Shown in pieces: positions 1-64,000 of a stretch of DNA of 64,000 nt. The translations under genes and the position numbers were made by a program. The notes under the pieces were generated by a model. It saw only the letters and a list, made by a program, of their open reading frames with translations, was not told where the DNA came from and made no database searches. Positions within the stretch are counted from its first letter, which is position 1; every line of letters starts with the position of its first letter. The stretch comes from a virus (Duplodnaviria; Caudoviricetes), in IMG/VR virus record IMGVR_UViG_3300025889_000071; one strand, 5' to 3'.

Positions 1-2
1 GA

Positions 3-3000
3 TCTATTAGTGCAATAAATGCAAACTTCACGGGCGTTACCAGTATAACATCACTTGCTCTTGGTGAACAATTAGCATTAAGTTCTTTCAGTGTAAGTTC
101 AGAATTTGTTAGTACTGCAGGTGTTAGTACACTTTCTGCCACACAAATATCAACATTAGAAGTCACTGGCATTTCCACATTAGGTCAAACCACAACTGCA
201 GGTCTTAAGAATACTGGAATTTCAACATTAGGTAATGCAACAGCAGACACTTTAGTTGTCTCTGGATTTAGTACTTTTGGTGGTTCATCTGCAACTTTAC
301 TTAACATTTCTGGTGTCTCTACACTTACTGGAGGTGTTAATGCTGATGCAGGTATTAAGGCCGCAAGATTAAGTGTTACCGGTATTACTACATTAGGTCA
401 AACTACAACTACTGGCTTTAAGAACACTGGAATTTCTACATTAGGGAATGCAACAGCAGACACTTTAGTTGTTTCTGGTGTCTCTACACTCACTGGTGGA
501 GTAAATGCTGATGCTGGAATTAAGGCTGCCAGATTAAACGTTACTGGTATTACTACTTTAGGTCAAACTACAGCATCAGGATTAAATGTTGCTGGTATTA
601 CTACATTAGGTCAAACCACAACTGCAGGTCTTAAGAACACTGGCATTTCCACTTTAGGTAATGCTACGTCAGATACTTTAGTTGTTACCGGTATTACTAC
701 ATTAGGTCAAACCACAACTGTTGGTCTCAAGAACACAGGCATTTCTACATTAGGAAATGCAACAGCAGATACATTATCTGTCTCTGGTGTTGCTACTGCA
801 AGTTCCTTCAGTGGTTCTGGTTCTGGTTTAAGTGATGGAACTGTACCAATTGCATCTCTTGATATTGATGGTGGTACAGAACTATCATCTCTGGCTAATG
901 AAGATTTATTCATTGTTGATGATGGTGCAGGTGGAACTAATCGTAAAATTACTGCAAGCAACGTAAGTGCATATGTTCTTGGTGGTGCATCAGGAAGTGT
1001 TAATTTCCAGAACTTGAATGTGAGTGGTATTGGTACAATAGTTAATCTTATATCAACTAATGCAAATATTAGTGGAGTATTAACAGCTACTAATATTGAA
1101 GGTAATGGTGATGGAATTACTTCAATTCGTGCAGGTATTCTGACCGGTTCTCTTCCTCCGATTGATGGAAGTCAACTGACAGGAATTGTTGCAACTGGTA
1201 CTGGTGTTCAAATATTTGATGGATATGGTGGTTCTTATGGATATGGTGCTGTTTATTCGGGTATTGGTATTACTTTTGTATATAATACTGATAACGTTAC
1301 TGTAGATTTCAATGCAGGAATAACAACAATTGGCCTTTCAACCTCTGTGAGCATTGGAGGTTCAATGACTGCAACATCATTCCATGGTGATGGTGCGGGT
1401 CTTACAAATGCTGGTGCTTTCAACTATGATAACACCACAAATATTTTTGCACAAAATATTACATCATTACCAAATAGAACTGATGGTGCTGATAACTTCT
1501 TTGCAGGTAGATCTGCAGGACATAATATTACTAGTGCAGACAACAATATTGCAATAGGATCTTCTAGTGGTTTAAACCTTACATCCGGACACAATAATAT
1601 ATTCCTTGGTGCTTGTGCAGGATGTAATACTGATACTGCATATCATAATGTATTCCTTGGTGCATGTGCAGGATGTAACAATAGCGGTGGCGATTATAAT
1701 ACCTTCATTGGTCAGCATTCGGGACGTGATAACACATCTGGAAATTATAATACTTTCATTGGTCGTTCTGCAGGATACAACAACAATACTGGCGATTATA
1801 ATACCTTCATTGGATATTGTGCAGGATATGACAATTGCAATGCTTCAAACAATACCTTCATTGGATATCTTGCAGGAAGGTGCAACAGCACTGGAGCTGG
1901 TAATTTCTTCGTTGGTCAGTGTGCAGGACATTTCAGTTGTAGTGGATTTTACAATAACTTCCTTGGTGATAGTGCAGGATATTGCAACACCTCTGGAACC
2001 AATAATAACTTCCTTGGTAGATGTGCAGGATGTAGTAATACCTCCGGATCTTATAATAACTTCTTTGGACATGATGCAGGATGCAAAAACACCACTGGAA
2101 GTTGTAATAACTTCATAGGCGAGTGTGCAGGATTCTGCAACACCGATACTAATGGCTCAGTAGCAATTGGACAATCAGCAGGATATCATAATGATGCTTC
2201 TGATAATGTCTTCTTGGGAAGAAATGCTGGATTTACTACTGTTACTCGTTCTTCAAGTGACCTTATTACGGGTTCTCATAACTTCATATCGGGTGTTGGA
2301 GCTGGTTCCTCATTAACCACTGGATGCAATAATACCTTCATTGGTAATAGAGTAGGAAGATACAACACCACTGGAGATTACAATAACTTTCTTGGCAATT
2401 TTGCAGGAGGAAATAACACCACTGGAGGTTGTAATAACTTCTTTGGTAATCAGGCAGGATACTACAATACCACTGCAAATAATAATAACTTCCTTGGTAG
2501 TTCTGCCGGATACAAAAACACCACTGGAAGTCATAATAACTTCCTTGGTGATAGTGCAGGATATTGCAACAATTCTGGAAGTAATAATAACTTCATTGGT
2601 GAGCGTGCAGGATTCTGCAGCGTCGATGGATGTCACAACAACTTCTTTGGTTGTCGAGCAGGATGCAAAACCACTGGAGTTTGTAATAACTTCTTTGGTG
2701 CAGCTGCAGGTGTAAGTAACACCTCTGGAAGTAATAATAACTTCTTTGGTAATGCAGGAGGAAATAATACCACTGGAAGTTATAATAACTTCTTTGGTCA
2801 GTCTGCAGGATGGGTCAACTCTTGTGGATGCCATAATAACTTCTTTGGTTGTTGTGCAGGATACAGCAACAGCACTGGATGTTATAATAACTTCTTTGGT
2901 CCTTTTGCAGGAAGATGCAACACCACTGGTTATGATAACGTAGCAATTGGCCGATGTGCAGCACATTGCAGAACCACTGGTCATAGTAATGTTTCTATAG

Positions 3001-4265
3001 GTAATTCTGCAGGTTACTTTAGTACTGGTAATAATAATACCTTTATTGGTGTCCTTGCAGGTTCAGGTTTTGCTAGTGCATCTGGTTCGTATAACATATT
3101 CTTTGGACATTGTTCAGGTCGTTCAAATACTAGTGGAGCATGTAACCTTTTTGCAGGTTTAAGAAGTGGTGCATGTAATACAACAGGAGAATTCAATATC
3201 TTCTTTGGACATTGTGCAGGACATTGCAACACTGATGGAGATTGCAACATTGTTGCTGGTTATAAGGCAGGTTTCTCAAATGAAACAGGTTGTCATAATG
3301 TCTTCCTTGGTTGGTGTGCTGGTGCCACAAGCACTAAAGGAGAACAGGTTGCAATTGGATATAATGCAAGAGTTGCTGCACCTACAGAAAGCACCCAATT
3401 AGCAATTGGTATTGGTAATACAAATTGGATTGATGGTAATGAGTCATACTTTGTTGGATTTGGAATTACTAATCCAACACAAAGAGTTGATGTTGGTGGA
3501 AACATAAAGGTTTCTGGAGAACTTCATGGTCCAACTAACTTCGTCATTGATCCAGCGGCAGTTGGTGATAATACTGGTTCGGTAAGAATTAAAGGAGACC
3601 TTTATGTTGATGGTGATAACTTTGTTGTCAATTCGGAAACAATTACTCTTGGTGATTTTGTAGTTGGTATCGCATCCACAGTTCCAAATCGCACTGAATT
3701 GGATGGTGCAGGAATTGGAATTGGCAGTGATGTTACTTTCCTTTATGATGATACAAATACTGCACTTAAATCTAATGTAAATCTGAATCTTTCTTCTGCT
3801 GATAAAACATATAAGATTAATGGAACTGATGTTCTGTCTGCAACAACGCTTGGATCTGGAGTTGTTAATTCTTCACTAACATCTGTTGGAAATCTTACAT
3901 CATTAACTGTTAGTGGGGATGTTAGTGTCAATGGTAGTGGAGGTATTTCGGTTGTCGGTGTTGTAACTGCATCTGACTTCAATTCAACTTCTGATCAAAA
4001 ACTGAAGACAAACATACAGAGAGTTGAAAATGCAGTTGATAAGGTACAACAAATTGATGGTGTATCATTCAATTGGATTGAAAATAATAAACCTTCTATG
4101 GGTGTTATTGCTGACCAGGTTGAAAAAGTTCTGCCTGAACTGGTAAGTAATACCGATCCGAAGACGGTTAATTACAACGGATTGATAGGTCTTCTGATTG
4201 AGGTTGTAAAAGAACAACAAACACAAATTAATGATTTGAACGAAAGACTATCAAGACTTGAGTGA
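3..4265 (+). CDS. Tail fibre/adhesin with 16-aa and Cys-rich 14-aa repeats and a C-terminal peptidase S74 intramolecular chaperone (5' partial)
   Basis: Hand translation shows the frame open from base 3 into the 1014..4265 ORF with no stop, so the true start lies upstream of the window. The C-terminus TSDQKLKTNI...VSFNW...MGVIADQVEKVLPELV plus a coiled coil is typical of S74 chaperones. Confidence 0.9.
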   Translation, partial: SISAINANFTGVTSITSLALGEQLALSSFSVSSEFVSTAGVSTLSATQISTLEVTGISTLGQTTTAGLKNTGISTLGNATADTLVVSGFSTFGGSSATLLNISGVSTLTGGVNADAGIKAARLSVTGITTLGQTTTTGFKNTGISTLGNATADTLVVSGVSTLTGGVNADAGIKAARLNVTGITTLGQTTASGLNVAGITTLGQTTTAGLKNTGISTLGNATSDTLVVTGITTLGQTTTVGLKNTGISTLGNATADTLSVSGVATASSFSGSGSGLSDGTVPIASLDIDGGTELSSLANEDLFIVDDGAGGTNRKITASNVSAYVLGGASGSVNFQNLNVSGIGTIVNLISTNANISGVLTATNIEGNGDGITSIRAGILTGSLPPIDGSQLTGIVATGTGVQIFDGYGGSYGYGAVYSGIGITFVYNTDNVTVDFNAGITTIGLSTSVSIGGSMTATSFHGDGAGLTNAGAFNYDNTTNIFAQNITSLPNRTDGADNFFAGRSAGHNITSADNNIAIGSSSGLNLTSGHNNIFLGACAGCNTDTAYHNVFLGACAGCNNSGGDYNTFIGQHSGRDNTSGNYNTFIGRSAGYNNNTGDYNTFIGYCAGYDNCNASNNTFIGYLAGRCNSTGAGNFFVGQCAGHFSCSGFYNNFLGDSAGYCNTSGTNNNFLGRCAGCSNTSGSYNNFFGHDAGCKNTTGSCNNFIGECAGFCNTDTNGSVAIGQSAGYHNDASDNVFLGRNAGFTTVTRSSSDLITGSHNFISGVGAGSSLTTGCNNTFIGNRVGRYNTTGDYNNFLGNFAGGNNTTGGCNNFFGNQAGYYNTTANNNNFLGSSAGYKNTTGSHNNFLGDSAGYCNNSGSNNNFIGERAGFCSVDGCHNNFFGCRAGCKTTGVCNNFFGAAAGVSNTSGSNNNFFGNAGGNNTTGSYNNFFGQSAGWVNSCGCHNNFFGCCAGYSNSTGCYNNFFGPFAGRCNTTGYDNVAIGRCAAHCRTTGHSNVSIGNSAGYFSTGNNNTFIGVLAGSGFASASGSYNIFFGHCSGRSNTSGACNLFAGLRSGACNTTGEFNIFFGHCAGHCNTDGDCNIVAGYKAGFSNETGCHNVFLGWCAGATSTKGEQVAIGYNARVAAPTESTQLAIGIGNTNWIDGNESYFVGFGITNPTQRVDVGGNIKVSGELHGPTNFVIDPAAVGDNTGSVRIKGDLYVDGDNFVVNSETITLGDFVVGIASTVPNRTELDGAGIGIGSDVTFLYDDTNTALKSNVNLNLSSADKTYKINGTDVLSATTLGSGVVNSSLTSVGNLTSLTVSGDVSVNGSGGISVVGVVTASDFNSTSDQKLKTNIQRVENAVDKVQQIDGVSFNWIENNKPSMGVIADQVEKVLPELVSNTDPKTVNYNGLIGLLIEVVKEQQTQINDLNERLSRLE
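169..790 (+). repeat. In-frame 48-nt (16-aa) tandem repeats, GI(S/T)TLG(Q/N)xTxxxLxxx, with 23-aa variants
   Basis: Units such as GISTLGQTTTAGLKNT and GISTLGNATADTLVVS recur about 12 times. Confidence 0.9.
1483..3330 (+). repeat. 42-nt (14-aa) repeat array, NNF(F/L/I)GxxAGxxNTTG, Cys-rich
   Basis: Directly visible in the translation of the first fibre; boundaries approximate. Confidence 0.9.
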
Positions 4266-4267
4266 TT

Positions 4268-4275
4268 ACTAAATA
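4268..4275 (+). promoter_or_regulatory. T4-type late promoter (ACTAAATA)
   Basis: TAAATA core right after a stop codon and about 35 nt before the fibre ATG; matches the gp55 late consensus TATAAATA. Confidence 0.65.
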
Positions 4276-4309
4276 ATAAAAAACTACCCAGTATATACGA
4301 GGACGGTAG

Positions 4310-7300
4310 ATGGCTATTAAAATTTCCAATTCTACTATTATCGATGATAATAGAGATATTCTAAATGCTGGAACCACGGGTGTTGGAACTATAACCGTTG
4401 GTTCTGGCGTTACAATTTACAATGAGGGTGGTGGTAGTGCATACATTGGATTTGCAACTCATAATGTTAGAATTGGAGATAGCACAACAGGTCAATCATT
4501 AACAAGCGGAAAAAATAATACTTTTATTGGTGTTGGTGCAGGACGTAGCAACACCTCTGGAACTAATAATATCTTCTTTGGTCAACAATCAGGATTCTGT
4601 AATACTTATTCTAATGGTTCTGTAGCAATTGGTGCATCAGCAGGATATCATAATAATGGTGATGACAATGTTTTTATTGGCCGAAATGCTGGATTTACTA
4701 CTGCTACTCGTTTTTCAGGTAATCTCATTTCAGGTTCTAATAATTTTATATCAGGTGTTGGAGCTGGTTCATCATTAACCTTTTCAAACCATAATGTCTT
4801 TATTGGTCTTTGTGCAGGACACTATACCACTACCGGAAGTTATAATATATTCCTTGGAAAATTTTCAGGATGTAGCAACACTACCGGAGGATATAATAAT
4901 TTCTTTGGGGCATGTGCAGGATATTCTAACACTAGTGGATGTCATAATAACTTCTTTGGACACTATGCAGGATGTTCTAACACCAGTGGAAAGTATAACA
5001 ATTTCCTAGGCCTCAGTGCAGGATGTAATAATACCGAAGGATGGTATAACAACTTCCTTGGTATTTGTGCAGGATTCAAAAACACCACTGGATGTGATAA
5101 CAACTTCCTTGGTCAGTGTGCAGGAGTTTGTAACACCACTGGATGTAATAACAACTTCCTTGGTGAGTGTGCAGGATTAAAAAACACCACTGGATGTGAT
5201 AATAACTTCCTTGGTCTTCGTGCAGGAGTTTGTAACACTGAAGGATGTCATAATAACTTCCTTGGTGAGTGTGCAGGATTCAAAAACACTACCGGATCAT
5301 ATAATAACTTCCTTGGTCCCTCTGCAGGCAAATGTAATACTACTGGAGGTTCAAATAATTTCTTCGGAGTTCTTGCAGGATTCCGTAATACTGTTGAGTG
5401 TGGAAATGTTTATATTGGGGAATGTGCAGGATATAATTCACAGGGACATACTGCATGGGATAGTGTTGATGCAAGTGAGCAATATAACACCTTTATAGGA
5501 TATAGAGCTGGATTCTCTACAGCATCTCCATATGGATTTTCGCGTAGAAACGTTGCAATCGGATATTGTGCAGCTGGTTCTATAGGAGTAGCTTTCCCTC
5601 AACAAGGTGGAATAGATTATTGCCCAATTTCCAACATATTCATTGGAGAATGTGCTGGTTATAATGCTAATGGCGACATGTATGATAACGTTTTCCTTGG
5701 AAGATATGCAGGGGAAAAAGCTTCAGGTTGTGTCACCAATAACGTTGCTATTGGACGTAGTGCTCTTGGTTATGCTGAAAATAATTTATGGAATGCCTTG
5801 TCCAAATCCGAGCATAATATAGCAATTGGATATTTTGCTGGTTATTTATCTCGTGATGGATGTTATAATAACTTCCAGGGATATCAGGCAGGATGTAGTA
5901 ACACTACTGGATGGCATAATAACTTCTTTGGACAACAAGCAGGATTGTGCAACACCACTGGATGCTATAATAACTTCCTTGGACGATGGGCAGGATGCTT
6001 CAACACCACTGGAAGTGTTAATAACTTCATTGGTTATTGTGCAGGATGTAGCAACACCACTGGATCCAATAATAACTTTCTTGGACAAGGTGCAGGAAAG
6101 TGCAACACCTGTGGAGGTTGTAATAACTTCATTGGATGTGCTGCAGGACGGTCCAACACCACTGGATGTTATAATAACTTCTTTGGCAGAAGGGCAGGAT
6201 ACGGTAACACCACTGGATTCCATAATAATTTTATTGGTCATATGGCAGGATGTAATAACCTCTCTGGAAATTCCAATAACTTCATTGGATATCAGGCAGG
6301 CCTGAACAACACCTCTGGAGATTGTAATAACTTCTTTGGATCTATGGCAGGAAGAGCCAACACCACTGCATGTCATAATAACTTCATTGGTTCATGTGCA
6401 GGATGCAGAGTCAACACCGGAGGTTATAATAATTTCTTTGGTAATTTTGCAGGAAGGTATATCACTACTGGATGTCATAATAACATCCTTGGCCATTGTG
6501 CAGGACATGGCACCTTTGCAATTGGAGAAACAATAAATGGATGCCATAACAACTTCTTTGGACAATATGCAGGGATCTCGATTACTTCCGCAAGTTATAA
6601 TAACTTTATTGGTTTTCGTGCAGGTGAAGGTCAGAAAAATGTATTATTTTACAGTAATTGTGCGACAGGGTGCCATAATAACTTCTTTGGAAGTTATGCT
6701 GGTCGTTATAATCTCTCTGGTTCTAGCAATATTTTCCTAGGTCAATGTGCAGGTAACACAAATACCACTGGTTCTTGTAATATTGCCATTGGTAGGGATG
6801 TAGAGCTTCCATCTGCAACTGGTGACAAACAACTTGCAATCGGTGATGGAACTGATCGTTGGATTAGTGGTGATAGTGATTTCATTGTAACTGCAAATGT
6901 AAGAGGATCCACACGTCAGATTGTTGGTTATAGCACTGATGCTACTTTTACACAACCAATAACTGCAGCCCAATTTAACACTATTGATGATATGGCTATT
7001 GAGATTACTCTTAACAGTGCTTCAAATAAAGTTCTTGTTACTTTTGATCTTACTGGAGAATTTGCTAATACCGCTAGTAATTATGATACTGGCATTTCTA
7101 TTCAAAGACATAGTGGCAATTATGCAGGTGGATTCATAGATGTGGCACCAGGAGAGACCGCTGCCGGATATCATAATTCTGCTGGAAGCAGAAATCGTGG
7201 AATAACAACACCAGTTGTGAATTATTCTCAAGACGCTGCCAGCACTGCAGAAAAACTATCAATTATCAATTTCCTGGATAGTCCAAATACAACTGGTATT

Positions 7301-7432
7301 GTGACATATTACCCAACAATTTATCCAAGAATCACCGACACTTGGTATGGTAATAGAACGGTCGCTGATACTGACGGCAATCAACATGAAAGATTTATTT
7401 CATACATCACTCTTCAAGAAATTGTTGGTTGA
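4310..7432 (+). CDS. Second fibre/adhesin-like virion protein with Cys-rich 14-aa repeats
   Basis: 1040 aa. MAIKISNSTIIDD fibre-type N-terminus, the same repeat family as the upstream gene, a globular C-terminal domain, and a GAGGA RBS. Confidence 0.85.
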   Translation: MAIKISNSTIIDDNRDILNAGTTGVGTITVGSGVTIYNEGGGSAYIGFATHNVRIGDSTTGQSLTSGKNNTFIGVGAGRSNTSGTNNIFFGQQSGFCNTYSNGSVAIGASAGYHNNGDDNVFIGRNAGFTTATRFSGNLISGSNNFISGVGAGSSLTFSNHNVFIGLCAGHYTTTGSYNIFLGKFSGCSNTTGGYNNFFGACAGYSNTSGCHNNFFGHYAGCSNTSGKYNNFLGLSAGCNNTEGWYNNFLGICAGFKNTTGCDNNFLGQCAGVCNTTGCNNNFLGECAGLKNTTGCDNNFLGLRAGVCNTEGCHNNFLGECAGFKNTTGSYNNFLGPSAGKCNTTGGSNNFFGVLAGFRNTVECGNVYIGECAGYNSQGHTAWDSVDASEQYNTFIGYRAGFSTASPYGFSRRNVAIGYCAAGSIGVAFPQQGGIDYCPISNIFIGECAGYNANGDMYDNVFLGRYAGEKASGCVTNNVAIGRSALGYAENNLWNALSKSEHNIAIGYFAGYLSRDGCYNNFQGYQAGCSNTTGWHNNFFGQQAGLCNTTGCYNNFLGRWAGCFNTTGSVNNFIGYCAGCSNTTGSNNNFLGQGAGKCNTCGGCNNFIGCAAGRSNTTGCYNNFFGRRAGYGNTTGFHNNFIGHMAGCNNLSGNSNNFIGYQAGLNNTSGDCNNFFGSMAGRANTTACHNNFIGSCAGCRVNTGGYNNFFGNFAGRYITTGCHNNILGHCAGHGTFAIGETINGCHNNFFGQYAGISITSASYNNFIGFRAGEGQKNVLFYSNCATGCHNNFFGSYAGRYNLSGSSNIFLGQCAGNTNTTGSCNIAIGRDVELPSATGDKQLAIGDGTDRWISGDSDFIVTANVRGSTRQIVGYSTDATFTQPITAAQFNTIDDMAIEITLNSASNKVLVTFDLTGEFANTASNYDTGISIQRHSGNYAGGFIDVAPGETAAGYHNSAGSRNRGITTPVVNYSQDAASTAEKLSIINFLDSPNTTGIVTYYPTIYPRITDTWYGNRTVADTDGNQHERFISYITLQEIVG
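4510..6810 (+). repeat. 42-nt (14-aa) Cys-rich repeat array in fibre 2
   Basis: NNNFLGxCAGxxNTTG units visible in the translation; boundaries approximate. Confidence 0.9.
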
Positions 7433-7481
7433 TCTCTTTTTATAGAGAATGTTATAGTGTAATTGAGGTTATTGATTAAGA

Positions 7482-7489
7482 ACTAAATA
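7482..7489 (+). promoter_or_regulatory. T4-type late promoter (ACTAAATA)
   Basis: TAAATA core 30 nt upstream of the sulfotransferase ATG. Confidence 0.6.
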
Positions 7490-7518
7490 CAGTATGATTG
7501 ATTGAGTTGTATTATTCT

Positions 7519-8427
7519 ATGGCATTTCTTTCACAATTGAGCAACAAGAATAAGTCAGGTTCAGAAAGAAAGTTTTACTTTATGGCAGGTCTTCCACGTT
7601 CTGGAAGTAGTTTATTATCTGCACTATTGAATCAAAATCCAAGATTTTATTCTGGACCTTCAAGTCCTGTTCTTTCAACAATGTATTCAATTGAAAATCA
7701 TCTGGCAAATGATGAATTATATCATGGTTATCCAAAAGAACAACAGGCATTTGAATTGATTTCTAGTGTCATTCATCACTTCTATAGTGATGTATCTGAC
7801 CCAGTGATTATAGATAAAAATCGTGCATGGCCTGCAAGAGTATCATATATTGAAGGGTATATTGGACATAAAGCAAAGATTATTTGTCCTGTAAGAGACA
7901 TTGATGAGATTCTGACATCAATGATTACGATGATTCGTCGTAATCCTTACAAAGAGGGACAATCAAGAATTAACTTTATTGATGAACAATTGGTTAAACT
8001 CAATATTCCAATCAGTGATGATAATCGTTGCGAGTATATTGCAGGTCCTGAAGGTATTTTGGGACAATCACTCAATGCAATGATGGAAGGTGTAAATCAA
8101 GGATTTGCAGATAGATTGCATTTTGTAGAGTATAAAGACCTCGTAAATAAACCTCAAGAAACACTTAATCAAGTGTATGAATTTCTTGAAGAAGAACCAT
8201 TTGAGCACACATTTGATAATCTTAAGAATGAAAATCAAGAGAATGATTTGAATACTTATGGGCTTGCAGATATGCACCATGTTCGTGCAGAACTTAAATC
8301 AACAGCATCAAATCCAGAAGAGATTCTTTCTCTAGATGTTAGAAAAAGATGTGAAGGCATGGACATTTGGCGTCAAATCAATTATAATCAGAATGAACAA
8401 GTTGTACCTAATGTAATTAAGATATAA
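7519..8427 (+). CDS. Sulfotransferase family protein (PAPS-dependent, P-loop fold)
   Basis: GLPRSGSSLL 5'-PSB loop, DKNRAW, VRDIDEILTS 3'-PB motif and FVEYKDLV. Start taken at the first ATG. Confidence 0.85.
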   Translation: MAFLSQLSNKNKSGSERKFYFMAGLPRSGSSLLSALLNQNPRFYSGPSSPVLSTMYSIENHLANDELYHGYPKEQQAFELISSVIHHFYSDVSDPVIIDKNRAWPARVSYIEGYIGHKAKIICPVRDIDEILTSMITMIRRNPYKEGQSRINFIDEQLVKLNIPISDDNRCEYIAGPEGILGQSLNAMMEGVNQGFADRLHFVEYKDLVNKPQETLNQVYEFLEEEPFEHTFDNLKNENQENDLNTYGLADMHHVRAELKSTASNPEEILSLDVRKRCEGMDIWRQINYNQNEQVVPNVIKI

Positions 8428-8428
8428 A

Positions 8429-9343
8429 ATGAAAGAAAAGTATTGTATTTTTCATGTTCAAGGTGGACTTGGAAAGCACATTGCATCTACAGCAGTTGCA
8501 AAGTGTATTAAAAATAATTATCCAGAACGAAAACTCATCGTAGTTGCCGTTTATACTGACGTATATCTTAATCTTCCCTTCATTGATAGGGTATATCAAT
8601 TAGGAAATACGAATTATTTTTACCAAAACTATATTGAAAATAAGGACTCTTTGATTTTTCATAATGAGCCTTATTTTACAACAGATCATGTTCATAAACG
8701 TCTTCCACTAATTCAAACTTGGTGCAAGATGTATGGTTTGAATTATCGTGGAGAGATGCCACAAATTAAATTCAATCCACTACAAAAGAAAATTTCCAAA
8801 GATGTATGGAAAAAAGGTGATAAACCAATGATGGTTATTCACACTAATGGTGGATTGATTGAACCAAATGCAAGACCATATCTATGGGCACGAGATATGC
8901 CCATAGATATTGCACAAGAAATTGTTGACAAATACCATAAAGATTATACGATTTATCAGTGCACAAAGGTCAATTCAGAAAAATGTATCAATGCCGAAAT
9001 CATTGAATTCGGATTTGAACAAGGTAGTATGCAGTTAGGAATCCTTGAGTTTTTGAGTATTATTTTACATAGTGACAAGAGGATTCTGATTGATAGTTCA
9101 CTACAACATGCTGCAGCTGCACTGAAACTTCCATCATTGGTTCTTTGGAATGGAACAAGTCCAAAGGTATTTGGATATGATATGCACACAAACCTTGAAA
9201 CTATCAAACCACAAAACTTCAAACTTCCCGGAAGTTATTTGTTTGATTTTGATTTCAATGGTCCAGAGCATGAATATCCATTTGATGAGGATGAGAAGTT
9301 ATTTGATACTGACAAAATTTTTCAATACATAGAAGAGAAGTAA
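8429..9343 (+). CDS. GT-B glycosyltransferase, GT9/heptosyltransferase-like
   Basis: N-terminal GGLGKHI and C-terminal IDSSLQHAAAALKLPSLVLWNGTSPKVFGY resemble the GT9 DSGxxHxAAAxxxPxxxLxGxTxP signature. Confidence 0.75.
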   Translation: MKEKYCIFHVQGGLGKHIASTAVAKCIKNNYPERKLIVVAVYTDVYLNLPFIDRVYQLGNTNYFYQNYIENKDSLIFHNEPYFTTDHVHKRLPLIQTWCKMYGLNYRGEMPQIKFNPLQKKISKDVWKKGDKPMMVIHTNGGLIEPNARPYLWARDMPIDIAQEIVDKYHKDYTIYQCTKVNSEKCINAEIIEFGFEQGSMQLGILEFLSIILHSDKRILIDSSLQHAAAALKLPSLVLWNGTSPKVFGYDMHTNLETIKPQNFKLPGSYLFDFDFNGPEHEYPFDEDEKLFDTDKIFQYIEEK

Positions 9344-9355
9344 AGGAGTAAAGTT

Positions 9356-9589
9356 ATGCCTTCAGAAGAAATGACCCCAGAAGAAATCGCAGGAACATAC
9401 AATGCTGCGATGGACAGTGTAAATCTCATCAATAGAATTGTAGAGCAAGAAATTCTTTCAGAAGATGATGAAGATACTGTTAGTCGTAATGTAGAACATC
9501 TTAAGATTCAAGTAGGAAAAGATTTTTGGACTACAGAAGATCTAACACCATTCAATGATGCGATCACAGCTGGTGAAGCAGTTCTCTGA
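9356..9589 (+). CDS. Small acidic tail-fibre-associated protein
   Basis: AGGAG RBS. The YxAAMDSVNLIN...RNxEHL...KDFWTTED pattern resembles proteins I recall following phage fibre genes. Confidence 0.55.
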   Translation: MPSEEMTPEEIAGTYNAAMDSVNLINRIVEQEILSEDDEDTVSRNVEHLKIQVGKDFWTTEDLTPFNDAITAGEAVL

Positions 9590-9610
9590 TTATCATTCGT
9601 AACAACACTT

Positions 9611-9642
9611 ACCTCTTGAACTTTTGTTTCAGGAGGTTTTTT
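9611..9642 (+). terminator. Intrinsic terminator ending the fibre operon
   Basis: 10-bp stem ACCTCTTGAA/TTCAGGAGGT followed by TTTTT. Confidence 0.85.
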
Positions 9643-9647
9643 AATGC

Positions 9648-9676
9648 TTGACAAACACTTAAAATATGTGTACAAT
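9648..9676 (+). promoter_or_regulatory. Sigma70-type promoter
   Basis: TTGACA-17-TACAAT. Confidence 0.8.
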
Positions 9677-9729
9677 TACCTTTGTGGAGGTTGATAAAAA
9701 TAAAAGCTAAATATTTCTTTTAGATACTT

Positions 9730-10209
9730 ATGAAAACGATTGAAAGACACAGATACAAAGACAAGGAGATATTTGAGACACGCACTCTAAAGTTTAGACC
9801 ATTTGAATATAAAGATATTGATTTGGTGATGTTAATGATTGCAGAGAATCTCACACCAAAGATGGTATCAAAAAAATATAGAGAAGAGAATAAAGATAAT
9901 CCAATGTTTGGACATTGCTATCATTCTTCTCAAGCATTATATTATCTTATGAATACAGATGTATTGGAACAAATGAGTGCAATTGATTATCATGATGAAG
10001 CACATTGGTGGTTAAGAGATAAGTATACGCATGAAGTGTATGATATTACTGCAGATCAATACTATTCAGTCAATCAAGTTCCACCATATGCACAAGGTAA
10101 AAAGAAAGCTTGGTATGGATGGAAACAGAGACCACATCAAAGAACATTAGATTTGATGGTAAAGGTTTTAAGTAATAGACTTATTTCAGATGAAGTGTTG
10201 ACATATTAA
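9730..10209 (+). CDS. Hypothetical protein with a possible Cys-His-Asp (papain/transglutaminase-like) triad
   Basis: GHCY...HWWL...YDIT motif order; late-type GCTAAATA at 9706-9713. Confidence 0.6.
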   Translation: MKTIERHRYKDKEIFETRTLKFRPFEYKDIDLVMLMIAENLTPKMVSKKYREENKDNPMFGHCYHSSQALYYLMNTDVLEQMSAIDYHDEAHWWLRDKYTHEVYDITADQYYSVNQVPPYAQGKKKAWYGWKQRPHQRTLDLMVKVLSNRLISDEVLTY

Positions 10210-10211
10210 AC

Positions 10212-10239
10212 TGGGCCCTGTAAAGTGTCCTAGTGATGT
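10212..10239 (+). repeat. Cassette repeat copy 1
   Basis: TGGGCCC TGT AAAGTGT CCTAG TGATGT. Confidence 0.95.
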
Positions 10240-10269
10240 GAGGGAGAGCAATCAACTTCACAACACCAG

Positions 10270-10298
10270 TTGACAACGGTTCTCCGATTTGTTATACT
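10270..10298 (+). promoter_or_regulatory. Sigma70-type promoter
   Basis: TTGACA-17-TATACT. Confidence 0.8.
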
Positions 10299-10358
10299 GA
10301 CCTCATCAAACGAAACACTGTTTGATCTCGTATCCTTCTTCTAACATATTGAAGAAGT

Positions 10359-11597
10359 ATGCAAAAACCCACACTTTTTCAAACTTCAATTATGCAGACC
10401 AATCAAAATTTTATGATCCCGCTCAAGGAGCCTATTAGTCTTCTTGAATATGCTTACCTTCTGCTTAAGACCCGTAAGTTTTGTGCTCCAGAGCAATTCC
10501 AACGCCCTGAAGCATGGCAAGTAAAGGATCGTAAATCATTTTTTCAATCAGTGTTGATGAATCGTGCAGAAGGCACTCTTGTCTTGGTTGATATTCAACA
10601 ATGTATCGAACGTATGGAATATGGCGGAGATACAAGTAGCGATACTTATAAATTTTTCAAAAAATACTTTAATGAAGGGTTCAAGTATTTTGTTCTAGAT
10701 GGTAACAACCGTCTGTGCTTTATCACTTCTCTTCTAGAAGATAATTATCTTATTCCCGAAGGGACTTACGAATTTATCAGTGATGAAGTCAACGGAAACA
10801 TTTCATCATTTACTGTTCGCAAGGGAAAGCAAAAGTTCTCTGACCTGCCTACACGAGTTCAACGTGTTATTCAATCTCGAAAGTCTGTGTTGAGTGTCTA
10901 TACTCAAATTACCTTGGAAGGTATGTCTGAAGTGTTCCAAAATGTGAACTCTGGTGTTCCTCTTAACGCACAAGAACTTCGCAACGCATATTCTTCTCCT
11001 TGGGCTGAGTTTTTTCGCGATCTTTCAAAGGAGGTTGCACCTCTTCTTGGTTACACTCACAAAGACCCCATTTTCCGTCTTAAGGGTCAAGAATGGTTGG
11101 TTGATTGTATTGCCATGGCAATTGATGGAATTGCAATCAATGAAGTTACTGGAGAACTTCAATTTACTGGAGTTACACAAACATCTAAAAACAAACTGTA
11201 TAAGAGCACTTTCTTTACTCAAGAGGAGCAAAACTTCTATACTAATAAATTCATTGAATTGATGGATTTCATTTCTCAAATGCTCCATGATGAAATTCTT
11301 GAAGAAAAATCTCTCAAGCAAAAATCTAAAATCCAAAATCTTTATTGGATGATGACAACTGTTGATGGAATTGAGACCTATGATCAAGCAGTTGCAGCTG
11401 TTGAAAAGCAAGAAATTGCTTATCTTGACAAGCAACGTAAGTTTGGTGAAGAGGACAAAACCTTCCGTCAATGTTGTGAAGGCATGAATGCTGAAAACTT
11501 GGAGGTTCGATACACAATTCTTACCGAAATTCTTACCGAAGTGGTCGGTGAGCGCAATGATTTCTCTACTCTCAATGAAGTTTTTGAAAGTGTCTGA
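10359..11597 (+). CDS. DUF262 (GmrSD N-terminal/ParB-Srx-like) domain protein
   Basis: FQRPEAW, VLDGNNRL and FQNVNSGVPLNAQE match the DUF262 motif order. Confidence 0.7.
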   Translation: MQKPTLFQTSIMQTNQNFMIPLKEPISLLEYAYLLLKTRKFCAPEQFQRPEAWQVKDRKSFFQSVLMNRAEGTLVLVDIQQCIERMEYGGDTSSDTYKFFKKYFNEGFKYFVLDGNNRLCFITSLLEDNYLIPEGTYEFISDEVNGNISSFTVRKGKQKFSDLPTRVQRVIQSRKSVLSVYTQITLEGMSEVFQNVNSGVPLNAQELRNAYSSPWAEFFRDLSKEVAPLLGYTHKDPIFRLKGQEWLVDCIAMAIDGIAINEVTGELQFTGVTQTSKNKLYKSTFFTQEEQNFYTNKFIELMDFISQMLHDEILEEKSLKQKSKIQNLYWMMTTVDGIETYDQAVAAVEKQEIAYLDKQRKFGEEDKTFRQCCEGMNAENLEVRYTILTEILTEVVGERNDFSTLNEVFESV

Positions 11598-11645
11598 ACC
11601 TTGCGTTAGTTAGGAAGGAGTTTCAAGGGTTCTTTGAGTAATCAT

Positions 11646-11673
11646 TGGGCCCTTCAAAGTGTTTTAGTTCTGT
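11646..11673 (+). repeat. Cassette repeat copy 2
   Basis: TGGGCCC TTC AAAGTGT TTTAG TTCTGT. Confidence 0.95.
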
Positions 11674-11686
11674 AACCATCTATTCT

Positions 11687-11878
11687 ATGAAACGAGAATT
11701 TATCTGCGTTCAACCAAAATCCAATAAAGCAAAGAATCGTTTTGCTAATGAGATGGATAAACTTCATTCTTGTGTTGTTGAACAACGCACAGGAGGAAAG
11801 GTGTTTCTATCTTCTATCAGTGGAAAATACTCTTTTTGGATGAGTGAATCCTCTGATGATAACTGGGACGTTATTTAG
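11687..11878 (+). CDS. Small hypothetical phage protein
   Basis: ATG 14 nt after repeat 2 (MKREFICVQPKS...); the track's longer start lies inside the repeat. Confidence 0.7.
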   Translation: MKREFICVQPKSNKAKNRFANEMDKLHSCVVEQRTGGKVFLSSISGKYSFWMSESSDDNWDVI

Positions 11879-12008
11879 CACTAGGCATAAATTTTTGTTG
11901 CCAAATGTCCTGATTTTCACACATTTTTGATAAATAGTGATAGAATTATGAGGTACACCCATGAATCCGTATTCTACATTATGATGTTCAATGTGCTTGG
12001 AGGATATT

Positions 12009-12185
12009 ATGCACAATCTTATTTCTTACAATCAACTTGCGGGTTGGAAGCAATTTGAAACGACACTGAATCATTTCAATGAGCAAAGCGATGTCATCAA
12101 TGATTACTACCAATGTTTAATAGAATGTGATGACAAACAGCATATCTGCAAAAAAATTTGTAAGGAGGTGCTCAATCAAGAATAA
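12009..12185 (+). CDS. Small Cys-containing hypothetical protein, probably late-expressed
   Basis: GGAGG RBS at 11998-12002 and late-type GATAAATA at 11929-11936. Confidence 0.7.
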   Translation: MHNLISYNQLAGWKQFETTLNHFNEQSDVINDYYQCLIECDDKQHICKKICKEVLNQE

Positions 12186-12198
12186 TAATAATACATAG

Positions 12199-12230
12199 CC
12201 CTTGACGTAACCCGTCAGGGGTTTTATACT
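12199..12230 (+). promoter_or_regulatory. Overlapping terminator-like hairpin and sigma70 promoter
   Basis: Stem CCCTTGACG/CGTCAGGGG followed by TTTT; TTGACG-17-TATACT. Confidence 0.75.
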
Positions 12231-12238
12231 AAAACTGG

Positions 12239-12676
12239 ATGGTAAATCTCATGAAACTGCAACCTCTTCTTCTGGCATTAACTGTTTTTTGTTCTGCTGC
12301 TCCTGCAAGTGCAGAGGTTTATATGTATCATGAATCATATTGCTATGAGAATATAGAAGAATATGTGCCAGGGTATCGTAATCGTTGGGGAAGATATGTT
12401 GGTGGTTATGTAAAGACAACTAGATCTAGAGTTCCATGCCACAGACATAGAAGTTATAGATCTGAACATCATCACTATCATTCCAATAACAACAATAATC
12501 AAAGCAAATCTAATGGAAAGAAAGACGATAATTCATGTATTGAAGGAAGTATATTAGGTGGTATTGCTGGTGGTGGTGCCGGTGCAGCTTTGTCTAGAGG
12601 AGATGGACGCTTTTGGGCGATTCCTACAGGCATTGTAGCTGGTGCATTAGTTGGATGTCAAATTGATGGCGGCTAA
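12239..12676 (+). CDS. Secreted/membrane protein with C-terminal glycine-zipper
   Basis: Signal peptide (LLLALTVFCSAAPASA) and GSILGGIAGGGAGAAL...GIVAGALVG. Confidence 0.75.
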   Translation: MVNLMKLQPLLLALTVFCSAAPASAEVYMYHESYCYENIEEYVPGYRNRWGRYVGGYVKTTRSRVPCHRHRSYRSEHHHYHSNNNNNQSKSNGKKDDNSCIEGSILGGIAGGGAGAALSRGDGRFWAIPTGIVAGALVGCQIDGG

Positions 12677-12704
12677 ACAAAAAAACATAGTCACTTATGT
12701 AACC

Positions 12705-12863
12705 ATGAATCTGGGGCAAGACAATACGTTTTGCAAATATCCTGGTAAAATGGTTACTATAGGAACGATGTCAATTGCACTATACTGGTTAGTAATGCTT
12801 GGTATGGTTGTAAACGCATATTATCATCATCACATCAACGTTGATATTGTTACAAAGTGTTAA
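12705..12863 (+). CDS. Small putative membrane protein
   Basis: One hydrophobic segment; start uncertain. Confidence 0.4.
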   Translation: MNLGQDNTFCKYPGKMVTIGTMSIALYWLVMLGMVVNAYYHHHINVDIVTKC

Positions 12864-12940
12864 GCAAATAAAAAGAGAATCTTAAAAAAACGGATCAGGT
12901 CAAAAATTCATAGTAAAATATTTTGAATCACACATAATCA

Positions 12941-13102
12941 ATGACCCGACCATCAAAATCCACCGAACTCACTCAAGAAGAGTGGAACGATATGAAAGCA
13001 ATCCGAAATGCTATCAAAGAAAGACCACATTCAGTTCATCCTGATAAGATGGAGGCATTTACAGAGTATTTGATTCGTAGCATGAGGGGAATGGATTGTT
13101 GA
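12941..13102 (+). CDS. Small hypothetical protein
   Basis: Hand-translated MTRPSKSTELTQEEW...; stop abuts repeat 3. Confidence 0.55.
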   Translation: MTRPSKSTELTQEEWNDMKAIRNAIKERPHSVHPDKMEAFTEYLIRSMRGMDC

Positions 13103-13105
13103 AAC

Positions 13106-13133
13106 TGGGCCCTTCAAAGTGTTCTGTTAATGT
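13106..13133 (+). repeat. Cassette repeat copy 3
   Basis: TGGGCCC TTC AAAGTGT TCTGT TAATGT. Confidence 0.95.
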
Positions 13134-13153
13134 AAGCACCATTCCAATGTAGC

Positions 13154-13336
13154 ATGATAGATTTAGATAAACTTTCGCACGAAGAAAAGGAAGCCCTTGC
13201 AGAAGATTGTGAGGACTATCTTTTACATCGTAACATTCCTCTCTTTTCGCATTCATATGATAACATCATTTTACATGCGTTAAGAGAGGGTTATCAGATA
13301 AAAAAGTTCGATCGTTTCACGAATAAACCACAATGA
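13154..13336 (+). CDS. Small hypothetical protein
   Basis: ORF directly downstream of repeat 3. Confidence 0.65.
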   Translation: MIDLDKLSHEEKEALAEDCEDYLLHRNIPLFSHSYDNIILHALREGYQIKKFDRFTNKPQ

Positions 13337-13479
13337 ACAATAAAAAAACAAACAAATCAAATCGTCAAGAAGAAAAATTTTGGAATCAAATTGAAAAGGA
13401 AGCTTCAAAGTATGAAGTAACCGTTGATTATTATTTGGATGAATTTGTTATTGATAATCAATACTTCATGAAAGATTGA
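13333..13479 (+). CDS. Small hypothetical protein
   Basis: ATGA overlap with the previous gene; hand-translated. Confidence 0.5.
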   Translation: MNNKKTNKSNRQEEKFWNQIEKEASKYEVTVDYYLDEFVIDNQYFMKD

Positions 13480-13504
13480 CAAGGACTTCATTTTTTATTA
13501 TACT
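13476..13504 (+). promoter_or_regulatory. Sigma70-type promoter
   Basis: TTGACA-17-TATACT. Confidence 0.75.
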
Positions 13505-13527
13505 TTTGAGGTAATCTAACCAAATCA

Positions 13528-13764
13528 ATGACAAAGTATTTCTACACTGTTGACCACTTCATTCCCTTTCCCCGTTCTGAATATGGTGGAGTGTGGGTTG
13601 TTGTTGCCGAAAATGATGAAGAATGTTTTGATCTGATCACTGCTGAAGATGAAGGAGCGAACGATGACTATTATGGTCGTCTTCGTGAAAACATCATGAA
13701 GGCACCAACATATGCTCTTGCTGAAGAGTATGATTCTGGTATTGTGGAGCAATTTACGACATGA
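13528..13764 (+). CDS. Small hypothetical phage protein
   Basis: GAGG RBS; downstream of a promoter. Confidence 0.7.
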   Translation: MTKYFYTVDHFIPFPRSEYGGVWVVVAENDEECFDLITAEDEGANDDYYGRLRENIMKAPTYALAEEYDSGIVEQFTT

Positions 13765-14048
13765 ATCTCAAAGATATTGAATTTGGTCATAAACCACCAA
13801 AAGGATTTCGGTATGAGGTAAGAGATTTCAAACGTAATGTTATTTCTATTTGGTTATGTCATCCAAATGTATACACATACAAATCTGAACCCATAAAAAC
13901 AATCTGGGGATTTTATGATACCAAGAAAAAACAATATCTTGCTCCTAAAGATTGTAAAACTGTAGGTAAAGTTGTAGATTTTGCAGATACAAGAAATTAT
14001 ACTGCGATGCAACTCAATCTAAATCCTCTAGAGAGAGCTTTTTTATGA
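13761..14048 (+). CDS. Small hypothetical phage protein
   Basis: ATGA-coupled to the previous gene. Confidence 0.7.
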   Translation: MNLKDIEFGHKPPKGFRYEVRDFKRNVISIWLCHPNVYTYKSEPIKTIWGFYDTKKKQYLAPKDCKTVGKVVDFADTRNYTAMQLNLNPLERAFL

Positions 14049-14317
14049 CATATACGCCAAAGGTTAATGATTATGTAAAATGGCATCATGGCGAATTTAT
14101 TGATGAAGGATGGGTTTATTTTCGATGTAGTGATTACATCACAATTGAAGTTGGAACAAAGGATAAACCAGATACATTAGTTGATATTCACAAGAAGACT
14201 CACATTCTTGTTGTATGTCAAAACTGGTATTGGCACGAGTTAGAGTATCTCCACAGTCGTGGGGATATTGGTGTAAGTGAGTATAAATCTCAAGAACATA
14301 GACCCATTGACCCTTAA
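14045..14317 (+). CDS. Small hypothetical phage protein
   Basis: ATGA-coupled. Confidence 0.65.
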   Translation: MTYTPKVNDYVKWHHGEFIDEGWVYFRCSDYITIEVGTKDKPDTLVDIHKKTHILVVCQNWYWHELEYLHSRGDIGVSEYKSQEHRPIDP

Positions 14318-14320
14318 ATC

Positions 14321-14464
14321 ATGTATCAAGTGAATTATCTTAAACCTAAAAAGAAAGGTTTTGCAAATCATTCAGCATCTTTCATCAAAATTGAAGATGC
14401 TATTTTTTGGGAGAAACTCAAAAAGACAGAGGGATGTAAGGATTTTCAAATTCTGGTTAAGTAA
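14321..14464 (+). CDS. Small hypothetical phage protein
   Basis: Hand-translated MYQVNYLKPKKKG...; stop 3 nt before repeat 4. Confidence 0.65.
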   Translation: MYQVNYLKPKKKGFANHSASFIKIEDAIFWEKLKKTEGCKDFQILVK

Positions 14465-14467
14465 AAC

Positions 14468-14495
14468 TGGGCCCTCTAAAGTGTTCCACTATTGT
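14468..14495 (+). repeat. Cassette repeat copy 4
   Basis: TGGGCCC TCT AAAGTGT TCCAC TATTGT. Confidence 0.95.
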
Positions 14496-14514
14496 AATCA
14501 ACGATTCACACAAA

Positions 14515-14655
14515 ATGGATTGGTTCGACGACATTCAAATTGAAGAACTTTCTAACTTTGATTATCAAGAAGATCCTCTCGAAGAGGAACTCTTTGAAGA
14601 AAACAATGATGAGAAAGCTTTTCAAGCATTTCTAAAGTCTAACTGGGATTTTTGA
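14515..14655 (+). CDS. Small acidic hypothetical protein
   Basis: Hand-translated MDWFDDIQIEE... Confidence 0.6.
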   Translation: MDWFDDIQIEELSNFDYQEDPLEEELFEENNDEKAFQAFLKSNWDF

Positions 14656-14694
14656 TCTAAACATTTATAACTTTTCACCTCAACTGTACTCAAA

Positions 14695-14874
14695 ATGAAC
14701 TCTTCTAGCACTCTTTACGAACTCCAAGAACTCAAGAAACTCTGGAGGAATCAATCTTTCTACTTTTCTCAAGAGCAAAAGAAACGTTATGAAGAACTTA
14801 CGAAACTTCGTCATGCTCGTGTCAAAGAATTGTATGAAAATGATATGGTCTTCAAACCTGGAGTAACTAAATAA
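14695..14874 (+). CDS. Small hypothetical protein
   Basis: Hand-translated MNSSSTLYELQELKKLW... Confidence 0.6.
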   Translation: MNSSSTLYELQELKKLWRNQSFYFSQEQKKRYEELTKLRHARVKELYENDMVFKPGVTK

Positions 14875-14968
14875 TCTGAATATATGTGGGCAGTCAACGC
14901 TGCAGGGGTGTAATGTTGACGTAAGTCCCACTTTATGTTATAAATAATGATACCCCTGCAAAAGAATT

Positions 14969-15277
14969 ATGAAAGATGTATTCGCGTCCCTGCAAGAAAT
15001 GGAGTGGGACGACTATATCCCACCCGAAGATATTATCTCCATTCATGATACCGACTTCACAAAACTTCCACGCTGCGAATGGAAGACTAAAAGGTATTGG
15101 TGGAATAATGGAGTTGATGAAACATTGCAAGAAAAATGTCCTCCTGGATGGAAAAGGGGCAGGGCAATGAGTGAAGAGCATAAAAATAAATTTAAATGTC
15201 AACCTGGCAGGCAAAAAGGTATCCCAAAAAATACAAACAGAAAAAGAGACAGTAAAGGGAGAGTTTGTGGCAGTTGA
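14969..15277 (+). CDS. Homing-endonuclease-derived DNA-binding protein (NUMOD3-like) with no visible nuclease domain
   Basis: WWNNG...CPPGWKRGR followed by MSEEHKNK; TATAAATA late promoter at 14939-14946. Confidence 0.55.
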   Translation: MKDVFASLQEMEWDDYIPPEDIISIHDTDFTKLPRCEWKTKRYWWNNGVDETLQEKCPPGWKRGRAMSEEHKNKFKCQPGRQKGIPKNTNRKRDSKGRVCGS

Positions 15278-15344
15278 AGAGGTGTCCCTGACCCCTTGAC
15301 TTCTAGCGGCAATAAATATAAGATATGAGTAGTCAAGAACACCA

Positions 15345-15914
15345 ATGAAAACCTTTTCTTCTTTTTTAGCAGAAGTTTATGATCGTGATGTCATGGGTTC
15401 TTCACAAATTCGCAAACAAGGCGAAGGTGGAAGAGTTGGAGCTGATCGTAGAAAGACAGAAGCTGAAAAGCGTCGCACCAAGTTAGGACCAGGAGGAACA
15501 AGAGTTCCTGCTAAATCTTACAAACCAAGAAAAGATATTGGTACGCAAAGACAAGCATCTACAAGATTGCAGCAACCAGAGAAAGAAAGAGGTGCTGCTG
15601 ATGTAAAAGCAAGAGCAGCTGCAGCAGCAAAGGAAGAAAGAAAGAAAGCAGCACAGGCAAGAATTGCTGCAAGAAAAGCAGGCAAACCTGCACCAACAGC
15701 ACAAAAACCAAAATCAAAAGATGCTGAAAAGGAAGGCACTAAATTACTCTCAAAAAAAGGGACTACTCAAAAGAAAACTGGTGAGAAAATTGAAAGAACA
15801 ACTTCACGCCAATACACCAGAGATGAAAAGAAAAGAATGGTAAGAGCTGGCAAGAGATTGCAAAAAGATTTGCAAAAAGGAGTTGATAGACCTGCTTCAC
15901 ATTACCAACCATAA
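15345..15914 (+). CDS. Basic protein with a T4-like capsid-targeting N-terminus (internal head protein candidate)
   Basis: MKTFSSFLAE resembles the T4 internal-protein CTS MKTYQEFIAE; Lys/Arg/Ala-rich; AATAAATA at 15311-15318. Confidence 0.6.
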   Translation: MKTFSSFLAEVYDRDVMGSSQIRKQGEGGRVGADRRKTEAEKRRTKLGPGGTRVPAKSYKPRKDIGTQRQASTRLQQPEKERGAADVKARAAAAAKEERKKAAQARIAARKAGKPAPTAQKPKSKDAEKEGTKLLSKKGTTQKKTGEKIERTTSRQYTRDEKKRMVRAGKRLQKDLQKGVDRPASHYQP

Positions 15915-15920
15915 TCTCAC

Positions 15921-15948
15921 TGGGCCCTTCAAAGTGTCCTTGTAGTGA
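15921..15948 (+). repeat. Cassette repeat copy 5
   Basis: TGGGCCC TTC AAAGTGT CCTTG TAGTGA. Confidence 0.95.
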
Positions 15949-15962
15949 GTCCATAATCGTCC

Positions 15963-15999
15963 ATAACACCCTTGACACTGACGTTGAGGGTGTTATACT
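15963..15999 (+). promoter_or_regulatory. Sigma70 promoter embedded in an inverted repeat
   Basis: TTGACA-16-TATACT within the ATAACACCCT/AGGGTGTTAT palindrome. Confidence 0.75.
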
Positions 16000-16022
16000 A
16001 TCTTTATCGTAATTCTATTTTG

Positions 16023-17213
16023 ATGGTCACACTTCGTCCTCATCAGCAACGTATTCTTGATCGTATGCTTGCCTATGATAAGGGTCAAATTATTGTGCCT
16101 ACTGGTGGTGGCAAAACTATCTGTATGATTCAAGATGTTGCAGAGAATTGTAAGCACATTGATAACGGAATGACCACGGTTGTGGTTGCTCCTCGTATTC
16201 TTCTTGCAGAACAACTTTGCAGCGAGTTTCTGGAGATTATTGATACAAATTACAATCACATTATGCACGTTCATAGTGGTGAGACACATCACTTCTCTAC
16301 CACTAATCCAGAGAAGATTGCATTGTTTGCTAACACTGCTCGCACAGCTGGTGAGAATGTAATCATCTTCACCACCTATCATTCTCTGGACAGAGTTCGT
16401 CAAGCAGATATTGAAGTTAATAACATTTACTTTGATGAAGCACACAATTCTGTTCAACGAAACTTCTTTCCTTCTACAGAGTTTTTCTCTCATGATGCTG
16501 ATCGTTGCTATTTCTTTACTGCGACTCCGAAACATTCTCTTACGGTGAGCAAACCAGGGATGAATGACCCAGAAGTTTATGGTCAAGTCCTGGTCAATGT
16601 TCCTGCTCCAGAGCTTGTTGATGGTGGATACATTCTCCCTCCCAAAGTTGTTGTAAAGCAACTTGATATGGTTCAGGATAAGTTCAAGATTTGGTCTCGT
16701 GATTGTGACTTTCTGATGCAGACCATTGATGACCAGCAAACTGATAAAGTTCTGGTCTGTGCTCGCACTACCAAACAGATTGTTGGTCTTATCGGTGAGA
16801 GTGATTTTGCACTTGAATGTGCCAAACGTGGCATGTCTTGGATGACAATCACCAGCAAGACTGGTGCTATCATTGACGGTCAGAAAGTGAACCGTGAGGT
16901 ATTTTTTGACACTCTCAATGCTTGGGGTAAAGATTCCAACAAGAAGTTTGTGGTTCTTCATCACTCTATTCTATCTGAAGGTATCAACGTAAATGGTTTA
17001 GAGTCGGTAATTTTCCTCCGCAACATGGACTTTATAGGTATTAGCCAGTCTATTGGACGAGTTATACGTCTAGGAGGCAGCCACAAGACCTTTGGATTGG
17101 TCTGTGTGCCCGTTTATGACTCTGTGGGTATCTCTACCTCCCGCAAGGTTCAGGCAGTCGTTGACACCGTATTTGAGCAAGGTTTGCCAGCAGTTTCGGA
17201 GATCCGCAGATGA
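16023..17213 (+). CDS. Superfamily 2 DEAH-box helicase (ResIII-like)
   Basis: PTGGGKT, DEAH, TAT, LSEGIN and QSIGRVIR motifs; start moved to the ATG downstream of the promoter. Confidence 0.9.
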   Translation: MVTLRPHQQRILDRMLAYDKGQIIVPTGGGKTICMIQDVAENCKHIDNGMTTVVVAPRILLAEQLCSEFLEIIDTNYNHIMHVHSGETHHFSTTNPEKIALFANTARTAGENVIIFTTYHSLDRVRQADIEVNNIYFDEAHNSVQRNFFPSTEFFSHDADRCYFFTATPKHSLTVSKPGMNDPEVYGQVLVNVPAPELVDGGYILPPKVVVKQLDMVQDKFKIWSRDCDFLMQTIDDQQTDKVLVCARTTKQIVGLIGESDFALECAKRGMSWMTITSKTGAIIDGQKVNREVFFDTLNAWGKDSNKKFVVLHHSILSEGINVNGLESVIFLRNMDFIGISQSIGRVIRLGGSHKTFGLVCVPVYDSVGISTSRKVQAVVDTVFEQGLPAVSEIRR

Positions 17214-17452
17214 GTTATCAACCAACAAATTCTTATATTCTTGAACCACAACAATCCCCACTAGGTTTTATTGTTGGTAACTGGAATGACCCTAATGTTT
17301 ATGCAGCAGTGCCATTGTCTGGTAGTAAAACACAATTAGTTGTTATACATCGCGGGAGACAAATTAAAACATGTCGCAATCGCCAATCAGCAATCAACTT
17401 TATTGAAAAACATAGAAAAGGTAAAAGTGTAGCAAAACTGCCCATTGATTGA
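17210..17452 (+). CDS. Small hypothetical protein
   Basis: ATGA-coupled; stop 3 nt before repeat 6. Confidence 0.65.
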   Translation: MSYQPTNSYILEPQQSPLGFIVGNWNDPNVYAAVPLSGSKTQLVVIHRGRQIKTCRNRQSAINFIEKHRKGKSVAKLPID

Positions 17453-17455
17453 TAG

Positions 17456-17483
17456 TGGGCCCTTCAAAGTGTCCTTATAGTAT
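17456..17483 (+). repeat. Cassette repeat copy 6
   Basis: TGGGCCC TTC AAAGTGT CCTTA TAGTAT. Confidence 0.95.
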
Positions 17484-18381
17484 GCAGAACAAACACATCG
17501 AACACCCCGAAGATTTTATTCTCACTGGTGACTTATCTGTTTTGGATTGGTTTTGTGAGGATGACAGTTATGTTTCTCTCAAGATTGATGGTGCTCCCGC
17601 TATTGTTTGGGGTATCAATCCTGCCACCAATCAATTCTTTGTAGGAACCAAATCAGTTTTCAACAAGAAACTAATTAAAATCAATGAAACGCATGATGAC
17701 ATTGATCAGAATCATTCTGGCAATGTTGCTAACATATTACACCATTGTTTTGATTACCTTCCTCGTATCAACGGGATTATTCAAGGTGATTTTATTGGGT
17801 TCGGTGGTAGTGATACTTTTCAGCCCAATACGATTACTTACAAGTTTCCGGAGACGATAACTCAAAACATTATCATTGCTCCACACACTTTTTATACGGC
17901 AGAGCATGATCTTCGAGATGCTATTGCACAACCATTGAAGTTCACTATCACTGACACAATGTATTGTAAGATTGTGCATCCTGATGCGTGGATTCTTGAT
18001 GACATTGATTTGCACAAGTCTGCACGATTTGCACGTCAGATGTCAACTCTGGTTGAATTTGCGACACCAAAGCAACTTCCACTCATCAAGAAAGTTCTCA
18101 ATACCTACTTCAAGATTGGTGCAGAGATTGATGAGGATGAAATTGCATATATTGCACAATGTGATGTCAACCTGATTCGGCTTTGGAAGTTGGTAAGGTC
18201 TATCAAACAGGATATGCTTTACATGTGTCAGAATGATTCTGATATGCAATGTGAAATCAATGATGAAGAAGTTGATCATGAAGGTTATGTTTGCACAAAT
18301 CAGTTTGGTACATACAAACTGGTAGATCGCGAGGTCTTTAGTCGCCAAAATTTTATTAACGATAAAGTATGGGCCCCTTAA
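17482..18381 (+). CDS. Ligase-fold nucleotidyltransferase-like protein
   Basis: KIDG (motif I), QGD, HEGYV and KLV motifs in ligase order; stop lies within repeat 7. Confidence 0.6.
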   Translation: MQNKHIEHPEDFILTGDLSVLDWFCEDDSYVSLKIDGAPAIVWGINPATNQFFVGTKSVFNKKLIKINETHDDIDQNHSGNVANILHHCFDYLPRINGIIQGDFIGFGGSDTFQPNTITYKFPETITQNIIIAPHTFYTAEHDLRDAIAQPLKFTITDTMYCKIVHPDAWILDDIDLHKSARFARQMSTLVEFATPKQLPLIKKVLNTYFKIGAEIDEDEIAYIAQCDVNLIRLWKLVRSIKQDMLYMCQNDSDMQCEINDEEVDHEGYVCTNQFGTYKLVDREVFSRQNFINDKVWAP

Positions 18382-18397
18382 AGTGTCCTATTGATGA
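18370..18397 (+). repeat. Cassette repeat copy 7
   Basis: TGGGCCC CTT AAAGTGT CCTAT TGATGA. Confidence 0.95.
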
Positions 18398-18410
18398 GAA
18401 CGAAATTATC

Positions 18411-18986
18411 ATGAATCTAACTGCAATCGTTGAACTCTATGAGACTGAAGTTGATCAACTTCCCCAGACTCATTTTGAGTTAGGTGGTGGTGCTGCTCGT
18501 TCTGAATCTGGTTTGGTTTATGAGAACCTGATTGAACGTACTTGTAATGAACTGGCTTTAGATGCCCGCAAAAATGATTACAAAAGCACTGAAGTAGTTG
18601 ATGGCACTTGCCTGAAGAATCTTCAAGTTGATAAGCACATCTATCGTAATGGTGTGATGGTAAAAGCAGTAGAATCTAAAACATATTTGGATGCTTGCTA
18701 TCTGAAACGTGCTGTAATGGATTTCATCGAACTGGAGCAATCTCCTGAAGTTCCTGAATGGGTAGAGTACGCAATCTTTGCAGGACAAAATGCTTGTGGT
18801 AAAGATGCTTTTGCATACTATCAAGCATTTTTCAAAAAGATTACTGGCAAAGAAGTAAAGATCTTCTTTGTGAATCCTTCCCGCAAGCGTTCATCTTCTC
18901 GCCCCATCTACAAGGAAGAGTATCGTGAAGATTTTAAGCTTGACTCTGTAGTGTATAATGAGTTTGTGGAATGGTTGAACAAGTGA
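18411..18986 (+). CDS. Putative PD-(D/E)XK restriction endonuclease
   Basis: LQVDKH...KAVESKTYLD gives a D...E-x-K core; translationally coupled to an MTase. Confidence 0.6.
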   Translation: MNLTAIVELYETEVDQLPQTHFELGGGAARSESGLVYENLIERTCNELALDARKNDYKSTEVVDGTCLKNLQVDKHIYRNGVMVKAVESKTYLDACYLKRAVMDFIELEQSPEVPEWVEYAIFAGQNACGKDAFAYYQAFFKKITGKEVKIFFVNPSRKRSSSRPIYKEEYREDFKLDSVVYNEFVEWLNK

Positions 18987-19723
18987 TGCTGTATAACGAT
19001 GATATGTTCAATGTTCTGGGCAATCTTGAACCCCAGAGCATTGATCTTTTGCTGACAGATTTTCCCTATGGCACACTCAACAAGTCCCGTAATCAATGGG
19101 ATCGTGTGATTGATTATGAAAAGTTCTGGGAGATTGTTGATATTATCTGCAAACCAAATTGTGCTATCATTTCTACAGCAGCACAACCATTTACATCGGT
19201 ATTGATCTCTACAAATTATAGGGATTTTAAGTATTGCTTGGTATGGGAAAAAAGTAAAGCAACTGGATACCTGAATGCTAAAAAGCAACCGATGAGAGCA
19301 CATGAAGATATTGTAGTTTTTTACAAGAAACAACCAATCTACAATCCCCAGATGACAAAAGGTACTCCATATGATAAGGGTAAAGCTGTGAGGGATGCAG
19401 AACAATATGGAAAGCAAACTAAAGCTGTGCATGTCAAAAATGAAGATGGGACAAGATACCCTCGCAGTGTACTATATTTTAAGACAGCAGAAGATGAGGG
19501 TAAATTGCATCCTACACAGAAACCTGTTGCACTCTATGAATATCTGATTCGCACATATTCTAATGAAGGTGATACTGTGCTCGATCCTTGTATGGGTAGT
19601 GGCACCACTGGAATTGCTGCTTTTAATACTAATAGAAACTTTATTGGAATTGAACGTGAAAAGAAATACTTTGATGCTGCACAGGAAAGGTTAAATCTAC
19701 CACTATTGAATGCGATGGCATAA
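18986..19723 (+). CDS. DNA N6-adenine/N4-cytosine methyltransferase (beta class)
   Basis: TDFPY (motif IV variant), HEDIVVF, HPTQKP and LDPCMGSGTT (motif I); TGATG overlap with the upstream gene. Confidence 0.9.
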   Translation: MLYNDDMFNVLGNLEPQSIDLLLTDFPYGTLNKSRNQWDRVIDYEKFWEIVDIICKPNCAIISTAAQPFTSVLISTNYRDFKYCLVWEKSKATGYLNAKKQPMRAHEDIVVFYKKQPIYNPQMTKGTPYDKGKAVRDAEQYGKQTKAVHVKNEDGTRYPRSVLYFKTAEDEGKLHPTQKPVALYEYLIRTYSNEGDTVLDPCMGSGTTGIAAFNTNRNFIGIEREKKYFDAAQERLNLPLLNAMA

Positions 19724-19724
19724 T

Positions 19725-19752
19725 TGGGCCCCTTAAAGTGTCCTATTGATGT
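19725..19752 (+). repeat. Cassette repeat copy 8
   Basis: TGGGCCC CTT AAAGTGT CCTAT TGATGT. Confidence 0.95.
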
Positions 19753-19763
19753 AGGTAAAGATT

Positions 19764-20279
19764 ATGATTTCACTTCCTAACCCAAACAGAACCATGATTG
19801 TTGAATCTACCAATTCTGAAACTTTTTCTGATTTCTGTGCTCAACGTGATGCACAGAATACCATTCAGTTGAATGTCACCAAGTATTGTTTTATGCTTTG
19901 TGATGCACTGCTGAAGAATTTCATTGATTACAGCATCAAGTCTCATCAACGTGCGATTGCTAACTACAACTACACTTATGGTAATGATGATTCAACTCAA
20001 TCAAATTATCATCAGGCATGTATTGAAGACCTGAAGAATGGTCAATGTGGTTATGAGTTCACTGTAGAGTCTGGTCGTAAGTATCACAAAATTATGATGA
20101 GTGCCAATGGTTCTCGTTCCGTTCATGCTTTTGTTGATAGAAAGACTGGCGAAGTTTACAAACCTGCCAGTATCAAAGCTCCTGCCAAAGGTGTTCGTTA
20201 TGACTTGCGATTGATTGAACAACGTGAATGGTTGTTTGAAAATGCAGATTGGGCAGGAGGGTATCTTTATAAGAGGTAA
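19764..20279 (+). CDS. Hypothetical phage protein
   Basis: ORF directly after repeat 8; contains SVHAFVDRKTGEVYKPAS. Confidence 0.75.
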   Translation: MISLPNPNRTMIVESTNSETFSDFCAQRDAQNTIQLNVTKYCFMLCDALLKNFIDYSIKSHQRAIANYNYTYGNDDSTQSNYHQACIEDLKNGQCGYEFTVESGRKYHKIMMSANGSRSVHAFVDRKTGEVYKPASIKAPAKGVRYDLRLIEQREWLFENADWAGGYLYKR

Positions 20280-20315
20280 TGTGCTATACTGAACATGTTC
20301 AATTAAGAGGTTATT

Positions 20316-20483
20316 ATGAACGATCAACGTCATTATCATACTGAAAGTGAGCGTAAACAACTTGATGGAGTTGTCACTGATTCTGATATAAATGGGTGGA
20401 ACATTTCTAAATTGAATCGCATGAAAGTTCGTGCAAACAATCTTCCTGATGACTCTCTGATTATTGATGATGAACTACACTAA
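20316..20483 (+). CDS. Small hypothetical protein
   Basis: GAGG RBS and extended -10 TGCTATACT at 20282-20290; hand-translated. Confidence 0.6.
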   Translation: MNDQRHYHTESERKQLDGVVTDSDINGWNISKLNRMKVRANNLPDDSLIIDDELH

Positions 20484-20676
20484 ACAACAACTTGTTGATG
20501 CACTTCAACATGAATATGAGTACATGATTCATGATGATTATGATCCTGATGTTGATATGACTCTGGAAGAACATCTTGAATGGTTACATACACTGACCAT
20601 TCAAGAATTGGTTGAAGAAACATCAACCGATGAAGATTATTATACGCTTGATCAATTCATGTATAATCATTCATGA
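20464..20676 (+). CDS. Small acidic hypothetical protein
   Basis: ORF track; start probably 20467 or 20470. Confidence 0.65.
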   Translation: MMMNYTKQQLVDALQHEYEYMIHDDYDPDVDMTLEEHLEWLHTLTIQELVEETSTDEDYYTLDQFMYNHS

Positions 20677-20807
20677 CAAGTAAAGAAAAACTTCTGTTCA
20701 TTTCATCATTCGTTTGGTTTCTACACTGGGGAACATGTCTAGCATCTACACTTCTGGATACGGTTATTCTAAAAAGCTCTGTGAGAGTGTTACCTCTTGG
20801 TTTTTGA
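20673..20807 (+). CDS. Small hydrophobic hypothetical protein
   Basis: ATGA-coupled MTSKEKLLFISSFVWFLHWG...; overlaps the next gene in another frame. Confidence 0.4.
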   Translation: MTSKEKLLFISSFVWFLHWGTCLASTLLDTVILKSSVRVLPLGF

Positions 20808-21157
20808 AGAAGTATTATCCACGTCATAAGATTGATGTGGATATTTTACATCGTGGATTGAGACGTGAAAATGTACTGGGGTATTGTGATGTAGTTGGTC
20901 CTTCTTATCGACCAAGACATTTCCTGATTGAACTTCAGACCGATATGTGTAAGGAGTTGTATATAAAAACTCTTTTACATGAATTGACTCATCTTGCACA
21001 ATGGGTAAGAGGTGATCTACGACACCGATATGGAAAATTGTGTTATTCACAAGAACCAGTGGAAATCTATGACTATGAAGATCAACCACATGAAATTGAA
21101 GCACGAGAGGAAGAAGAAAGACTCTACAATCTGTACTGTAATGAAATCTTAACATAG
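20735..21157 (+). CDS. Zn-metallopeptidase-like protein (HExxH)
   Basis: LLHELTHLAQW...PHEIEA. Confidence 0.75.
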   Translation: MSSIYTSGYGYSKKLCESVTSWFLKKYYPRHKIDVDILHRGLRRENVLGYCDVVGPSYRPRHFLIELQTDMCKELYIKTLLHELTHLAQWVRGDLRHRYGKLCYSQEPVEIYDYEDQPHEIEAREEEERLYNLYCNEILT

Positions 21158-21186
21158 TTGCACTTAAGAATTTCTTCAACTACAAT
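21158..21186 (+). promoter_or_regulatory. Sigma70-type promoter
   Basis: TTGCAC-17-TACAAT. Confidence 0.6.
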
Positions 21187-21194
21187 AAAGAAAA

Positions 21195-21386
21195 ATGGAA
21201 AATGGTCAAGAGATGCAAGCTATCAGGGACTTTCTAACAGATGAGCAGTGGCACATTGTGATTGATGCTATCGAACAAGAAGCATTTTTATTGGATGAAA
21301 GTGAGGAGTATTTTGATAAGTGTGAGGACATTATAAACAGAATCCATTCATTGCTTCACATTACTGGGCCCTCTAAAGTGTCCTAG
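21195..21386 (+). CDS. Small acidic hypothetical protein
   Basis: The last codons (TGPSKVS*) are read through repeat 9. Confidence 0.6.
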   Translation: MENGQEMQAIRDFLTDEQWHIVIDAIEQEAFLLDESEEYFDKCEDIINRIHSLLHITGPSKVS

Positions 21387-21392
21387 TTGTAT
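21365..21392 (+). repeat. Cassette repeat copy 9
   Basis: TGGGCCC TCT AAAGTGT CCTAG TTGTAT. Confidence 0.95.
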
Positions 21393-21735
21393 GAAGACCA
21401 CTATGAAAGAAAACAAGATGACAACACTTTTCCGTCAAGGAATCAAATTTGAAGAGTATTGGGGCACTGAAGTTCGTGCTCATCATATGAACACTCGTTC
21501 TGTTTATCGTCTGCTGGAAGATGATGACATTGCGATCACACATTCCGCACCATATGTTGATGGTGAAAGTGTTGATCAATTTGCTGTAACTTTCACCGAA
21601 GTTACTGCATATCATGAGAATGGAAATGTGTTATCATCAACCACAAAAACACTTGGAGTTTATGATAACTGGTTGGATGCTTATTACCGAGCATTCTCTA
21701 TTCTAAACAAGAAAACATTAGCACAACTTGTGTGA
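21391..21735 (+). CDS. Hypothetical protein
   Basis: ORF track; start could be 21403 or 21418. Confidence 0.65.
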   Translation: MKTTMKENKMTTLFRQGIKFEEYWGTEVRAHHMNTRSVYRLLEDDDIAITHSAPYVDGESVDQFAVTFTEVTAYHENGNVLSSTTKTLGVYDNWLDAYYRAFSILNKKTLAQLV

Positions 21736-21737
21736 TC

Positions 21738-21968
21738 ATGAGAATTGACATTGTAGGTCGAATTATCGGAAGCTTTCTGGTTGTTTCTGCTTATTTTGTT
21801 GTTTTACATGTAAATGTAACATTTGGAGTTCTGATGCACTTCATTGCCGATGCAATTTCCATTCCATTCTTTATACGAACAAAGTCATGGGATGTTGTAA
21901 TTATGTTGGCATTTCTTTTAATCATTTCAACTAGCAAACTGTTCAATTTGGGAGGAATCGTATCATGA
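21738..21968 (+). CDS. Small multi-pass membrane protein
   Basis: Two to three hydrophobic helices. Confidence 0.65.
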   Translation: MRIDIVGRIIGSFLVVSAYFVVLHVNVTFGVLMHFIADAISIPFFIRTKSWDVVIMLAFLLIISTSKLFNLGGIVS

Positions 21969-22108
21969 AATGGGATGTGAAACTGTATGTTGCCGGAAAG
22001 GTATTTACCGAAGAAGTTTATGCCCGAGATGCACAAGATGCAAGGGAGACAGCATTAGCACGAAATCCCACTGCTAAAGTTATTGGAGTGAATGGGAGTT
22101 TCAAATAG
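21965..22108 (+). CDS. Small hypothetical phage protein
   Basis: Hand-translated MKWDVKLYVAGKVF...; TAG stop directly abuts repeat 10. Confidence 0.7.
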   Translation: MKWDVKLYVAGKVFTEEVYARDAQDARETALARNPTAKVIGVNGSFK

Positions 22109-22136
22109 TGGGCCCCTTAAAGTGTCTCATTAGTGT
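22109..22136 (+). repeat. Cassette repeat copy 10
   Basis: TGGGCCC CTT AAAGTGT CTCAT TAGTGT. Confidence 0.95.
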
Positions 22137-22153
22137 AAGCACAGTTCAGAAAA

Positions 22154-22318
22154 ATGCAAGAATCAAAGTTCCTTCTTCACGGTCAACATCATCGTTCTAA
22201 TGGTTGGGTGATGAATGATTGTTTAGGTTACATCAAAGAAACAAAAGAGGATGCGATTGCTACATGTAATCGACTCAATCCTAACTTTGTGATTCACTCT
22301 ATCACTGTTGAAGAATGA
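22154..22318 (+). CDS. Small hypothetical protein
   Basis: Hand-translated MQESKFLLHGQHH... Confidence 0.6.
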   Translation: MQESKFLLHGQHHRSNGWVMNDCLGYIKETKEDAIATCNRLNPNFVIHSITVEE

Positions 22319-22358
22319 CCAAAGCAACACACAAACGATTCACACACATCTTTTGATT

Positions 22359-22511
22359 ATGAACGAAACTGAACTCGAAGCTCTTGAAGTGATGGAAACC
22401 ATTGAGGATTCCGTTGAATATATTTGTAATGAGTATATGTTAAGTGGAGAGAAAGTTTGGACTATGATTGCAGCACTTGCTGATGCAAAGATTGCACAAT
22501 TTCCTGATTGA
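22359..22511 (+). CDS. Small hypothetical protein
   Basis: First ATG of the tracked ORF. Confidence 0.6.
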   Translation: MNETELEALEVMETIEDSVEYICNEYMLSGEKVWTMIAALADAKIAQFPD

Positions 22512-22518
22512 TAATGAG

Positions 22519-22546
22519 TGGGCCCTTGAAAGTGTTTCAGTAGTGT
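22519..22546 (+). repeat. Cassette repeat copy 11
   Basis: TGGGCCC TTG AAAGTGT TTCAG TAGTGT. Confidence 0.95.
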
Positions 22547-22567
22547 AAGTCGTTCGTTATTTCAGTC

Positions 22568-22819
22568 ATGCAACTCACTTCCAAAGATGGTAACATGGTT
22601 GTTGATTTCTATCCCGTCAAATTTGCAGACGGTGGGATTCACAATCGTTTGATGCTCAAAGTTGTGACTTTTATTGGTGCAACTCAATCCAAATCTTACA
22701 TCAACAAGAAAGATTTTCAGCATGAGGTTGATTCTCGTGTGAAGGGTTATGGTTATCAAGTCACTGATGATTCGATGATTCCACAACTCTTTAACTCTGC
22801 AATGTGTCTTGCTTGCTGA
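22568..22819 (+). CDS. Small hypothetical phage protein
   Basis: ORF after repeat 11. Confidence 0.7.
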   Translation: MQLTSKDGNMVVDFYPVKFADGGIHNRLMLKVVTFIGATQSKSYINKKDFQHEVDSRVKGYGYQVTDDSMIPQLFNSAMCLAC

Positions 22820-23010
22820 TGTCAATTATTCAATCTTATCTTCACAATAAAATGATGGATCGTCTTGAAATGCTTTCTCAACGTGAACAATTGATGGAGG
22901 ACATTGATTGTATTGTATCGGCACAATATGGTCAAGGAAATGAAGAACTTGCTGATGAAATGATTAAGTTGTTATGTGATGCTGTTTGCAAAAACTTTCC
23001 TGCTAACTGA
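22819..23010 (+). CDS. Small hypothetical protein
   Basis: TGATG coupling. Confidence 0.6.
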   Translation: MSIIQSYLHNKMMDRLEMLSQREQLMEDIDCIVSAQYGQGNEELADEMIKLLCDAVCKNFPAN

Positions 23011-23246
23011 TGTCATTTGTTTCCACCTTTGATCATACTAATTCCATGACTGACAACATCATCAACCGTGACGAATTGCAGGACAATCTTATTCATCAGA
23101 TTCTGGATGATATGGATTTGAAGACGATGTATGCTTGCTTATATGATTACATGTCTGAAAGCTATGACAAGTATTCAGTTGATGAAATTGTCGAAGAAGT
23201 CGAAGAGTATTACCCACAATTGTTGGAGGATGCAGATAACTCTTAA
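23010..23246 (+). CDS. Small acidic hypothetical protein
   Basis: TGATG coupling. Confidence 0.65.
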   Translation: MSFVSTFDHTNSMTDNIINRDELQDNLIHQILDDMDLKTMYACLYDYMSESYDKYSVDEIVEEVEEYYPQLLEDADNS

Positions 23247-23317
23247 AACATGTCAATTTACAAAGATTACTGGACTAAACCAAAACCAACGAAAGAACCC
23301 AAATCAAAAGAATCCAA

Positions 23318-23473
23318 ATGAAAACATCATTTTGTAATGGCAATTCATGGTCTAAATTTGATGCTTACTATCATGATGATAGTGAACAATGGACTTATGA
23401 ATTGATTGATGGACATCACCGCACAAGTTTAATTTACGAGGATAATGATGATGAAATTCTACAAGATTACTGA
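23318..23473 (+). CDS. Small acidic hypothetical protein
   Basis: Hand-translated MKTSFCNGNSWSKFDAYY... Confidence 0.45.
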   Translation: MKTSFCNGNSWSKFDAYYHDDSEQWTYELIDGHHRTSLIYEDNDDEILQDY

Positions 23474-23645
23474 TATTGAGTTTGATTTTGATTATGAAGA
23501 CATTACATTGGAGGAACAGAATGAAGTGATCGAAGGTGCCAAAGCTTGTCTATGGGATGCAACAAATGAGGATGATCTTTGTGATGTCATTAGTGACAAC
23601 ACCGGATGGTTTGTGAAGTCATTCTCTTATGATGTTATTCGATAA
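23445..23645 (+). CDS. Small acidic hypothetical protein
   Basis: ORF track; GAGGA RBS. Confidence 0.65.
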   Translation: MMMKFYKITDIEFDFDYEDITLEEQNEVIEGAKACLWDATNEDDLCDVISDNTGWFVKSFSYDVIR

Positions 23646-23652
23646 CAAACAC

Positions 23653-23680
23653 TGGGCCCCTTAAAGTGTTTCAGTAGTGT
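23653..23680 (+). repeat. Cassette repeat copy 12
   Basis: TGGGCCC CTT AAAGTGT TTCAG TAGTGT. Confidence 0.95.
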
Positions 23681-23702
23681 AGAAACGAAACAACTCTCTC
23701 AA

Positions 23703-23870
23703 ATGTCTCAACAACTCAATGCTTCTATCTATCGTCAACTCTTCACTGATTGTGAGTGGGATGCTATCTCTTCTGCAATGAAAGATTATGCTGATTATGG
23801 TGACGAAGAAGCAAACATTGCTGATTCGATTGATGCAAAGATCACTCAAATTTTCAAACTTACTGCCTGA
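23703..23870 (+). CDS. Small hypothetical protein
   Basis: Hand-translated MSQQLNASIYRQLFT... Confidence 0.65.
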   Translation: MSQQLNASIYRQLFTDCEWDAISSAMKDYADYGDEEANIADSIDAKITQIFKLTA

Positions 23871-23872
23871 TT

Positions 23873-24034
23873 ATGTTACATCAACTCCCTAACGGTAAAA
23901 TCATCATGCACGATGGATTAATCCGTGAACTTGCTATTCAACGAATGGAAACTTATGATCGTTGGATACAAGACAATCGTGAACAATTAAAGATCGAATC
24001 TCAACAACTTTTCGATGATATGTTCGGAGGTTAA
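23873..24034 (+). CDS. Small hypothetical protein
   Basis: Hand-translated MLHQLPNGKIIMHDG... Confidence 0.6.
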   Translation: MLHQLPNGKIIMHDGLIRELAIQRMETYDRWIQDNREQLKIESQQLFDDMFGG

Positions 24035-24105
24035 TTCTTTCAATGACTCCGAAATCTTCCGAGGTTTTCCGAGTCGAGTCACGCCCCTAATTTTATCAAA
24101 AAACT

Positions 24106-24318
24106 ATGATTCTTCTGACATCTGATTCTCACGGTTGTGTGTATACTATTGACAGTGAAGGTTGTTTATACTATATGCCCAAACATCTTGATGGATCAAT
24201 TAACTTTGAAGAACTTGCAGAAGTTGAATCTGTTGATGAATTAGATGATGAAGATACTTCTCAAATTCATTCTCAATTGATTACAATGTCCAAATCAATT
24301 GGTCATTACTTCTGTTAG
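24106..24318 (+). CDS. Small acidic hypothetical protein
   Basis: TAG stop directly abuts repeat 13. Confidence 0.65.
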   Translation: MILLTSDSHGCVYTIDSEGCLYYMPKHLDGSINFEELAEVESVDELDDEDTSQIHSQLITMSKSIGHYFC

Positions 24319-24346
24319 TGGGCCCCTGAAAGTGTTTCAATAGTAT
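24319..24346 (+). repeat. Cassette repeat copy 13
   Basis: TGGGCCC CTG AAAGTGT TTCAA TAGTAT. Confidence 0.95.
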
Positions 24347-24363
24347 AGGATACCATTTCTCTC

Positions 24364-24708
24364 ATGCGTAAGATCGAACAACAAATGAACAATGCCATTT
24401 CTAACAACAAGTCCTGGCAATCTGCAAACACCAGTGTTGTTTGTGATGACAATGGTGTCTCTCATGTGTATCTTCATGGCAACAAGATTGCAGAGGTTGG
24501 TGATGACTTTGTTCAGATCTTTGATGGTGGTTGTCAATCCAATACCACCAAATCCCGTCTGAATGCTATTCTCAAAGAACATGCAATTGATGGTGAGTGT
24601 GTGTATCAAAAGAACTTCAAATGGTATGTTGATAAGTTCATTGGATGTGCCGGAACTTTCAAGGTTTATAACACTTTCGAGTTCACTGATGGTTTCATGT
24701 TTGCCTGA
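24364..24708 (+). CDS. Hypothetical phage protein
   Basis: MRKIEQQMNNAI...TTKSRLNAIL; directly after repeat 13. Confidence 0.75.
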   Translation: MRKIEQQMNNAISNNKSWQSANTSVVCDDNGVSHVYLHGNKIAEVGDDFVQIFDGGCQSNTTKSRLNAILKEHAIDGECVYQKNFKWYVDKFIGCAGTFKVYNTFEFTDGFMFA

Positions 24709-24713
24709 TTGAT

Positions 24714-25517
24714 TTAACTCTCTTCTCTATACCATCTGCAACCCTTCCAACTATATCTGGAAGGGTTTTTTAATGCCTTCGTTACACCTGTAGCTTTGCC
24801 GCTACCTAACACTCTACCCGCTTCTCTTATACTATCAAAGTGATATATGATTTTCCCGTCTAATATACGCTTGCCATAGATTTTATGGGAGTAAGGTCTA
24901 TTATCTAATTTCTCCCACTTATATCCATATGCCACAATCTTCTGTTTGATTGCTCTACTGATGTTGCCAGAACCTCCTTTGATTCCTATACTCTTCCGCG
25001 CTTCAGTTATGCTATCAAATTCAAGAACTTCTCCCGTCTCGACATTAGTTGCTCTGACTTTTCTCCTAGCATGTTTACCATCACCGCTCTTATCTCCGAA
25101 TGGATTAACCCCTTGATATTTGTCTTTTAGAGTATTACGTATTGAAGCAATATGTTCAGGAGACTTTTCTTTCCCTTGCATAGTTGTTGATATTCTATCC
25201 CGAACTTCTTCGCTTATCTCTTTTGCTTGTTCTCCGCCTGTTGTTAGATTGTATCCGTTGTTAAATGTATCAAACTGTTCTATCCAATATCTCTCCCTAT
25301 CCGAGAGTTGCGCCGCTGGGATATTAGTTTCTATTTCACGGACAGTAAACATAGAGACGCCATATTTCTTGATTGCTCTATACAATGGTCTGTGTGATTT
25401 ACTCTTCGATTCTGTTATATGATGCCGCCATCTTTCGCCCACGGTCTTGATAGTCTGACCGATATATCTCTTGCCATTTACCTTACAAATGATTGAGTAG
25501 ATTGTCCCAGTTGTCAT
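24714..25517 (-). CDS. Free-standing GIY-YIG homing endonuclease with NUMOD3/NUMOD1-like DNA-binding domains
   Basis: GTIYSII...RYIGQT...RWRHH...LYRAIKKYG...ERYWIEQFDT...GYN; FDSITEAR and FDSIREAG NUMOD1-like units. Confidence 0.9.
   Translation of the reverse strand: MTTGTIYSIICKVNGKRYIGQTIKTVGERWRHHITESKSKSHRPLYRAIKKYGVSMFTVREIETNIPAAQLSDRERYWIEQFDTFNNGYNLTTGGEQAKEISEEVRDRISTTMQGKEKSPEHIASIRNTLKDKYQGVNPFGDKSGDGKHARRKVRATNVETGEVLEFDSITEARKSIGIKGGSGNISRAIKQKIVAYGYKWEKLDNRPYSHKIYGKRILDGKIIYHFDSIREAGRVLGSGKATGVTKALKNPSRYSWKGCRWYREES
24740..24772 (+). terminator. Intrinsic terminator on the + strand, lying inside the endonuclease ORF
   Basis: Perfect 10-bp stem AACCCTTCCA/TGGAAGGGTT followed by a T-run. 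Confidence 0.8.
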
Positions 25518-25794
25518 AAGATAGCGTGTGATAGAAGGCTTTACTATGTATGATAAAATGCCCCGCTAAATGGTGTCTATATAAAGGTTTAGCGAATTTA
25601 TTGTTAGTAACTCCGAATGCACTGTGTAGTTACTTTGGGGCGTATTTACAGTGTTTTTAATGTGTCTAGGAGTAGTGATTTTAGACTGCCCCAGCTTATC
25701 ACACCACCGAGAAATTGTCAACCCCCCGATGTCAGAATTTCCAGAAATAAGACTTACAAAAATCACACTGATTCTGATAAATACCTGCAATGAC

Positions 25795-25823
25795 TTGACA
25801 GAAATGCTCTGTTAGATTATACT
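25795..25823 (+). promoter_or_regulatory. Sigma70-type promoter with a hairpin over -35
   Basis: TTGACA-17-TATACT; TGACAGA/TCTGTTA stem. Confidence 0.8.
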
Positions 25824-25852
25824 ATAAAAGTCACTCAAATCCCCCCAAAGAT

Positions 25853-26026
25853 ATGTCAGTTGCTTATCGCCAGGCACAGAAACAGCGTTATCGCATTACT
25901 CTTGAGCTTGATGTAATGCATGACTTCGACCCGCACCAGCTTGATTGGGAGAAACTCTTTGAGCTGGAACCGGCAGAGAAGGTGACAGCTTATGTGGAGG
26001 ACTTGAGCACACCGGACTTTTGGTGA
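25853..26026 (+). CDS. Small hypothetical phage protein
   Basis: Hand-translated MSVAYRQAQKQRYRITLELDV... Confidence 0.7.
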   Translation: MSVAYRQAQKQRYRITLELDVMHDFDPHQLDWEKLFELEPAEKVTAYVEDLSTPDFW

Positions 26027-26037
26027 GTTATAAACAG

Positions 26038-26065
26038 TGGGCCCTGTAAAGTGTTCTAGTAGTAT
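26038..26065 (+). repeat. Cassette repeat copy 14
   Basis: TGGGCCC TGT AAAGTGT TCTAG TAGTAT. Confidence 0.95.
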
Positions 26066-26155
26066 AAGGGACGCAATCGGACGGACCCACTGACACCTCA
26101 CCGATTGAATCTCAAGATCAGATCTGATCATCAGTCAACGTTAATCATCAGTCTT

Positions 26156-26431
26156 ATGACATCAACTTTGCAGTCTAATCTCACCGATACCACTTACAAC
26201 GGGTGGGCGAATTATGAGACCTGGAACGTATCACTCTGGATCGGTAATGATGAGTTTCTTTATAACACTGCCAAGGCATGTGTAAAGTACGTGAGTGATA
26301 ACGAAACACCCTACGATAGGTTCGTTCGTTGTATGCACAATAACGAAGATTTCGTCACTGGTGATAACGTGCGTTGGGATGATGATAACATCGACCGTGA
26401 TGAAATTATGGAGATGATGGAAGAACTCTGA
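26156..26431 (+). CDS. Hypothetical phage protein (YNGWxNYETW family)
   Basis: YNGWANYETWNVSLWIGNDE motif; first ATG of the tracked ORF. Confidence 0.75.
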   Translation: MTSTLQSNLTDTTYNGWANYETWNVSLWIGNDEFLYNTAKACVKYVSDNETPYDRFVRCMHNNEDFVTGDNVRWDDDNIDRDEIMEMMEEL

Positions 26432-26513
26432 TCCGTCAGCTACCAGTCTAACAAATTGACCTGGAGATGTCAATAAACTCTCTGTCAGTTCTTTACACTT
26501 TTCTCTCGTTATT

Positions 26514-26669
26514 ATGTCTCGCGAAGTTGCACTCGGTCTTCTCCGTCAAGGTAACACTGGCAGTGAAATTCTGTCGATTCTGGATGTGATCGTCTCTGAT
26601 ATTGAAGATGCTAATATTCAGGATTGTGCAGAGCATTATGCTGCTATCAGTGCTGATTTTGCGTTCTGA
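26514..26669 (+). CDS. Small hypothetical protein
   Basis: Hand-translated MSREVALGLLRQGNTGSEIL... Confidence 0.65.
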   Translation: MSREVALGLLRQGNTGSEILSILDVIVSDIEDANIQDCAEHYAAISADFAF

Positions 26670-26691
26670 TTGATAGTTACCGTGCGGGGAG

Positions 26692-26720
26692 TTGACATCA
26701 GTCTCTTCCCGTATTATAAT
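26692..26720 (+). promoter_or_regulatory. Perfect-consensus sigma70 promoter
   Basis: TTGACA-17-TATAAT. Confidence 0.85.
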
Positions 26721-26726
26721 GAGTTT

Positions 26727-26891
26727 ATATCAGTGAATGAGCAGTGTTTTGCGCGGTTCGTTGATATCGCCCGGCGGGCGTTGTCCCCGTATATAAAAAT
26801 CCATCACTACCCTAACCTACAGAGGTGACAAAATGCGAGCTAAATATAAAAACTGAAAAAAAATTTTGAGGGGCTGAGAAGTCCCTTTTTT
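26727..26891 (+). ncRNA. Candidate small non-coding RNA (or 31-codon micro-ORF) between promoter and terminator
   Basis: GC-rich hairpin CGCCCGGCGGGCG; ends in GGGGCT-GAGA-AGTCCC-T6; only tiny ORFs present. Confidence 0.4.
26870..26891 (+). terminator. Intrinsic terminator with a GNRA loop
   Basis: GGGGCT GAGA AGTCCC TTTTTT. Confidence 0.75.
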
Positions 26892-26975
26892 AGTTTTTTA
26901 TAAAATTTGATATATAATTTTAAGATGTAAAACAAATTGAGTAAAAAAATTTCCGAAAAAATTTTTGAGGACCCT

Positions 26976-27182
26976 ATGGAAAAAATATATCACATATATG
27001 CAAAGAATAAATGTATATTTCATTCATTAAAGGAAGAGGAGTTTCGAAGGACTTGGAATCAATTGAATAGTATGGTAGGATTAATGAAGACAGATTATAC
27101 AACGGAAGATTTAAGTTATGAGGAGGCTGTATTTTTAAGTGAACATGGTGGAGGAGGATCTTTCGAATCACCTTCGTATTGA
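26976..27182 (+). CDS. Small hypothetical cyanomyovirus-type protein
   Basis: GAGGA RBS; MEKIYHIYAK... Confidence 0.65.
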   Translation: MEKIYHIYAKNKCIFHSLKEEEFRRTWNQLNSMVGLMKTDYTTEDLSYEEAVFLSEHGGGGSFESPSY

Positions 27183-27246
27183 CGCCCTTGGGTATTGACT
27201 GAACATATATAATCTGTTAGAATTGAACTGAAAGTTTATTTCCATT

Positions 27247-28017
27247 ATGGCAAAAGGATTTACTGTAAAAACTGTAGCACCAAAGAAGGAATCAAAACCT
27301 GATTTTGACATTCCTGCGATTAAGGAACGTATGAAAGGGAAGACGATTGTATTTTGTCTTCCAGGAAGGGGATGTTCATATATCTTTCTGAAGAACTTTG
27401 TACAACTATGTTTTGATATGGTACAGAATGGTATGGCCATTCAGATCAGTCAAGATTATAGTTCAATGGTTAACTTTGCACGTTGCAAGGTATTGGGAGC
27501 AAATGTACTTCGTGGACCAAAGCAAATTCCTTGGGATGGTAAGTTGGAGTATGACTATCAGTTATGGATTGATAGTGATATTGTATTTGACACTAACAAG
27601 TTCTGGCAGTTGTGTGATCTTGCATTATCTGAAGATGGCACAGAACGAGAGATTACTGCTGGGTGGTATGCCACAGAGGATGGTCAAACTACATCTGTCG
27701 CACACTGGTTAGAAGAGGATGATTTCCGTAAGAATGGTGGAGTGATGAATCACGAAACTGTCGAATCAATGTCCAAGCGTAAGAAGCCATTCACGGTGGA
27801 CTACACAGGATTTGGATGGGTATTGATTAAGAAGGGAGTTTTTGAGAATCTTGAGTATCCATGGTTTGCACCGAAGATGCAAGTCTTTGAATCTGGAAAT
27901 GTACAAGACATGTGTGGTGAGGATGTCTCATTCTGTCTTGATGCAAAGGATGAAGGATTTGAGATTTGGTGTGATCCTCGAATTCGTGTTGGACATGAAA
28001 AAACTCGTATTATTTGA
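27247..28017 (+). CDS. GT-A/GT2-like glycosyltransferase-fold protein
   Basis: LWIDSDIVF (DxD), GFGWVLIK and MCGEDVSFC motifs; promoter TTGACT-17-TAGAAT at 27195-27223. Confidence 0.75.
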   Translation: MAKGFTVKTVAPKKESKPDFDIPAIKERMKGKTIVFCLPGRGCSYIFLKNFVQLCFDMVQNGMAIQISQDYSSMVNFARCKVLGANVLRGPKQIPWDGKLEYDYQLWIDSDIVFDTNKFWQLCDLALSEDGTEREITAGWYATEDGQTTSVAHWLEEDDFRKNGGVMNHETVESMSKRKKPFTVDYTGFGWVLIKKGVFENLEYPWFAPKMQVFESGNVQDMCGEDVSFCLDAKDEGFEIWCDPRIRVGHEKTRII

Positions 28018-28041
28018 TTTTTATTTACAGGAGAAAGTATT

Positions 28042-28176
28042 ATGGCAATGATGAAAGGTGGTTCTTATGTTGAAGGTAAGCCTAAAAAAACTCGTCAAGG
28101 CTCGTCTCAATATACTAAACTCGCAGCGTCTTCTCGTAATGGTAAAAAGAAGAGGTATAGGGGTCAAGGAAAATGA
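28042..28176 (+). CDS. Small basic protein
   Basis: AGGAG RBS; PKKTRQG...KKRYRGQGK. Confidence 0.7.
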   Translation: MAMMKGGSYVEGKPKKTRQGSSQYTKLAASSRNGKKKRYRGQGK

Positions 28177-28937
28177 GTGAGTTAATTGTAAATCTACCTG
28201 CACAAAAAGTATGGGTTCGTAAGGAATACTTACGTGATTTACAAGATGGACATGGTGAATTTGTAGAAGGCGTTTGGGTATCGGCAAAGTCCATACCTGG
28301 ACGCACTTTTTATTTTGAGACTTATTTACCAGAGTATGCGGCAATGTTTGATAAATTGCCTATCAGTGCCTTCTGTAGTCGCCCTGAGCTGCCTTCTCCT
28401 GACCTTGACTTACCCAACCTTCAGTTTTGGAATTGTATGGATTATGGAGTCACTAATATTCATAAGCAATTTACTGGTTCAATGCGTTGGGAAATTAGAA
28501 CAAGGAATTTTGGATCACTTAATGGGTCATATATTTGCACTTTAGACAATTATCATCATAGTGCGAATGAGATTGACTACAGTACAAGTGAGATTCCACA
28601 GGAACATAAGTCATTTAACCTCATTGAACTTGAAAATGGGCAATATGCACTATATCCAAACAACCGTTGTCGCATTTATGACATCTCATTAACACCATCA
28701 GAAGCTAAAATACCTGATTTTAAGGTATCTACGGAGTATTATGAGGTCGAAAATGATATTGACTGGGGTCGATTAGGTGATACTGATGAATATTTTTGGG
28801 AAACACCCGAAGAAAAGTTAAAAAAAGAAGTAGAAATGCTTGAAAATGGTCCAATTTCTTGTGGCCCGGGTCATTTTACTCAAGGATATGGATTTTTTGG
28901 AAAAACAAATCAAAATAATTCAGAATCTCAAAAATAA
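28173..28937 (+). CDS. Conserved hypothetical phage protein
   Basis: ATGA-coupled 254-aa ORF upstream of g25. Confidence 0.75.
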   Translation: MSELIVNLPAQKVWVRKEYLRDLQDGHGEFVEGVWVSAKSIPGRTFYFETYLPEYAAMFDKLPISAFCSRPELPSPDLDLPNLQFWNCMDYGVTNIHKQFTGSMRWEIRTRNFGSLNGSYICTLDNYHHSANEIDYSTSEIPQEHKSFNLIELENGQYALYPNNRCRIYDISLTPSEAKIPDFKVSTEYYEVENDIDWGRLGDTDEYFWETPEEKLKKEVEMLENGPISCGPGHFTQGYGFFGKTNQNNSESQK

Positions 28938-28990
28938 CTCAATAAATCCTTAATAAATAAGGTAAGATTTGCTGTAAAAACAACAAAAAA

Positions 28991-29401
28991 ATGCCATTAG
29001 AACGGGTCAGTCGGGGATTTAAGGATGTGAGTTTGGCTTTTTCGCCAAATCCAGTCACTAATGACTTGATTGTACTCAATAATGAAAGAGCAATTGCAAG
29101 ATCTATTCGTAATCTAATATTTACACAAACTGGGGAAAAATTTTTCAATCCAGATCTTGGCACTCATACATTAAATCCAAATTTTCCACTATTTGAAATC
29201 ATTGATAATATCAATGCGACCGAATTTAGGGAAAATCTTCTCAATTTGATACAAAATTATGAACCAAGGGTTTCTGTTATAAATGTATTAGTAGAACCTG
29301 ATTGGGATAATAATGGATATAATATTACAATTTCATACAGAATCATAGGAGCAGATATTGTTCCGCAGCAATTAGAATTTGCAATTTTACCAACAAGATA
29401 A
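28991..29401 (+). CDS. g25: Baseplate wedge subunit gp25
   Basis: RSIRNLIFTQTGEKFFNPDLG...NYEPRV; position before g6; late promoter AATAAATA at 28952-28959. Confidence 0.92.
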   Translation: MPLERVSRGFKDVSLAFSPNPVTNDLIVLNNERAIARSIRNLIFTQTGEKFFNPDLGTHTLNPNFPLFEIIDNINATEFRENLLNLIQNYEPRVSVINVLVEPDWDNNGYNITISYRIIGADIVPQQLEFAILPTR

Positions 29402-29410
29402 GTGCTTTAA

Positions 29411-31339
29411 ATGGCCCTCCAAAATTTTACTGGTCTAGATTTTGACCAAATAAAAACAACACTTATAGATTACATAAGATCAAATTCCAATTTTACGGAT
29501 TATGATTTTGAGGGATCTAATCTATCGACAATTATTGATCTGTTAGCATATAACACCTATATTACTTCATATAATGCCAATATGGTATCAAATGAGGTAT
29601 TTTTGGATAGTGCGACATTGAGAGAAAATGTTGTTTCACTTGCTAGAAATATTGGATATGTCCCAAGATCAAAGAAAGCTTCTAAAACAAATATAAATTT
29701 TTCAGTTGATACTACGTTAATATCACCAAAACCAACATCTTTGTTACTGAATAAAGGTGTGGTTGCAGTATCACAGAATCAATTTGCAAATCAATCATTT
29801 ACTTTTATAATTCCTGAAGATGTAACGGTTCCAGTAATAGATAACACTGCAAGATTTGATAATATTGAAATTTTTGAAGGCACATTACTTAAGCAATCTT
29901 TTACAGTAAATTATAGAAATCTCAAACAAAGATTTATATTACCAAATACGGGAATTGATATTGACACCTTGAGAGTAAAGGTAAGATCTAGTGAATCATC
30001 TAGTGTTGCGACAACTTATTATAAAAAGGATAATCTTTTTGATAATAATTTGAATAGCGTTTTAAATGAAGAATCGACCATATTTTTCCTTCAAGAAGTA
30101 GAAGGTGAGCAATATGAATTAATATTTGGCGATGGTGTATTTGGTAAAAAACTTGAAGATGGAAGTATTATAGATGTTACATATGCAGTAACATCTGGAG
30201 AATCTGCAAATGGTGTTAGTAATCTTGATTTTAGTGGAAAGTTATCTTATGTAAGAAATTCTATAGATTATACAGTTGTAAGTGGAATTAGTTTTTTAAC
30301 TTTAGATAATGTTACTACTGGTGGGGAATCTATCGAAAGTGTAGATTCTATTAGAAAATATGCTCCTCAAATATATTCAACTCAAAATAGAGCTTTAACT
30401 GCATCAGACTATGAAACTTTAATACCAAGAAAAATTTATACTGAAGCAGAATCAGTATCAGTATTTGGTGGTGAAGATCTTGTTCCACCACAATATGGAA
30501 AAGTTTTTATCAGTATAAAACCAAGAACTGGAGATTTTGTTCCCAATTCAATTAAACAAAATATCAAAAATCAACTTAGAAGTTATGCAGTAGCAGGAAT
30601 TGTCCCTGAAATTTTAGATTTAAAATATCTTTTCCTTGAAACAGATAGTAAAATTTATTATAATCCAAATTTAGTTGAAAGTTCTAGTTTTTTATCATCA
30701 TTAATCCAGTCAAATATCAATAAGTACGGAGAATCTGCAGAGTTAAATAGATATGGTGCAAGATTCAAATATAGTAAATTTTTAGGTATTATTGATCAAA
30801 GCCATGAAGCAGTTTCATCTAATATTACAAGTGTTAAGATGAGAAGAGACTTAGGTCTTGCTATTAATTCATTTGCCGAATATACAATTGACTTTGGAAA
30901 TGAATTTCACATTCAATCTATGAATGGTTTCAATATTAAGTCAAGTGCTTTTAGAGTTTTAAATATTTCTGATGATGTTTATCTTTATGATGTTCCATCT
31001 ACAAATAGAACAACTGGAACAATTTCTTTATATTCTGGCAAATTCACTGATCCGGTTATAAGAAGAAGAAATGTTGGTACAATTGACTATATGAAAGGCA
31101 GAATTACTCTTAGACCTATTAACATAGTTTCTGGAAAGAGTAAAAATGATCAACAAATTATGGAAATTACTGCTTGCCCACACTCCAATGATGTTATAGG
31201 ACTACAGGACTTGTTTATTCAACTAGATAGAGTTGATGTTGAAATGATTGCCGATCCAATTTCTTCTGGAAATGATCTTTCTGGTTCAACATTTACTTCA
31301 TCATCTAGTTATGTAAACGTAAACAATAATCCATATTAA
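29411..31339 (+). CDS. g6: Baseplate wedge protein gp6
   Basis: LDFDQIK...FTDYDFEGSNLS...LAYNTY...SATLRENVVSLARNIGY; QNRALT; 642 aa. Confidence 0.95.
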   Translation: MALQNFTGLDFDQIKTTLIDYIRSNSNFTDYDFEGSNLSTIIDLLAYNTYITSYNANMVSNEVFLDSATLRENVVSLARNIGYVPRSKKASKTNINFSVDTTLISPKPTSLLLNKGVVAVSQNQFANQSFTFIIPEDVTVPVIDNTARFDNIEIFEGTLLKQSFTVNYRNLKQRFILPNTGIDIDTLRVKVRSSESSSVATTYYKKDNLFDNNLNSVLNEESTIFFLQEVEGEQYELIFGDGVFGKKLEDGSIIDVTYAVTSGESANGVSNLDFSGKLSYVRNSIDYTVVSGISFLTLDNVTTGGESIESVDSIRKYAPQIYSTQNRALTASDYETLIPRKIYTEAESVSVFGGEDLVPPQYGKVFISIKPRTGDFVPNSIKQNIKNQLRSYAVAGIVPEILDLKYLFLETDSKIYYNPNLVESSSFLSSLIQSNINKYGESAELNRYGARFKYSKFLGIIDQSHEAVSSNITSVKMRRDLGLAINSFAEYTIDFGNEFHIQSMNGFNIKSSAFRVLNISDDVYLYDVPSTNRTTGTISLYSGKFTDPVIRRRNVGTIDYMKGRITLRPINIVSGKSKNDQQIMEITACPHSNDVIGLQDLFIQLDRVDVEMIADPISSGNDLSGSTFTSSSSYVNVNNNPY

Positions 31340-31351
31340 TAGAAAAAAACA

Positions 31352-34300
31352 ATGGCAGAACAAAGAGTTAAGGTTAGTCAAATTGTTTCTAATCAACTTC
31401 CCGAATATGTAAGACTACAATATCCACAATTTGTTCAATTTTTGACGCAGTATTATCAGGGTCAGGAATATCCAGGAGCTCCTCTTGACTTAATACAAAA
31501 TATAGATTCATATATTAAAATAAATGAGAATGGAAATACTGTTGGTTTTACGTCTCTTTCTAATGATATTGATGTTATTGACAATTCCATTCAAGTAGAT
31601 AATACTAGTGGATTTCCTGAAAAATATGGATTATTAAAAATTAATGATGAAATTATCACATATTCTGGAACAACTTCAACTTCATTTACTGGTTGTGTAC
31701 GTGGATTTAGTGGTATTACTTCATTTACATCATCAGACAATATAGAAGATCTTGTATTTTCAAATTCAGAGGCATCTTCACATTCTGAGGGCGATAATGT
31801 TGAGAATTTAAGTAGATTATTCTTACAAGAATTTTTTAAAAAGATAAAAAAACAATATCTATATGGACTAGGTGATCAAAAATTAACGGATAATTTAAAT
31901 AAATCCCAATTTATCAGGAGTGCGAAAGATTTTTATTCAATAAAAGGAACTGATGCTTCGTTTAAAATTCTTTTTAAAGCACTTTTTGGCGAAAACGTTG
32001 AAATAGTTAGGCCATCGGACTATGTTATTTCACCTTCAAATGCCATTTATCAAAAAACAAAGGATTTAGTAGCAGAATTTATATCTGGAGATCCATATGA
32101 TTTAGTTAATAAAACTCTTTATCAAAGTGGTGATGAAAATATACCGGAAGCATATTCGCCAGTTTCAAATGTAGAGAAAATATCTACTGGTTCATTAAAT
32201 AAGGATTATTATCGAATAACCATAGATGGTTCTTATCTCAAAAAAGAGGGATCAAATACAGAATCAATATATGATAATTTTTCAATACACCCAAAAACAA
32301 AATGTATTGGTGAGATTGGTATTGGACAAACATTCATAGATGTTGACTCTACAGTAGGATTTCCAAATTCTGGCTCTTTAGATGTTGTATATAATGATTT
32401 CACTACGGATACTATCACATATTCAAACAAGACAATTAATCAATTTTTGGATGTATCAGTAATATCTAAAAGAATTTTAGATGGTTCTGATATAGATTAT
32501 TCATCCTTTGCATATTCTGCTGGATTAGGTAGAACTGATGGGATTAAATTAAGAATAAGATCGGTGATAGGTGGATATAATATTCCAAAAGTAACTTATC
32601 AACAAAATATTGGTTCTAAGATAAAAATAAAATCTTTAGGAAAAATTGGCAATAAACTTAAAGAAAATAATTGGATATTTAACAATTCCCAATCATATAA
32701 TGTGGAGTCTTTGGAATTAATTGACTCTAGAAATTTCGTTTATAGATTAACAACTATTGATGATAATATTCTAAGAGTTGGCGATACTTTGAGATTAAAA
32801 TCACTAAATGATGTATTTTTAACTGATGATTTTACAGTTACAACGATAATTAATAATAAAATTTCTTTAATACGTGGAAGTGACGTTGAAAATCCCAACG
32901 GAATAGTAAGTGTTAATAGAATTTTAAATAAAGTTAAAACTAATATACACCCACAACTTAGTAAATTTACTGCAAATGTTCAAAATGTTTATATCGATAA
33001 TGATGATGATAGTGTTTTAGTAGCTTCAAATTCTTTGCCGTATTTTGAGTCACCTACAAATCCAGATATTCAAAAAATAATTCTTTCTGGTTTAGTTGCA
33101 AATAATCAAACTACACTTAAAGTTACTGAAGATTTTGATCATAATTTTTTCACTGGAGATTCAATTTATTATACTCCAAATAAAGATAATAATGGTAATG
33201 TGATTAGTAAAATTTTTGATGAAGGTTTATATTTTGTTCATAGAGTTGATTCTAATAATGTAAAGTTGGCAAAAAGTGGATCTGATTTATATAACGAAAA
33301 ATATGTTACAATTGATGATCTTTCCGGAAAAGCAAACGTAGATATTACTAATCATATTATAGAAAAATATGCATTTAATGGGAAGATTATTGAGCCGCAA
33401 AAATTAATCAGAAAAATTCCCAATATCCATAATCAGAGAGATGATGAAGTAAATGAAAAGTCACTTGCCACTAAAGCAGGGGCTACTGGAATTTTTATAA
33501 ATGGTGTTGAAATTTTAAATTATAAGTCTCATAGTTATGTGCATTATGGAGAAATTGAAGAAATTAATCTTACCTCCCCTGGTTTTGGATACGATGTGAT
33601 TAACCCACCACTATTATCAATTTCAGATTCTGTTGGTAGTGGAGCCACTGGAGTCTGTGGCGTGAAAGGAAACTTTGTAGATATTGATTTAATCGATGGG
33701 GGATTTGATTATCTTGATATTCCATCTATTCAAATAACCGGTGGAAATGGAAAATCAGCCAAAGCATCTGCAAATACAACGTTTGTAGATCATACACTCT
33801 CATTTGATTCCTCCAATCTACTCGACATTTCTGTAGATTTTGAATTGAGATCTGGTTTTGGTGGAATTTCAACTGAAACATCAAAAATTGGATTTTCAAC
33901 ATATCATAGATTTAAGAATGGAGAATCTGTAGTATATAAAACTCTTGGAGGAAATGCAGTCACAGGATTGTCAACGGATTCAACATATTATGTAAATGTA
34001 GTTAATGATTATGATATAAAGTTACATTTATCTAAAGGAGATGCATTAGCATCCTCTGGAACTGGTATTAATACAATTTCTTTATCGGATTTTGGAACGG
34101 GTAATCATTCTTTTACTGCAATACCAAAACTATCAGTTTCTTCAATAAGAATTATTGATCCTGGATTTGATTATGAAAATAAAAAGAGAATGTGTTCATC
34201 AGCGGGTATTAATACTTCCATCAATACGATAGATATACTAAATCATGGGTATAAAACTGGCGAAATAATTAGATATTCTTTTAATGAAACATCTATTGGA

Positions 34301-37300
34301 GGTCTTTCTACAACAAAGGATTATATAGTAACAACTATTAATAATGATTCCTTTAAATTATCTGATGTTGGAATCGGTTCTGATTTAAAATATTTGTATT
34401 TTAATAGAAACGTCTTTAAAAATTTAACGTCTTCTGGTTCGGGATTACACACTTTCAATTATCCAGAAATTTCTGTAAAAGTTATTGGAAAAGTTGGAGT
34501 AACTTCTATAGGTGAAGATACTTTTGAAGCTAAAGTTCAACCAATAGTTCGTGGTGAGTTAACTTCAATACATTTAACTAATAATGGACAAAATTATGGA
34601 ACTAGTAGAATCTTAAACCTTAAAAGATTGCCAAAGGTAAGTTTAATTAGTGGAACTGATGCTGCACTAAAACCTGTCATACTAAATGGACAAATTGTCA
34701 ATGTCGTAATTTTAAATTCTGGAAAAGATTATACATCTATACCAGATTTGATTGTACGTGGTACAGGAACATCTGGAAAATTAGTACCGATATTAAAAGA
34801 TGGTGCTATTGTTGATGTTAAAATATCCAGACCTGGCGTTGGATATGAGCAAAATTCCACATCAATTGAAGTGTTGCCGGCCGGCAATAATGCAGAATTT
34901 GAATCAGTAATTCAATCGTGGAGAGTGAATGAGGTTCGAAAAAATCTATCAAATGTCAAGGATGATGATATTTTTGTTTCTCCTAGTATGAATGATGGCA
35001 AAGGATTGCAGTGTTATTTTGCTTATGGCCCAAGAAATTTAAGAAAATTAGTATATTCCACTGATAGGGGTGGGAGAATTTTGTATGGTAGAAATGATCT
35101 AAGAATTGTGAATGGATTAGAGTCTAGCAATATAAACCACTCACCAATTATTGGATGGGCATATGATGGAAGTCCGATATATGGTCCATATGGATACAAG
35201 ACAAATAAAGGAACTGGAGGAGTAACACAACTTAAGAGTGGTTATACATTAAAGTTATCCCCCAATAGACCTCCATTAGTAAATTTTCCTGAAGGATTTT
35301 TTGTTGAGGACTTTGAGTGGAGTTATTCTTCTTCTGAAGATACTCTTGATGAAAATAATGGAAGATTTTGCATAACACCAGAATTTCCAAATGGAATCTA
35401 TGCGTATTTTACAACTTTTGACGCAATACCATCAGAGGATGGGGTATTTAAAAATTTTAAAGCACCCACATTTCCATATGTAATTGGAAATTCATATCAT
35501 AAAACTCCAGATGAGTTTAATTTCAAAAAAAGATCAAATCAGGATGATATAAATTTAAATGATTTTAATATAAGTAGAAATACATATCCATATTTGCTGT
35601 CTAATGATAATAGTGGTTATGATTATCTGGTAGAATCTTACAAATTTACCGATCAAGATCCTACTATTACATCAGTAAATAGGGGAAATATTACATCAAT
35701 TGGTATTGTTAGTGAAGGTATAAATTATCAAGTTGATGATACAGTCGTTCTTGACGCATCGACCACCTCTAGAGATTTTGGGCAAAGTAACAAAGTTTCT
35801 CTGATAGGAGGAGTTGGTGTATCTTCAATATCTTGCGAAACCTTTATCGTACCAAACTTAGAATTTTATCCAAATGGAAGCACTGTAGTAGCTGTACACA
35901 CTACTAACCATAATATTAGTAATAATGAGGCATTGAATGTAGTTGGACTGAGCACTGAAAAATACATTAAACCGGGTCAGTATACTGTTGGTATTTCTTC
36001 ATTAACATTTGAACTGCAAAATACTTTAAATGCTCAAAATATAACCGGAATTGTTACTTACATAAACATTAAGGCTAATACAACTTCATTTTTCTCAGAC
36101 TTAAAGTTTGTAGAACCAAATGATGTATATAATTTATATGCAAATAAGACGTATACTGAATCAGTTCGTGTTCTTCTCCCACAGGTCGGAACTGCAATTA
36201 CAAGCAAGGCTTTGGATCCTGAAAGCAATCCTACAAGATTTACCGATGCTGCCGTATATGACTATATATGGGATAATTATGATGAATTTGATGTTGATGG
36301 TGATGGAGTAGTTTCTTTTAATGATGCGATAGTTATAGTAAGACACCTGTATGGAGACGAGGTTAAGGAAAGGGGTGCTTTTTCTGGAAATCGTATTTTT
36401 TCTACAGGTGGCGGTATTAGTGGAATTGGTTATAGTGGTGTGCCGGCCGCCGCCACAAGAACTACCAACAGAGAAGTGAGAGATTTCTTGGATTTCAGAT
36501 CTTTTCATTCTAGGGAAGGTAATATTGGAGTTTCTACAAATGTAATTACTGGTATACAAACGGGATATCTTTTTTATGGATCAGATCCAGATAATGTTGT
36601 TCGTGGAAAAGTTAGTATTGGCCAATCCGTCAACAGTACATTTGTGGCTGCTGGCACTACAGTGACTGCTATTGGTAAAAATTCTATTACTATCAGCAAC
36701 ACTACAACAAATACAGAAACTCAAGTAGGAACTTCAATTACATTTGGAAATGGATTGTATGATGTTGATGGTAATGGTCAAATAACTGTTTTTAGTGATG
36801 GCATAATGATAGCTAGAGTTTTTGGCCCTAGTGAATTTAAAAATCCATCTGATAATGGCATAGCTGGTTTTGCTACTGATAATACAATTTTTGATACTCT
36901 TAAGGTTTTAAATATAGATCCAGATTTGGGAAGAATTAGAGTATTACGAACAGGTAATGGAACATATAGTGGTGTATTTGGTTCTAACAGTGAACTTGTA
37001 GAAAGATCTAGAAAAGTAGAGATTCCATTCATTGGAATTTCAACAGTTAATGACTCAAGAAAAACCTATGAGTATTATTTTAATCCTACAGAATCCATAG
37101 GAATAGGGGAAGACATTAGTGCAGGTGCAGGTACTACAATTACATTTACGAATCCTGGTGCTGGCCAAACTCAGGTCTTTGTTCCAACCAGAGCAATTTA
37201 TCTTCCATATCATACATTAAGAACTGGTGATAAAGTTGTATATAAGACAAATATTGGAGATACAATAGGTGTATCTACTGTTAGTGGAGGTTCTAGTGTA

Positions 37301-40300
37301 CCTCTTACCCAATATTCCGAGTTATATGTTGGAAAAATAAATGACAACTTTATTGGACTTTCTACAGTAAAAGTTTCTGCGGGAACAACGGATGGAATTT
37401 TTGTTGGGGTTACACCAGAAACAGAGCATCATGAATTGCTCTATTTTGTTGGGTTGGGGACAGGTGTATATCACAGTTTAACATTTAATAATCCAGACAC
37501 AGTAACTGGTAATTTAGAAAAGAACATCGTTACTGTTTCAACTTCAAGTACGCATGGATTATCTCTTCTTGATAATGTTTTTGTTGAAGTAAAACCAAAT
37601 ATTAATGAAACAATAAAAGTAAAATATAACAAGAGTATTAGAAAATTAATTGTCAATGAATATGATTATGTCACATCAGGAATTTCTTCCGAAAATAGAA
37701 CAATTTCTATAACAGATCATAAACTTTCAACAGGCCAAAAAGTTATTAATTTTTTAAATACATCTATTAATGATGATTCTTTTAAAGATGAGGGAGAATA
37801 TTATGTATACGTTGTTGATAGAAATACAATCAAGTTAACAAATGAAAAATATGAATTATTCGAAAAAACTCCATCATTTATTGGACTTTCTACTCTTTCT
37901 TCAGGATCTTTATCTTTAATAAATCCCCCCTTAAATCTAGTTAAAAATTCTACGGTTAAATTTGATTTATCGGATTCTTCGTTATCTTATGTTCAAAATA
38001 ATATTTCATATTCAGCGTTTAGATTTGATTTTTATAGAGATTCTAGTTATAAAGACATATATGTTACTAATGAGTTAAATTCATTATTCGCAGTATCTTC
38101 TGAAGGACAAATTGGAGTAACTGCAGGTGCAAATTATACATTGACAGTCAATGATAATACTCCAAATAGACTTTACTATAAATTAACTCCCATTGATTTA
38201 AATCAAAATGTAATAGAAAATAAACAAATTTCCGTAGATAAAGAAGTAGAATTTTTTAATTCTATTTTTCCAATAGATAGTGATTATTCTGGAAAGCATA
38301 CGGTTACTGGAATTGGATCTACATCTTTTTCATATTTACTTTCAGTAAAACCAGAAGCATCTGCTTATATTTCAACAAACACATCACTATCATATAATAC
38401 TACATCATCTAGTGCATATGGACCAATAAAAAATATATCTGTTGGTAATGGGGGCAAATATTATTCAGAAATTCCAGGAATTTCTGAAATAGTGACTGGA
38501 ATAGGAACTGGAGCTATTCTTAATGTCTTCAGTGACAGTATTGGTAAAATTAATTCAGTAAGAATTGATGATATTGGATTTGATTACCCATCAGATTTAA
38601 CTTTAAAACCTGAAGTATACATTCCACAAATATTAAGAGTTGAACAATTATCAAAGTTTAAGTCAATTAGTATAATCACAGATACTCAAGGTGCTACAGG
38701 GCCCACTAATATTTTTAGACACAATATACCACCAAAACTTGTTGTAGTTGATGGAATTACTAACAAAGTTGTGGATGATGCAATTTTGAAAATGAATCTA
38801 CCTGAAAAAAAGGTAGACATTCTTCAAAATACATTTTCATTATCTGATGCTATACCAAAATTAATTCCTACAGAAAATGTAACTGGAATTGGATTCACTT
38901 CTTTAACATATGACATTTCAACCAAGGAAGTCACTGTTTCTTTGACTAACGCTCAAGGACCAAAATTTGCAAATCTCAATCAAAATACCACCGAAGATTT
39001 TGTAAATATTAGAGTTGGTGATAATGTTTTAGTAGAAAACGTAAGTGTTGGAGTAGGAACTACTGGAACTGGATATAATTCTTCAAATTATAATTACAAA
39101 TTATTCCCAGTGGTAGGTGTTACTACTGCAACAGGAATTGTTACATTTAGTATGAGTAGTGTTATTGAGGACGATTATAATCCAGGTAAATTTATTAGTA
39201 ATTTATCTTCACCTTCATTATTACCAGAAAGACTATTTCCAAAGTTCTCTATAGAGTTAGATAAAACTGGATTTAAAGAATCCGAAATTGTGAAGTCTGG
39301 TTCTAAGACAGGAAAGGTAATAAAATTTGATAGTTTCAATAAATTAGTTCATATTGAAAGCGCAGACGAATTTTTTATCAATGATACGTTAATTTCAGAA
39401 TCCTTCGGAACAAAAGCTATAGTAAAAGATAATACTTTCTTTGAAAGTAGATTAGATTTAGACTATTATTCTATAATTGGAAGAAAATGGTCAAACACCA
39501 CAGGTTTTATAAGTGATAATTTGCAAAGGGTACATGACAACGACTACTATCAATATTTTTCATATGCAGTAAAATCTAAAATTGGTATTGATAAGTGGGA
39601 TGAAAGTGTAAGTACTCTTAATCATGCTGCAGGATTTAAAAAGTTTAGTGATTTACAAATTGAATCTTCGGTCCCAACTTCTTTGAGTATGAAACCAACG
39701 ATTGAAGAAGTTACTACCGTGTTTATTACTCTCGATAATATTGTAGATTTGAACTGCTATGATAACTTTGATTTAGTTCATGAAAATTTACTTATTTCTG
39801 ATGGTAATAGGACATTTTCAAATGAAATTAATTTTACATCCACAATCTTAACAGATTATGATGAATCTATTTCAAATAGAGTAGTTAATATTGATGATGT
39901 CAGTGGAGAGTTTAATAGTAATCCAAGATCAACACCATTTTCGGAAATATTCAGAACATTAACAGAAGACACAAGATCTCAAAAATTTATCACATACGTT
40001 AGAGATAGAACTTTTGTTGGAGAAAGGCAATTGATGGTGGCCACTGTTCTAACTGATACTGATCGCGCCTTAGGCATGATTAATCAATATGGAACTGTCT
40101 ATACTCAATCTGATTTAGGATCTCTCGATTATGTGATTGACGGCAATGATGGTGTGCTTCGTTTTTATCCGACAAAATATCAATATAATAATTATAATGT
40201 TTCGTTCTTTGCATATTCTTTAGAAGATATAGTATCAATATCAACAGTATCTTCATCGCATACTGTAGGAATTTCTTCAGAATTAGCAGGAAAACCTCAA

Positions 40301-43300
40301 GGAAGTATAGCCAGTATAGGATCTTCCGAAATACTTACAGTTGGTACTGCGGTTACAAATTTAGTGGTCATTTCGGGTATTGGAACTACCCTTCCTAGTG
40401 TTAGGTCTGCAAAAGTTTTAGTCAATATTGAAGTCGATGATGGTCAAACTGAATTTAATGAACTTAATGTTATTCATAATGGAACAGATGCACATCTATT
40501 AGAATTTGGTCAACTAAATGCACATTCAATTGATACTTTTGGATCATCTGGTCTTGGAACATATGGTGCATCAGTTTCTAGTGATAATGAATTGATAATT
40601 GAGTTCACTCCATCAGTAGGACTTGGAACAACTGCAGTAATTAGTGCAAATACTATTACTGTGGGTCTCTCTACAGAAATCTATAATAATCAAAATTCTG
40701 GACTTGGTTCTGAGTCTACATTAAGTTCGGGAACATTAATAACAAAATGTACAGAATTAATAGGTGGTTCTGCAGAGTCTGTTGCAGAATTTTCAAGTGA
40801 GTTTGATGCTGCGTATTCAATTATTCAAGTTGCAGATCTTGATAATGATATGTATCAAATGTCAGAGGCTATCATTGTTTCTGATGGAACAGATGCTCAC
40901 ATTACAGAATTTGGAAATGTAGAAACTAATCATAGTTTGGGTGAAATGACTGGAGGTGTTAATTCAGGAATAACCCAGATTACATTCACTCCTGCTGCTG
41001 GAGTTGGAGATCTTCATGTCAAATCATTTACACATGCAATTAAAGTGGATACTGGAACTGATTCTGGAGAAATTGATTTAGATAACTCCAAATTGATAAC
41101 AAATTCAGGAACTTACACTGGAACTGAATTAGATGTTAGAAAAGATTTTGAAATTCTCCATAAAACATATCCAGTATTTAAGAGAGTATTTGATGGATCT
41201 GACAGCAGTTTTGTTGATGTGGTCAATAATAAAATTATTCTACCATACCATTTCTTTACAACAGGAGAGAAAGTAGAATACAGACCTAAAACAGGAATTG
41301 GTACTAATAGTATAGGTATTGATGATATAACTGTTGGAAGTGGTACTACAGATAAATTACCAACTACAGTATATGTAATTAAATTAAGTGAAAGTGAAAT
41401 TAGATTTGCACAAACCGCTGAAAATGCCCTTAAACCTTTCCCAGAACCAATTACAATAACTTCAGTTGGAATTAATAGTGATCATAGCATAACTTCAACT
41501 AATCAAAATCAGAGAGTATTAATTTCTATTGATAATTATATACAGTCTCCTATAGTTTCTACATCAGTAACAACATCTTTAGCAGATCAAGTTTTGATAA
41601 CAGAGGATTCCGTCAAATTCTCGGGAATAACTTCGTTCTTTAGTGGTGATTATATTAAGATTGATGATGAAATCATGAGAATACGTGGAGTTGGTATTGG
41701 TTCCACTAATGCAATTACGGTCTTTAGAGCCTGGGCAGGAACCTCACTTGCTGGACACTCTACGGATAGTTTAGTTACAAAGATCAAAGGAAATTATAAT
41801 ATTATTGGAAATACACTAAACTTTATTGAAGCTCCTTTTGGCAATAATCCAATAAGTTCTACAACTAATGCACCATCTGAAAGAGATTGGGAAGGTATTA
41901 CTACATCATCTTCATTCCATGCAAGAGCGTTTATGAAAACGGGTGTTGTTGGAGCTACCACAGACACATATGCAGGAAACTACATATTTGACGACATTTC
42001 TCAAAACTTTAGTGGAAGTGAGGACACTTATATAATAACTTCAGGAAATTCAAATGTTGTAGGAATCTCTACTAATAATGCGATAGTATTGATAAATGGT
42101 ATTTTACAAGAACCAGGACTTAATAATGATTTTACTATAACTGAAGATTCTGATGTTGGAATAAGTTCTATTAAATTTACGGGAACAGCGAGTGCCACTT
42201 CTACTGATCCAAATTCACTTAATGTTCCTGTAGGAGGTATTATAGTTTCTGTAGCCTCATCTAGAGGACTTGGATATCAACCTTTAATATCTGCAGGTGC
42301 AACTGCTGTAATTTCAGTTGGAAATACTGTTGAATCTATTACTATTGGAAATACTGGTTCTGGTTATAGATCAAATAACATTTATGAAATTGAAACAACA
42401 ACAAAATATTCTGTTGGTGTAGGATCTACTAACATTTTACTTTCAAATACTAATAGTGCCCTTAATGTTATTAATTTGAACACAAGTTCTACTAATACTA
42501 TTGCAATTGGTACATACATTAAAGAAACAACATCTATTGTTTCTATAGCAAATACATTTGTTGGTATTGGTTCCACTTCTCCATATGAAATACCTGCAGG
42601 CACTTCAGTGAAGATTCAGATAGAGAATCCGGATGTCGGTATTGTAAATGTTGGTGTTGCTACGACTTCTTTGGGTATTGTGAATGTAACTCATGTCGGT
42701 TTTAGTACAATAAATGCAGGATTTGTTACGTCTGTGACAATAACAAATGGTGGAGATGGATTCTCATCAACAAATCCCCCATATGTAATATTTGATGAAC
42801 CTCTCCCATATTCCAACATACCTTTAGTTTATAGTGAAACTTCTGTTGGAAGTGGAGGAACACAGGCAAAAGTTAATATTACTGTTGGACAAGGTTCTAG
42901 TGTGATTGATTTTGAAATCATTAATCAAGGTTATGGATATGGTCAAGGACATGTGCTTACCATTCCTACAGGAGGTATTACCGGTATTCCTACAGATTCT
43001 TCAATTGGAACATCATTTGAAGAATTTAAATTGACAATACAAGAAACATTAACTGATGAATTTTCTGCATGGTTTATCGGTGAAATAGAACCACTTGATG
43101 ATTTCTCCGATCTTTTTGATGGATCCAGAAAAACATTCTCATTATTTAGATCTGGAAATAGATTGTCAGTTCAGTCTGATTATGGATCAATTGTAAACGT
43201 TGATGATGTCTTAATTGTTTTCATTAATGATATTTTACAAATTCCTGGCGATTCCTATACATTTAGTAGTGGAAGCACAATTACTTTTAGTGAAGCTCCA

Positions 43301-44641
43301 AAATCCGGAGATAGATTAAAGGTATTGTTCTATAAAGGAACGAGTGGAACTGATGTATTGCCAAAAGAAGTTACTAATGAAGTGCATGAGGGTGATGAGT
43401 TAATAATAAATTATGATAAATCTTTAAATCAAAACAAATTTAATCAACAAGACAATAGATCTGTTTATAGTGTACTTAGTTCTGGAACAGTTAAAACAAA
43501 TTCATATTATGGTCCAGGACTATTATCAGACTCTTCTATTCATAGACCTGTTACTCTTTGCAAGCAAACTGAAGATAAAATGATCGAAGGGTTTGTAGTA
43601 AATAAAGATCGTGAGCAGTATGAACCAATCATTTTCCCCACAGCACATTTAATTACTAATATTGGAATAGGTTCTACAATAGCATTTGTTGATAATATTC
43701 GACCATTCTTCAATCCATCAAATGAAGCATCTAATTTAGATTTCCAAAATGATATAATTATTGTAGAAAATGGAGAAAAGGTTTCTGCAGCTGCTACTGC
43801 AATAGTTGGAGATGACACTCTAATTCAATCTATTGTTATTTCTGAAAATGGTGTTGGTTATAGTACAGCAACTGTGAGCATTGCAAGCACTGATGGTACT
43901 TTGGGTGTTGGAACAACAGCAGTAGCTAAAGCATACGCTATTATAAGTATTGGTGGAACAATAAATTCCATAGCTATTACAACATCTGGAATAGGTTATA
44001 CGAATACAAATCCACCATCAGTGTTAATTTCGCCACCACAATTTGAACAAGAAACTAATAAAGTTGTATCTTTTGAAGGCGATTTTGGTATTATTGTTGG
44101 TGTTGGAACAACTAATGTTGGGGTTTCTACTGGAATAGCATTTGATTTAATAATACCTCAAGATTCTTATTTGAGAGATACTTCAATTGTCGGAACTGCA
44201 ACAACATTAACAGGATTAAAAGAGGGTTATTACTTTACTGTCTTTAATTCAAACGTTGGATATGGTGTGACTTCACTTGATGAAAATAATGAAATAGTTG
44301 GAATTGGAACCACTTGTTTAGATAATGTTTATAGAGTTTCTGGAATCACCACTGCTCTTGAAAGAGATATAATAGGATATGGTTCAACTTATGTGACACG
44401 AGTTATTGTTAGCATTTCGACTTATTATGGATTGGATAGTGATATTCCATCTCCAGATCAAGTTGTTTCCGGATTTACCACAGATTTCTTTGGTAAATAT
44501 AGTTGGGGAAGGTTAATGCTTTCTCAAAGAACTGGAGTAATAACTTATTCAGCACAAACAAATAATGGTGTTGTTGGAATTAATACTGGATCTTTTGTGA
44601 GGAGAAAAAATTCTTTAAAATTTAGAAATTATACCACATAA
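31352..44641 (+). CDS. g7: Giant baseplate wedge initiator gp7-like protein (4429 aa)
   Basis: Lies between g6 and g8; N-terminal QLPEYV...FVQFLTQYY and KDFYSIKGT; internal HSPIIGWAYDGSPIYGPYG and DYYQYFSYAVKS...HAAGFKKF. Confidence 0.85.
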   Translation: MAEQRVKVSQIVSNQLPEYVRLQYPQFVQFLTQYYQGQEYPGAPLDLIQNIDSYIKINENGNTVGFTSLSNDIDVIDNSIQVDNTSGFPEKYGLLKINDEIITYSGTTSTSFTGCVRGFSGITSFTSSDNIEDLVFSNSEASSHSEGDNVENLSRLFLQEFFKKIKKQYLYGLGDQKLTDNLNKSQFIRSAKDFYSIKGTDASFKILFKALFGENVEIVRPSDYVISPSNAIYQKTKDLVAEFISGDPYDLVNKTLYQSGDENIPEAYSPVSNVEKISTGSLNKDYYRITIDGSYLKKEGSNTESIYDNFSIHPKTKCIGEIGIGQTFIDVDSTVGFPNSGSLDVVYNDFTTDTITYSNKTINQFLDVSVISKRILDGSDIDYSSFAYSAGLGRTDGIKLRIRSVIGGYNIPKVTYQQNIGSKIKIKSLGKIGNKLKENNWIFNNSQSYNVESLELIDSRNFVYRLTTIDDNILRVGDTLRLKSLNDVFLTDDFTVTTIINNKISLIRGSDVENPNGIVSVNRILNKVKTNIHPQLSKFTANVQNVYIDNDDDSVLVASNSLPYFESPTNPDIQKIILSGLVANNQTTLKVTEDFDHNFFTGDSIYYTPNKDNNGNVISKIFDEGLYFVHRVDSNNVKLAKSGSDLYNEKYVTIDDLSGKANVDITNHIIEKYAFNGKIIEPQKLIRKIPNIHNQRDDEVNEKSLATKAGATGIFINGVEILNYKSHSYVHYGEIEEINLTSPGFGYDVINPPLLSISDSVGSGATGVCGVKGNFVDIDLIDGGFDYLDIPSIQITGGNGKSAKASANTTFVDHTLSFDSSNLLDISVDFELRSGFGGISTETSKIGFSTYHRFKNGESVVYKTLGGNAVTGLSTDSTYYVNVVNDYDIKLHLSKGDALASSGTGINTISLSDFGTGNHSFTAIPKLSVSSIRIIDPGFDYENKKRMCSSAGINTSINTIDILNHGYKTGEIIRYSFNETSIGGLSTTKDYIVTTINNDSFKLSDVGIGSDLKYLYFNRNVFKNLTSSGSGLHTFNYPEISVKVIGKVGVTSIGEDTFEAKVQPIVRGELTSIHLTNNGQNYGTSRILNLKRLPKVSLISGTDAALKPVILNGQIVNVVILNSGKDYTSIPDLIVRGTGTSGKLVPILKDGAIVDVKISRPGVGYEQNSTSIEVLPAGNNAEFESVIQSWRVNEVRKNLSNVKDDDIFVSPSMNDGKGLQCYFAYGPRNLRKLVYSTDRGGRILYGRNDLRIVNGLESSNINHSPIIGWAYDGSPIYGPYGYKTNKGTGGVTQLKSGYTLKLSPNRPPLVNFPEGFFVEDFEWSYSSSEDTLDENNGRFCITPEFPNGIYAYFTTFDAIPSEDGVFKNFKAPTFPYVIGNSYHKTPDEFNFKKRSNQDDINLNDFNISRNTYPYLLSNDNSGYDYLVESYKFTDQDPTITSVNRGNITSIGIVSEGINYQVDDTVVLDASTTSRDFGQSNKVSLIGGVGVSSISCETFIVPNLEFYPNGSTVVAVHTTNHNISNNEALNVVGLSTEKYIKPGQYTVGISSLTFELQNTLNAQNITGIVTYINIKANTTSFFSDLKFVEPNDVYNLYANKTYTESVRVLLPQVGTAITSKALDPESNPTRFTDAAVYDYIWDNYDEFDVDGDGVVSFNDAIVIVRHLYGDEVKERGAFSGNRIFSTGGGISGIGYSGVPAAATRTTNREVRDFLDFRSFHSREGNIGVSTNVITGIQTGYLFYGSDPDNVVRGKVSIGQSVNSTFVAAGTTVTAIGKNSITISNTTTNTETQVGTSITFGNGLYDVDGNGQITVFSDGIMIARVFGPSEFKNPSDNGIAGFATDNTIFDTLKVLNIDPDLGRIRVLRTGNGTYSGVFGSNSELVERSRKVEIPFIGISTVNDSRKTYEYYFNPTESIGIGEDISAGAGTTITFTNPGAGQTQVFVPTRAIYLPYHTLRTGDKVVYKTNIGDTIGVSTVSGGSSVPLTQYSELYVGKINDNFIGLSTVKVSAGTTDGIFVGVTPETEHHELLYFVGLGTGVYHSLTFNNPDTVTGNLEKNIVTVSTSSTHGLSLLDNVFVEVKPNINETIKVKYNKSIRKLIVNEYDYVTSGISSENRTISITDHKLSTGQKVINFLNTSINDDSFKDEGEYYVYVVDRNTIKLTNEKYELFEKTPSFIGLSTLSSGSLSLINPPLNLVKNSTVKFDLSDSSLSYVQNNISYSAFRFDFYRDSSYKDIYVTNELNSLFAVSSEGQIGVTAGANYTLTVNDNTPNRLYYKLTPIDLNQNVIENKQISVDKEVEFFNSIFPIDSDYSGKHTVTGIGSTSFSYLLSVKPEASAYISTNTSLSYNTTSSSAYGPIKNISVGNGGKYYSEIPGISEIVTGIGTGAILNVFSDSIGKINSVRIDDIGFDYPSDLTLKPEVYIPQILRVEQLSKFKSISIITDTQGATGPTNIFRHNIPPKLVVVDGITNKVVDDAILKMNLPEKKVDILQNTFSLSDAIPKLIPTENVTGIGFTSLTYDISTKEVTVSLTNAQGPKFANLNQNTTEDFVNIRVGDNVLVENVSVGVGTTGTGYNSSNYNYKLFPVVGVTTATGIVTFSMSSVIEDDYNPGKFISNLSSPSLLPERLFPKFSIELDKTGFKESEIVKSGSKTGKVIKFDSFNKLVHIESADEFFINDTLISESFGTKAIVKDNTFFESRLDLDYYSIIGRKWSNTTGFISDNLQRVHDNDYYQYFSYAVKSKIGIDKWDESVSTLNHAAGFKKFSDLQIESSVPTSLSMKPTIEEVTTVFITLDNIVDLNCYDNFDLVHENLLISDGNRTFSNEINFTSTILTDYDESISNRVVNIDDVSGEFNSNPRSTPFSEIFRTLTEDTRSQKFITYVRDRTFVGERQLMVATVLTDTDRALGMINQYGTVYTQSDLGSLDYVIDGNDGVLRFYPTKYQYNNYNVSFFAYSLEDIVSISTVSSSHTVGISSELAGKPQGSIASIGSSEILTVGTAVTNLVVISGIGTTLPSVRSAKVLVNIEVDDGQTEFNELNVIHNGTDAHLLEFGQLNAHSIDTFGSSGLGTYGASVSSDNELIIEFTPSVGLGTTAVISANTITVGLSTEIYNNQNSGLGSESTLSSGTLITKCTELIGGSAESVAEFSSEFDAAYSIIQVADLDNDMYQMSEAIIVSDGTDAHITEFGNVETNHSLGEMTGGVNSGITQITFTPAAGVGDLHVKSFTHAIKVDTGTDSGEIDLDNSKLITNSGTYTGTELDVRKDFEILHKTYPVFKRVFDGSDSSFVDVVNNKIILPYHFFTTGEKVEYRPKTGIGTNSIGIDDITVGSGTTDKLPTTVYVIKLSESEIRFAQTAENALKPFPEPITITSVGINSDHSITSTNQNQRVLISIDNYIQSPIVSTSVTTSLADQVLITEDSVKFSGITSFFSGDYIKIDDEIMRIRGVGIGSTNAITVFRAWAGTSLAGHSTDSLVTKIKGNYNIIGNTLNFIEAPFGNNPISSTTNAPSERDWEGITTSSSFHARAFMKTGVVGATTDTYAGNYIFDDISQNFSGSEDTYIITSGNSNVVGISTNNAIVLINGILQEPGLNNDFTITEDSDVGISSIKFTGTASATSTDPNSLNVPVGGIIVSVASSRGLGYQPLISAGATAVISVGNTVESITIGNTGSGYRSNNIYEIETTTKYSVGVGSTNILLSNTNSALNVINLNTSSTNTIAIGTYIKETTSIVSIANTFVGIGSTSPYEIPAGTSVKIQIENPDVGIVNVGVATTSLGIVNVTHVGFSTINAGFVTSVTITNGGDGFSSTNPPYVIFDEPLPYSNIPLVYSETSVGSGGTQAKVNITVGQGSSVIDFEIINQGYGYGQGHVLTIPTGGITGIPTDSSIGTSFEEFKLTIQETLTDEFSAWFIGEIEPLDDFSDLFDGSRKTFSLFRSGNRLSVQSDYGSIVNVDDVLIVFINDILQIPGDSYTFSSGSTITFSEAPKSGDRLKVLFYKGTSGTDVLPKEVTNEVHEGDELIINYDKSLNQNKFNQQDNRSVYSVLSSGTVKTNSYYGPGLLSDSSIHRPVTLCKQTEDKMIEGFVVNKDREQYEPIIFPTAHLITNIGIGSTIAFVDNIRPFFNPSNEASNLDFQNDIIIVENGEKVSAAATAIVGDDTLIQSIVISENGVGYSTATVSIASTDGTLGVGTTAVAKAYAIISIGGTINSIAITTSGIGYTNTNPPSVLISPPQFEQETNKVVSFEGDFGIIVGVGTTNVGVSTGIAFDLIIPQDSYLRDTSIVGTATTLTGLKEGYYFTVFNSNVGYGVTSLDENNEIVGIGTTCLDNVYRVSGITTALERDIIGYGSTYVTRVIVSISTYYGLDSDIPSPDQVVSGFTTDFFGKYSWGRLMLSQRTGVITYSAQTNNGVVGINTGSFVRRKNSLKFRNYTT

Positions 44642-44659
44642 ATAACTAAAAACATAAAA

Positions 44660-46210
44660 ATGGCTGCAATTGTAACAGACAAGATTAGAATATTAAATGC
44701 GAAAAATTTTGTAGCAGGTATTTTGACTACTACAAATTCATACTATACTTTTGTGGGATTACCAAATCCCACATCTATTCAAAGTGACTGGAATGAAGAC
44801 CCTCCATCTCCTGTAGATAATTTTGATAATGAGTCTGATATTTGGGATACGGCAATAGCACTTAAAAAGATAACAACGAATGATGTCAGACAAGTTGTCA
44901 ATAAAAATACTTGGGAATCTGGAACGACTTACGATTACTATCGTCCAGATTATAGTGCTTCAAACCCACCAAAAAATTCAAATGGAACATCTTTATACAC
45001 AGCAAATTATTACGTAATTAATAGTGATAATCGTGTTTATATTTGTCTTCAGAATGGAACTGCACCAGAAACTCCTGATGGAAAACCATCACTAGATGAA
45101 CCACAATTTGTGGATTTAGAACCTAGATCCGCAGGCACTAGTGGAGATGGTTATATATGGAAATATCTTTATACTATAAAACCATCAGAATTAATTAAGT
45201 TTGATTCTACAAGTTATATGCCAGTCCCATTAAACTGGCAAACTGATAGTGAGCATGATGCAGTGAGAAATAATGCTGTTGATGGGAGTATTAAAGTTGT
45301 CGTAATTCAAAATAGAGGTGTAGGAGTAGGCACTGCAAATAGAACTTATCGTAGAGTTCCAATTAAGGGAGATGGTTCAGGTGCTGAATGTACTGTTACT
45401 GTAAATAATGATCAAGAAATAGAAAGTGTAACTATTTCTAATCAAGGTTCTGGATATACTTTTGGAAATGTTGATTTAAAGTCTGGAGGAGTTCCTGATG
45501 CTTCAACAATACCAGTTTTAGATGTAGTAGCAACTCCTGCTGGAGGTCATGGTTATGATATCTACAATGAGCTTGGTGCATCTAATGTGCTTTTATACAC
45601 TAGAATAGAAAATGATTTGGAAAATCCAGATTTCATTACAGGAAATGAAATATCTAGAATAGGTGTTGTTGAAAATCCACTTTCATTTGGTTCAAATCAA
45701 CTATTGAATTCAGATAAGGCAAGTGCCGTTTATGCAATTCGTTTAACTGGTATTGGTTATAGTTCGGCAGTTTTTACTGCAGATTCTACTATAACTCAAA
45801 CTGTTGGAACCGGAGTTACTGCTGCTGGAAAAGTTATTAATTACGATAAAGAAACTGGGGTGCTAAAGTATTGGCAGGATAGAACATTAGCTGGGTTTAA
45901 CACGGTTGGAACTTCCCAAACTAATCCACAATATGGATATAACCTAACAAGATTCACGGCATCTCCAACTTCTGGAGGAAGTTTTTTGATTAATGGTGGA
46001 AGTGTAACTTTATCAATTAGTACCTCTTTTAGTGGTTTCTCGACCACAATAAATAATAGAACATATTTCCTTGGGCAATCTTTCGAAAATGGATTATCAA
46101 ATCCAGAAGTAAAAAAACATTCTGGAAATATTATCTACATCGATAACAGACCCGCTATAACAAGATCTTCAAATCAAAAAGAAGATGTCAAGATTATTTT
46201 GCAATTCTAA
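44660..46210 (+). CDS. g8: Baseplate wedge subunit gp8
   Basis: VYICLQNG...DGYIWKYLYTI and C-terminal SGNIIYIDNR...QKEDVKIILQF; late promoter CATAAATA at 44637-44644. Confidence 0.92.
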   Translation: MAAIVTDKIRILNAKNFVAGILTTTNSYYTFVGLPNPTSIQSDWNEDPPSPVDNFDNESDIWDTAIALKKITTNDVRQVVNKNTWESGTTYDYYRPDYSASNPPKNSNGTSLYTANYYVINSDNRVYICLQNGTAPETPDGKPSLDEPQFVDLEPRSAGTSGDGYIWKYLYTIKPSELIKFDSTSYMPVPLNWQTDSEHDAVRNNAVDGSIKVVVIQNRGVGVGTANRTYRRVPIKGDGSGAECTVTVNNDQEIESVTISNQGSGYTFGNVDLKSGGVPDASTIPVLDVVATPAGGHGYDIYNELGASNVLLYTRIENDLENPDFITGNEISRIGVVENPLSFGSNQLLNSDKASAVYAIRLTGIGYSSAVFTADSTITQTVGTGVTAAGKVINYDKETGVLKYWQDRTLAGFNTVGTSQTNPQYGYNLTRFTASPTSGGSFLINGGSVTLSISTSFSGFSTTINNRTYFLGQSFENGLSNPEVKKHSGNIIYIDNRPAITRSSNQKEDVKIILQF

Positions 46211-46225
46211 TATCCAATAACTCCC

Positions 46226-49200
46226 ATGGCTCAACAAACAAATTTAAATGTTTCTCCATATTTTGACGATTTTGATGCTGACAAGAATTATCATAAAATT
46301 CTGTTTAAACCGGGATATCCTGTTCAAGCCAGAGAGTTAACAGGTGTTCAATCCATAATACAAAATCAAATTGATAGATTTGGGCAACATGTGTTTAAAG
46401 ATGGTGCCAAAGTTATTCCCGGAAATTGGTCTTACTACTCAAACTATCCTGGAATTAGAATAAACAATACTCATCTTGGTGTTCCAGTATCACTATATAC
46501 TGATCAATTGGTTGGTAAAAGAATTATTGGTCAAACTTCAGGAATTACAGCTATAGTTGATTATGTATTACCTCCAGAACTATCTAGTACTGGAGATACT
46601 GTTTTATATGTTCAATATGCATCATCATCTGCAACCGATAAAGAAAGTGATACTTTTTTGGATGGAGAATTTTTAAATTTACAATCAGATGTTATCACGA
46701 CAGAGTTAAATGATAATTTTATACCTCAAGGAGAGTCATTTGCATCAACAATATCGTCAAACTCTAATATCACAGGTTCATCATTTTCAATAAATGATGG
46801 TGTTTATTTTATTAGAGGATATTTTGTAGATGTACAATCTGAAAGAATTTTGTTGGCAGAAAATAATGCTGATGTTGAAAGATTTAATGTAAGAATTGGA
46901 TTTAGAATACTCGAAGAAATTGTAACTTCTGATTTTGATGAATCTTTAACAGACAATGCTAAAGGATTTAATAATTATGCAGCACCAGGAGCAGATAGAT
47001 TTAAATTATCAGTGTCTCTTGCATATAAATCATTAACCGATTCCAATGATGCAGATTTTGTAGAATTAGCTAGAGTTGAAAACGATACTCTTCAAGAGAT
47101 ACAAAAATATACTGAGTATGATCATCTTGCTGACGAATTTGCTAGAAGAACATTTGAAGAATCTGGCGATTATTTTGTAAAAGATTTTGATATAAGTGTT
47201 TTAGAATCATTAAATAATGGTAACAATGGTGGTATTTTTTATGATGGAGAAACAACATATTCTGGTGGAACGCCAAATCCGAGCACTGCAATATACAAAA
47301 TTTCTCCTGGATGTGCTTATGTTAGAGGATACAGAATTGATAGAACTTCTCCAACATATTTGGATATTGCAAAACCAAGAACTACAAAAGAATTAACAGG
47401 TCAAAGTATAGAATATAATACTGGAGCAACTTTTAAACTGAATAGAGTTAAAGGTGCTCCCACGATTGGAATTGGAAATACTTATATTGTAAGTTTAAGA
47501 GATCAACGTATAGATCCAAGAGCTGCTGGTTTGGGAACAGATCCTGTTTTGCCGAATAAAGAAATTGGTATTGCTAGAGTATATGATTTTGCATTGGAAG
47601 GTGGTTCTTATGATACTACTGATGGGGACATAAATCAATGGGATATTACATTATATGATATTCAAACGTTTACTGATATTAAATTAAATGAGCCAATAAC
47701 TCTTAGTGTTCCTACCCATATTAAAGGAAAATATTCTGGAGCAACAGGATTTTTAAGAAGTCCTGTAAGTGCAGGAACAGCGATGACTGTATATGACACA
47801 AAGGGTGATTTTGTTTTAAATGAACCATTCATATTTGATGGTGTAGAAAATAGTAGAATTGGTGTGGGTCTCACAATTCACAAACTATCTGATGCAAAAT
47901 CGATTATTGGTGGAGCAGGTTTATTAGGGGATGTTGGTTCTGGAGTTTCATTTACTGCAGATATTATGCTTTCCAGAATTGGTTATAATATTGGTCTTGG
48001 AACTATTACTTCTTCCAGCATCAGCAATAGCGTGACGAGCTATCATCTTTTCGGTACTTTAGATCCTGACGGAAATCCTGGAGTATCTACATTTATTGCC
48101 GAAAATATGAACGGACTTCTCAATAATGTGGAAGTTAATGATATTATCAGGTATACCACAACGGGTTCAAATGGTGGTTCTGATGTGCCTGATGGTGGAA
48201 GAACCTGGTATAATAGAGTTGTCAAGATTGTAAGGACCGAAGAAGACACGGAAACTGCACCATCACCTGGATTAGCAGGTATGGGAAGTTTTGGAAGATA
48301 TGGACAACACTTACTAGTAACTCCAATTCCGAATATTCCTGGTAGAGTAGAAGCTACTGGTCCAACTGTAAATAATATTGCCAGTGGTAGAAATCCGTAC
48401 GGATTTGTAGGTCACTCTGGTAGAATACTTGGTGGAACTAATGCAACCTGGAATGTACAAGATGCAGTTATCTTAAAATCCCCCCTAATCAGTTCCACTA
48501 ACAATACTTTATATACAAAAATACCAAAAAATAATATTTCCGATGTAACTTTAGATGATGCACAACTGGTTATTAGAAAAACATTTGATGTAACAATTGC
48601 TGATAACCAGTTGTCATCTGCATTGGTAGCAGGTGACAATGAAACATTTGAACCTTTTGATGAAGAAGATTATATTTTAATTCGCACTGATGGTGATGAT
48701 GGGGGAACAGAGGTTCTTACGGAAGATAAATTTGAGATAACTTCAGGCGGAAAATCTTTACAAATAAGAAATTTAAGTGACACTGGTGGTGCAGCAAAAT
48801 TAATAGCAACTCTTCGTAAAGTAAAACCAACTTCAAAAATAAAAATAAAGAACAAAATTAATACTATTGTAATTGATAAATCAAATGATGTTGGTTCTGG
48901 AGCAGGGTCAACTACTCTCAATGATGGTTTAACATATGGAAATTATCCGTTTGGTACAAAAGTTCAAGATGAATCAATATCTTTAAATGTACCAGATGTT
49001 GTGGAAGTTCTGGGAATTTTTGAATCAAAAGATACCTCAGCTCCATCGGCACCAAAATTAACATTGAATGCACTAACCGGTCCTTCTGGAACAACGGACG
49101 ATTTAATAATTGGTGAAAAGGTATTTGGTCAAACATCCAAAGCAGTTGCTATTGTTGCATCAAAATTATCATCAAATCAAATAGAATGTTTATTTAAAAC

Positions 49201-52200
49201 AGATGTCAAATTTGAAATTGGAGAGGTTTTACGATTCCAAGAATCGTCTGTTCGTGCTCTTCCGTCAGCATTAGATGAAACAAGTAAAAATATATCATCA
49301 CATTATCTTTATAATAGTGGACAAACTGGTTCGATCTATAATTATTCTTCCATAAAAAGAAAACCAGGTTTTGAAAAACCAAAGAAACAAATAAAAGTAT
49401 ATTTTTCAAATTTATATTTTAGTTCATCGGATGATGGCGATATTGTAACTGCAAGATCATATAGCACTGGAATAGATTATGCTAAAGATATTAGAACGGT
49501 TAATGGAATAAGAAACACTGATATTATTGACATTAGACCAAGGGTTTCTACTTATGGTGTTGAAGTTGATAAGAGGTCTCCTCTAGAATTTTTTGGTAGA
49601 ACTTTTAATCAAAGTGGAAATTCTGCTGCAAATATTTTAGCCTCAGATAAATCAATACTTATTGATTATACATTTTATCTTGGAAGAATTGATAGGATTT
49701 ATCTTTCAAAAACGGGAGCTATTACAGTTCAAAAAGGAGATCCATCAGAACATCCCAAAAAACCAGTTTCAATTGATGAAGCTTTAGAGTTAGGATTTAT
49801 AAATCTTCCACCATATCTATATTCTTCTAGACAAGCAAAAGTTTCATTTTTAGAACATAAGAGATATAGAATGAAGGATATCTCTAAATTGGAAAATAGA
49901 ATTAAAAATTTAGAATATTATACTTCTTTATCATTACTGGAAACGAATACTGAAAATCTATTTGTACCAGATGATGAAGGATTGAATAAATTTAAATCTG
50001 GATTTTTTGTTGATAACTTCAAGACAAATCTCAATCAAGAGGGCAGTATTCCTCTTAAAAATAGTATTGATATTGGAAATAGTGAATTGCGCCCAAGACA
50101 TTATACAAATTCTGTAGATTTAGAAATAGGACCTGTTGATGGAGTTTCTCCTGATACTGATGCTAGATGGAGTATTCCCGAAGGTACTAATATTGCAAGA
50201 AGTGCAAATAATTTATTAACATTGTCTTATAATGAATTACTCTGGAAAACACAACCATTTGGTACAAGAGAAGAAAGTGTAACCCCATATTTGATAGATG
50301 TATGGTATGGTAGATTAACTCTAGACCCATCATCAGATACCTGGGTAGATACTGTAAGAATAGATGCAAAAGTAATTCAAGTTGAAGGAAATTATAATGA
50401 TACGATTGCCATTCTTGGTGCAGATCCACAAACTGGGTTAGGGCCAATAATTTGGGATGCTCCAGAGACTGTTTGGACTGGCACGAGGACCAATTCATTC
50501 TCTGTTCAAAGAACCGAAGTTGGTAATTTTTCAATTGATACAGACCTTGAAACTAATATTAACACATCGCAAGATGCACTTAGAGCAGGTCAAACAACTA
50601 CGGTGAATGGAAGTGTTTCTAGTACATTTGAGGTAGAACTATCAGGTACGGAAACAGTATTTGAAGATACTATTACAGAGACGTTCAATACAGGTACAGA
50701 AACAAGGAATGGTGTAAGGGCTCTTATTACTGAAAGATATGATCAAGAATCTCAAGGAGATAAAGTTGTAAGTAGAGAGTTAATCACTTTCATGAGGAGA
50801 CGCAATATTACTTTTATTGGTTCTCAATTGAAACCACAGACTAAACTCTATGCGTATTTTGATGGCGTTAAAGTTGATAAGTATGTTACTCCAAAACTTT
50901 TACAAGTTGAAATGATTTCGGGGGTATTTCAAGTTGGAGAAACTGTTGCAACTGATATAGTTCCTGGTACATATACAAATCCTTATATAAAATTTAGACT
51001 TGCAAGACCTGATCATAAAGAAGGTCCTTTCAATGATCCATCTAGGACATATACTTCAAATCCATATACTACTGTTGTTTCTACATCAACTGAAAGTTAT
51101 TACGACTTAGCAGCTAGATCTGAACTTAATGCCATTCCATCTTCATACTCATCAACTTCAGATATATTAAATATTGACCTATTATCTTTATCAAGTCGTG
51201 GTAATGGATTCTTTGGTTATGCTTCAGTTGGAATGATATTGAAGGGTCAAACTAGTGGTGCCATTGCTCGTGTAACAGCTAAAGATTTAATAACTGATAT
51301 TGCTTCTACAATATATGGAGATTTACGTATTCCAAATCCAAATTTTGCATCTAATTTGAAATTTGAAACTGGCAGTAAAGTTTTAACTTTAACTGATAAT
51401 CCAAATTCTTTCAGCTCATTTAATAAAACAAGTGCTCAAGCAGAATTTGTATCTTCTGGTACATTAGAAACGGTTCAAGAAGAAATTATCAGTACAAGAA
51501 ATGCTCAAGTTCGATATCAAGAACTTCAAACTTCACGCACAGTTGAGGAATTTGTAGGATCTGACGTTGTGACAGAAGTTGTAAGCACTACAAACTTTAC
51601 AGATAATGGTTCAACTACTTCAAATGACACTTTTAGTCTTCAGATACCTCCAGGTGCACAAGGTGCCACAGGTGCACAAGGTGCCACAGGTGCCACAGGT
51701 GCACAAGGTGCACGAGGTGGAACAGGTGGTGGCGGCCGTGCTTTCTGGAATAATTTCGATCCTAGAACCCAGACTGGGTTCCACAACGTGCCGGTGCGGT
51801 GGAACAACGGCGGTGGTGGTGGTGGTGACCCCATCGCACAAACTTTCTTATGTGAAGAACCTAGTGGACTGTTCTTAACTTCTTTAGATGTCTTTTTCTC
51901 TCAAGTTGATCCTGATGGAATCCCTGTAATTTTTCAATTAAGAAATGTTGTCAACGGATATCCAGAATCTAATGTGTTTATACCAGGTTCTGAAGTATAT
52001 ATCGAACCATCAGAGATTCAGGTTTCACCAGATGGATCTATTCCCACAAGAATTAATTTGCCAGGTCCAGTTTATTTGAGTCCGGGAAAAGAATACGCTT
52101 TAATATTAATGTCAGCATCTACATCATATAAAGTTTTAATATCTAGAGTTAAAGAAAATGATTTAATAACTGATGAATTTGTTAGCACTCAACCTACATT

Positions 52201-54334
52201 AGGATCACTATTCAAGTCACAAAATTCCACTGCATGGGAATCAAGTCAGTGGGAGGATCTCAAGTTCAATTTATATGTTGCCAATTTTGCCACTAGTGGA
52301 ACGGTTGAATTCTATAACCCAATCCTCTCTGATGCTGATGGCTATGTTCCTACGTTAATGAAAGATTCTGTGGTTGTAAATTCTAGGCAAGTACGAATTG
52401 GAATTGGATCAACTTTACAAGATGACAATATCCGCATAGGAAATACGGTAACGCAGGATGGAACTAGTGCTTCAGGAAATTTAAAAGGATTTGCTGGCTC
52501 TATAGACGGAGCATTTTCTATTGTCAATAGTGGAATTGGTTATACTCCCAATTCCGGATCTTTTACATTTACTGGTGTTGCAGTAACTGCTGTTACTGGA
52601 TTTGGAAGAGATGCCACAGCAGAAATTACCGTTACTGATGGTGTAATCTCTTCAGCAACTGTAACAACAGGTGTTGAGGGAACAGGATATCAAGTCGGTG
52701 ATGTTCTAGCTGTTCCAAAACTTGGAAATGAAAATGTTGGAGAAGTTGGAGCTAATGGAAGACTTTCAGTCGTTTCTATTGCTGCTACAAATATGCTAAT
52801 CCTTGATGATGTTCAGGGAGATTTCCAAACTGGAAGTTTTAATTCAGGAATTTCATCTGTTCGATATGATACCATTAAAGATGGTGTAGGACTTTCTACA
52901 ACATTAAATGGTGCAAATGATGTTGGTGGTGGTGTATACATCGATAATATTATTACGGTCAGTGATGGTTTGCATCTTAAAATAAACCATAAAAATCATG
53001 GTATGCACCATGAAATTAATAGAGTTGCTTTAAATAATGTAATTTCTGATGTGTCTCCAACAAAATTAAGTGCAGCGTATTCATCTTCTTCAACCGATTC
53101 TATTTCAATTGATGATAGTTCACAATTTGGAACATTTGAGAATGTTTCAGTTGCATCATCTATGCCAGGTTATGCTAGGATACAAAATGAAATTATTTCG
53201 TATACTGGAGTTTCTGCAGGTCAACTTACTGGTATTACTAGAGGAGATTTGCCTGGAGATTATCCCTTAGGAACACCAGTTGAAAAGTATGAATTTCATG
53301 GAGTTTCTTTGAGAAGGATAAACAAAACACATTTACTTAGTGATGTGGATAAAACAATTATACCCAAACCCATTACATTTGATAGTTATCATGTAAAACT
53401 TGATATGGGAATTGATGGAACCGATAGAAACACCAATGAAAACAGCTATCCAAAACTTTATCTCACAGAAACTTCTAGTGATGGTGGACTTATAACTAAT
53501 GCATCACAAAATATGCCTTTTGAAATTATTAAACCAATGGTCCAAAATATTTCTGTGAGTGGAGCATCAATTAAAGCTTCAATTAGAACAGTCTCTGGAA
53601 CAAATCTTAATGATGGATCTGGAACTGGATCTGATCTTCCTTTTGTAGTTCAACCAAGAGTTCCTGTTACAATAAATGAAGTAAATTATCTCGATAATAC
53701 CAGTATTATTTGTTCTAGAAATAATGAACTTGAAAATGCATCAATTTCTCAACTTCCAGGAGCAAGATCATTCAATCTTCAATTACAGTTAAATACTAAT
53801 AATCAATTAGTATCTCCTGTTATTGATCTTGAAAGGATAAATGTTGTGTTAACCTCTAATAGAATTGATTCGCAAATTTCTGATTTTAATACTGATAATA
53901 GAGTGAATACTTTATTAGAAGATCCATCTTCTTTCTCTTACATCACAAAAGAACTTCAACTAAAAAATTCATCAACTTCCATTCAAGTTCTTCTCGATGC
54001 ACACCTCAATGTGTTCTCGGATTTAAGAGTGTTTTATGCTATCAGTGATAAATCTAATTTTGAACCAATATTCATTCCCTTCCCAGGATATGATAATCTT
54101 GATCCACAAGGAAATATAATATCTTCACAAAATAATAGTGGTAGACCAGACAGCCGTGTTTCACCATCATCATATGGTTCATTTGAATCTCTTGATTTGG
54201 CCTTCAAGGAGCATAAATTTAGTGTTTCTAATTTGCCATCATTCAGATTCTATAGAATAAAACTGGTGGCAGCATCATCCAATCAGGTGTATGTCCCCAG
54301 AATTCGTAACCTAAGAACCATTTGTTTTGCATAA
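46226..54334 (+). CDS. vrlC: VrlC-like virion structural protein (2702 aa)
   Basis: MAQQTNLNVSPYFDDFD...LFKPGYPVQARELT, APGADRFK, FKSGFFVDNF, DPIAQTF and LFKSQN...W...QWEDLKF. Confidence 0.85.
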   Translation: MAQQTNLNVSPYFDDFDADKNYHKILFKPGYPVQARELTGVQSIIQNQIDRFGQHVFKDGAKVIPGNWSYYSNYPGIRINNTHLGVPVSLYTDQLVGKRIIGQTSGITAIVDYVLPPELSSTGDTVLYVQYASSSATDKESDTFLDGEFLNLQSDVITTELNDNFIPQGESFASTISSNSNITGSSFSINDGVYFIRGYFVDVQSERILLAENNADVERFNVRIGFRILEEIVTSDFDESLTDNAKGFNNYAAPGADRFKLSVSLAYKSLTDSNDADFVELARVENDTLQEIQKYTEYDHLADEFARRTFEESGDYFVKDFDISVLESLNNGNNGGIFYDGETTYSGGTPNPSTAIYKISPGCAYVRGYRIDRTSPTYLDIAKPRTTKELTGQSIEYNTGATFKLNRVKGAPTIGIGNTYIVSLRDQRIDPRAAGLGTDPVLPNKEIGIARVYDFALEGGSYDTTDGDINQWDITLYDIQTFTDIKLNEPITLSVPTHIKGKYSGATGFLRSPVSAGTAMTVYDTKGDFVLNEPFIFDGVENSRIGVGLTIHKLSDAKSIIGGAGLLGDVGSGVSFTADIMLSRIGYNIGLGTITSSSISNSVTSYHLFGTLDPDGNPGVSTFIAENMNGLLNNVEVNDIIRYTTTGSNGGSDVPDGGRTWYNRVVKIVRTEEDTETAPSPGLAGMGSFGRYGQHLLVTPIPNIPGRVEATGPTVNNIASGRNPYGFVGHSGRILGGTNATWNVQDAVILKSPLISSTNNTLYTKIPKNNISDVTLDDAQLVIRKTFDVTIADNQLSSALVAGDNETFEPFDEEDYILIRTDGDDGGTEVLTEDKFEITSGGKSLQIRNLSDTGGAAKLIATLRKVKPTSKIKIKNKINTIVIDKSNDVGSGAGSTTLNDGLTYGNYPFGTKVQDESISLNVPDVVEVLGIFESKDTSAPSAPKLTLNALTGPSGTTDDLIIGEKVFGQTSKAVAIVASKLSSNQIECLFKTDVKFEIGEVLRFQESSVRALPSALDETSKNISSHYLYNSGQTGSIYNYSSIKRKPGFEKPKKQIKVYFSNLYFSSSDDGDIVTARSYSTGIDYAKDIRTVNGIRNTDIIDIRPRVSTYGVEVDKRSPLEFFGRTFNQSGNSAANILASDKSILIDYTFYLGRIDRIYLSKTGAITVQKGDPSEHPKKPVSIDEALELGFINLPPYLYSSRQAKVSFLEHKRYRMKDISKLENRIKNLEYYTSLSLLETNTENLFVPDDEGLNKFKSGFFVDNFKTNLNQEGSIPLKNSIDIGNSELRPRHYTNSVDLEIGPVDGVSPDTDARWSIPEGTNIARSANNLLTLSYNELLWKTQPFGTREESVTPYLIDVWYGRLTLDPSSDTWVDTVRIDAKVIQVEGNYNDTIAILGADPQTGLGPIIWDAPETVWTGTRTNSFSVQRTEVGNFSIDTDLETNINTSQDALRAGQTTTVNGSVSSTFEVELSGTETVFEDTITETFNTGTETRNGVRALITERYDQESQGDKVVSRELITFMRRRNITFIGSQLKPQTKLYAYFDGVKVDKYVTPKLLQVEMISGVFQVGETVATDIVPGTYTNPYIKFRLARPDHKEGPFNDPSRTYTSNPYTTVVSTSTESYYDLAARSELNAIPSSYSSTSDILNIDLLSLSSRGNGFFGYASVGMILKGQTSGAIARVTAKDLITDIASTIYGDLRIPNPNFASNLKFETGSKVLTLTDNPNSFSSFNKTSAQAEFVSSGTLETVQEEIISTRNAQVRYQELQTSRTVEEFVGSDVVTEVVSTTNFTDNGSTTSNDTFSLQIPPGAQGATGAQGATGATGAQGARGGTGGGGRAFWNNFDPRTQTGFHNVPVRWNNGGGGGGDPIAQTFLCEEPSGLFLTSLDVFFSQVDPDGIPVIFQLRNVVNGYPESNVFIPGSEVYIEPSEIQVSPDGSIPTRINLPGPVYLSPGKEYALILMSASTSYKVLISRVKENDLITDEFVSTQPTLGSLFKSQNSTAWESSQWEDLKFNLYVANFATSGTVEFYNPILSDADGYVPTLMKDSVVVNSRQVRIGIGSTLQDDNIRIGNTVTQDGTSASGNLKGFAGSIDGAFSIVNSGIGYTPNSGSFTFTGVAVTAVTGFGRDATAEITVTDGVISSATVTTGVEGTGYQVGDVLAVPKLGNENVGEVGANGRLSVVSIAATNMLILDDVQGDFQTGSFNSGISSVRYDTIKDGVGLSTTLNGANDVGGGVYIDNIITVSDGLHLKINHKNHGMHHEINRVALNNVISDVSPTKLSAAYSSSSTDSISIDDSSQFGTFENVSVASSMPGYARIQNEIISYTGVSAGQLTGITRGDLPGDYPLGTPVEKYEFHGVSLRRINKTHLLSDVDKTIIPKPITFDSYHVKLDMGIDGTDRNTNENSYPKLYLTETSSDGGLITNASQNMPFEIIKPMVQNISVSGASIKASIRTVSGTNLNDGSGTGSDLPFVVQPRVPVTINEVNYLDNTSIICSRNNELENASISQLPGARSFNLQLQLNTNNQLVSPVIDLERINVVLTSNRIDSQISDFNTDNRVNTLLEDPSSFSYITKELQLKNSSTSIQVLLDAHLNVFSDLRVFYAISDKSNFEPIFIPFPGYDNLDPQGNIISSQNNSGRPDSRVSPSSYGSFESLDLAFKEHKFSVSNLPSFRFYRIKLVAASSNQVYVPRIRNLRTICFA

Positions 54335-54340
54335 AGTATT

Positions 54341-54568
54341 ATGAGCGATTTAATTAAGGTGGAGGGTCATGCAAATTTGAGACGTGACCCTCATACAAAT
54401 TCAATTATCAATACAGATAAATCTGGATATGATCAGTATATTGCACGTCGCAATAAAAAAAACGAAGAAAAACAAAAATCCTTGCAAATGGAGGAAGAAG
54501 TTGCTAATATGAAAAAAGATCTAGATGAAATTAAAACCTTACTAAGGAGATTAACTAATGGATCCTGA
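54341..54568 (+). CDS. Small coiled-coil protein
   Basis: KVEGHANLRRD...NSIIN; position after the VrlC-like gene. Confidence 0.75.
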   Translation: MSDLIKVEGHANLRRDPHTNSIINTDKSGYDQYIARRNKKNEEKQKSLQMEEEVANMKKDLDEIKTLLRRLTNGS

Positions 54569-54734
54569 ATCAATTCAACTGGATAATATCAATAAGCAAT
54601 TTGAATATTTTAAAATTTCTAAAGAAGTTGATAATATTACTTGCATTGATTCTCTTAAGAATATGTTAAAAGCATATATTAAGTTATACTATAAGCAACA
54701 AGAGGTATTAACCAACATGGCTAAAATGCCATAA
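54558..54734 (+). CDS. Small hypothetical protein
   Basis: Hand-translated MDPESIQLDNINKQFEY...KAYIKLYYKQQE. Confidence 0.7.
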   Translation: MDPESIQLDNINKQFEYFKISKEVDNITCIDSLKNMLKAYIKLYYKQQEVLTNMAKMP

Positions 54735-54758
54735 ATATTCAAAAAAGAGTCCATAGAT

Positions 54759-55601
54759 ATGGCGCAACCATCCACAAAACAAGAGTTAATAGATTATGCA
54801 AAAAGAAAACTGGGAGCGCCAGTTTTAGAAATTAATGTTGCGGATGAGCAAATTGATGACTTAATTGATGATGCTGTTCAATTTTTTCAAGAACGGCATT
54901 TTGATGGTGTATATCCTGCATTATTTAAATATCAAATAACAGAAGAAGACATAAATCGAGGAAAAGCAAAGGCCCCGACAGGTGTTGGTATCGCTACGAC
55001 TTCTGCCACAGAAACAATTGTTGGTACAGCAACAACTTTCAGTTATTATGAAAATTCAAATTATTTAAAAATTCCAAATTCTGTAATTGGTGTTACTAAA
55101 ATATTTCATTTTGATGGATCTAATGCTGTTTCCAGCAATATGTTTAGTGCCAAATATCAATTATTTTTAAATGACGTTTATTATTGGGGTTCGACAGAAC
55201 TTTTATCTTATTCAATGGTAAAAACATATCTTGAAGATATTAATTTTTTACTTACTACACAAAAACAAATTAGATATAATAAGAGACAAGATAGACTTTA
55301 TTTGGATATTGATTGGAATACGGTAAATGCCGGAGACTTTTTTATCATCGATTGTTTTTCTGTTTTAGATCCAAATTCATATTCTGAAGTATGGAATGAT
55401 TCTTTTTTGAAAAAATATGTGACTTCACTGATTAAGAAACAGTGGGGCCAAAATTTAATTAAATTTCAAGGCGTAAAACTTCCCGGTGGTGTGGAGCTTA
55501 ATGGAAGACAGTTATATGATGATGCTCAAAAAGAAATAGACGACCTAATGGAAAAAATGTCAAATACATACGAACTTCCTCCATTAGATATGATTGGTTA
55601 A
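54759..55601 (+). CDS. g13: Neck protein gp13
   Basis: ELIDYAKRKLGAPVLEINV; KKQWGQNLIKFQGVKLPGGVELNG. Confidence 0.95.
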   Translation: MAQPSTKQELIDYAKRKLGAPVLEINVADEQIDDLIDDAVQFFQERHFDGVYPALFKYQITEEDINRGKAKAPTGVGIATTSATETIVGTATTFSYYENSNYLKIPNSVIGVTKIFHFDGSNAVSSNMFSAKYQLFLNDVYYWGSTELLSYSMVKTYLEDINFLLTTQKQIRYNKRQDRLYLDIDWNTVNAGDFFIIDCFSVLDPNSYSEVWNDSFLKKYVTSLIKKQWGQNLIKFQGVKLPGGVELNGRQLYDDAQKEIDDLMEKMSNTYELPPLDMIG

Positions 55602-55605
55602 TGCT

Positions 55606-57027
55606 ATGCTAAATCCATTTTTTCTACAAGGGTCGCAAACAGAGCAAGGTCTGGTTCAAGATCTCATAAATGAGCAATTGAGAATGTATGGTGTAGAAGT
55701 ACATTATATTCCTAGAAAATATGCAACTGAAAAGACAATAATCCAAGAAGTCATTCAATCAAAATTTGATCAGGCTCATCCTATTGAGGCATATGTCAAT
55801 AATTATGAAGGGTATGGTGATAATACAACTATCCTTTCAAAGTTTGGTATACAAGCAACAAATGAAATTGAATTGATAATTTCTAAAGAAAGATATGAGC
55901 AATATATATCACCATTACTCAAAGATAGGTCTAACGTAAAACTAACTACTCGGCCAAAAGAAGGAGACTTAATTTATTTTCCACTAGGCGATAGGATTTT
56001 TGAAATTAAGTTTGTTGAGCACGAAAAACCATTCTATCAACTTAGAAAAAACTATGTTTATGTTCTGAAATGTGAACTATTCAGAATGGAACAAAATGAT
56101 ATCCTCGATACGGGTATTTCAGAAGTTGATGATGTTCTTACAGGAATCTCAACAAATTTAGACGATGGTTATGTCTCATTTGGTAGTGTACAAACTTTAA
56201 ATATGGTTGGTGCAGGAGTGACTGCAACTGCATCCATATCTCAAGTGTTAAATGGATCAATTCAATATATTACAGTCACTAATCGTGGTGGTGGGTATTC
56301 AAGTGCACCAACAGTTGCTATATCCTCTGCACCTTCTGGAGGAACTACTGGAATAGCAACGGCAGTGATGATTAGTGGTATTGTTGTATGTACAGACAAT
56401 ACTAATCCTAACGCAAAGTCTGTTCAATCAGTTAATTTAGTTAATCCTGGTAGTGGTTATACCACTGCACCTGGAATTAGATTCATTGGAGGTGGTGGAA
56501 GTGGTGCAGCTGCGACTTCTATGATATCTACAGGTTCTATTGGTCCAATTACAGTTTCGAATGCTGGATCTGGTTATACTGTTGCCCCACCTGTCACGTT
56601 TACAGGAATTTCCACAGTATCAGCCGCTGCCACTGCGGTGGTGAGTTCTGCAGGAACAATTACTGCAATTAATATTACAAATACTGGTACTGGATATACT
56701 GAAGCACCAACGGTCACCATAGGATCTCCATATTTGTCTGGAATTGGAACTTATATTTTCAATGAAGTTATTACAGGTTCTACTAGTGGAACAACAGCAA
56801 GAGTTAGATCTTGGAATGTAAATACTAGTGTTCTTGAAATTGCTTCTGCTAGTGGAGAATTTGTTTCCGGAGAAACTGTCGTTGGTGAAGATTCTGAAGC
56901 ATCTTATATGATAAGAACGATAACTGAATTTGAGGCATCAGATGGATTTAGTAGTAATGATGATATAGAGACAGAAGCTGATGCAATTATCGACTTTTCA
57001 GAGGGAAATCCTTTTGGTCAGGCATAA
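55606..57027 (+). CDS. g14: Neck protein gp14, extended by repeated Ig-like inserts
   Basis: MLNPFF...QDLINEQLRMYG, RPKEGDLIYFP and DFSEGNPFG. Confidence 0.93.
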   Translation: MLNPFFLQGSQTEQGLVQDLINEQLRMYGVEVHYIPRKYATEKTIIQEVIQSKFDQAHPIEAYVNNYEGYGDNTTILSKFGIQATNEIELIISKERYEQYISPLLKDRSNVKLTTRPKEGDLIYFPLGDRIFEIKFVEHEKPFYQLRKNYVYVLKCELFRMEQNDILDTGISEVDDVLTGISTNLDDGYVSFGSVQTLNMVGAGVTATASISQVLNGSIQYITVTNRGGGYSSAPTVAISSAPSGGTTGIATAVMISGIVVCTDNTNPNAKSVQSVNLVNPGSGYTTAPGIRFIGGGGSGAAATSMISTGSIGPITVSNAGSGYTVAPPVTFTGISTVSAAATAVVSSAGTITAINITNTGTGYTEAPTVTIGSPYLSGIGTYIFNEVITGSTSGTTARVRSWNVNTSVLEIASASGEFVSGETVVGEDSEASYMIRTITEFEASDGFSSNDDIETEADAIIDFSEGNPFGQA

Positions 57028-57029
57028 AG

Positions 57030-57037
57030 TATAAATA
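57030..57037 (+). promoter_or_regulatory. T4-type late promoter TATAAATA
   Basis: Exact consensus upstream of g15. Confidence 0.8.
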
Positions 57038-57044
57038 GAACTTA

Positions 57045-57061
57045 TTGGCCCTCTAAAGTGT
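57045..57061 (+). repeat. Degenerate 15th copy of the cassette repeat
   Basis: TTGGCCC TCT AAAGTGT; 15 nt identical to copies 4 and 9, with no -10-like tail. Confidence 0.6.
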
Positions 57062-57065
57062 AGAA

Positions 57066-58070
57066 ATGTTTGATTATTTTTATCACGAAATTTTTAGAAA
57101 AACAATCATTGCTTTTGGAACATTATTCAACAGCATAGAAATTAGGCAGACAAATTCTGCAGATTCTGTTGTTAATATAATGAAAGTGCCTCTTGCATAT
57201 GGGCCCACACAGAAGTTTTTAGCAAGACTTGAGCAATCTCCGGATTTAAATAAACCAACTCAAATGACACTACCAAGAATGTCATTTGAATTTACTGGTG
57301 TTACATATGATCCTTCTAGAAAAATTACCGCAACTCAACAATTTGTTGTAAAAAATCCAAATGATGGATCGGACGTTAAGAAATCGTTCATGCCTGTTCC
57401 ATATAATATGCAGTTTGAATTGAGTATTATGACAAAACTCAATGATGATGCTTTGCAAATAGTTGAGCAAATTCTTCCATATTTTCAACCAGCATATAAT
57501 CTATCAGTGACTCTCGTAGAATCTGGAATAAATGAGAAAAGGGATATTCCCATTGTTTTAGAAAATGTCACAATGCAAGATGATTATGAGGGCGATTATT
57601 CTACAAGAAGAGTTCTTCTTTACACATTGAGGTTTAGTGCAAAGACGTATCTTTTTGGACCTGTTTCTTCTGCATCCAAGGATATTATCAAGTCTTCAAC
57701 AATCAGTTATATTACTGGTACAGATACTACAAATACCACAAGAAATCTTTCTTACACGGCCGTCCCAAGAGCAATTAAGAATTATAGTGGTGATGTATTA
57801 ACCAATCTAACATCAGATATTGTAAAAACAGACACATCTATTGAAGTTGATGATGCAAGTTCTATTACAAATAAAACGTATCTTGATTTGGAAGGAGAGC
57901 AAATATTTGTCACTCGAATTGATGGCAATACTATGACAGTGGAAAGGGGTAAAGATGGCACTACTATTACAGATCATCTTCGTGGTGCTCCGATAAAACC
58001 AATTACAGCAACCGATAATGCACTTGTCGAATTTGGAGATGATTTTGGTTTTGATGGTACTATAAGTTAA
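57066..58070 (+). CDS. g15: Tail sheath stabiliser/tail terminator gp15
   Basis: YFYHEIFRK...FGTLFN, VPLAYGPTQKFLAR, LPRMSFE, PVPYN and EQILPYFQP. Confidence 0.95.
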   Translation: MFDYFYHEIFRKTIIAFGTLFNSIEIRQTNSADSVVNIMKVPLAYGPTQKFLARLEQSPDLNKPTQMTLPRMSFEFTGVTYDPSRKITATQQFVVKNPNDGSDVKKSFMPVPYNMQFELSIMTKLNDDALQIVEQILPYFQPAYNLSVTLVESGINEKRDIPIVLENVTMQDDYEGDYSTRRVLLYTLRFSAKTYLFGPVSSASKDIIKSSTISYITGTDTTNTTRNLSYTAVPRAIKNYSGDVLTNLTSDIVKTDTSIEVDDASSITNKTYLDLEGEQIFVTRIDGNTMTVERGKDGTTITDHLRGAPIKPITATDNALVEFGDDFGFDGTIS

Positions 58071-58083
58071 GTAATTAAAAAAT

Positions 58084-58512
58084 ATGACTAAAAAGTATGA
58101 AGATTTGAGCGATGCTTTTAATGTAGAAGCAGAAATAGTTCCTGAAAAAGAAAATGACATGAATGTACCTGTAATAACACCTGATGAAAAAAAGATTTCA
58201 AATGATGTTCAAAAAGATTATGAATATACGAGAGGAAATTTATATTCGATAATTGAAAAAGGTCAAGAAGCAATTAATGGTATTCTTGAGTTAGCTCAAG
58301 AAACGGAGCAACCAAGGGCATATGAAGTTGCTGGTCAATTAATTAAAAGTGTTTCAGATGCGACAGATAAATTAATGGAACTTCAGAAAAAACTAAAGGA
58401 TGTTGAGGAAGATAAAGGTTCAAAAGGTCCAACAAATGTTACTAATGCACTCTTTGTTGGTTCTACAGCAGAATTAGCTAAACTCTTGAAAAAACAAAAC
58501 GAAGATAAATAA
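58084..58512 (+). CDS. g16: Terminase small subunit gp16
   Basis: DYEYTRGNLYSIIEKGQEA...PRAYEVAGQLIK...TNALFVGSTAEL. Confidence 0.93.
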   Translation: MTKKYEDLSDAFNVEAEIVPEKENDMNVPVITPDEKKISNDVQKDYEYTRGNLYSIIEKGQEAINGILELAQETEQPRAYEVAGQLIKSVSDATDKLMELQKKLKDVEEDKGSKGPTNVTNALFVGSTAELAKLLKKQNEDK

Positions 58513-58531
58513 CTAAAAATACAAGTGTGTC

Positions 58532-58864
58532 ATGGCAGCAACATCGGTAAATTTAACAATAGATAAAGGAACCGACTTTGAGGCAACTTTTAATCTAACA
58601 AATAGTGATGAATCGATTGCAAATTTGGCAAGTTCTTCAATATCTGCAAAAATTAAAAAACATCCAACAGCATCTTCTTCAGTATCTTTTGCATCAACCA
58701 TAACTGAAGCAACGGGAAAAGTTATAATATCAATGGCATCCACAGTTACTTCAGAATTAAGTTCTGGAAGAAATTACTACGATGTTTTGTTGACTGATAG
58801 TGGAGGTTCTGTATCAAAAGTTATTCAAGGTATGGTTTTAGTTAATGATTCTGTATCATCATGA
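58532..58864 (+). CDS. Small beta-rich virion structural protein
   Basis: NLTIDKGTDF...GRNYYDVLL; late promoter GATAAATA at 58504-58511. Confidence 0.7.
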   Translation: MAATSVNLTIDKGTDFEATFNLTNSDESIANLASSSISAKIKKHPTASSSVSFASTITEATGKVIISMASTVTSELSSGRNYYDVLLTDSGGSVSKVIQGMVLVNDSVSS

Positions 58865-59190
58865 CAGAATACAACGTATCTTTAACAAGTTCAGAATATA
58901 GCATTTCTTTAGATACCCAGTCTTCTTTAACAGTATCTAGTGTTAGTATAGGAGCAACAGCTGTGCCTGCAAAATTTTCAGATCTTTCAGATTTTAATGG
59001 AGATTCAGTATCTGATAAGTACGTAATTATGTACAATTCGTCAACACAAACTTATGAGGCAGTCAATCCTGATGAAATATTTACAGCTGCTGTAAATGAA
59101 ACCTCATCTCCAGGAATATCTACTGTATTTTTAAATCAATTGGGAAGTGATTTAGATAATCAAATAGATGTTGATGCTGGGACTTTCTGA
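58861..59190 (+). CDS. Putative virion structural protein
   Basis: ATGA-coupled; KFSDLSDF...YVIMYNSST...DVDAGTF. Confidence 0.7.
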   Translation: MTEYNVSLTSSEYSISLDTQSSLTVSSVSIGATAVPAKFSDLSDFNGDSVSDKYVIMYNSSTQTYEAVNPDEIFTAAVNETSSPGISTVFLNQLGSDLDNQIDVDAGTF

Positions 59191-59257
59191 AAGATAAATA
59201 TTTTTAATGCCTGGTATATACTAGGTTTAAGGTAAATACCATCAATGAGGAAGTTGA

Positions 59258-62200
59258 ATGGCTGACCCAACGATAAGAATTAAAAGGTCTTCTGTCGCCG
59301 GAAAAATTCCGACAGGAGACCAATTATCTTTAGGAGAAATAGCCCTAAACACATATGATGGTAAGTTTTACGCTTCTAAAAATGTTGGTATTGGAACTAC
59401 AGTATTTGCAGTCAATACATGGTCTGCTGGAGTAGGGACTAATTATTATGATACTTATTTTACTGAAGGTAATGTTGGAATAGGAACGACAATACCAACA
59501 TCAAAACTTCATGTTGGTGGTGATATTTTAGTATCTGGGTTTTCGACAGTAAGTAATATTAAAATTGAAAATTCACTATATGATTCAAACAATAACGTAG
59601 GTTCATCTGGATCGGTATTAAGTTCCACAGGTTCCAATTTAATCTGGATATCTCAAGTTGCTGGAAATCAAGGTTTCCAAGGTGCACAAGGTAATCAAGG
59701 ATATCAAGGAAACACAGGATCTCAAGGTGCCGCAGGGTCTACAGGTGCACAGGGTTCACAAGGAACTTCAGGATCCCAAGGTAATCAAGGAAATCAGGGC
59801 GATACTGGAGTACAAGGTTCTACTGGAGCACAAGGTGCCACAGGTTCTCAAGGTGCTACTGGAGCTCAAGGTGCTACTGGTGCTCAAGGAGATGTTGGTG
59901 CACAGGGTAATCAAGGTAATCAAGGTAATCAAGGAACTTCAGGATCCCAAGGTAATCAAGGTAATCAAGGCGATACTGGTGCTCAAGGTGCACAAGGTGC
60001 CACAGGTGCTCAAGGAGACACTGGTGCTCAAGGTGCTCAAGGCGATACTGGAGCTCAAGGTAATGAAGGCGATACTGGAGCTCAAGGAGACACAGGTGCT
60101 CAAGGTAATCAAGGAGACACTGGTGCTCAAGGCAATCAAGGTAATCAAGGTAATCAAGGTGCTACAGGAACCCAAGGTAATCAAGGTAATCAAGGAGACA
60201 CTGGTGCTCAAGGCAATCAAGGCGATACGGGAGCTCAAGGTGCCACAGGTGCTCAAGGAAATCAGGGCAATGATGGAAATTTTGGTGGTGCTACCTTTGA
60301 TTATACATTTAGCACTACAACAACAGATTCTGATCCCGGTCAGGGAAATTTAAGATTTAACAATGCTACTTTATCATCAGCTACATTAATGTATATTGAT
60401 GATGAAGATGATAATGGAACTGACATACAATCATTTTTAAGAACTATTGATGATTCCACTTCTACAATTAAGGGACATGTTAGAGTATCTAATAAATTAG
60501 ACGCTAGTGATTTTGCACTGTTTACAATTAGTGGAACAAATGTAGAAGCAACTGGATATCATAAAGTAACTGTAACTTTTGTTTCTGGGAGTGCATCTTC
60601 ATTTAGTGATAGTGAAGATATAATAGTTACCTTTGCTAGAACTGGTAATATTGGTGACACTGGAGCTCAAGGTGCTCAAGGTAATCAAGGTGCTACAGGC
60701 ACTGGTGCTCAAGGAGACACTGGTGCTCAAGGTAATCAAGGACATCAAGGTCTTACTGGATCTGGAGCTCAAGGTGCTCAAGGAGATACAGGAGCTCAAG
60801 GTAATCAAGGCGATACGGGAGCTCAAGGTGCCACAGGTGCTCAAGGTAATCAAGGCGATACTGGAGCTCAAGGTAATCAAGGCGATACTGGAGCTCAAGG
60901 AGACACTGGTGCTCAAGGTAATCAAGGAGATACTGGAGCACAAGGTAATCAAGGCGATACGGGAGCTCAAGGTGCCACAGGTGCTCAAGGTGCTCAAGGA
61001 GATGTTGGTGCACAAGGTAATCAAGGACATCAAGGTGATACAGGAGCACAAGGTAATCAAGGAGATACTGGAGCACAAGGTGCCACAGGTGCTCAAGGAA
61101 ATCAAGGTAATCAAGGTAATCAAGGCAATCAAGGTAATCAAGGAAATACTGGCGATACTGGTGCTCAAGGTGCCACAGGAAATACTGGTGCTCAAGGTGC
61201 ACAAGGCAATCAAGGAAATCAGGGATATCAGGGAGATCAAGGTGATAAAGGAGGTCTTTTATATCTCTTTGATGGTGCAAGTCAGGCAAGTGACCCATCT
61301 AATGGAGATGTTAGATTTAACAATGCTACATTTGGTTCTGTAACAATAGTATATGTTGATGGACTAACATCAGATGCAGCAAATATAGAAACTTATGTTG
61401 ATACTTGGGGAGATTCTACCAATACCGTTAAAGGTCATTTAATTATAAAATCAAATACAAATTCGGATGTAACATATTGTATTTTTGAAGTTACTGGGGT
61501 TAGTGCACAAACTGGATGGACTAATATTAATGTCCAAAACCCAGTAGGGTCTGCACCATCAGATAATGAATCAATAGTTCTTGAATTTATTAGATCTGGT
61601 GATATAGGTGCTCAAGGTGCTCAAGGAGCACAGGGAAATCAAGGATATCAAGGTGATACTGGAGCTCAAGGTAATCAGGGCCATCAAGGAGACACAGGTG
61701 CTCAAGGCAATCAAGGTAATCAAGGAGACACTGGTGCTCAAGGTGCCACAGGTGCTCAAGGAGATGTTGGTGCACAAGGTAATCAAGGTAATCAGGGAGA
61801 TGTAGGTGCTCAAGGTGCACAAGGTGCCACAGGTGCTCAAGGAGATGTTGGTGCTCAAGGTAATCAAGGACATCAAGGACATCAAGGTGCCACAGGTGCT
61901 CAAGGAGACGTTGGTGCACAAGGTAATCAAGGCAATCAAGGTAATCAAGGTGCCACAGGTGCTCAAGGAGACACCGGAGCTCAAGGTAATCAAGGACATC
62001 AAGGAGACACTGGTGCTCAAGGTAATCAAGGACATCAAGGTGATACCGGAGCTCAAGGTAATCAAGGGCATCAAGGAGACACCGGAGCTCAAGGTAATCA
62101 AGGGCATCAAGGTGATACCGGAGCACAGGGAAATCAAGGATATCAAGGTGATACCGGAGCACAGGGAAATCAAGGATATCAAGGTGATACTGGAGCACAG

Positions 62201-64000
62201 GGTAATCAAGGACATCAAGGAGACACCGGAGCTCAAGGTAATCAAGGACATCAAGGTGATACTGGAGCACAGGGTAATCAAGGACATCAAGGAGACACCG
62301 GAGCTCAAGGTAATCAAGGTTATCAAGGCAATCAGGGCACTGAAGGTAATTTCGGTGGTGCCACATTCTATTACACCTTTGAAACAAATACTACAGATGC
62401 CAATCCTGGTGCTGGAGATTTAAGATTAGACAACTCTACGCAAAATGCTGCAACTGGTATCTATATCTGTGATACTGATGAGAGCGGTAATGATATATCA
62501 TCTTATCTACAAACTATTGATGACTCTACGAGCACTATCAAGGGCCATGTCAAAATTTCAAACAAAACAGACGCAAGTCAATTCATATTATTCACAATTT
62601 CCAGCCTGACTGACAACACTGGTTATTTTGATATTACAGTAAGTCCTGTTGACTCATCAGCAACCAATCCATTTAGTGATGGTGAAGACATTATCATTAC
62701 TTTTGCTAGAACTGGTGATAAAGGAGACACTGGAGCTCAAGGCAATCAAGGTTATCAAGGTAACACTGGAGCACAAGGAGACACTGGTGCTCAAGGTAAT
62801 CAAGGTAACACTGGAGCACAAGGAGACACTGGTGCTCAAGGTAATCAAGGTAATCAAGGTGATACTGGTGCTCAAGGTAATCAAGGTAATCAAGGACATC
62901 AAGGAGACACTGGTGCTCAAGGTAATCAAGGACATCAAGGTGATACCGGAGCTCAAGGTAATCAAGGTCATCAAGGAGACACCGGAGCTCAAGGTAATCA
63001 AGGGCATCAAGGAGACACTGGTGCTCAAGGTAATCAAGGACATCAAGGAGACACTGGTGCTCAAGGTAATCAAGGACATCAAGGACATCAAGGTGATACG
63101 GGTGCACAAGGAGATGTTGGTGCACAAGGTAATCAAGGACATCAAGGACATCAAGGTGATACGGGTGCACAAGGAGATGTTGGTGCACAAGGTAATCAAG
63201 GACATCAAGGACATCAAGGTGATACTGGTGCACAAGGTAATCAAGGACATCAAGGACATCAAGGTGATACCGGAGCACAGGGAAATCAAGGATATCAAGG
63301 TGATACTGGAGCACAGGGTAATCAAGGACATCAAGGTGATACCGGAGCACAGGGAAATCAAGGTTATCAAGGCGATGATGGTGCTCAAGGATTCCAAGGT
63401 GAAGCTGGAGGTGGAGGCGGCGGTGGTGGATTTGACACCGGAATCACAACCTCTGCTTATGCTTCTTCATCGGATGATATTGATGGATTCACTGCTATTG
63501 GTGTCACTTTCCCGGCAACTGCAAGTAAGAGATATGTCATTGAAAGTGTGCACATCACAAATGTGACAGCAAGTGATTTGTATGTGACCACTAGAATGGA
63601 TTATGATGGTGGACAGAATGTTCCAATCACGAATAAAATTATTGTTCCTTATCAAGGTGCACTAGAAGTTGTTGATCAACCACTGGTCGCAAATCCATCA
63701 GACAATCTTCGTTTTGCTTCTTATGCTGGTCTCGGAACTAATCCTGCAGGAGTTGCAAATGGTCTTGATTGTTGGATTACATATAAGCAAGATGATGCAA
63801 CGGATTATATTGGAATCGGTTCAAATATTACTGCAACCACAGATCAAACAGTCTTTACTTCTGTCACTAATCCATCAGTAATTAATACGATTGTGCTTGC
63901 AAATTATAGTGATACTGTAGATGTTGATGCATCTATTTCTATTTTCAGAGGTGGTTCTGTTCGTGTTGGATATCTGGCATATAATCTTACGATTCCTCAA
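59258..64000 (+). CDS. Collagen-like long fibre protein (3' partial; missing from the ORF track)
   Basis: GAGGA RBS and ATG at 59258 ([19 protein letters not shown]...[11 protein letters not shown]). The frame continues through about 295 Gly-X-Y triplets and is still open at 64000. Confidence 0.92.
59663..63409 (+). repeat. Four collagen G-X-(Q/T) blocks separated by three homologous domains of about 120 aa
   Basis: Blocks at 59663-60280, 60644-61252, 61598-62350 and 62714-63409. Confidence 0.95.

Follow-up and report, generated by a model that had tools for sequence, protein, structure and literature searches.

A putative sulfotransferase and a GT9-fold transferase encoded in a tail fibre operon may modify the repeat-rich fibres of a marine T4-like phage

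Introduction

Among the closest described counterparts of the enzymes considered here are the protein heptosyltransferases TibC and Aah (the BAHT family; PDB 4RAP, 4RB4), soluble cytoplasmic enzymes with a GT9-type GT-B fold. The substrates known for BAHT enzymes are beta-helical proteins, rich in repeats, whose genes adjoin that of the enzyme. ADP-heptose is the usual donor of the GT9 family and, to our knowledge, every characterised GT9 enzyme outside the TibC/Aah family acts on the lipopolysaccharide (LPS) core. Among phages, mycobacteriophage glycosyltransferases encoded beside structural genes reportedly decorate virion proteins in the cytoplasm (Freeman et al. 2023, Cell Host Microbe; cited in PMC12801897). 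For sulfation, Iyer and Aravind (2010) predicted that bacterial operons combining a hydroxylase with a sulfotransferase modify co-encoded tail-collar or collagen-like proteins (PMC2938197).

The locus described here lies in a 64,000-nt stretch of DNA (IMG/VR record IMGVR_UViG_3300025889_000071), the whole of which is called the window below. The phage is T4-like and marine. A sulfotransferase gene (ST) and a GT9-fold transferase gene (GT) follow two repeat-rich fibre genes. Like TibC and Aah, GT would be a soluble cytoplasmic enzyme encoded beside a repeat-rich, probably beta-helical surface protein, but the neighbouring gene encodes a phage fibre built of 17-aa repeats rather than an autotransporter, and GT is paired with a sulfotransferase. 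Phage-encoded transferases adjoin structural genes here as in mycobacteriophages; the mycobacteriophage systems, however, involve other GT families and hosts, capsid and tail tube rather than fibre targets, and no sulfotransferase. The operons of Iyer and Aravind share with this family of loci the co-encoding of sulfotransferases and 2OG-Fe(II) oxygenases (the latter in only some related loci) with fibre-like proposed substrates, but they are bacterial, would involve hydroxylation-dependent sulfation, and have no GT9-fold partner (PMC2938197).

Results

Layout and transcription signals of the fibre operon

All five genes, fibre 1, fibre 2, ST, GT, and the small gene sm77, run in the same direction on the plus strand with intergenic gaps of 44, 86, 1, and 12 nt (Table 1). 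Gene order and direction thus confirm the first-pass annotation of this DNA, which had placed the two enzymes inside a fibre operon. The single common terminator that it proposed also held up: this element, with a ten-pair stem and a 7-nt loop, lies after sm77 and is the top terminator-like match of the first 14 kb (folding energy of −13 kcal/mol, z of −3.4 versus shuffles). A search of the gap between fibre 2 and ST found no terminator-like site, and a sigma-70-like match upstream of the ST-GT pair was weak (9/12) and no better than shuffles. The border of the operon is marked by a strong sigma-70-like promoter just past the terminator, which opens the next, early-type gene block; genes for a helicase, a DNA methylase, and a GmrSD-like protein lie there.

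Table 1. Features of the fibre operon and its borders, in window coordinates
Feature	Position	Strand	Remarks
Fibre 1	3..4265	+	5' end outside window; C-terminal Peptidase_S74
Late-promoter-like motif ACTAAATA	4268..4275	+	41 nt 5' of fibre 2 ATG
Fibre 2	4310..7432	+	1040 aa; Cys-rich 17-aa repeats, non-repetitive C-terminal part
Late-promoter-like motif ACTAAATA	7482..7489	+	36 nt 5' of ST ATG
ST, predicted PAPS-type sulfotransferase	7519..8427	+	302 aa from likely start ATG 7519
GT, predicted GT9-fold (GT-B) transferase	8429..9343	+	304 aa; 1 nt past ST stop codon
sm77, acidic small protein	9356..9589	+	77 aa; AAGGAG precedes start
Intrinsic terminator closing the fibre-ST-GT-sm77 unit	9611..9642	+	stem-loop 9611-9637 plus T-run
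Sigma-70-like promoter TTGACA-17-TACAAT	9648..9676	+	11/12 matches; just past terminator

The suggestion that the enzyme pair has its own late promoter fared less well. The motif itself, ACTAAATA, is present ahead of ST and differs by a single mismatch from NATAAATA, which lies 28 to 38 nt 5' of three genes in the structural region, starting at 28991, 54759, and 57066 (the neck gene gp14). The plus strand of the window has just 5 copies of CTAAATA, which is no enrichment by count. At the corresponding site, NCTAAATA was found in two close relatives, L004 and L005, as well as in L062 and L064, but it was absent from most loci, and the motif occurred in 7 of 64 distinct upstream regions, the background level; a dedicated late promoter is therefore not conserved. 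The ST-GT pair probably shares the transcription of the fibres and would be expressed late in infection.

Fibre 1 carries a C-terminal intramolecular chaperone domain (Pfam PF13884, Peptidase_S74, 1.7e-14) and matches PHROG tail fibre and virion structural families. Fibre 2 matches PHROG 6002, 4636, and 23837, and a Pfam scan of it matched no family. The fibre repeats, initially described as 14 aa long, have a measured period of 51 nt, or 17 aa, with the consensus N-N-F-[ILF]-G-x-C-A-G-x-x-N-T-[TS]-G-[CS]-[YH]; the spacing of the G..AG anchor was 17 in 24/35 instances in fibre 1 and 30/39 in fibre 2. Cys makes up 4.6% of fibre 2. The N-T-T-G motif was conserved equally in fibres without a GT neighbour, and most isolates with this fibre type, such as P-SSM2, P-SSM5, CRP-1, and Venkman, have no GT, which indicates that the fibre does not need the enzymes.

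The product of sm77 has a pI of 4.05 and conserved S..LI, RN..HL, and I..G motifs; Tyr is not conserved. Homologues lie within the fibre clusters of HTVC111P/112P, CRP-1/7/831, Venkman, and MW202545, which span roseophages, pelagiphages, and an OM43 phage, and these records also hold the 17-aa-repeat fibre type. Gene context therefore supports the view of sm77 as a fibre-associated small protein.

The enzyme pair is linked to repeat fibres across phage lineages

A set of 86 IMG/VR viral contigs with a GT 42 to 98% identical to that of the window was compared. GT and ST were adjacent, in either order, in 75 of these loci, with 1-nt or overlapping junctions, and contigs assigned to bacterial MAGs kept the pairing too. 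When the loci were dereplicated at 90% GT identity, a repeat-fibre homologue was the closest substantial gene outside the island in 32 of 55 groups versus 12.5 expected from random placement inside the same 20-kb locus (32 was reached in 0 of 20,000 draws), and at 70% identity in 16 of 24 versus 4.5 expected, although these statistics are inflated by shared ancestry because dereplication used GT identity only. About 40% of the dereplicated groups had no adjacent homologous fibre, and at least a dozen distinct gene orders were present. Fibre genes sit in hypervariable regions where accessory genes gather, and in some phages receptor-modifying genes adjoin tailspike genes. The linkage of the enzymes to such fibres in other genomes, proposed as a check on the original idea, was nonetheless strong and outlasted many changes of gene order.

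This linkage extends to cultured phages. In an independent lineage, Pelagibacter podovirus HTVC111P has the order fibre (gp52), GT (gp53), sm77 homologue; gp52 and fibre 1 share 32% identity over ~700 aa as well as the 17-aa repeat and the S74 domain, and gp53 belongs to the GT family (hhalign, 99.7%). Among 50,697 phage records, only 18 held the fibre type and 5 the GT family, and 3 held both.

Related islands encode further enzymes. For example, a homologue of the TibC/Aah-type protein O-heptosyltransferases directly adjoins GT in 13 related loci (TIGR04414, 118.6 bits, E = 3e-34; PDB TibC, 1e-14), with a C-terminal C-x-x-C...C...C aligned to TibC and the LGD motif kept; the window and five partial relatives yielded no gene of this kind. 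The analogy to TibC/Aah drawn in the first-pass annotation gains weight because related islands hold a real homologue beside the pair, although the window's own GT is not a BAHT enzyme. An APS kinase gene comes after ST in ~22 loci, which argues for genuine sulfation chemistry. Neighbours in related loci often include 2OG-Fe(II) oxygenases, and others are GT2, GT4, and GT8 enzymes.

GT is a divergent phage family with a predicted GT9 fold

GT scored 16.0 bits against Pfam PF01075 (Glyco_transf_9; E = 0.0078), below the cutoff of 22, and the best PDB match of a profile of 67 homologues was only E = 0.08, to WaaF. In contrast, the AlphaFold model (pLDDT 94.5) clearly matched GT9 structures: the Veillonella GT9 protein 3TOV (Z of 22.8), WaaF (1PSW; 20.8), TibC (19.5), and WaaC (2H1F; 19.3), with an rmsd of 3.0 to 3.4 over 243 to 266 residues, Foldseek E values of 4e-11 to 1e-7, and the next fold class at a Z of ~10.6. 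Identity to WaaC, WaaF, and 3TOV was 11 to 13%, but GT shares with them a C-terminal D-S-x-x-x-H-x-A-A-A donor-site motif: its DSSLQHAAAAL (residues 222 to 232) aligns with WaaF 249 to 293, the donor-site region, and D222, S223, Q226, and H227 are conserved at ≥90% in the 67 homologues. By its modelled structure, GT is a distinct phage family with the GT9 fold (GT-B), comprising 672 clusters at 50% identity.

GT was rejected as a BAHT member. An NCBIfam scan gave only weak RfaQ and heptosyltransferase I matches, with TIGR04414 absent; its only Cys residues (6, 26, 99, 178, and 187) form no CxxC; and it lacks the C-terminal Cys (iron-finger) motif and an N-terminal extension corresponding to the first ~95 TibC residues. 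The GT9-like assignment thus stands at the level of fold and not at that of the Pfam cutoff or the BAHT family. No GT41 entry appeared among the fold or family matches listed, so nothing here backs a comparison with HMW1C that had also been made.

The N-terminus of GT also differs from that of known GT9 enzymes. In the probable place of their LGD motif, GT has G12-G13-x-G15-K16, conserved at ≥90% in the 67 homologues, and a sequence search with the N-terminal part found no matches. In the structural alignments, GT residue 4 corresponds to WaaC 1 and residue 3 to TibC 96. The catalytic Asp of the LGD motif is WaaC Asp13 and TibC Asp110; K16 presumably occupies that position, as judged from these alignment ranges. 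A Lys at this presumed site suggests that GT may use another mechanism or acceptor, or may even be inactive.

The similarity to LPS enzymes suggests a role on the host surface, in which the pair would modify the LPS core, O-antigen, or an exopolysaccharide precursor at the cytoplasmic face and mask the receptor of the neighbouring fibres. Such a cassette of receptor-binding and receptor-modifying genes could serve superinfection exclusion or keep progeny off cell debris. WaaF and WaaC are among the nearest structures of the GT model (Z of 19 to 21), and JGI labels many GT homologues ADP-heptose:LPS heptosyltransferase. The GT family includes fusions with FkbM methyltransferase and GT25 domains, which, like the GT2, GT4, and GT8 neighbours, are often seen in clusters that build glycans; in S-SRM01, remoter ST homologues sit within a sugar-nucleotide/GT cluster with no annotated fibre gene near; and serotype-converting genes adjoin tailspike genes in some temperate phages. 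We regard this role as less likely than fibre modification, though a serious alternative. GT does not lie in an LPS core cluster but among closely spaced fibre genes of the same direction, with only the weak sigma-70-like match before the pair; functions in exclusion tend to be expressed early or in lysogeny. The GT-fibre-sm77 arrangement, with homologous fibres, is common to a cyanomyovirus-like phage and a SAR11 podovirus, and since their hosts are unrelated, the envelope glycans probably differ. No protein with ≥4 TM segments, as in a flippase, polymerase, or priming transferase, was found within 6 genes of GT in the 86 loci. The companion TibC/Aah homologue comes from a protein-modifying family, and the modelled ST fold is nearest to protein sulfotransferases.

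ST is predicted to be a PAPS-type sulfotransferase

The ST reading frame opens at TTG 7498, but ATG 7519 is the likely start because homology begins near residue 17 to 24. The sulfotransferase identity given in the first-pass annotation was borne out by Pfam, with cutoffs passed for both Sulfotransfer_3 (58.0 bits, cutoff 27, 2e-15) and Sulfotransfer_1 (36.2 bits, cutoff 22). ST has a 5'-PSB-like loop, PRSGSS (residues 26 to 31), and a 3'-PB-like VRDIDEILTS (residues 125 to 134), which we take to be the PAPS-binding motifs known from this family; P26, R27, G29, S30, R126, E130, and S134 do not vary among 28 homologues. Together, motifs and Pfam scores predict a PAPS-type sulfotransferase. A scan of ST and GT for a TM-like stretch found none.

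The best folds matched by the ST model (pLDDT 86) were the protein-tyrosine sulfotransferases TPST1/2 (PDB 5WRJ, 3AP1; Z of 17.6 to 18.0, rmsd of 3.6 to 4.0 over ~240 residues), which also share Sulfotransfer_3 and the PAPS-binding motifs. The sulfotransferases of CurM and olefin synthase (OLS) came next (Z of 15.3 to 15.6), followed by heparan sulfate 3-OST (Z of 13 to 14). This suggests that the sulfate may be placed on protein rather than glycan.

Taken further, ST could be an O-sulfotransferase of fibre tyrosine (or Ser/Thr), with GT in a separate role or as a non-catalytic partner, yielding a sulfated protein and no sulfated glycan. TPST1/2 lie >2 Z units above all other classes, 11 of the 40 repeat units of fibre 2 end in Tyr at position 17 (4.7% Tyr overall), and the GT family has GGxGK where the companion TibC/Aah-type gene keeps LGD. 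However, identity to TPST1/2 is 16 to 18%, and phmmer similarity is not significant (E of 0.3 to 0.9, residues 14 to 58 only). TPST usually needs acidic context around its target, which the fibre repeats, with 5.1% Asp plus Glu, lack. The strict GT-ST adjacency, the conserved donor-site residues, and the frequent extra GTs argue that GT is active and in the same pathway, making this division of roles improbable.

Least probable of all is that the pair acts on a small molecule or other non-fibre target and merely neighbours the fibres in a hypervariable region, as the CurM/OLS domains (which act on acyl intermediates), the common oxygenase neighbours, the groups without an adjacent fibre, and a published description of phage sulfotransferase function as unclear (PMC10580990) might suggest, since fibre adjacency far exceeds random placement in the same loci, co-occurrence of two rare families in isolate genomes is hard to get by chance, and the arrangement is kept across unrelated phage types.

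Discussion

Because many aquatic phages keep the GT-ST pair beside the same fibre type, the pair probably decorates fibres. We put the probability that ST and GT modify the phage's own fibres, in the cytoplasm and probably late in infection, at roughly 0.55. As we picture it, the two proteins would form a soluble, cytoplasmic module acting on the repeat fibres before these are built into the virion. With a nucleotide sugar as donor, the GT9-fold enzyme would attach a sugar to a side chain of the 17-aa repeats, or to a sugar already there, and the PAPS-dependent ST would then add sulfate, either to the sugar or straight to a hydroxyl of the fibre, for instance that of tyrosine. Such a modification could affect adsorption or stability; more speculatively, it might mimic cyanobacterial polysaccharide, protect against proteases, or help to bind receptors.

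A broader proposal, which we advance tentatively and at slightly under even odds, is that many aquatic phages install a sulfated tail-fibre modification (sulfated heptose/hexose or sulfotyrosine) by a dedicated soluble pair, consisting of a TPST-like sulfotransferase and a new GT9-fold subfamily in which Lys takes the place where the catalytic Asp usually stands. In some lineages, a protein heptosyltransferase of the TibC type and a PAPS supply encoded by the phage would help. We know of no earlier example of a sulfated bacteriophage virion. If the proposal is true, this would be the first, and marine phages would have a further, new level at which host range and stability are controlled.

Organization of the fibre operon

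The genes for a sulfotransferase (ST) and a GT9-like transferase (GT) lie inside a fibre operon, preceded by two repeat fibre genes and followed by the gene for sm77, a 77-amino-acid (aa) acidic protein, with all five on the plus strand (see table). As the first-pass annotation had proposed, the unit is closed by one shared terminator, the top terminator-like site of the first 14 kb. A strong sigma-70-like promoter and early-type genes are found directly 3' of it, including one for a restriction-like enzyme, which is unusual in a phage.

The same annotation had given the ST-GT pair a late promoter of its own, and this stood only in part. The octamer ACTAAATA occurs 41 nt before fibre 2 and again 36 nt before ST; as a one-mismatch variant of NATAAATA, which stands 28 to 38 nt ahead of three structural-region genes (starts at 28991, 54759, and 57066, the last being the neck gene gp14), it is a putative promoter motif, judged from sequence. 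Among 64 distinct upstream arrangements of related loci, a late-promoter-like motif directly preceded the pair in 7, which is background frequency, and the idea of a conserved dedicated promoter was rejected. Since the gap between fibre 2 and ST contains no terminator-like site, the pair should also be transcribed by read-through from the fibre promoter. In 62 of the 64 arrangements, less than 100 nt separated the pair from the preceding co-directional gene.

Both fibres are made up of 51-nt repeats encoding 17 aa, rather than the 14 aa first reported, with the consensus N-N-F-[ILF]-G-x-C-A-G-x-x-N-T-[TS]-G-[CS]-[YH], and cysteine accounts for 4.6% of fibre 2. The N-terminal part of fibre 1 also contains longer tandem repeats, distinct from these, with units of 165 and 96 nt (82 to 86% matches). 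The sequence N-T-T-G was dropped as a marker of glycosylated fibres, because fibres that have no GT next to them conserve it just as well.

Homologues of sm77 were found in seven isolate phage records (CRP-1, CRP-7, CRP-831, HTVC111P, HTVC112P, Venkman, and MW202545), representing roseophages, pelagiphages, an OM43 phage, and one uncultured phage. All seven carry a 17-aa-repeat fibre, and in each of the three records inspected the fibre cluster encloses sm77, in two of them without GT. This co-occurrence and position, with or without GT, bear out the description of sm77 as fibre-associated, with ST and GT interposed between fibre genes and an accessory gene of the fibres. The protein may help fibres to assemble or attach; a role as conserved Tyr-sulfation substrate was discarded because Tyr is not conserved.

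Coordinates of features in the window and, where a locus number (L) is given, in related loci
Feature	Coordinates	Strand	Remarks
Fibre 1	3-4265	+	Open at window 5' end; C-terminal Peptidase_S74 intramolecular chaperone domain
Longer tandem repeats	307-776		N-terminal part of fibre 1
Fibre 2	4310-7432	+	1,040 aa; 44 nt after fibre 1
ST	7519-8427	+	ATG at 7519; follows fibre 2
GT	8429-9343	+	Starts 1 nt past the ST stop codon
sm77	9356-9589	+	AAGGAG upstream
sm77 family members	L101:5001-5249; L102:4998-5246; L104:4968-5210
Terminator	9611-9642		-13 kcal/mol, z -3.4
Restriction-like enzyme	10359-11597		412 aa; GmrSD_N (DUF262) nuclease-type domain and DUF3843; early-type block right behind fibre operon
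Giant ORF	31352-44641		4,429 aa; baseplate region, between gp6- and gp8-like genes
Giant ORF	46226-54334		2,702 aa; baseplate region, directly after gp8-like gene
Collagen-like coding repeats	~59200-62700		Upstream of short ATG-ORFs
GGGCC(C)nTnAAAGTGT sites	~17455-17480; 19725-19760; 21350-21390; 22510-22560; 24320-24360; 57040-57065		Intergenic
APS kinase/NMNAT-like/DUF2061 trio (examples)	L042:11703-12158; L041:9588-9998; L043:12610-13050
TibC/Aah homologue (example)	L040:9067-9984		Between GT8 gene and GT/ST pair, downstream of fibre genes

The genome surrounding the operon

The window comes from a T4-like phage and encodes homologues of gp6, gp8, and a neck protein. Among isolate and single-cell phage genomes, its nearest record is Marine virus AG-345-L05 (Kyanoviridae), at about 62% protein identity; megablast of the region gave no nucleotide-level match to isolate phages, and the same genome was also found on metagenome contigs of up to 215 kb. 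Two giant ORFs occupy the baseplate region. Toward the 3' end, coding repeats of the collagen-like type (GGT GCT CAA GGT ..., specifying Gly-Ala-Gln or Gly-Ala-Thr triplets) coincide with a GC content of up to 0.43, and together these probably mark one or more long collagen-like fibre genes. The intergenic motif GGGCC(C)nTnAAAGTGT, which may be a regulatory or promoter element, recurs a short distance ahead of several genes; most of these belong to the early-type block, and one is the neck gene.

Fold and family of the two enzymes

ST is a clear predicted PAPS-type sulfotransferase, with a Sulfotransfer_3 score of 58 bits and with PRSGSS and VRDIDEILTS invariant or nearly so across 28 homologues. 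The folds closest to its model (pLDDT 86) are tyrosylprotein sulfotransferases (Z 17.6 to 18.0), although sequence similarity to these is not significant, followed by the ST domains of CurM and olefin synthase (OLS; Z 15.3 to 15.6) and heparan sulfate 3-OSTs (Z 13 to 14).

GT misses the Pfam GT9 threshold (16 versus 22 bits), and PDB sequence searches with the protein or its N-terminal half returned nothing usable. The strong fold matches of its model (pLDDT 94.5) are GT9 structures only (3tov, Z 22.8; WaaF, 20.8; TibC, 19.5; WaaC, 19.3), with the next fold class at Z 10.6, so that the predicted structure makes a strong case for a GT9 fold. Membership in BAHT, the bacterial autotransporter heptosyltransferase family of TibC and Aah that had been considered alongside GT9, was not upheld: GT does not match TIGR04414 and lacks both the N-terminal 95 residues and the Cys finger of TibC.

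The GT family is distinct. It conserves the donor-site motif DSSLQHAAAAL and has a conserved GGxGK where GT9 enzymes have LGD; K16 of GT presumably occupies the position of the catalytic Asp of WaaC and TibC, a placement taken from alignment ranges. Some members are fused to FkbM methyltransferase or GT25 domains. The family comprises 672 clusters at 50% identity and is listed as "unknown function" (PHROG 8954), the label that PHROGs also gives the ST family, and metagenomes contain more than 2,000 clusters of each family at 90% identity. A 2023 paper described what phage sulfotransferases do as unclear (PMC10580990).

Linkage of GT, ST, and fibres across phages

An alignment-based scan of IMG/VR with 10 GT sequences yielded 80 loci and led to an analysis set of 86 GT-bearing loci, with GTs 42 to 98% identical to that of the window; a 67-sequence alignment diverged too much to serve for finding loci. 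GT and ST are adjacent in 75 of the 86, whichever comes first, and often abut; they thus form a conserved two-gene module. Repeat fibres were defined by homology to four seed fibres, and the nearest flanking gene was scored after skipping genes of less than 140 aa and the enzymes accompanying the pair. In 32 of 55 groups of loci dereplicated at 90% GT identity this gene was a seed-fibre homologue, compared to 12.5 expected from random placement within the same locus (0 of 20,000 draws reached 32), and after dereplication at 70% the count was 16 of 24 groups against 4.5 expected. The proposed linkage to these fibres therefore extends to other genomes, where it persists although gene order takes at least a dozen forms. 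The fibre cluster obtained by single linkage is heterogeneous, including 15-aa-repeat and collagen-like fibres, and several of its large members have no PHROG match.

The layout also occurs in isolates. In the Pelagibacter podovirus HTVC111P and its relative 112P, a fibre gene, GT, and sm77 follow one another: gp52 of HTVC111P is a tail fibre that shares the 17-aa repeat and the S74 domain of fibre 1 and aligns with it at 32% identity over about 700 aa, gp53 belongs to the GT family (hhalign 99.7%, E 1e-25), and gp54 is the sm77 homologue. Among 50,697 phage records, the fibre type is present in 18, the GT family in 5, and both in 3. A distant GT homologue lies between a tail fibre gene and a tail protein gene in a Vibrio N4-like phage. 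CRP-1 gp42, considered as a hidden GT, was rejected (hhalign probability, 0.1%).

Two related loci are arranged differently. L011 (1038-9980) and L012 have no adjacent 17-aa-repeat fibre; ahead of ST-GT they encode DUF6445, a second ST paralogue, a GT4 enzyme, a 2OG-Fe(II) oxygenase, and two large proteins (610 and 754 aa, PHROG 19111) that may be a different kind of target.

Own fibres or host surface as the possible target

Recurrent neighbours of the pair in related loci include an APS kinase, an NMNAT-like nucleotidyltransferase (136 aa), and a DUF2061 protein, which follow ST as a trio in about 22 loci and look like a PAPS supply; they may constitute a phage PAPS pathway with the small nucleotidyltransferase standing in for ATP sulfurylase. 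Other recurrent neighbours are GT8, GT4, and GT2 enzymes and 2OG-Fe(II) oxygenases, and in some phages tail sheath, tail tube, and baseplate hub genes are immediately downstream. In 13 loci (cluster c15) a genuine TibC/Aah homologue is encoded directly upstream of GT, scoring 3e-34 against TIGR04414 and 1e-14 against TibC in the PDB (4RB4), with the Cys-finger motif C-x-x-C...C...C aligned. None of these companion genes is present in the window, and no TibC/Aah gene was found in five partial genomes of close relatives (15 to 59% complete).

The best-supported reading is that the pair would modify the phage's own fibres, in the cytoplasm; neither ST nor GT has a TM-like stretch. Four lines of evidence favour this reading: the embedding of the pair in fibre operons is conserved between unrelated phage types; GT and the fibre type, both rare families, occur together in isolate genomes; the pair has companions from the protein-heptosylating TibC/Aah family; and the fold of ST resembles that of protein sulfotransferases. 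Many members of the fibre family occur without the enzymes and evidently do not need them, so any modification would be an optional decoration.

The main rival is that the pair modifies host surface glycans, which is what most characterised GT9 enzymes do and which suits the glycan-cluster-like neighbours. It accounts less well for the position in what is probably a late operon and for conservation, together with homologous fibres, across phages of unrelated hosts. It also accounts less well for the lack of export or priming machinery; no protein with four or more TM segments is encoded within six genes of GT in any of the loci.

Relation to known systems and significance

Virion glycosylation is reportedly known for mycobacteriophages, from work cited in PMC12801897, and protein heptosylation by TibC and Aah is known for bacterial adhesins. 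Searches of the literature on cyanophage and other phage sulfotransferases with fibres returned no description of a phage module combining a GT9 fold with a sulfotransferase, nor was a sulfated phage virion described in the literature searched. Sulfation of tail-collar-like proteins has been predicted in bacterial operons by Iyer and Aravind (PMC2938197). The ST-GT pair would belong to a known kind of system, virus-encoded modification of virion proteins; what would be new in it is sulfation and the subfamily of GT.

Because the tail fibres of a phage determine its choice of host cell, their enzymatic decoration would be a variable so far unrecognised. If the reading is correct, that variable would bear on host range and adsorption, on the stability of the particle, and on escape from fibre-sensing host defences, and protein O-glycosylation of the TibC/Aah type would extend from bacterial adhesins to viruses. 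The GT and ST families are abundant, and HTVC111P, with its fibre, GT, and sm77, offers a cultivable entry system.

Follow-up and report, generated by a model that had tools for sequence, protein, structure and literature searches.

The 14 repeats that punctuate the early region of this virus, a T4-like cyanomyovirus of the S-SM2/SynMITS9220M01 lineage, are real, and comparison with related phages indicates that they most likely form one virus-specific family of gene-start signals, here regarded as putative promoters. A scan of the window (the whole 64-kb stretch of DNA analysed) recovered exactly 14 exact copies of TGGGCCC-N3-AAAGTGT between 10212 and 26065, all on the + strand, as an earlier note on this DNA had claimed. 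The chance expectation for this pattern is 0, and it never arose in 100 dinucleotide-preserving shuffles of the window. Allowing up to two mismatches added a single site, at 57045 (TTGGCCC), with no hexamer behind it, and 14 of the 16 occurrences of GGGCCC in the 64 kb fall within elements. The lengths of the N3 and N5 spacers are constant throughout the 14 copies, again in agreement with the note, and AAAGTGT-N5-T[ATG][ATG]T[AG][AT] is matched by 13 of them. The elements are co-oriented with the genes, lie within one ~15 kb block, and occupy the gap from a stop codon to the next gene. The upstream stop lies 3–14 nt before the element start in 11 copies and 51 nt before it in one, and is overlapped in the remaining two. 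Each element heads a gene unit, as had been noted, with the proposed range of one to five genes extending to ~6 ORFs at its upper end.

Element 1 (10212..10239), which reads ACTGGGCCC-TGT-AAAGTGT-CCTAG-TGATGT, is followed by a promoter of a second, host-like class (TTGACA-N17-TATACT, 10270..10298, + strand) before the next ORF at 10359. Elements 2 (11646..11673, hexamer TTCTGT), 3 (13106..13133, TAATGT) and 4 (14468..14495, TATTGT) lead into ORFs that start at 11687 (element position 42), 13154 and 14515, respectively. Element 5 (15921..15948, TAGTGA) stands upstream of uvsW in tandem with a host-like TTGACA-N16-TATACT promoter (15972..15999, + strand) that sits within a hairpin at 15963–15996 with a 14-pair stem; the same tandem of element and host-like promoter is present in S-SM2. 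The hexamer of element 6 (17456..17483, TAGTAT) is overlapped by the ATG of the DUF6267 gene at 17482, a layout that recurs, with a different box in each phage, in S-SM2 and SynMITS9220M01. Element 7 (18370..18397, TGATGA) contains the DUF6267 stop codon at its positions 10–12 and precedes an ORF at 18411, and element 8 (19725..19752, TGATGT) precedes the DUF7717 gene, which starts at 19764. In element 9 (21365..21392, TTGTAT) the hexamer is again overlapped by an ATG, at 21391. Elements 10 (22109..22136), 11 (22519..22546) and 12 (23653..23680) share the hexamer TAGTGT, with ORF starts at 22154, 22568 and 23703; elements 13 (24319..24346) and 14 (26038..26065) share TAGTAT, the former before the Kyano_Gp96 gene (24364) and the latter before a next long ORF at 26156 (DUF7249). 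Separate promoters of the TTGACA-N17-TATAMT type occur in the window at 9648, 10270, 13476, 15972, 25795 and 26692, and there are few terminators within the array.

The AAAGYGT-N5-TAGTRT half of the element is common to S-SM2 and SynMITS9220M01, both marine phages in culture, and to AG-345-O18, and was found at no fewer than 185 IMG/VR loci, in 635 copies. In every locus all copies lie on the strand of the genes, and occurrence on both strands of one locus was never met. The motif scan proposed in the earlier note, carried out on complete relatives, confines the elements to one block in each: S-SM2 has 12 box copies, all on the + strand, at 42.7–58.5 kb and none elsewhere, and the complete genome of SynMITS9220M01 has 12 elements at 36.3–50.0 kb. 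Most of 538 family copies begin 2–15 nt after a stop codon. In a logo of 218 copies, picked solely by TGGGCCC-N3-AAAGTGT, conservation reaches 98% for T23, 94% for A24, 88% for G25, 100% for T26 and 97% for T28. The AAAGYGT class was not found in Syn9, S-PM2, P-SSM2, P-SSM5, P-HM2, S-SM1, S-H25, S-SRM01, S-SKS1, Bellamy or S-BM3, and S-CRM01, tested for the TGGGCCC form only, gave no match.

Upstream of this shared half lies a box of 7–9 bp that is ~98% uniform inside one genome and different between genomes. The box is CTGGGCCC in the window, GGGGGGTCG in S-SM2 and TTACTCACC in SynMITS9220M01, and the family holds at least 15 box types. Just 10 of 486 elements (2%) violate the box of their own genome, and cassettes with a foreign box, such as that at locus L105, are rare. 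The window, S-SM2 and SynMITS9220M01 each have a different box at the orthologous putative promoter of DUF6267. Loci L192 and L057 have near-identical flanks and are 95% identical in UvsW and 93% in DUF6267, and the box is CTTGGATCC in one and ACTGGGCCC in the other. Comparison across these genomes shows the box to have been swapped in concert, orthologous putative promoters included. Within the window the box is identical in 14/14 copies, versus 6 variants of N3 and 11 of N5, which argues for selection and not simple homogenisation; because the adjoining spacers have drifted, the box appears to be under selection within the genome. Wholesale replacement of the box between related viruses, in turn, points to a predicted reader protein.

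On balance, the elements are probably a lineage-specific class of promoters whose specificity box sits at the −35 position and is read by a predicted factor. The element would span ~35 bp and comprise the variable 7–9 bp box, here (A)CTGGGCCC, and a module, AAAGYGT-N5-TAGTRT-RA.CA, that is conserved lineage-wide and would be used by the host RNA polymerase; the box falls at the place of the −35 hexamer if TAGTRT is the −10. The phage lineage would specify the reader of this box, either an early activator or a virion-delivered protein, which would be functionally analogous to T4 MotA, and the putative promoter would drive the small-gene (early or hyperplastic) block. In phages without the AAAGYGT class a dyad-plus-TATAAT promoter precedes the same DUF6267 gene, so the element appears to take a promoter's place. 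Three window copies (10212, 15921 and 26038) lie >100 nt from the next ORF, and two of them (10212 and 15921) are then followed by a canonical TTGACA-N16/17-TATACT promoter, an arrangement that fits a promoter and not a translation signal. The earlier note had proposed an activator-dependent promoter class, and a non-sigma70 box at the −35 position is indeed the best fit to the comparative data. The roles it gave to the two boxes are probably reversed, with TGGGCCC being the variable, specificity-type part and AAAGTGT the invariant part, and the start site that it predicted ~7 nt downstream of the hexamer is open to doubt.

That doubt arises because roughly half of the family copies have an in-frame start codon overlapping the hexamer. 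An ATG occupies element positions 27–29 in 277 of 575 copies and is in frame with the gene in 261 of these 277 (94%); TAGTRT is nearly invariant family-wide, though a functional ATG overlaps it in many copies. In 114 copies (~20%), spread over at least 15 unrelated gene families, this ATG is the sole plausible start codon; DUF6267, whose N-terminus is conserved, is among these families. Such genes cannot be served by a transcription start 7 nt after the hexamer, and the overlap means that transcription may start inside the element. The motif itself is compatible with either a start ~7 nt after TAGTRT (element positions 33–36) or one within TAGT (24–27), the latter of which would yield nearly leaderless mRNAs using the built-in ATG at 27–29. 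Recognition of a −10 of the sigma70 type needs an A at the second position. In the window the hexamer resembles a −10 box less closely than the earlier note suggested: the T at positions 23 and 26 is invariant, but the second base is A in just 9 of 14 copies, the other five being TGATGT or TGATGA (three copies), TTCTGT and TTGTAT.

Profile searches of S-SM2 and SynMITS9220M01 returned no Sigma70_r4 match and no full sigma factor, and a search of the same two phages for a T7-type RNA polymerase (RNA_pol, PF00940), run without a positive control, gave no match. The MotA DNA-binding domain (PF09158) and AsiA (PF09010) had no match at E<=1 in these phages and two partial relatives. No DNA-binding domain was found among the ORFs of the array or 10 clade-specific ORFs, and the giant ORFs of the window yielded baseplate domains only. 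We can sketch, tentatively and with considerable doubt, a joint reading in which a fast-evolving phage-specified protein, possibly virion-borne, replaces −35 recognition and reads the 7–9 bp box with at least 15 mutually orthogonal specificities, so that 10–14 early promoters per genome switch together and transcription starts inside the element to give nearly leaderless mRNAs. If true, this would be a MotA-like solution of independent origin and a programmable form of promoter recognition in S-SM2-like cyanomyoviruses, and it would block or filter the passage of early-gene cassettes from one co-infecting phage to another.

The same copies may also shape gene content. Because they share ~30 identical bp with no terminators between them, they would be preferred junctions for the gain, loss and exchange of promoter-plus-gene cassettes. 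Two genes that flank an element junction are neighbours in relatives in 27 of 134 cases (20%) versus 88 of 185 (48%) for other junctions, homology blocks end 1.25–1.56 times per element junction versus 0.60–0.67 times per other gene start, and insertions at element junctions usually carry an additional element. At larger evolutionary distances these comparisons support the view that the elements, like PeSLs, mark the limits of exchangeable cassettes. The coincidence of breakpoints with elements that the earlier note anticipated is thus found for gain and loss among distant relatives; recent indels mostly miss the elements, with just 1 of ~12 breakpoints in near-identical relatives touching an element junction. 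The note had gone further and offered an integron-like alternative, a dedicated site for the insertion and excision of gene cassettes by a recombinase. The clustering at junctions, the inserts that bring their own element and the rare foreign-box cassettes would all suit it, but the same pattern is expected equally if 30-bp repeats undergo homologous recombination or if selection favours promoter-bearing insertions. No match to the tyrosine recombinase profile PF00589 was found in complete S-SM2 and SynMITS9220M01 or in two partial relatives, nor any recombinase among the array ORFs of the window, where the note had likewise seen none. Six elements, folded together with flanking sequence, had z-scores of −0.4 to +1.5 and no hairpin in common, and the elements have no attC-type hairpin or inverted repeat. 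Together with the recent indels that fall off the elements, these results leave a dedicated recombination site very improbable.

Two further explanations keep the elements as gene-expression signals and dispense with a phage factor that reads DNA. One is that the host RNA polymerase, by itself or aided by a host factor, recognises the box as a weak −35 variant kept uniform through gene conversion. Several box types do begin with (C/T)TG at the place of the −35 TTG, the searches above found no phage factor, early genes need transcription before any phage protein exists, and repeats are good substrates for recombination. Gene conversion, however, should level N3 and N5 too, yet these vary beside a box that is constant in 14/14 copies. 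Moreover, S-SM2 and SynMITS9220M01 have unrelated boxes although marine Synechococcus is the host of both, the boxes of L192 and L057 differ despite 95% identical UvsW, and the full 28-mer pattern has no match in 185,579 prokaryote genomes. We regard this explanation as unlikely. The other places the signal in RNA, as an intercistronic module on read-through early transcripts, bound by a lineage-specific RNA-binding protein or endoribonuclease that would either process the transcript immediately ahead of the built-in AUG or control translation in the manner of T4 RegA/RegB. It would account for the ATG at 27–29, in frame in 94% of ATG-bearing copies and the sole start in ~20% overall, and for an element that fills the entire stop-to-start gap, and the scarcity of terminators in the array leads one to expect read-through RNA. 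Against it, the fold z-scores given above reveal no shared RNA structure; no start codon is near three of the window's 14 copies or ~8% of those in the family, and two of the three are followed by a host-like promoter in a layout conserved in S-SM2; A30, C32 and A33 are conserved even in copies without an ATG; and an ordinary promoter occupies the orthologous position in other cyanomyoviruses. An RNA-level module is, in our estimate, quite unlikely.

The elements have no canonical sigma70 −35, a hexamer near TTGACA placed 16–18 nt before the −10: positions 0–7 are CTGGGCCC in the window and unrelated in relatives. T4 middle promoters follow the same functional logic, in which a −10-like TAnnnT is paired with a dedicated box standing in for the −35 at about −30. 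The MotA box, (a/t)(a/t)(a/t)TGCTTtA, is nevertheless unrelated in sequence; no box type resembles TGCTT, motA and asiA were not found in the complete genomes of element-bearing isolates, the box differs even between close relatives, and the spacer holds an extra invariant AAAGYGT block. The promoters of T7, T3, SP6 and K11 are contiguous stretches of ~25–30 bp that join a lineage-specific specificity block to a conserved initiation block, and their specificities are mutually orthogonal between relatives. The window element is similar in length and two-block plan, and its start may likewise lie inside conserved sequence, but T4-like phages are known to use the host RNA polymerase.

Doron et al. 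(2016) reportedly described an early-gene regulatory element of T4-like cyanophages (Syn9, P-TIM40). Both that element and ours are non-host-like, repeated and phage-specific, precede small early genes in cyanomyoviruses without MotA and AsiA, and have host-like TTGACA promoters alongside them in the same region. They are also orthologous in position, with the other type upstream of DUF6267 in Syn9, S-SRM01, P-SSM2, P-SSM5, Bellamy and S-BM3. The other-type phages have a dyad, GTGTG.CAG-N8-CTG.CACAC, ~28–31 nt upstream of a TATAAT-like box, whereas the window box is asymmetric and genome-specific, lies 15 nt upstream of the hexamer and is joined to the invariant AAAGYGT; neither CTG.CACAC nor GTGTG.CAG occurs in the window array. 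PMC5780444 cites Doron et al. 2016 for the missing MotA/AsiA. In PeSLs, a stem-loop accompanies a sigma70-like promoter that reads TTGACA-N17-TATAAT or a near variant of it (Arbiol et al. 2010, PMC2839356; Comeau et al. 2014, PMC4122927). Unlike PeSLs, the window element has neither a −35 consensus nor a stem-loop, for which the stop codon 2–15 nt upstream leaves no room, and recent indels lie mostly off it. PeSLs and the window element are nonetheless alike in being repeated promoter-bearing motifs, here putatively so, that are set in hyperplastic early regions and associated with differences in gene content between relatives.

A pattern scan bore out the array of co-oriented elements that the earlier note had described: TGGGCCC-N3-AAAGTGT has exactly 14 matches in the window, all on the + strand between 10212 and 26065, and none in 100 dinucleotide-preserving shuffles. 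GGGCCC occurs 16 times, 14 of them within elements. Aligned, the copies span ~35 bp, reading A-C/G/T-TGGGCCC, N3, AAAGTGT, N5 and a hexamer, with a short conserved tail at the end. The element starts 3–14 nt after the upstream stop codon in 11 copies, overlaps it in 2 and lies 51 nt beyond it in 1, and the next long ORF begins at element position 27 (2 copies), at positions 40–51 (9 copies) or more than 100 nt away (3 copies). Allowing up to two mismatches added one site, at 57045. This near-copy (57045–57061, TTGGCCC-TCT-AAAGTGT) matches the 17-mer with one mismatch and has no TAGTRT hexamer. A T4-type late promoter, TATAAATA (57030), precedes it and the gp15 ATG (57066) follows. The site may be a relic or a chance match, since in the cultured marine cyanophage S-SM2 all copies with that phage's box lie within the early block.

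The window comes from a T4-like cyanomyovirus whose DNA is only ~73–77% identical to that of cultured marine Synechococcus phages. The array is bordered on the left by the late fibre operon, which ends at a terminator (9611–9637), and on the right by the baseplate genes gp25, gp6, a gp7-like gene and gp8, with gp15 and gp16 further along. It holds small ORFs without recognised function together with genes for UvsW helicase (downstream of element 5, at 15921), DUF6267, a DNA N6/N4 methyltransferase, DUF7717, a SprT-like protein and Kyano_Gp96. S-SM2 and SynMITS9220M01, a second cultured cyanophage, lack any homologue of a GmrSD-like protein (GmrSD_N, DUF262; 10359–11597) that the early region encodes downstream of a host-like promoter. 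A GIY-YIG/NUMOD1 homing endonuclease (24714–25517) is the array's only minus-strand gene. Among the elements stands a second promoter class, a near-perfect TTGACA-N16/17-TATAMT at 9648, 10270, 13476, 15972, 25795 and 26692; after element 1 (10212) and element 5, such a host-like promoter separates the element from its next gene. At 15963–15999, the host-like promoter upstream of uvsW (TTGACA-N16-TATACT) is embedded in a hairpin whose 14-pair stem runs across the -35 hexamer and spacer. Phage Syn9 has a comparable hairpin at ~18620–18655, in a promoter spacer (at ~18649), and S-SM2 a comparable sequence at ~51975–52010, downstream of its element at 51940.

Beyond the window, the exact 17-mer pattern recurs in at least 315 copies in at least 111 IMG/VR loci, in no locus on both strands. 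In a logo of 218 unique copies, chosen on the 14 fixed bases only, T23 (98%), A24 (94%), G25 (88%), T26 (100%) and T28 (97%) make the hexamer an almost invariant TAGTAT, followed by R-A-g-C-A. The window copies share the invariant T23 and T26, but their hexamer is less like a -10 box than proposed earlier, as A24 is present in 9 of the 14 and missing from 5. Even with two mismatches, the 17-mer is absent from Syn9, S-SM1, S-SM2, S-H25, S-SCSM2R and S-CRM01. The 28-mer that includes the hexamer has no match in 185,579 prokaryote species (one genome each), which rules out that the element was copied from host sequence. S-SM2, the closest cultured relative by protein identity (DUF6267 62% identical), carries an intergenic repeat of the same architecture with another upstream box, GGGGGGTCG-N3-AAAG(C/T)GT-N5-TAGTRT, in 11–12 copies, all on the + strand within 42.7–58.5 kb. 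In SynMITS9220M01 the box is TTACTCACC and the 12 copies lie at 36.3–50.0 kb, so that in both complete relatives the genome-wide scan suggested by the earlier note finds the copies confined to one ~15 kb early-type block. The single-cell-associated virus AG-345-O18 has four copies. Searching IMG/VR by the conserved half alone (AAAGYGT-N5-TAGTRT) brought the total to at least 635 copies in at least 185 loci.

Within this family, the 7-mer aligned with TGGGCCC takes at least 15 types, among them TGGGCCC, TGGATCC, TGGATCG, TGGGGCC, ACTCACC, GCTCACC, AGTAACC, GGGGACG, GGGGTCG, TGAAGCC, TGAGCCA, TGAGGCT, TGTAGCT and GGGAGCC. Inside a locus the box is essentially uniform: 10 of 486 elements (77 loci) differ from their own genome's box by three or more bases, and part of these ten are chance matches. 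All 14 window copies have the same box, while the adjacent N3 shows six variants and N5 eleven; enough time has thus passed for drift at positions that tolerate it, and selection maintains the box. Box type does not track backbone phylogeny, as different boxes accompany UvsW proteins up to 95% identical and the same box accompanies UvsW as low as 34% identical. Two loci (L192 and L057) are ~91% identical in DNA across the gene that precedes one orthologous element, and the element's flanks are common to both; at the element itself L192 reads CTTGGATCC-tct and L057 ACTGGGCCC-ctg, each matching the remaining copies in its own genome. The orthologous DUF6267 promoter likewise has a box of its own in each of the window, S-SM2 and SynMITS9220M01, and one gene, 91–93% identical across five loci, is preceded each time by the resident genome's own box.

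Joint replacement of the box at all copies between genomes would be explained most simply by a trans-acting reader whose specificity differs by phage lineage. S-SM2 (on Synechococcus WH8017) and SynMITS9220M01 (on MIT S9220) both infect marine Synechococcus and carry different boxes, and near-identical phages differ in box as well, so the reader is more likely to be specified by the phage than by the host. What we believe to be new here is that a conserved core bears an upstream box acting as a specificity element, hypervariable between genomes but uniform inside each.

A search for the reader returned no Pfam or PHROG regulator and no DNA-binding domain among the array ORFs, and no DNA-binding domain in the 10 ORFs scanned from the 45 that S-SM2 has in common with SynMITS9220M01 and that are missing from Syn9 and S-SRM01. 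S-SM2 and SynMITS9220M01 have no match to Sigma70_r4, the MotA DNA-binding domain (MotCF) or AsiA, in agreement with the earlier remark that cyanomyoviruses have no known MotA-type activator. A search of both for T7-type RNA_pol, run without a positive control, gave no match, and their sole Sigma70_r2 match is gp55-sized. PMC5780444 describes T4-like cyanophages as lacking T4-type middle promoters and motA/asiA.

Several individual candidates were considered and set aside. Directly upstream of element 5 lies a gene (15345–15914) for a 189-aa, very basic, Gly/Lys/Arg-rich protein of low complexity, which is clade-specific, occurs in most loci of the element-bearing lineage, and is missing from Syn9 and S-SRM01. 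Pfam and PHROG gave no match for it and the Atlas no informative neighbour; as reader it was rejected because its identity does not follow box type (88% across boxes, down to 43% within one box). The first gene behind a host-like promoter (9730–10209) has no homologue in S-SM2 or SynMITS9220M01. An antisense or guide RNA was dismissed, as neither phage contains a reverse-complement copy of its box anywhere, and the giant ORFs, considered as hidden virion RNA polymerases, showed only baseplate-type domains.

Taken together, the sequence comparisons point to a promoter class with a lineage-specific reader, which we consider the probable nature of the element. Taking TAGTRT as -12 to -7 puts the box at -34 to -28, where a -35 hexamer or a T4 MotA box would sit, and AAAGYGT at -24 to -18, a geometry that fits. 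All copies are co-oriented with the genes, and each fills a stop-to-start gap. In cyanomyoviruses without this element class (Syn9, S-SRM01, P-SSM2, P-SSM5, Bellamy and S-BM3), the orthologous DUF6267 gene is preceded by a dyad, GTGTG.CAG-N8-CTG.CACAC, 28–31 nt and a TATAAT-like hexamer; the element hence occupies a promoter's place. A promoter read by the host polymerase alone is an explanation we rate as unlikely, since near-identical phages differ in box and so do two phages that both infect marine Synechococcus.

A translation signal was weighed against the promoter reading. Three window copies lie far from start codons; two of them, including the copy ahead of uvsW, have a host-like promoter behind them, a tandem conserved in S-SM2. 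In T4 it is normal for promoters of different classes to stand in tandem, whereas a lone translation signal lacking a gene is not normal. These far-from-start copies thus argue for a promoter and are unlike a translation signal. No RNA fold shared among the elements was found, and IMG/VR contig ends do not cluster at them. The 2016 Syn9 study by Doron and colleagues is reported to describe a novel regulatory element controlling early genes and host-like promoters driving middle genes; the window's two promoter classes fit that picture.

Where transcription would begin is constrained by a built-in start codon. In 277 of 575 family copies a G after the hexamer creates an ATG at element positions 27–29, which in 261 of the 277 (94%; about a third expected) reads in the frame of the downstream gene, without a stop for at least 35 codons. 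A second in-frame ATG follows at positions 30–57 in 147 of these 261, mostly at position 42, the usual start in copies without the first ATG; the remaining 114, spread over at least 15 unrelated gene families, have none. For DUF6267, the N-terminus conserved in element-free phages begins at the built-in ATG. An ATGA overlap of upstream stop and built-in start proved an artefact of frame choice, as a longest-frame rule leaves it in 4 of 538 copies. The P-SSM2 annotation starts DUF6267 at 58678, 25 codons after the conserved N-terminus.

Because the ATG at 27–29 is the sole start in the 114 copies, a transcript starting 7 nt after TAGTRT cannot encode these proteins. Possibly such genes are translated only from read-through RNA; terminators within the array are few, and the conservation of A30, C32 and A33 even in ATG-free copies favours this option. 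Transcription could instead start at positions 24–27, with T23/A24 as a pyrimidine/purine start pair; the mRNAs would then be nearly leaderless, and among -10-like sequences AAGYGT alone would have the critical A and T in place. This second option is favoured by the 5 of 14 window hexamers without A at the second position and by the leaderless geometry of the DUF6267 gene in P-SSM2, P-SSM5, Bellamy and S-BM3. In these four phages the gene (T4-GC 71) has its -10 hexamer 5–6 nt before the ATG, predicting leaderless mRNAs. A third possibility is that the element acts in RNA too.

The earlier note had offered an integron-like cassette site beside the promoter class. The promoter class stands as the likely reading; an integron-like mechanism was rejected because no tyrosine recombinase was found in S-SM2, SynMITS9220M01 or two partial relatives and the elements contain no hairpin. 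Whether gene gain and loss break at the element, a check suggested in that note, depends on the distance compared. Against two close relatives, G001 (93–98% identical) and G002 (76–97% identical), the window shows six indel or replacement events, at 12672/12840, 14663–14670, 14874/15363 (a gene with its own late promoter), 22819–22885, 24093/24364 and 24708/25659 (the homing endonuclease); among their ends, one alone, the right-hand end of 24093/24364, touches an element junction. The ~450-bp segment at 14875–15362, absent from G001, carries the late promoter TATAAATA at 14939 and a 102-aa ORF (14969–15277), and looks like a late-expressed moron inserted within an early cassette. The endonuclease region (24708–25659) is replaced by ~266 bp in G002, and is thus an insertion polymorphism.

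Among more distant relatives, breakpoints are concentrated at the element. Across 130 related loci, window gene pairs split by an element are adjacent in 27 of 134 informative cases; for unsplit pairs the figure is 88 of 185. Homology-block ends are per site about twice as common at element junctions as at other gene starts; neither set of counts is independent, the loci being related. With one intervening ORF tolerated, adjacency per junction is 0.21–0.80 at the five informative element junctions and 0.76–1.0 at seven others, and the material intervening at element junctions usually holds at least one extra element. The same pattern would be expected if only promoter-bringing insertions survive. 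For a foreign-box cassette in one locus (L105), the nearest homologues in other genomes also stand behind that foreign box, which suggests that cassettes can travel together with their promoter. Homologous exchange at repeated promoters, a role like that of the promoter-early stem-loops (PeSLs) of T4, is likely as a side effect.

T4-like cyanophages are among the most abundant viruses of sea and lakes, and they do without the T4 MotA/AsiA switch; the element family offers a concrete way into the recognition of their earliest genes. A specific reader, traceable by DNA pull-down or comparative genomics, is implied by a core that is conserved and a box that is uniform within genomes but replaced between near-identical phages, and two cultured phages with different boxes make orthogonality directly testable. 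Were the reader phage-encoded, early-gene cassettes could move between phages yet keep lineage-specific control, and the family would be a source of short orthogonal promoters for cyanobacterial work; were it host polymerase only, the family would be merely another lineage-specific early promoter.

We found no paper describing this promoter class or pairing AAAGTGT with a cyanophage promoter. The S-SM2 genome paper sought sigma70, T4-late, Pho and NtcA sites only, and papers citing Doron et al. 2016 give no motif. Closest by function is the early-gene element of Syn9-type cyanomyoviruses, from which the window element differs in having no dyad and in carrying the AAAGYGT block and an asymmetric box placed proximally; scanning Syn9 with a position-weight matrix of the family returned nothing. 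Syn9 (NC_008296) has its own repeat family at 46.3–53.1 kb, with up to 24 nt identical (TCGTGTATTCTATAAGAGTCAAAG) in three intergenic regions and diverged copies in two more, each repeat preceded by a GC-rich block and, farther upstream, a TGTG.CAG...GTG.CAC dyad. T7-family promoters similarly combine a lineage-specific block with a conserved initiation block, although no such polymerase was matched here. Like T4 PeSLs the element is associated with modular gene exchange, yet neither PeSL-defining part is present in it. With the T4 middle promoter, whose MotA and AsiA have no counterpart here, it shares its logic: a specific box replaces the -35 hexamer.
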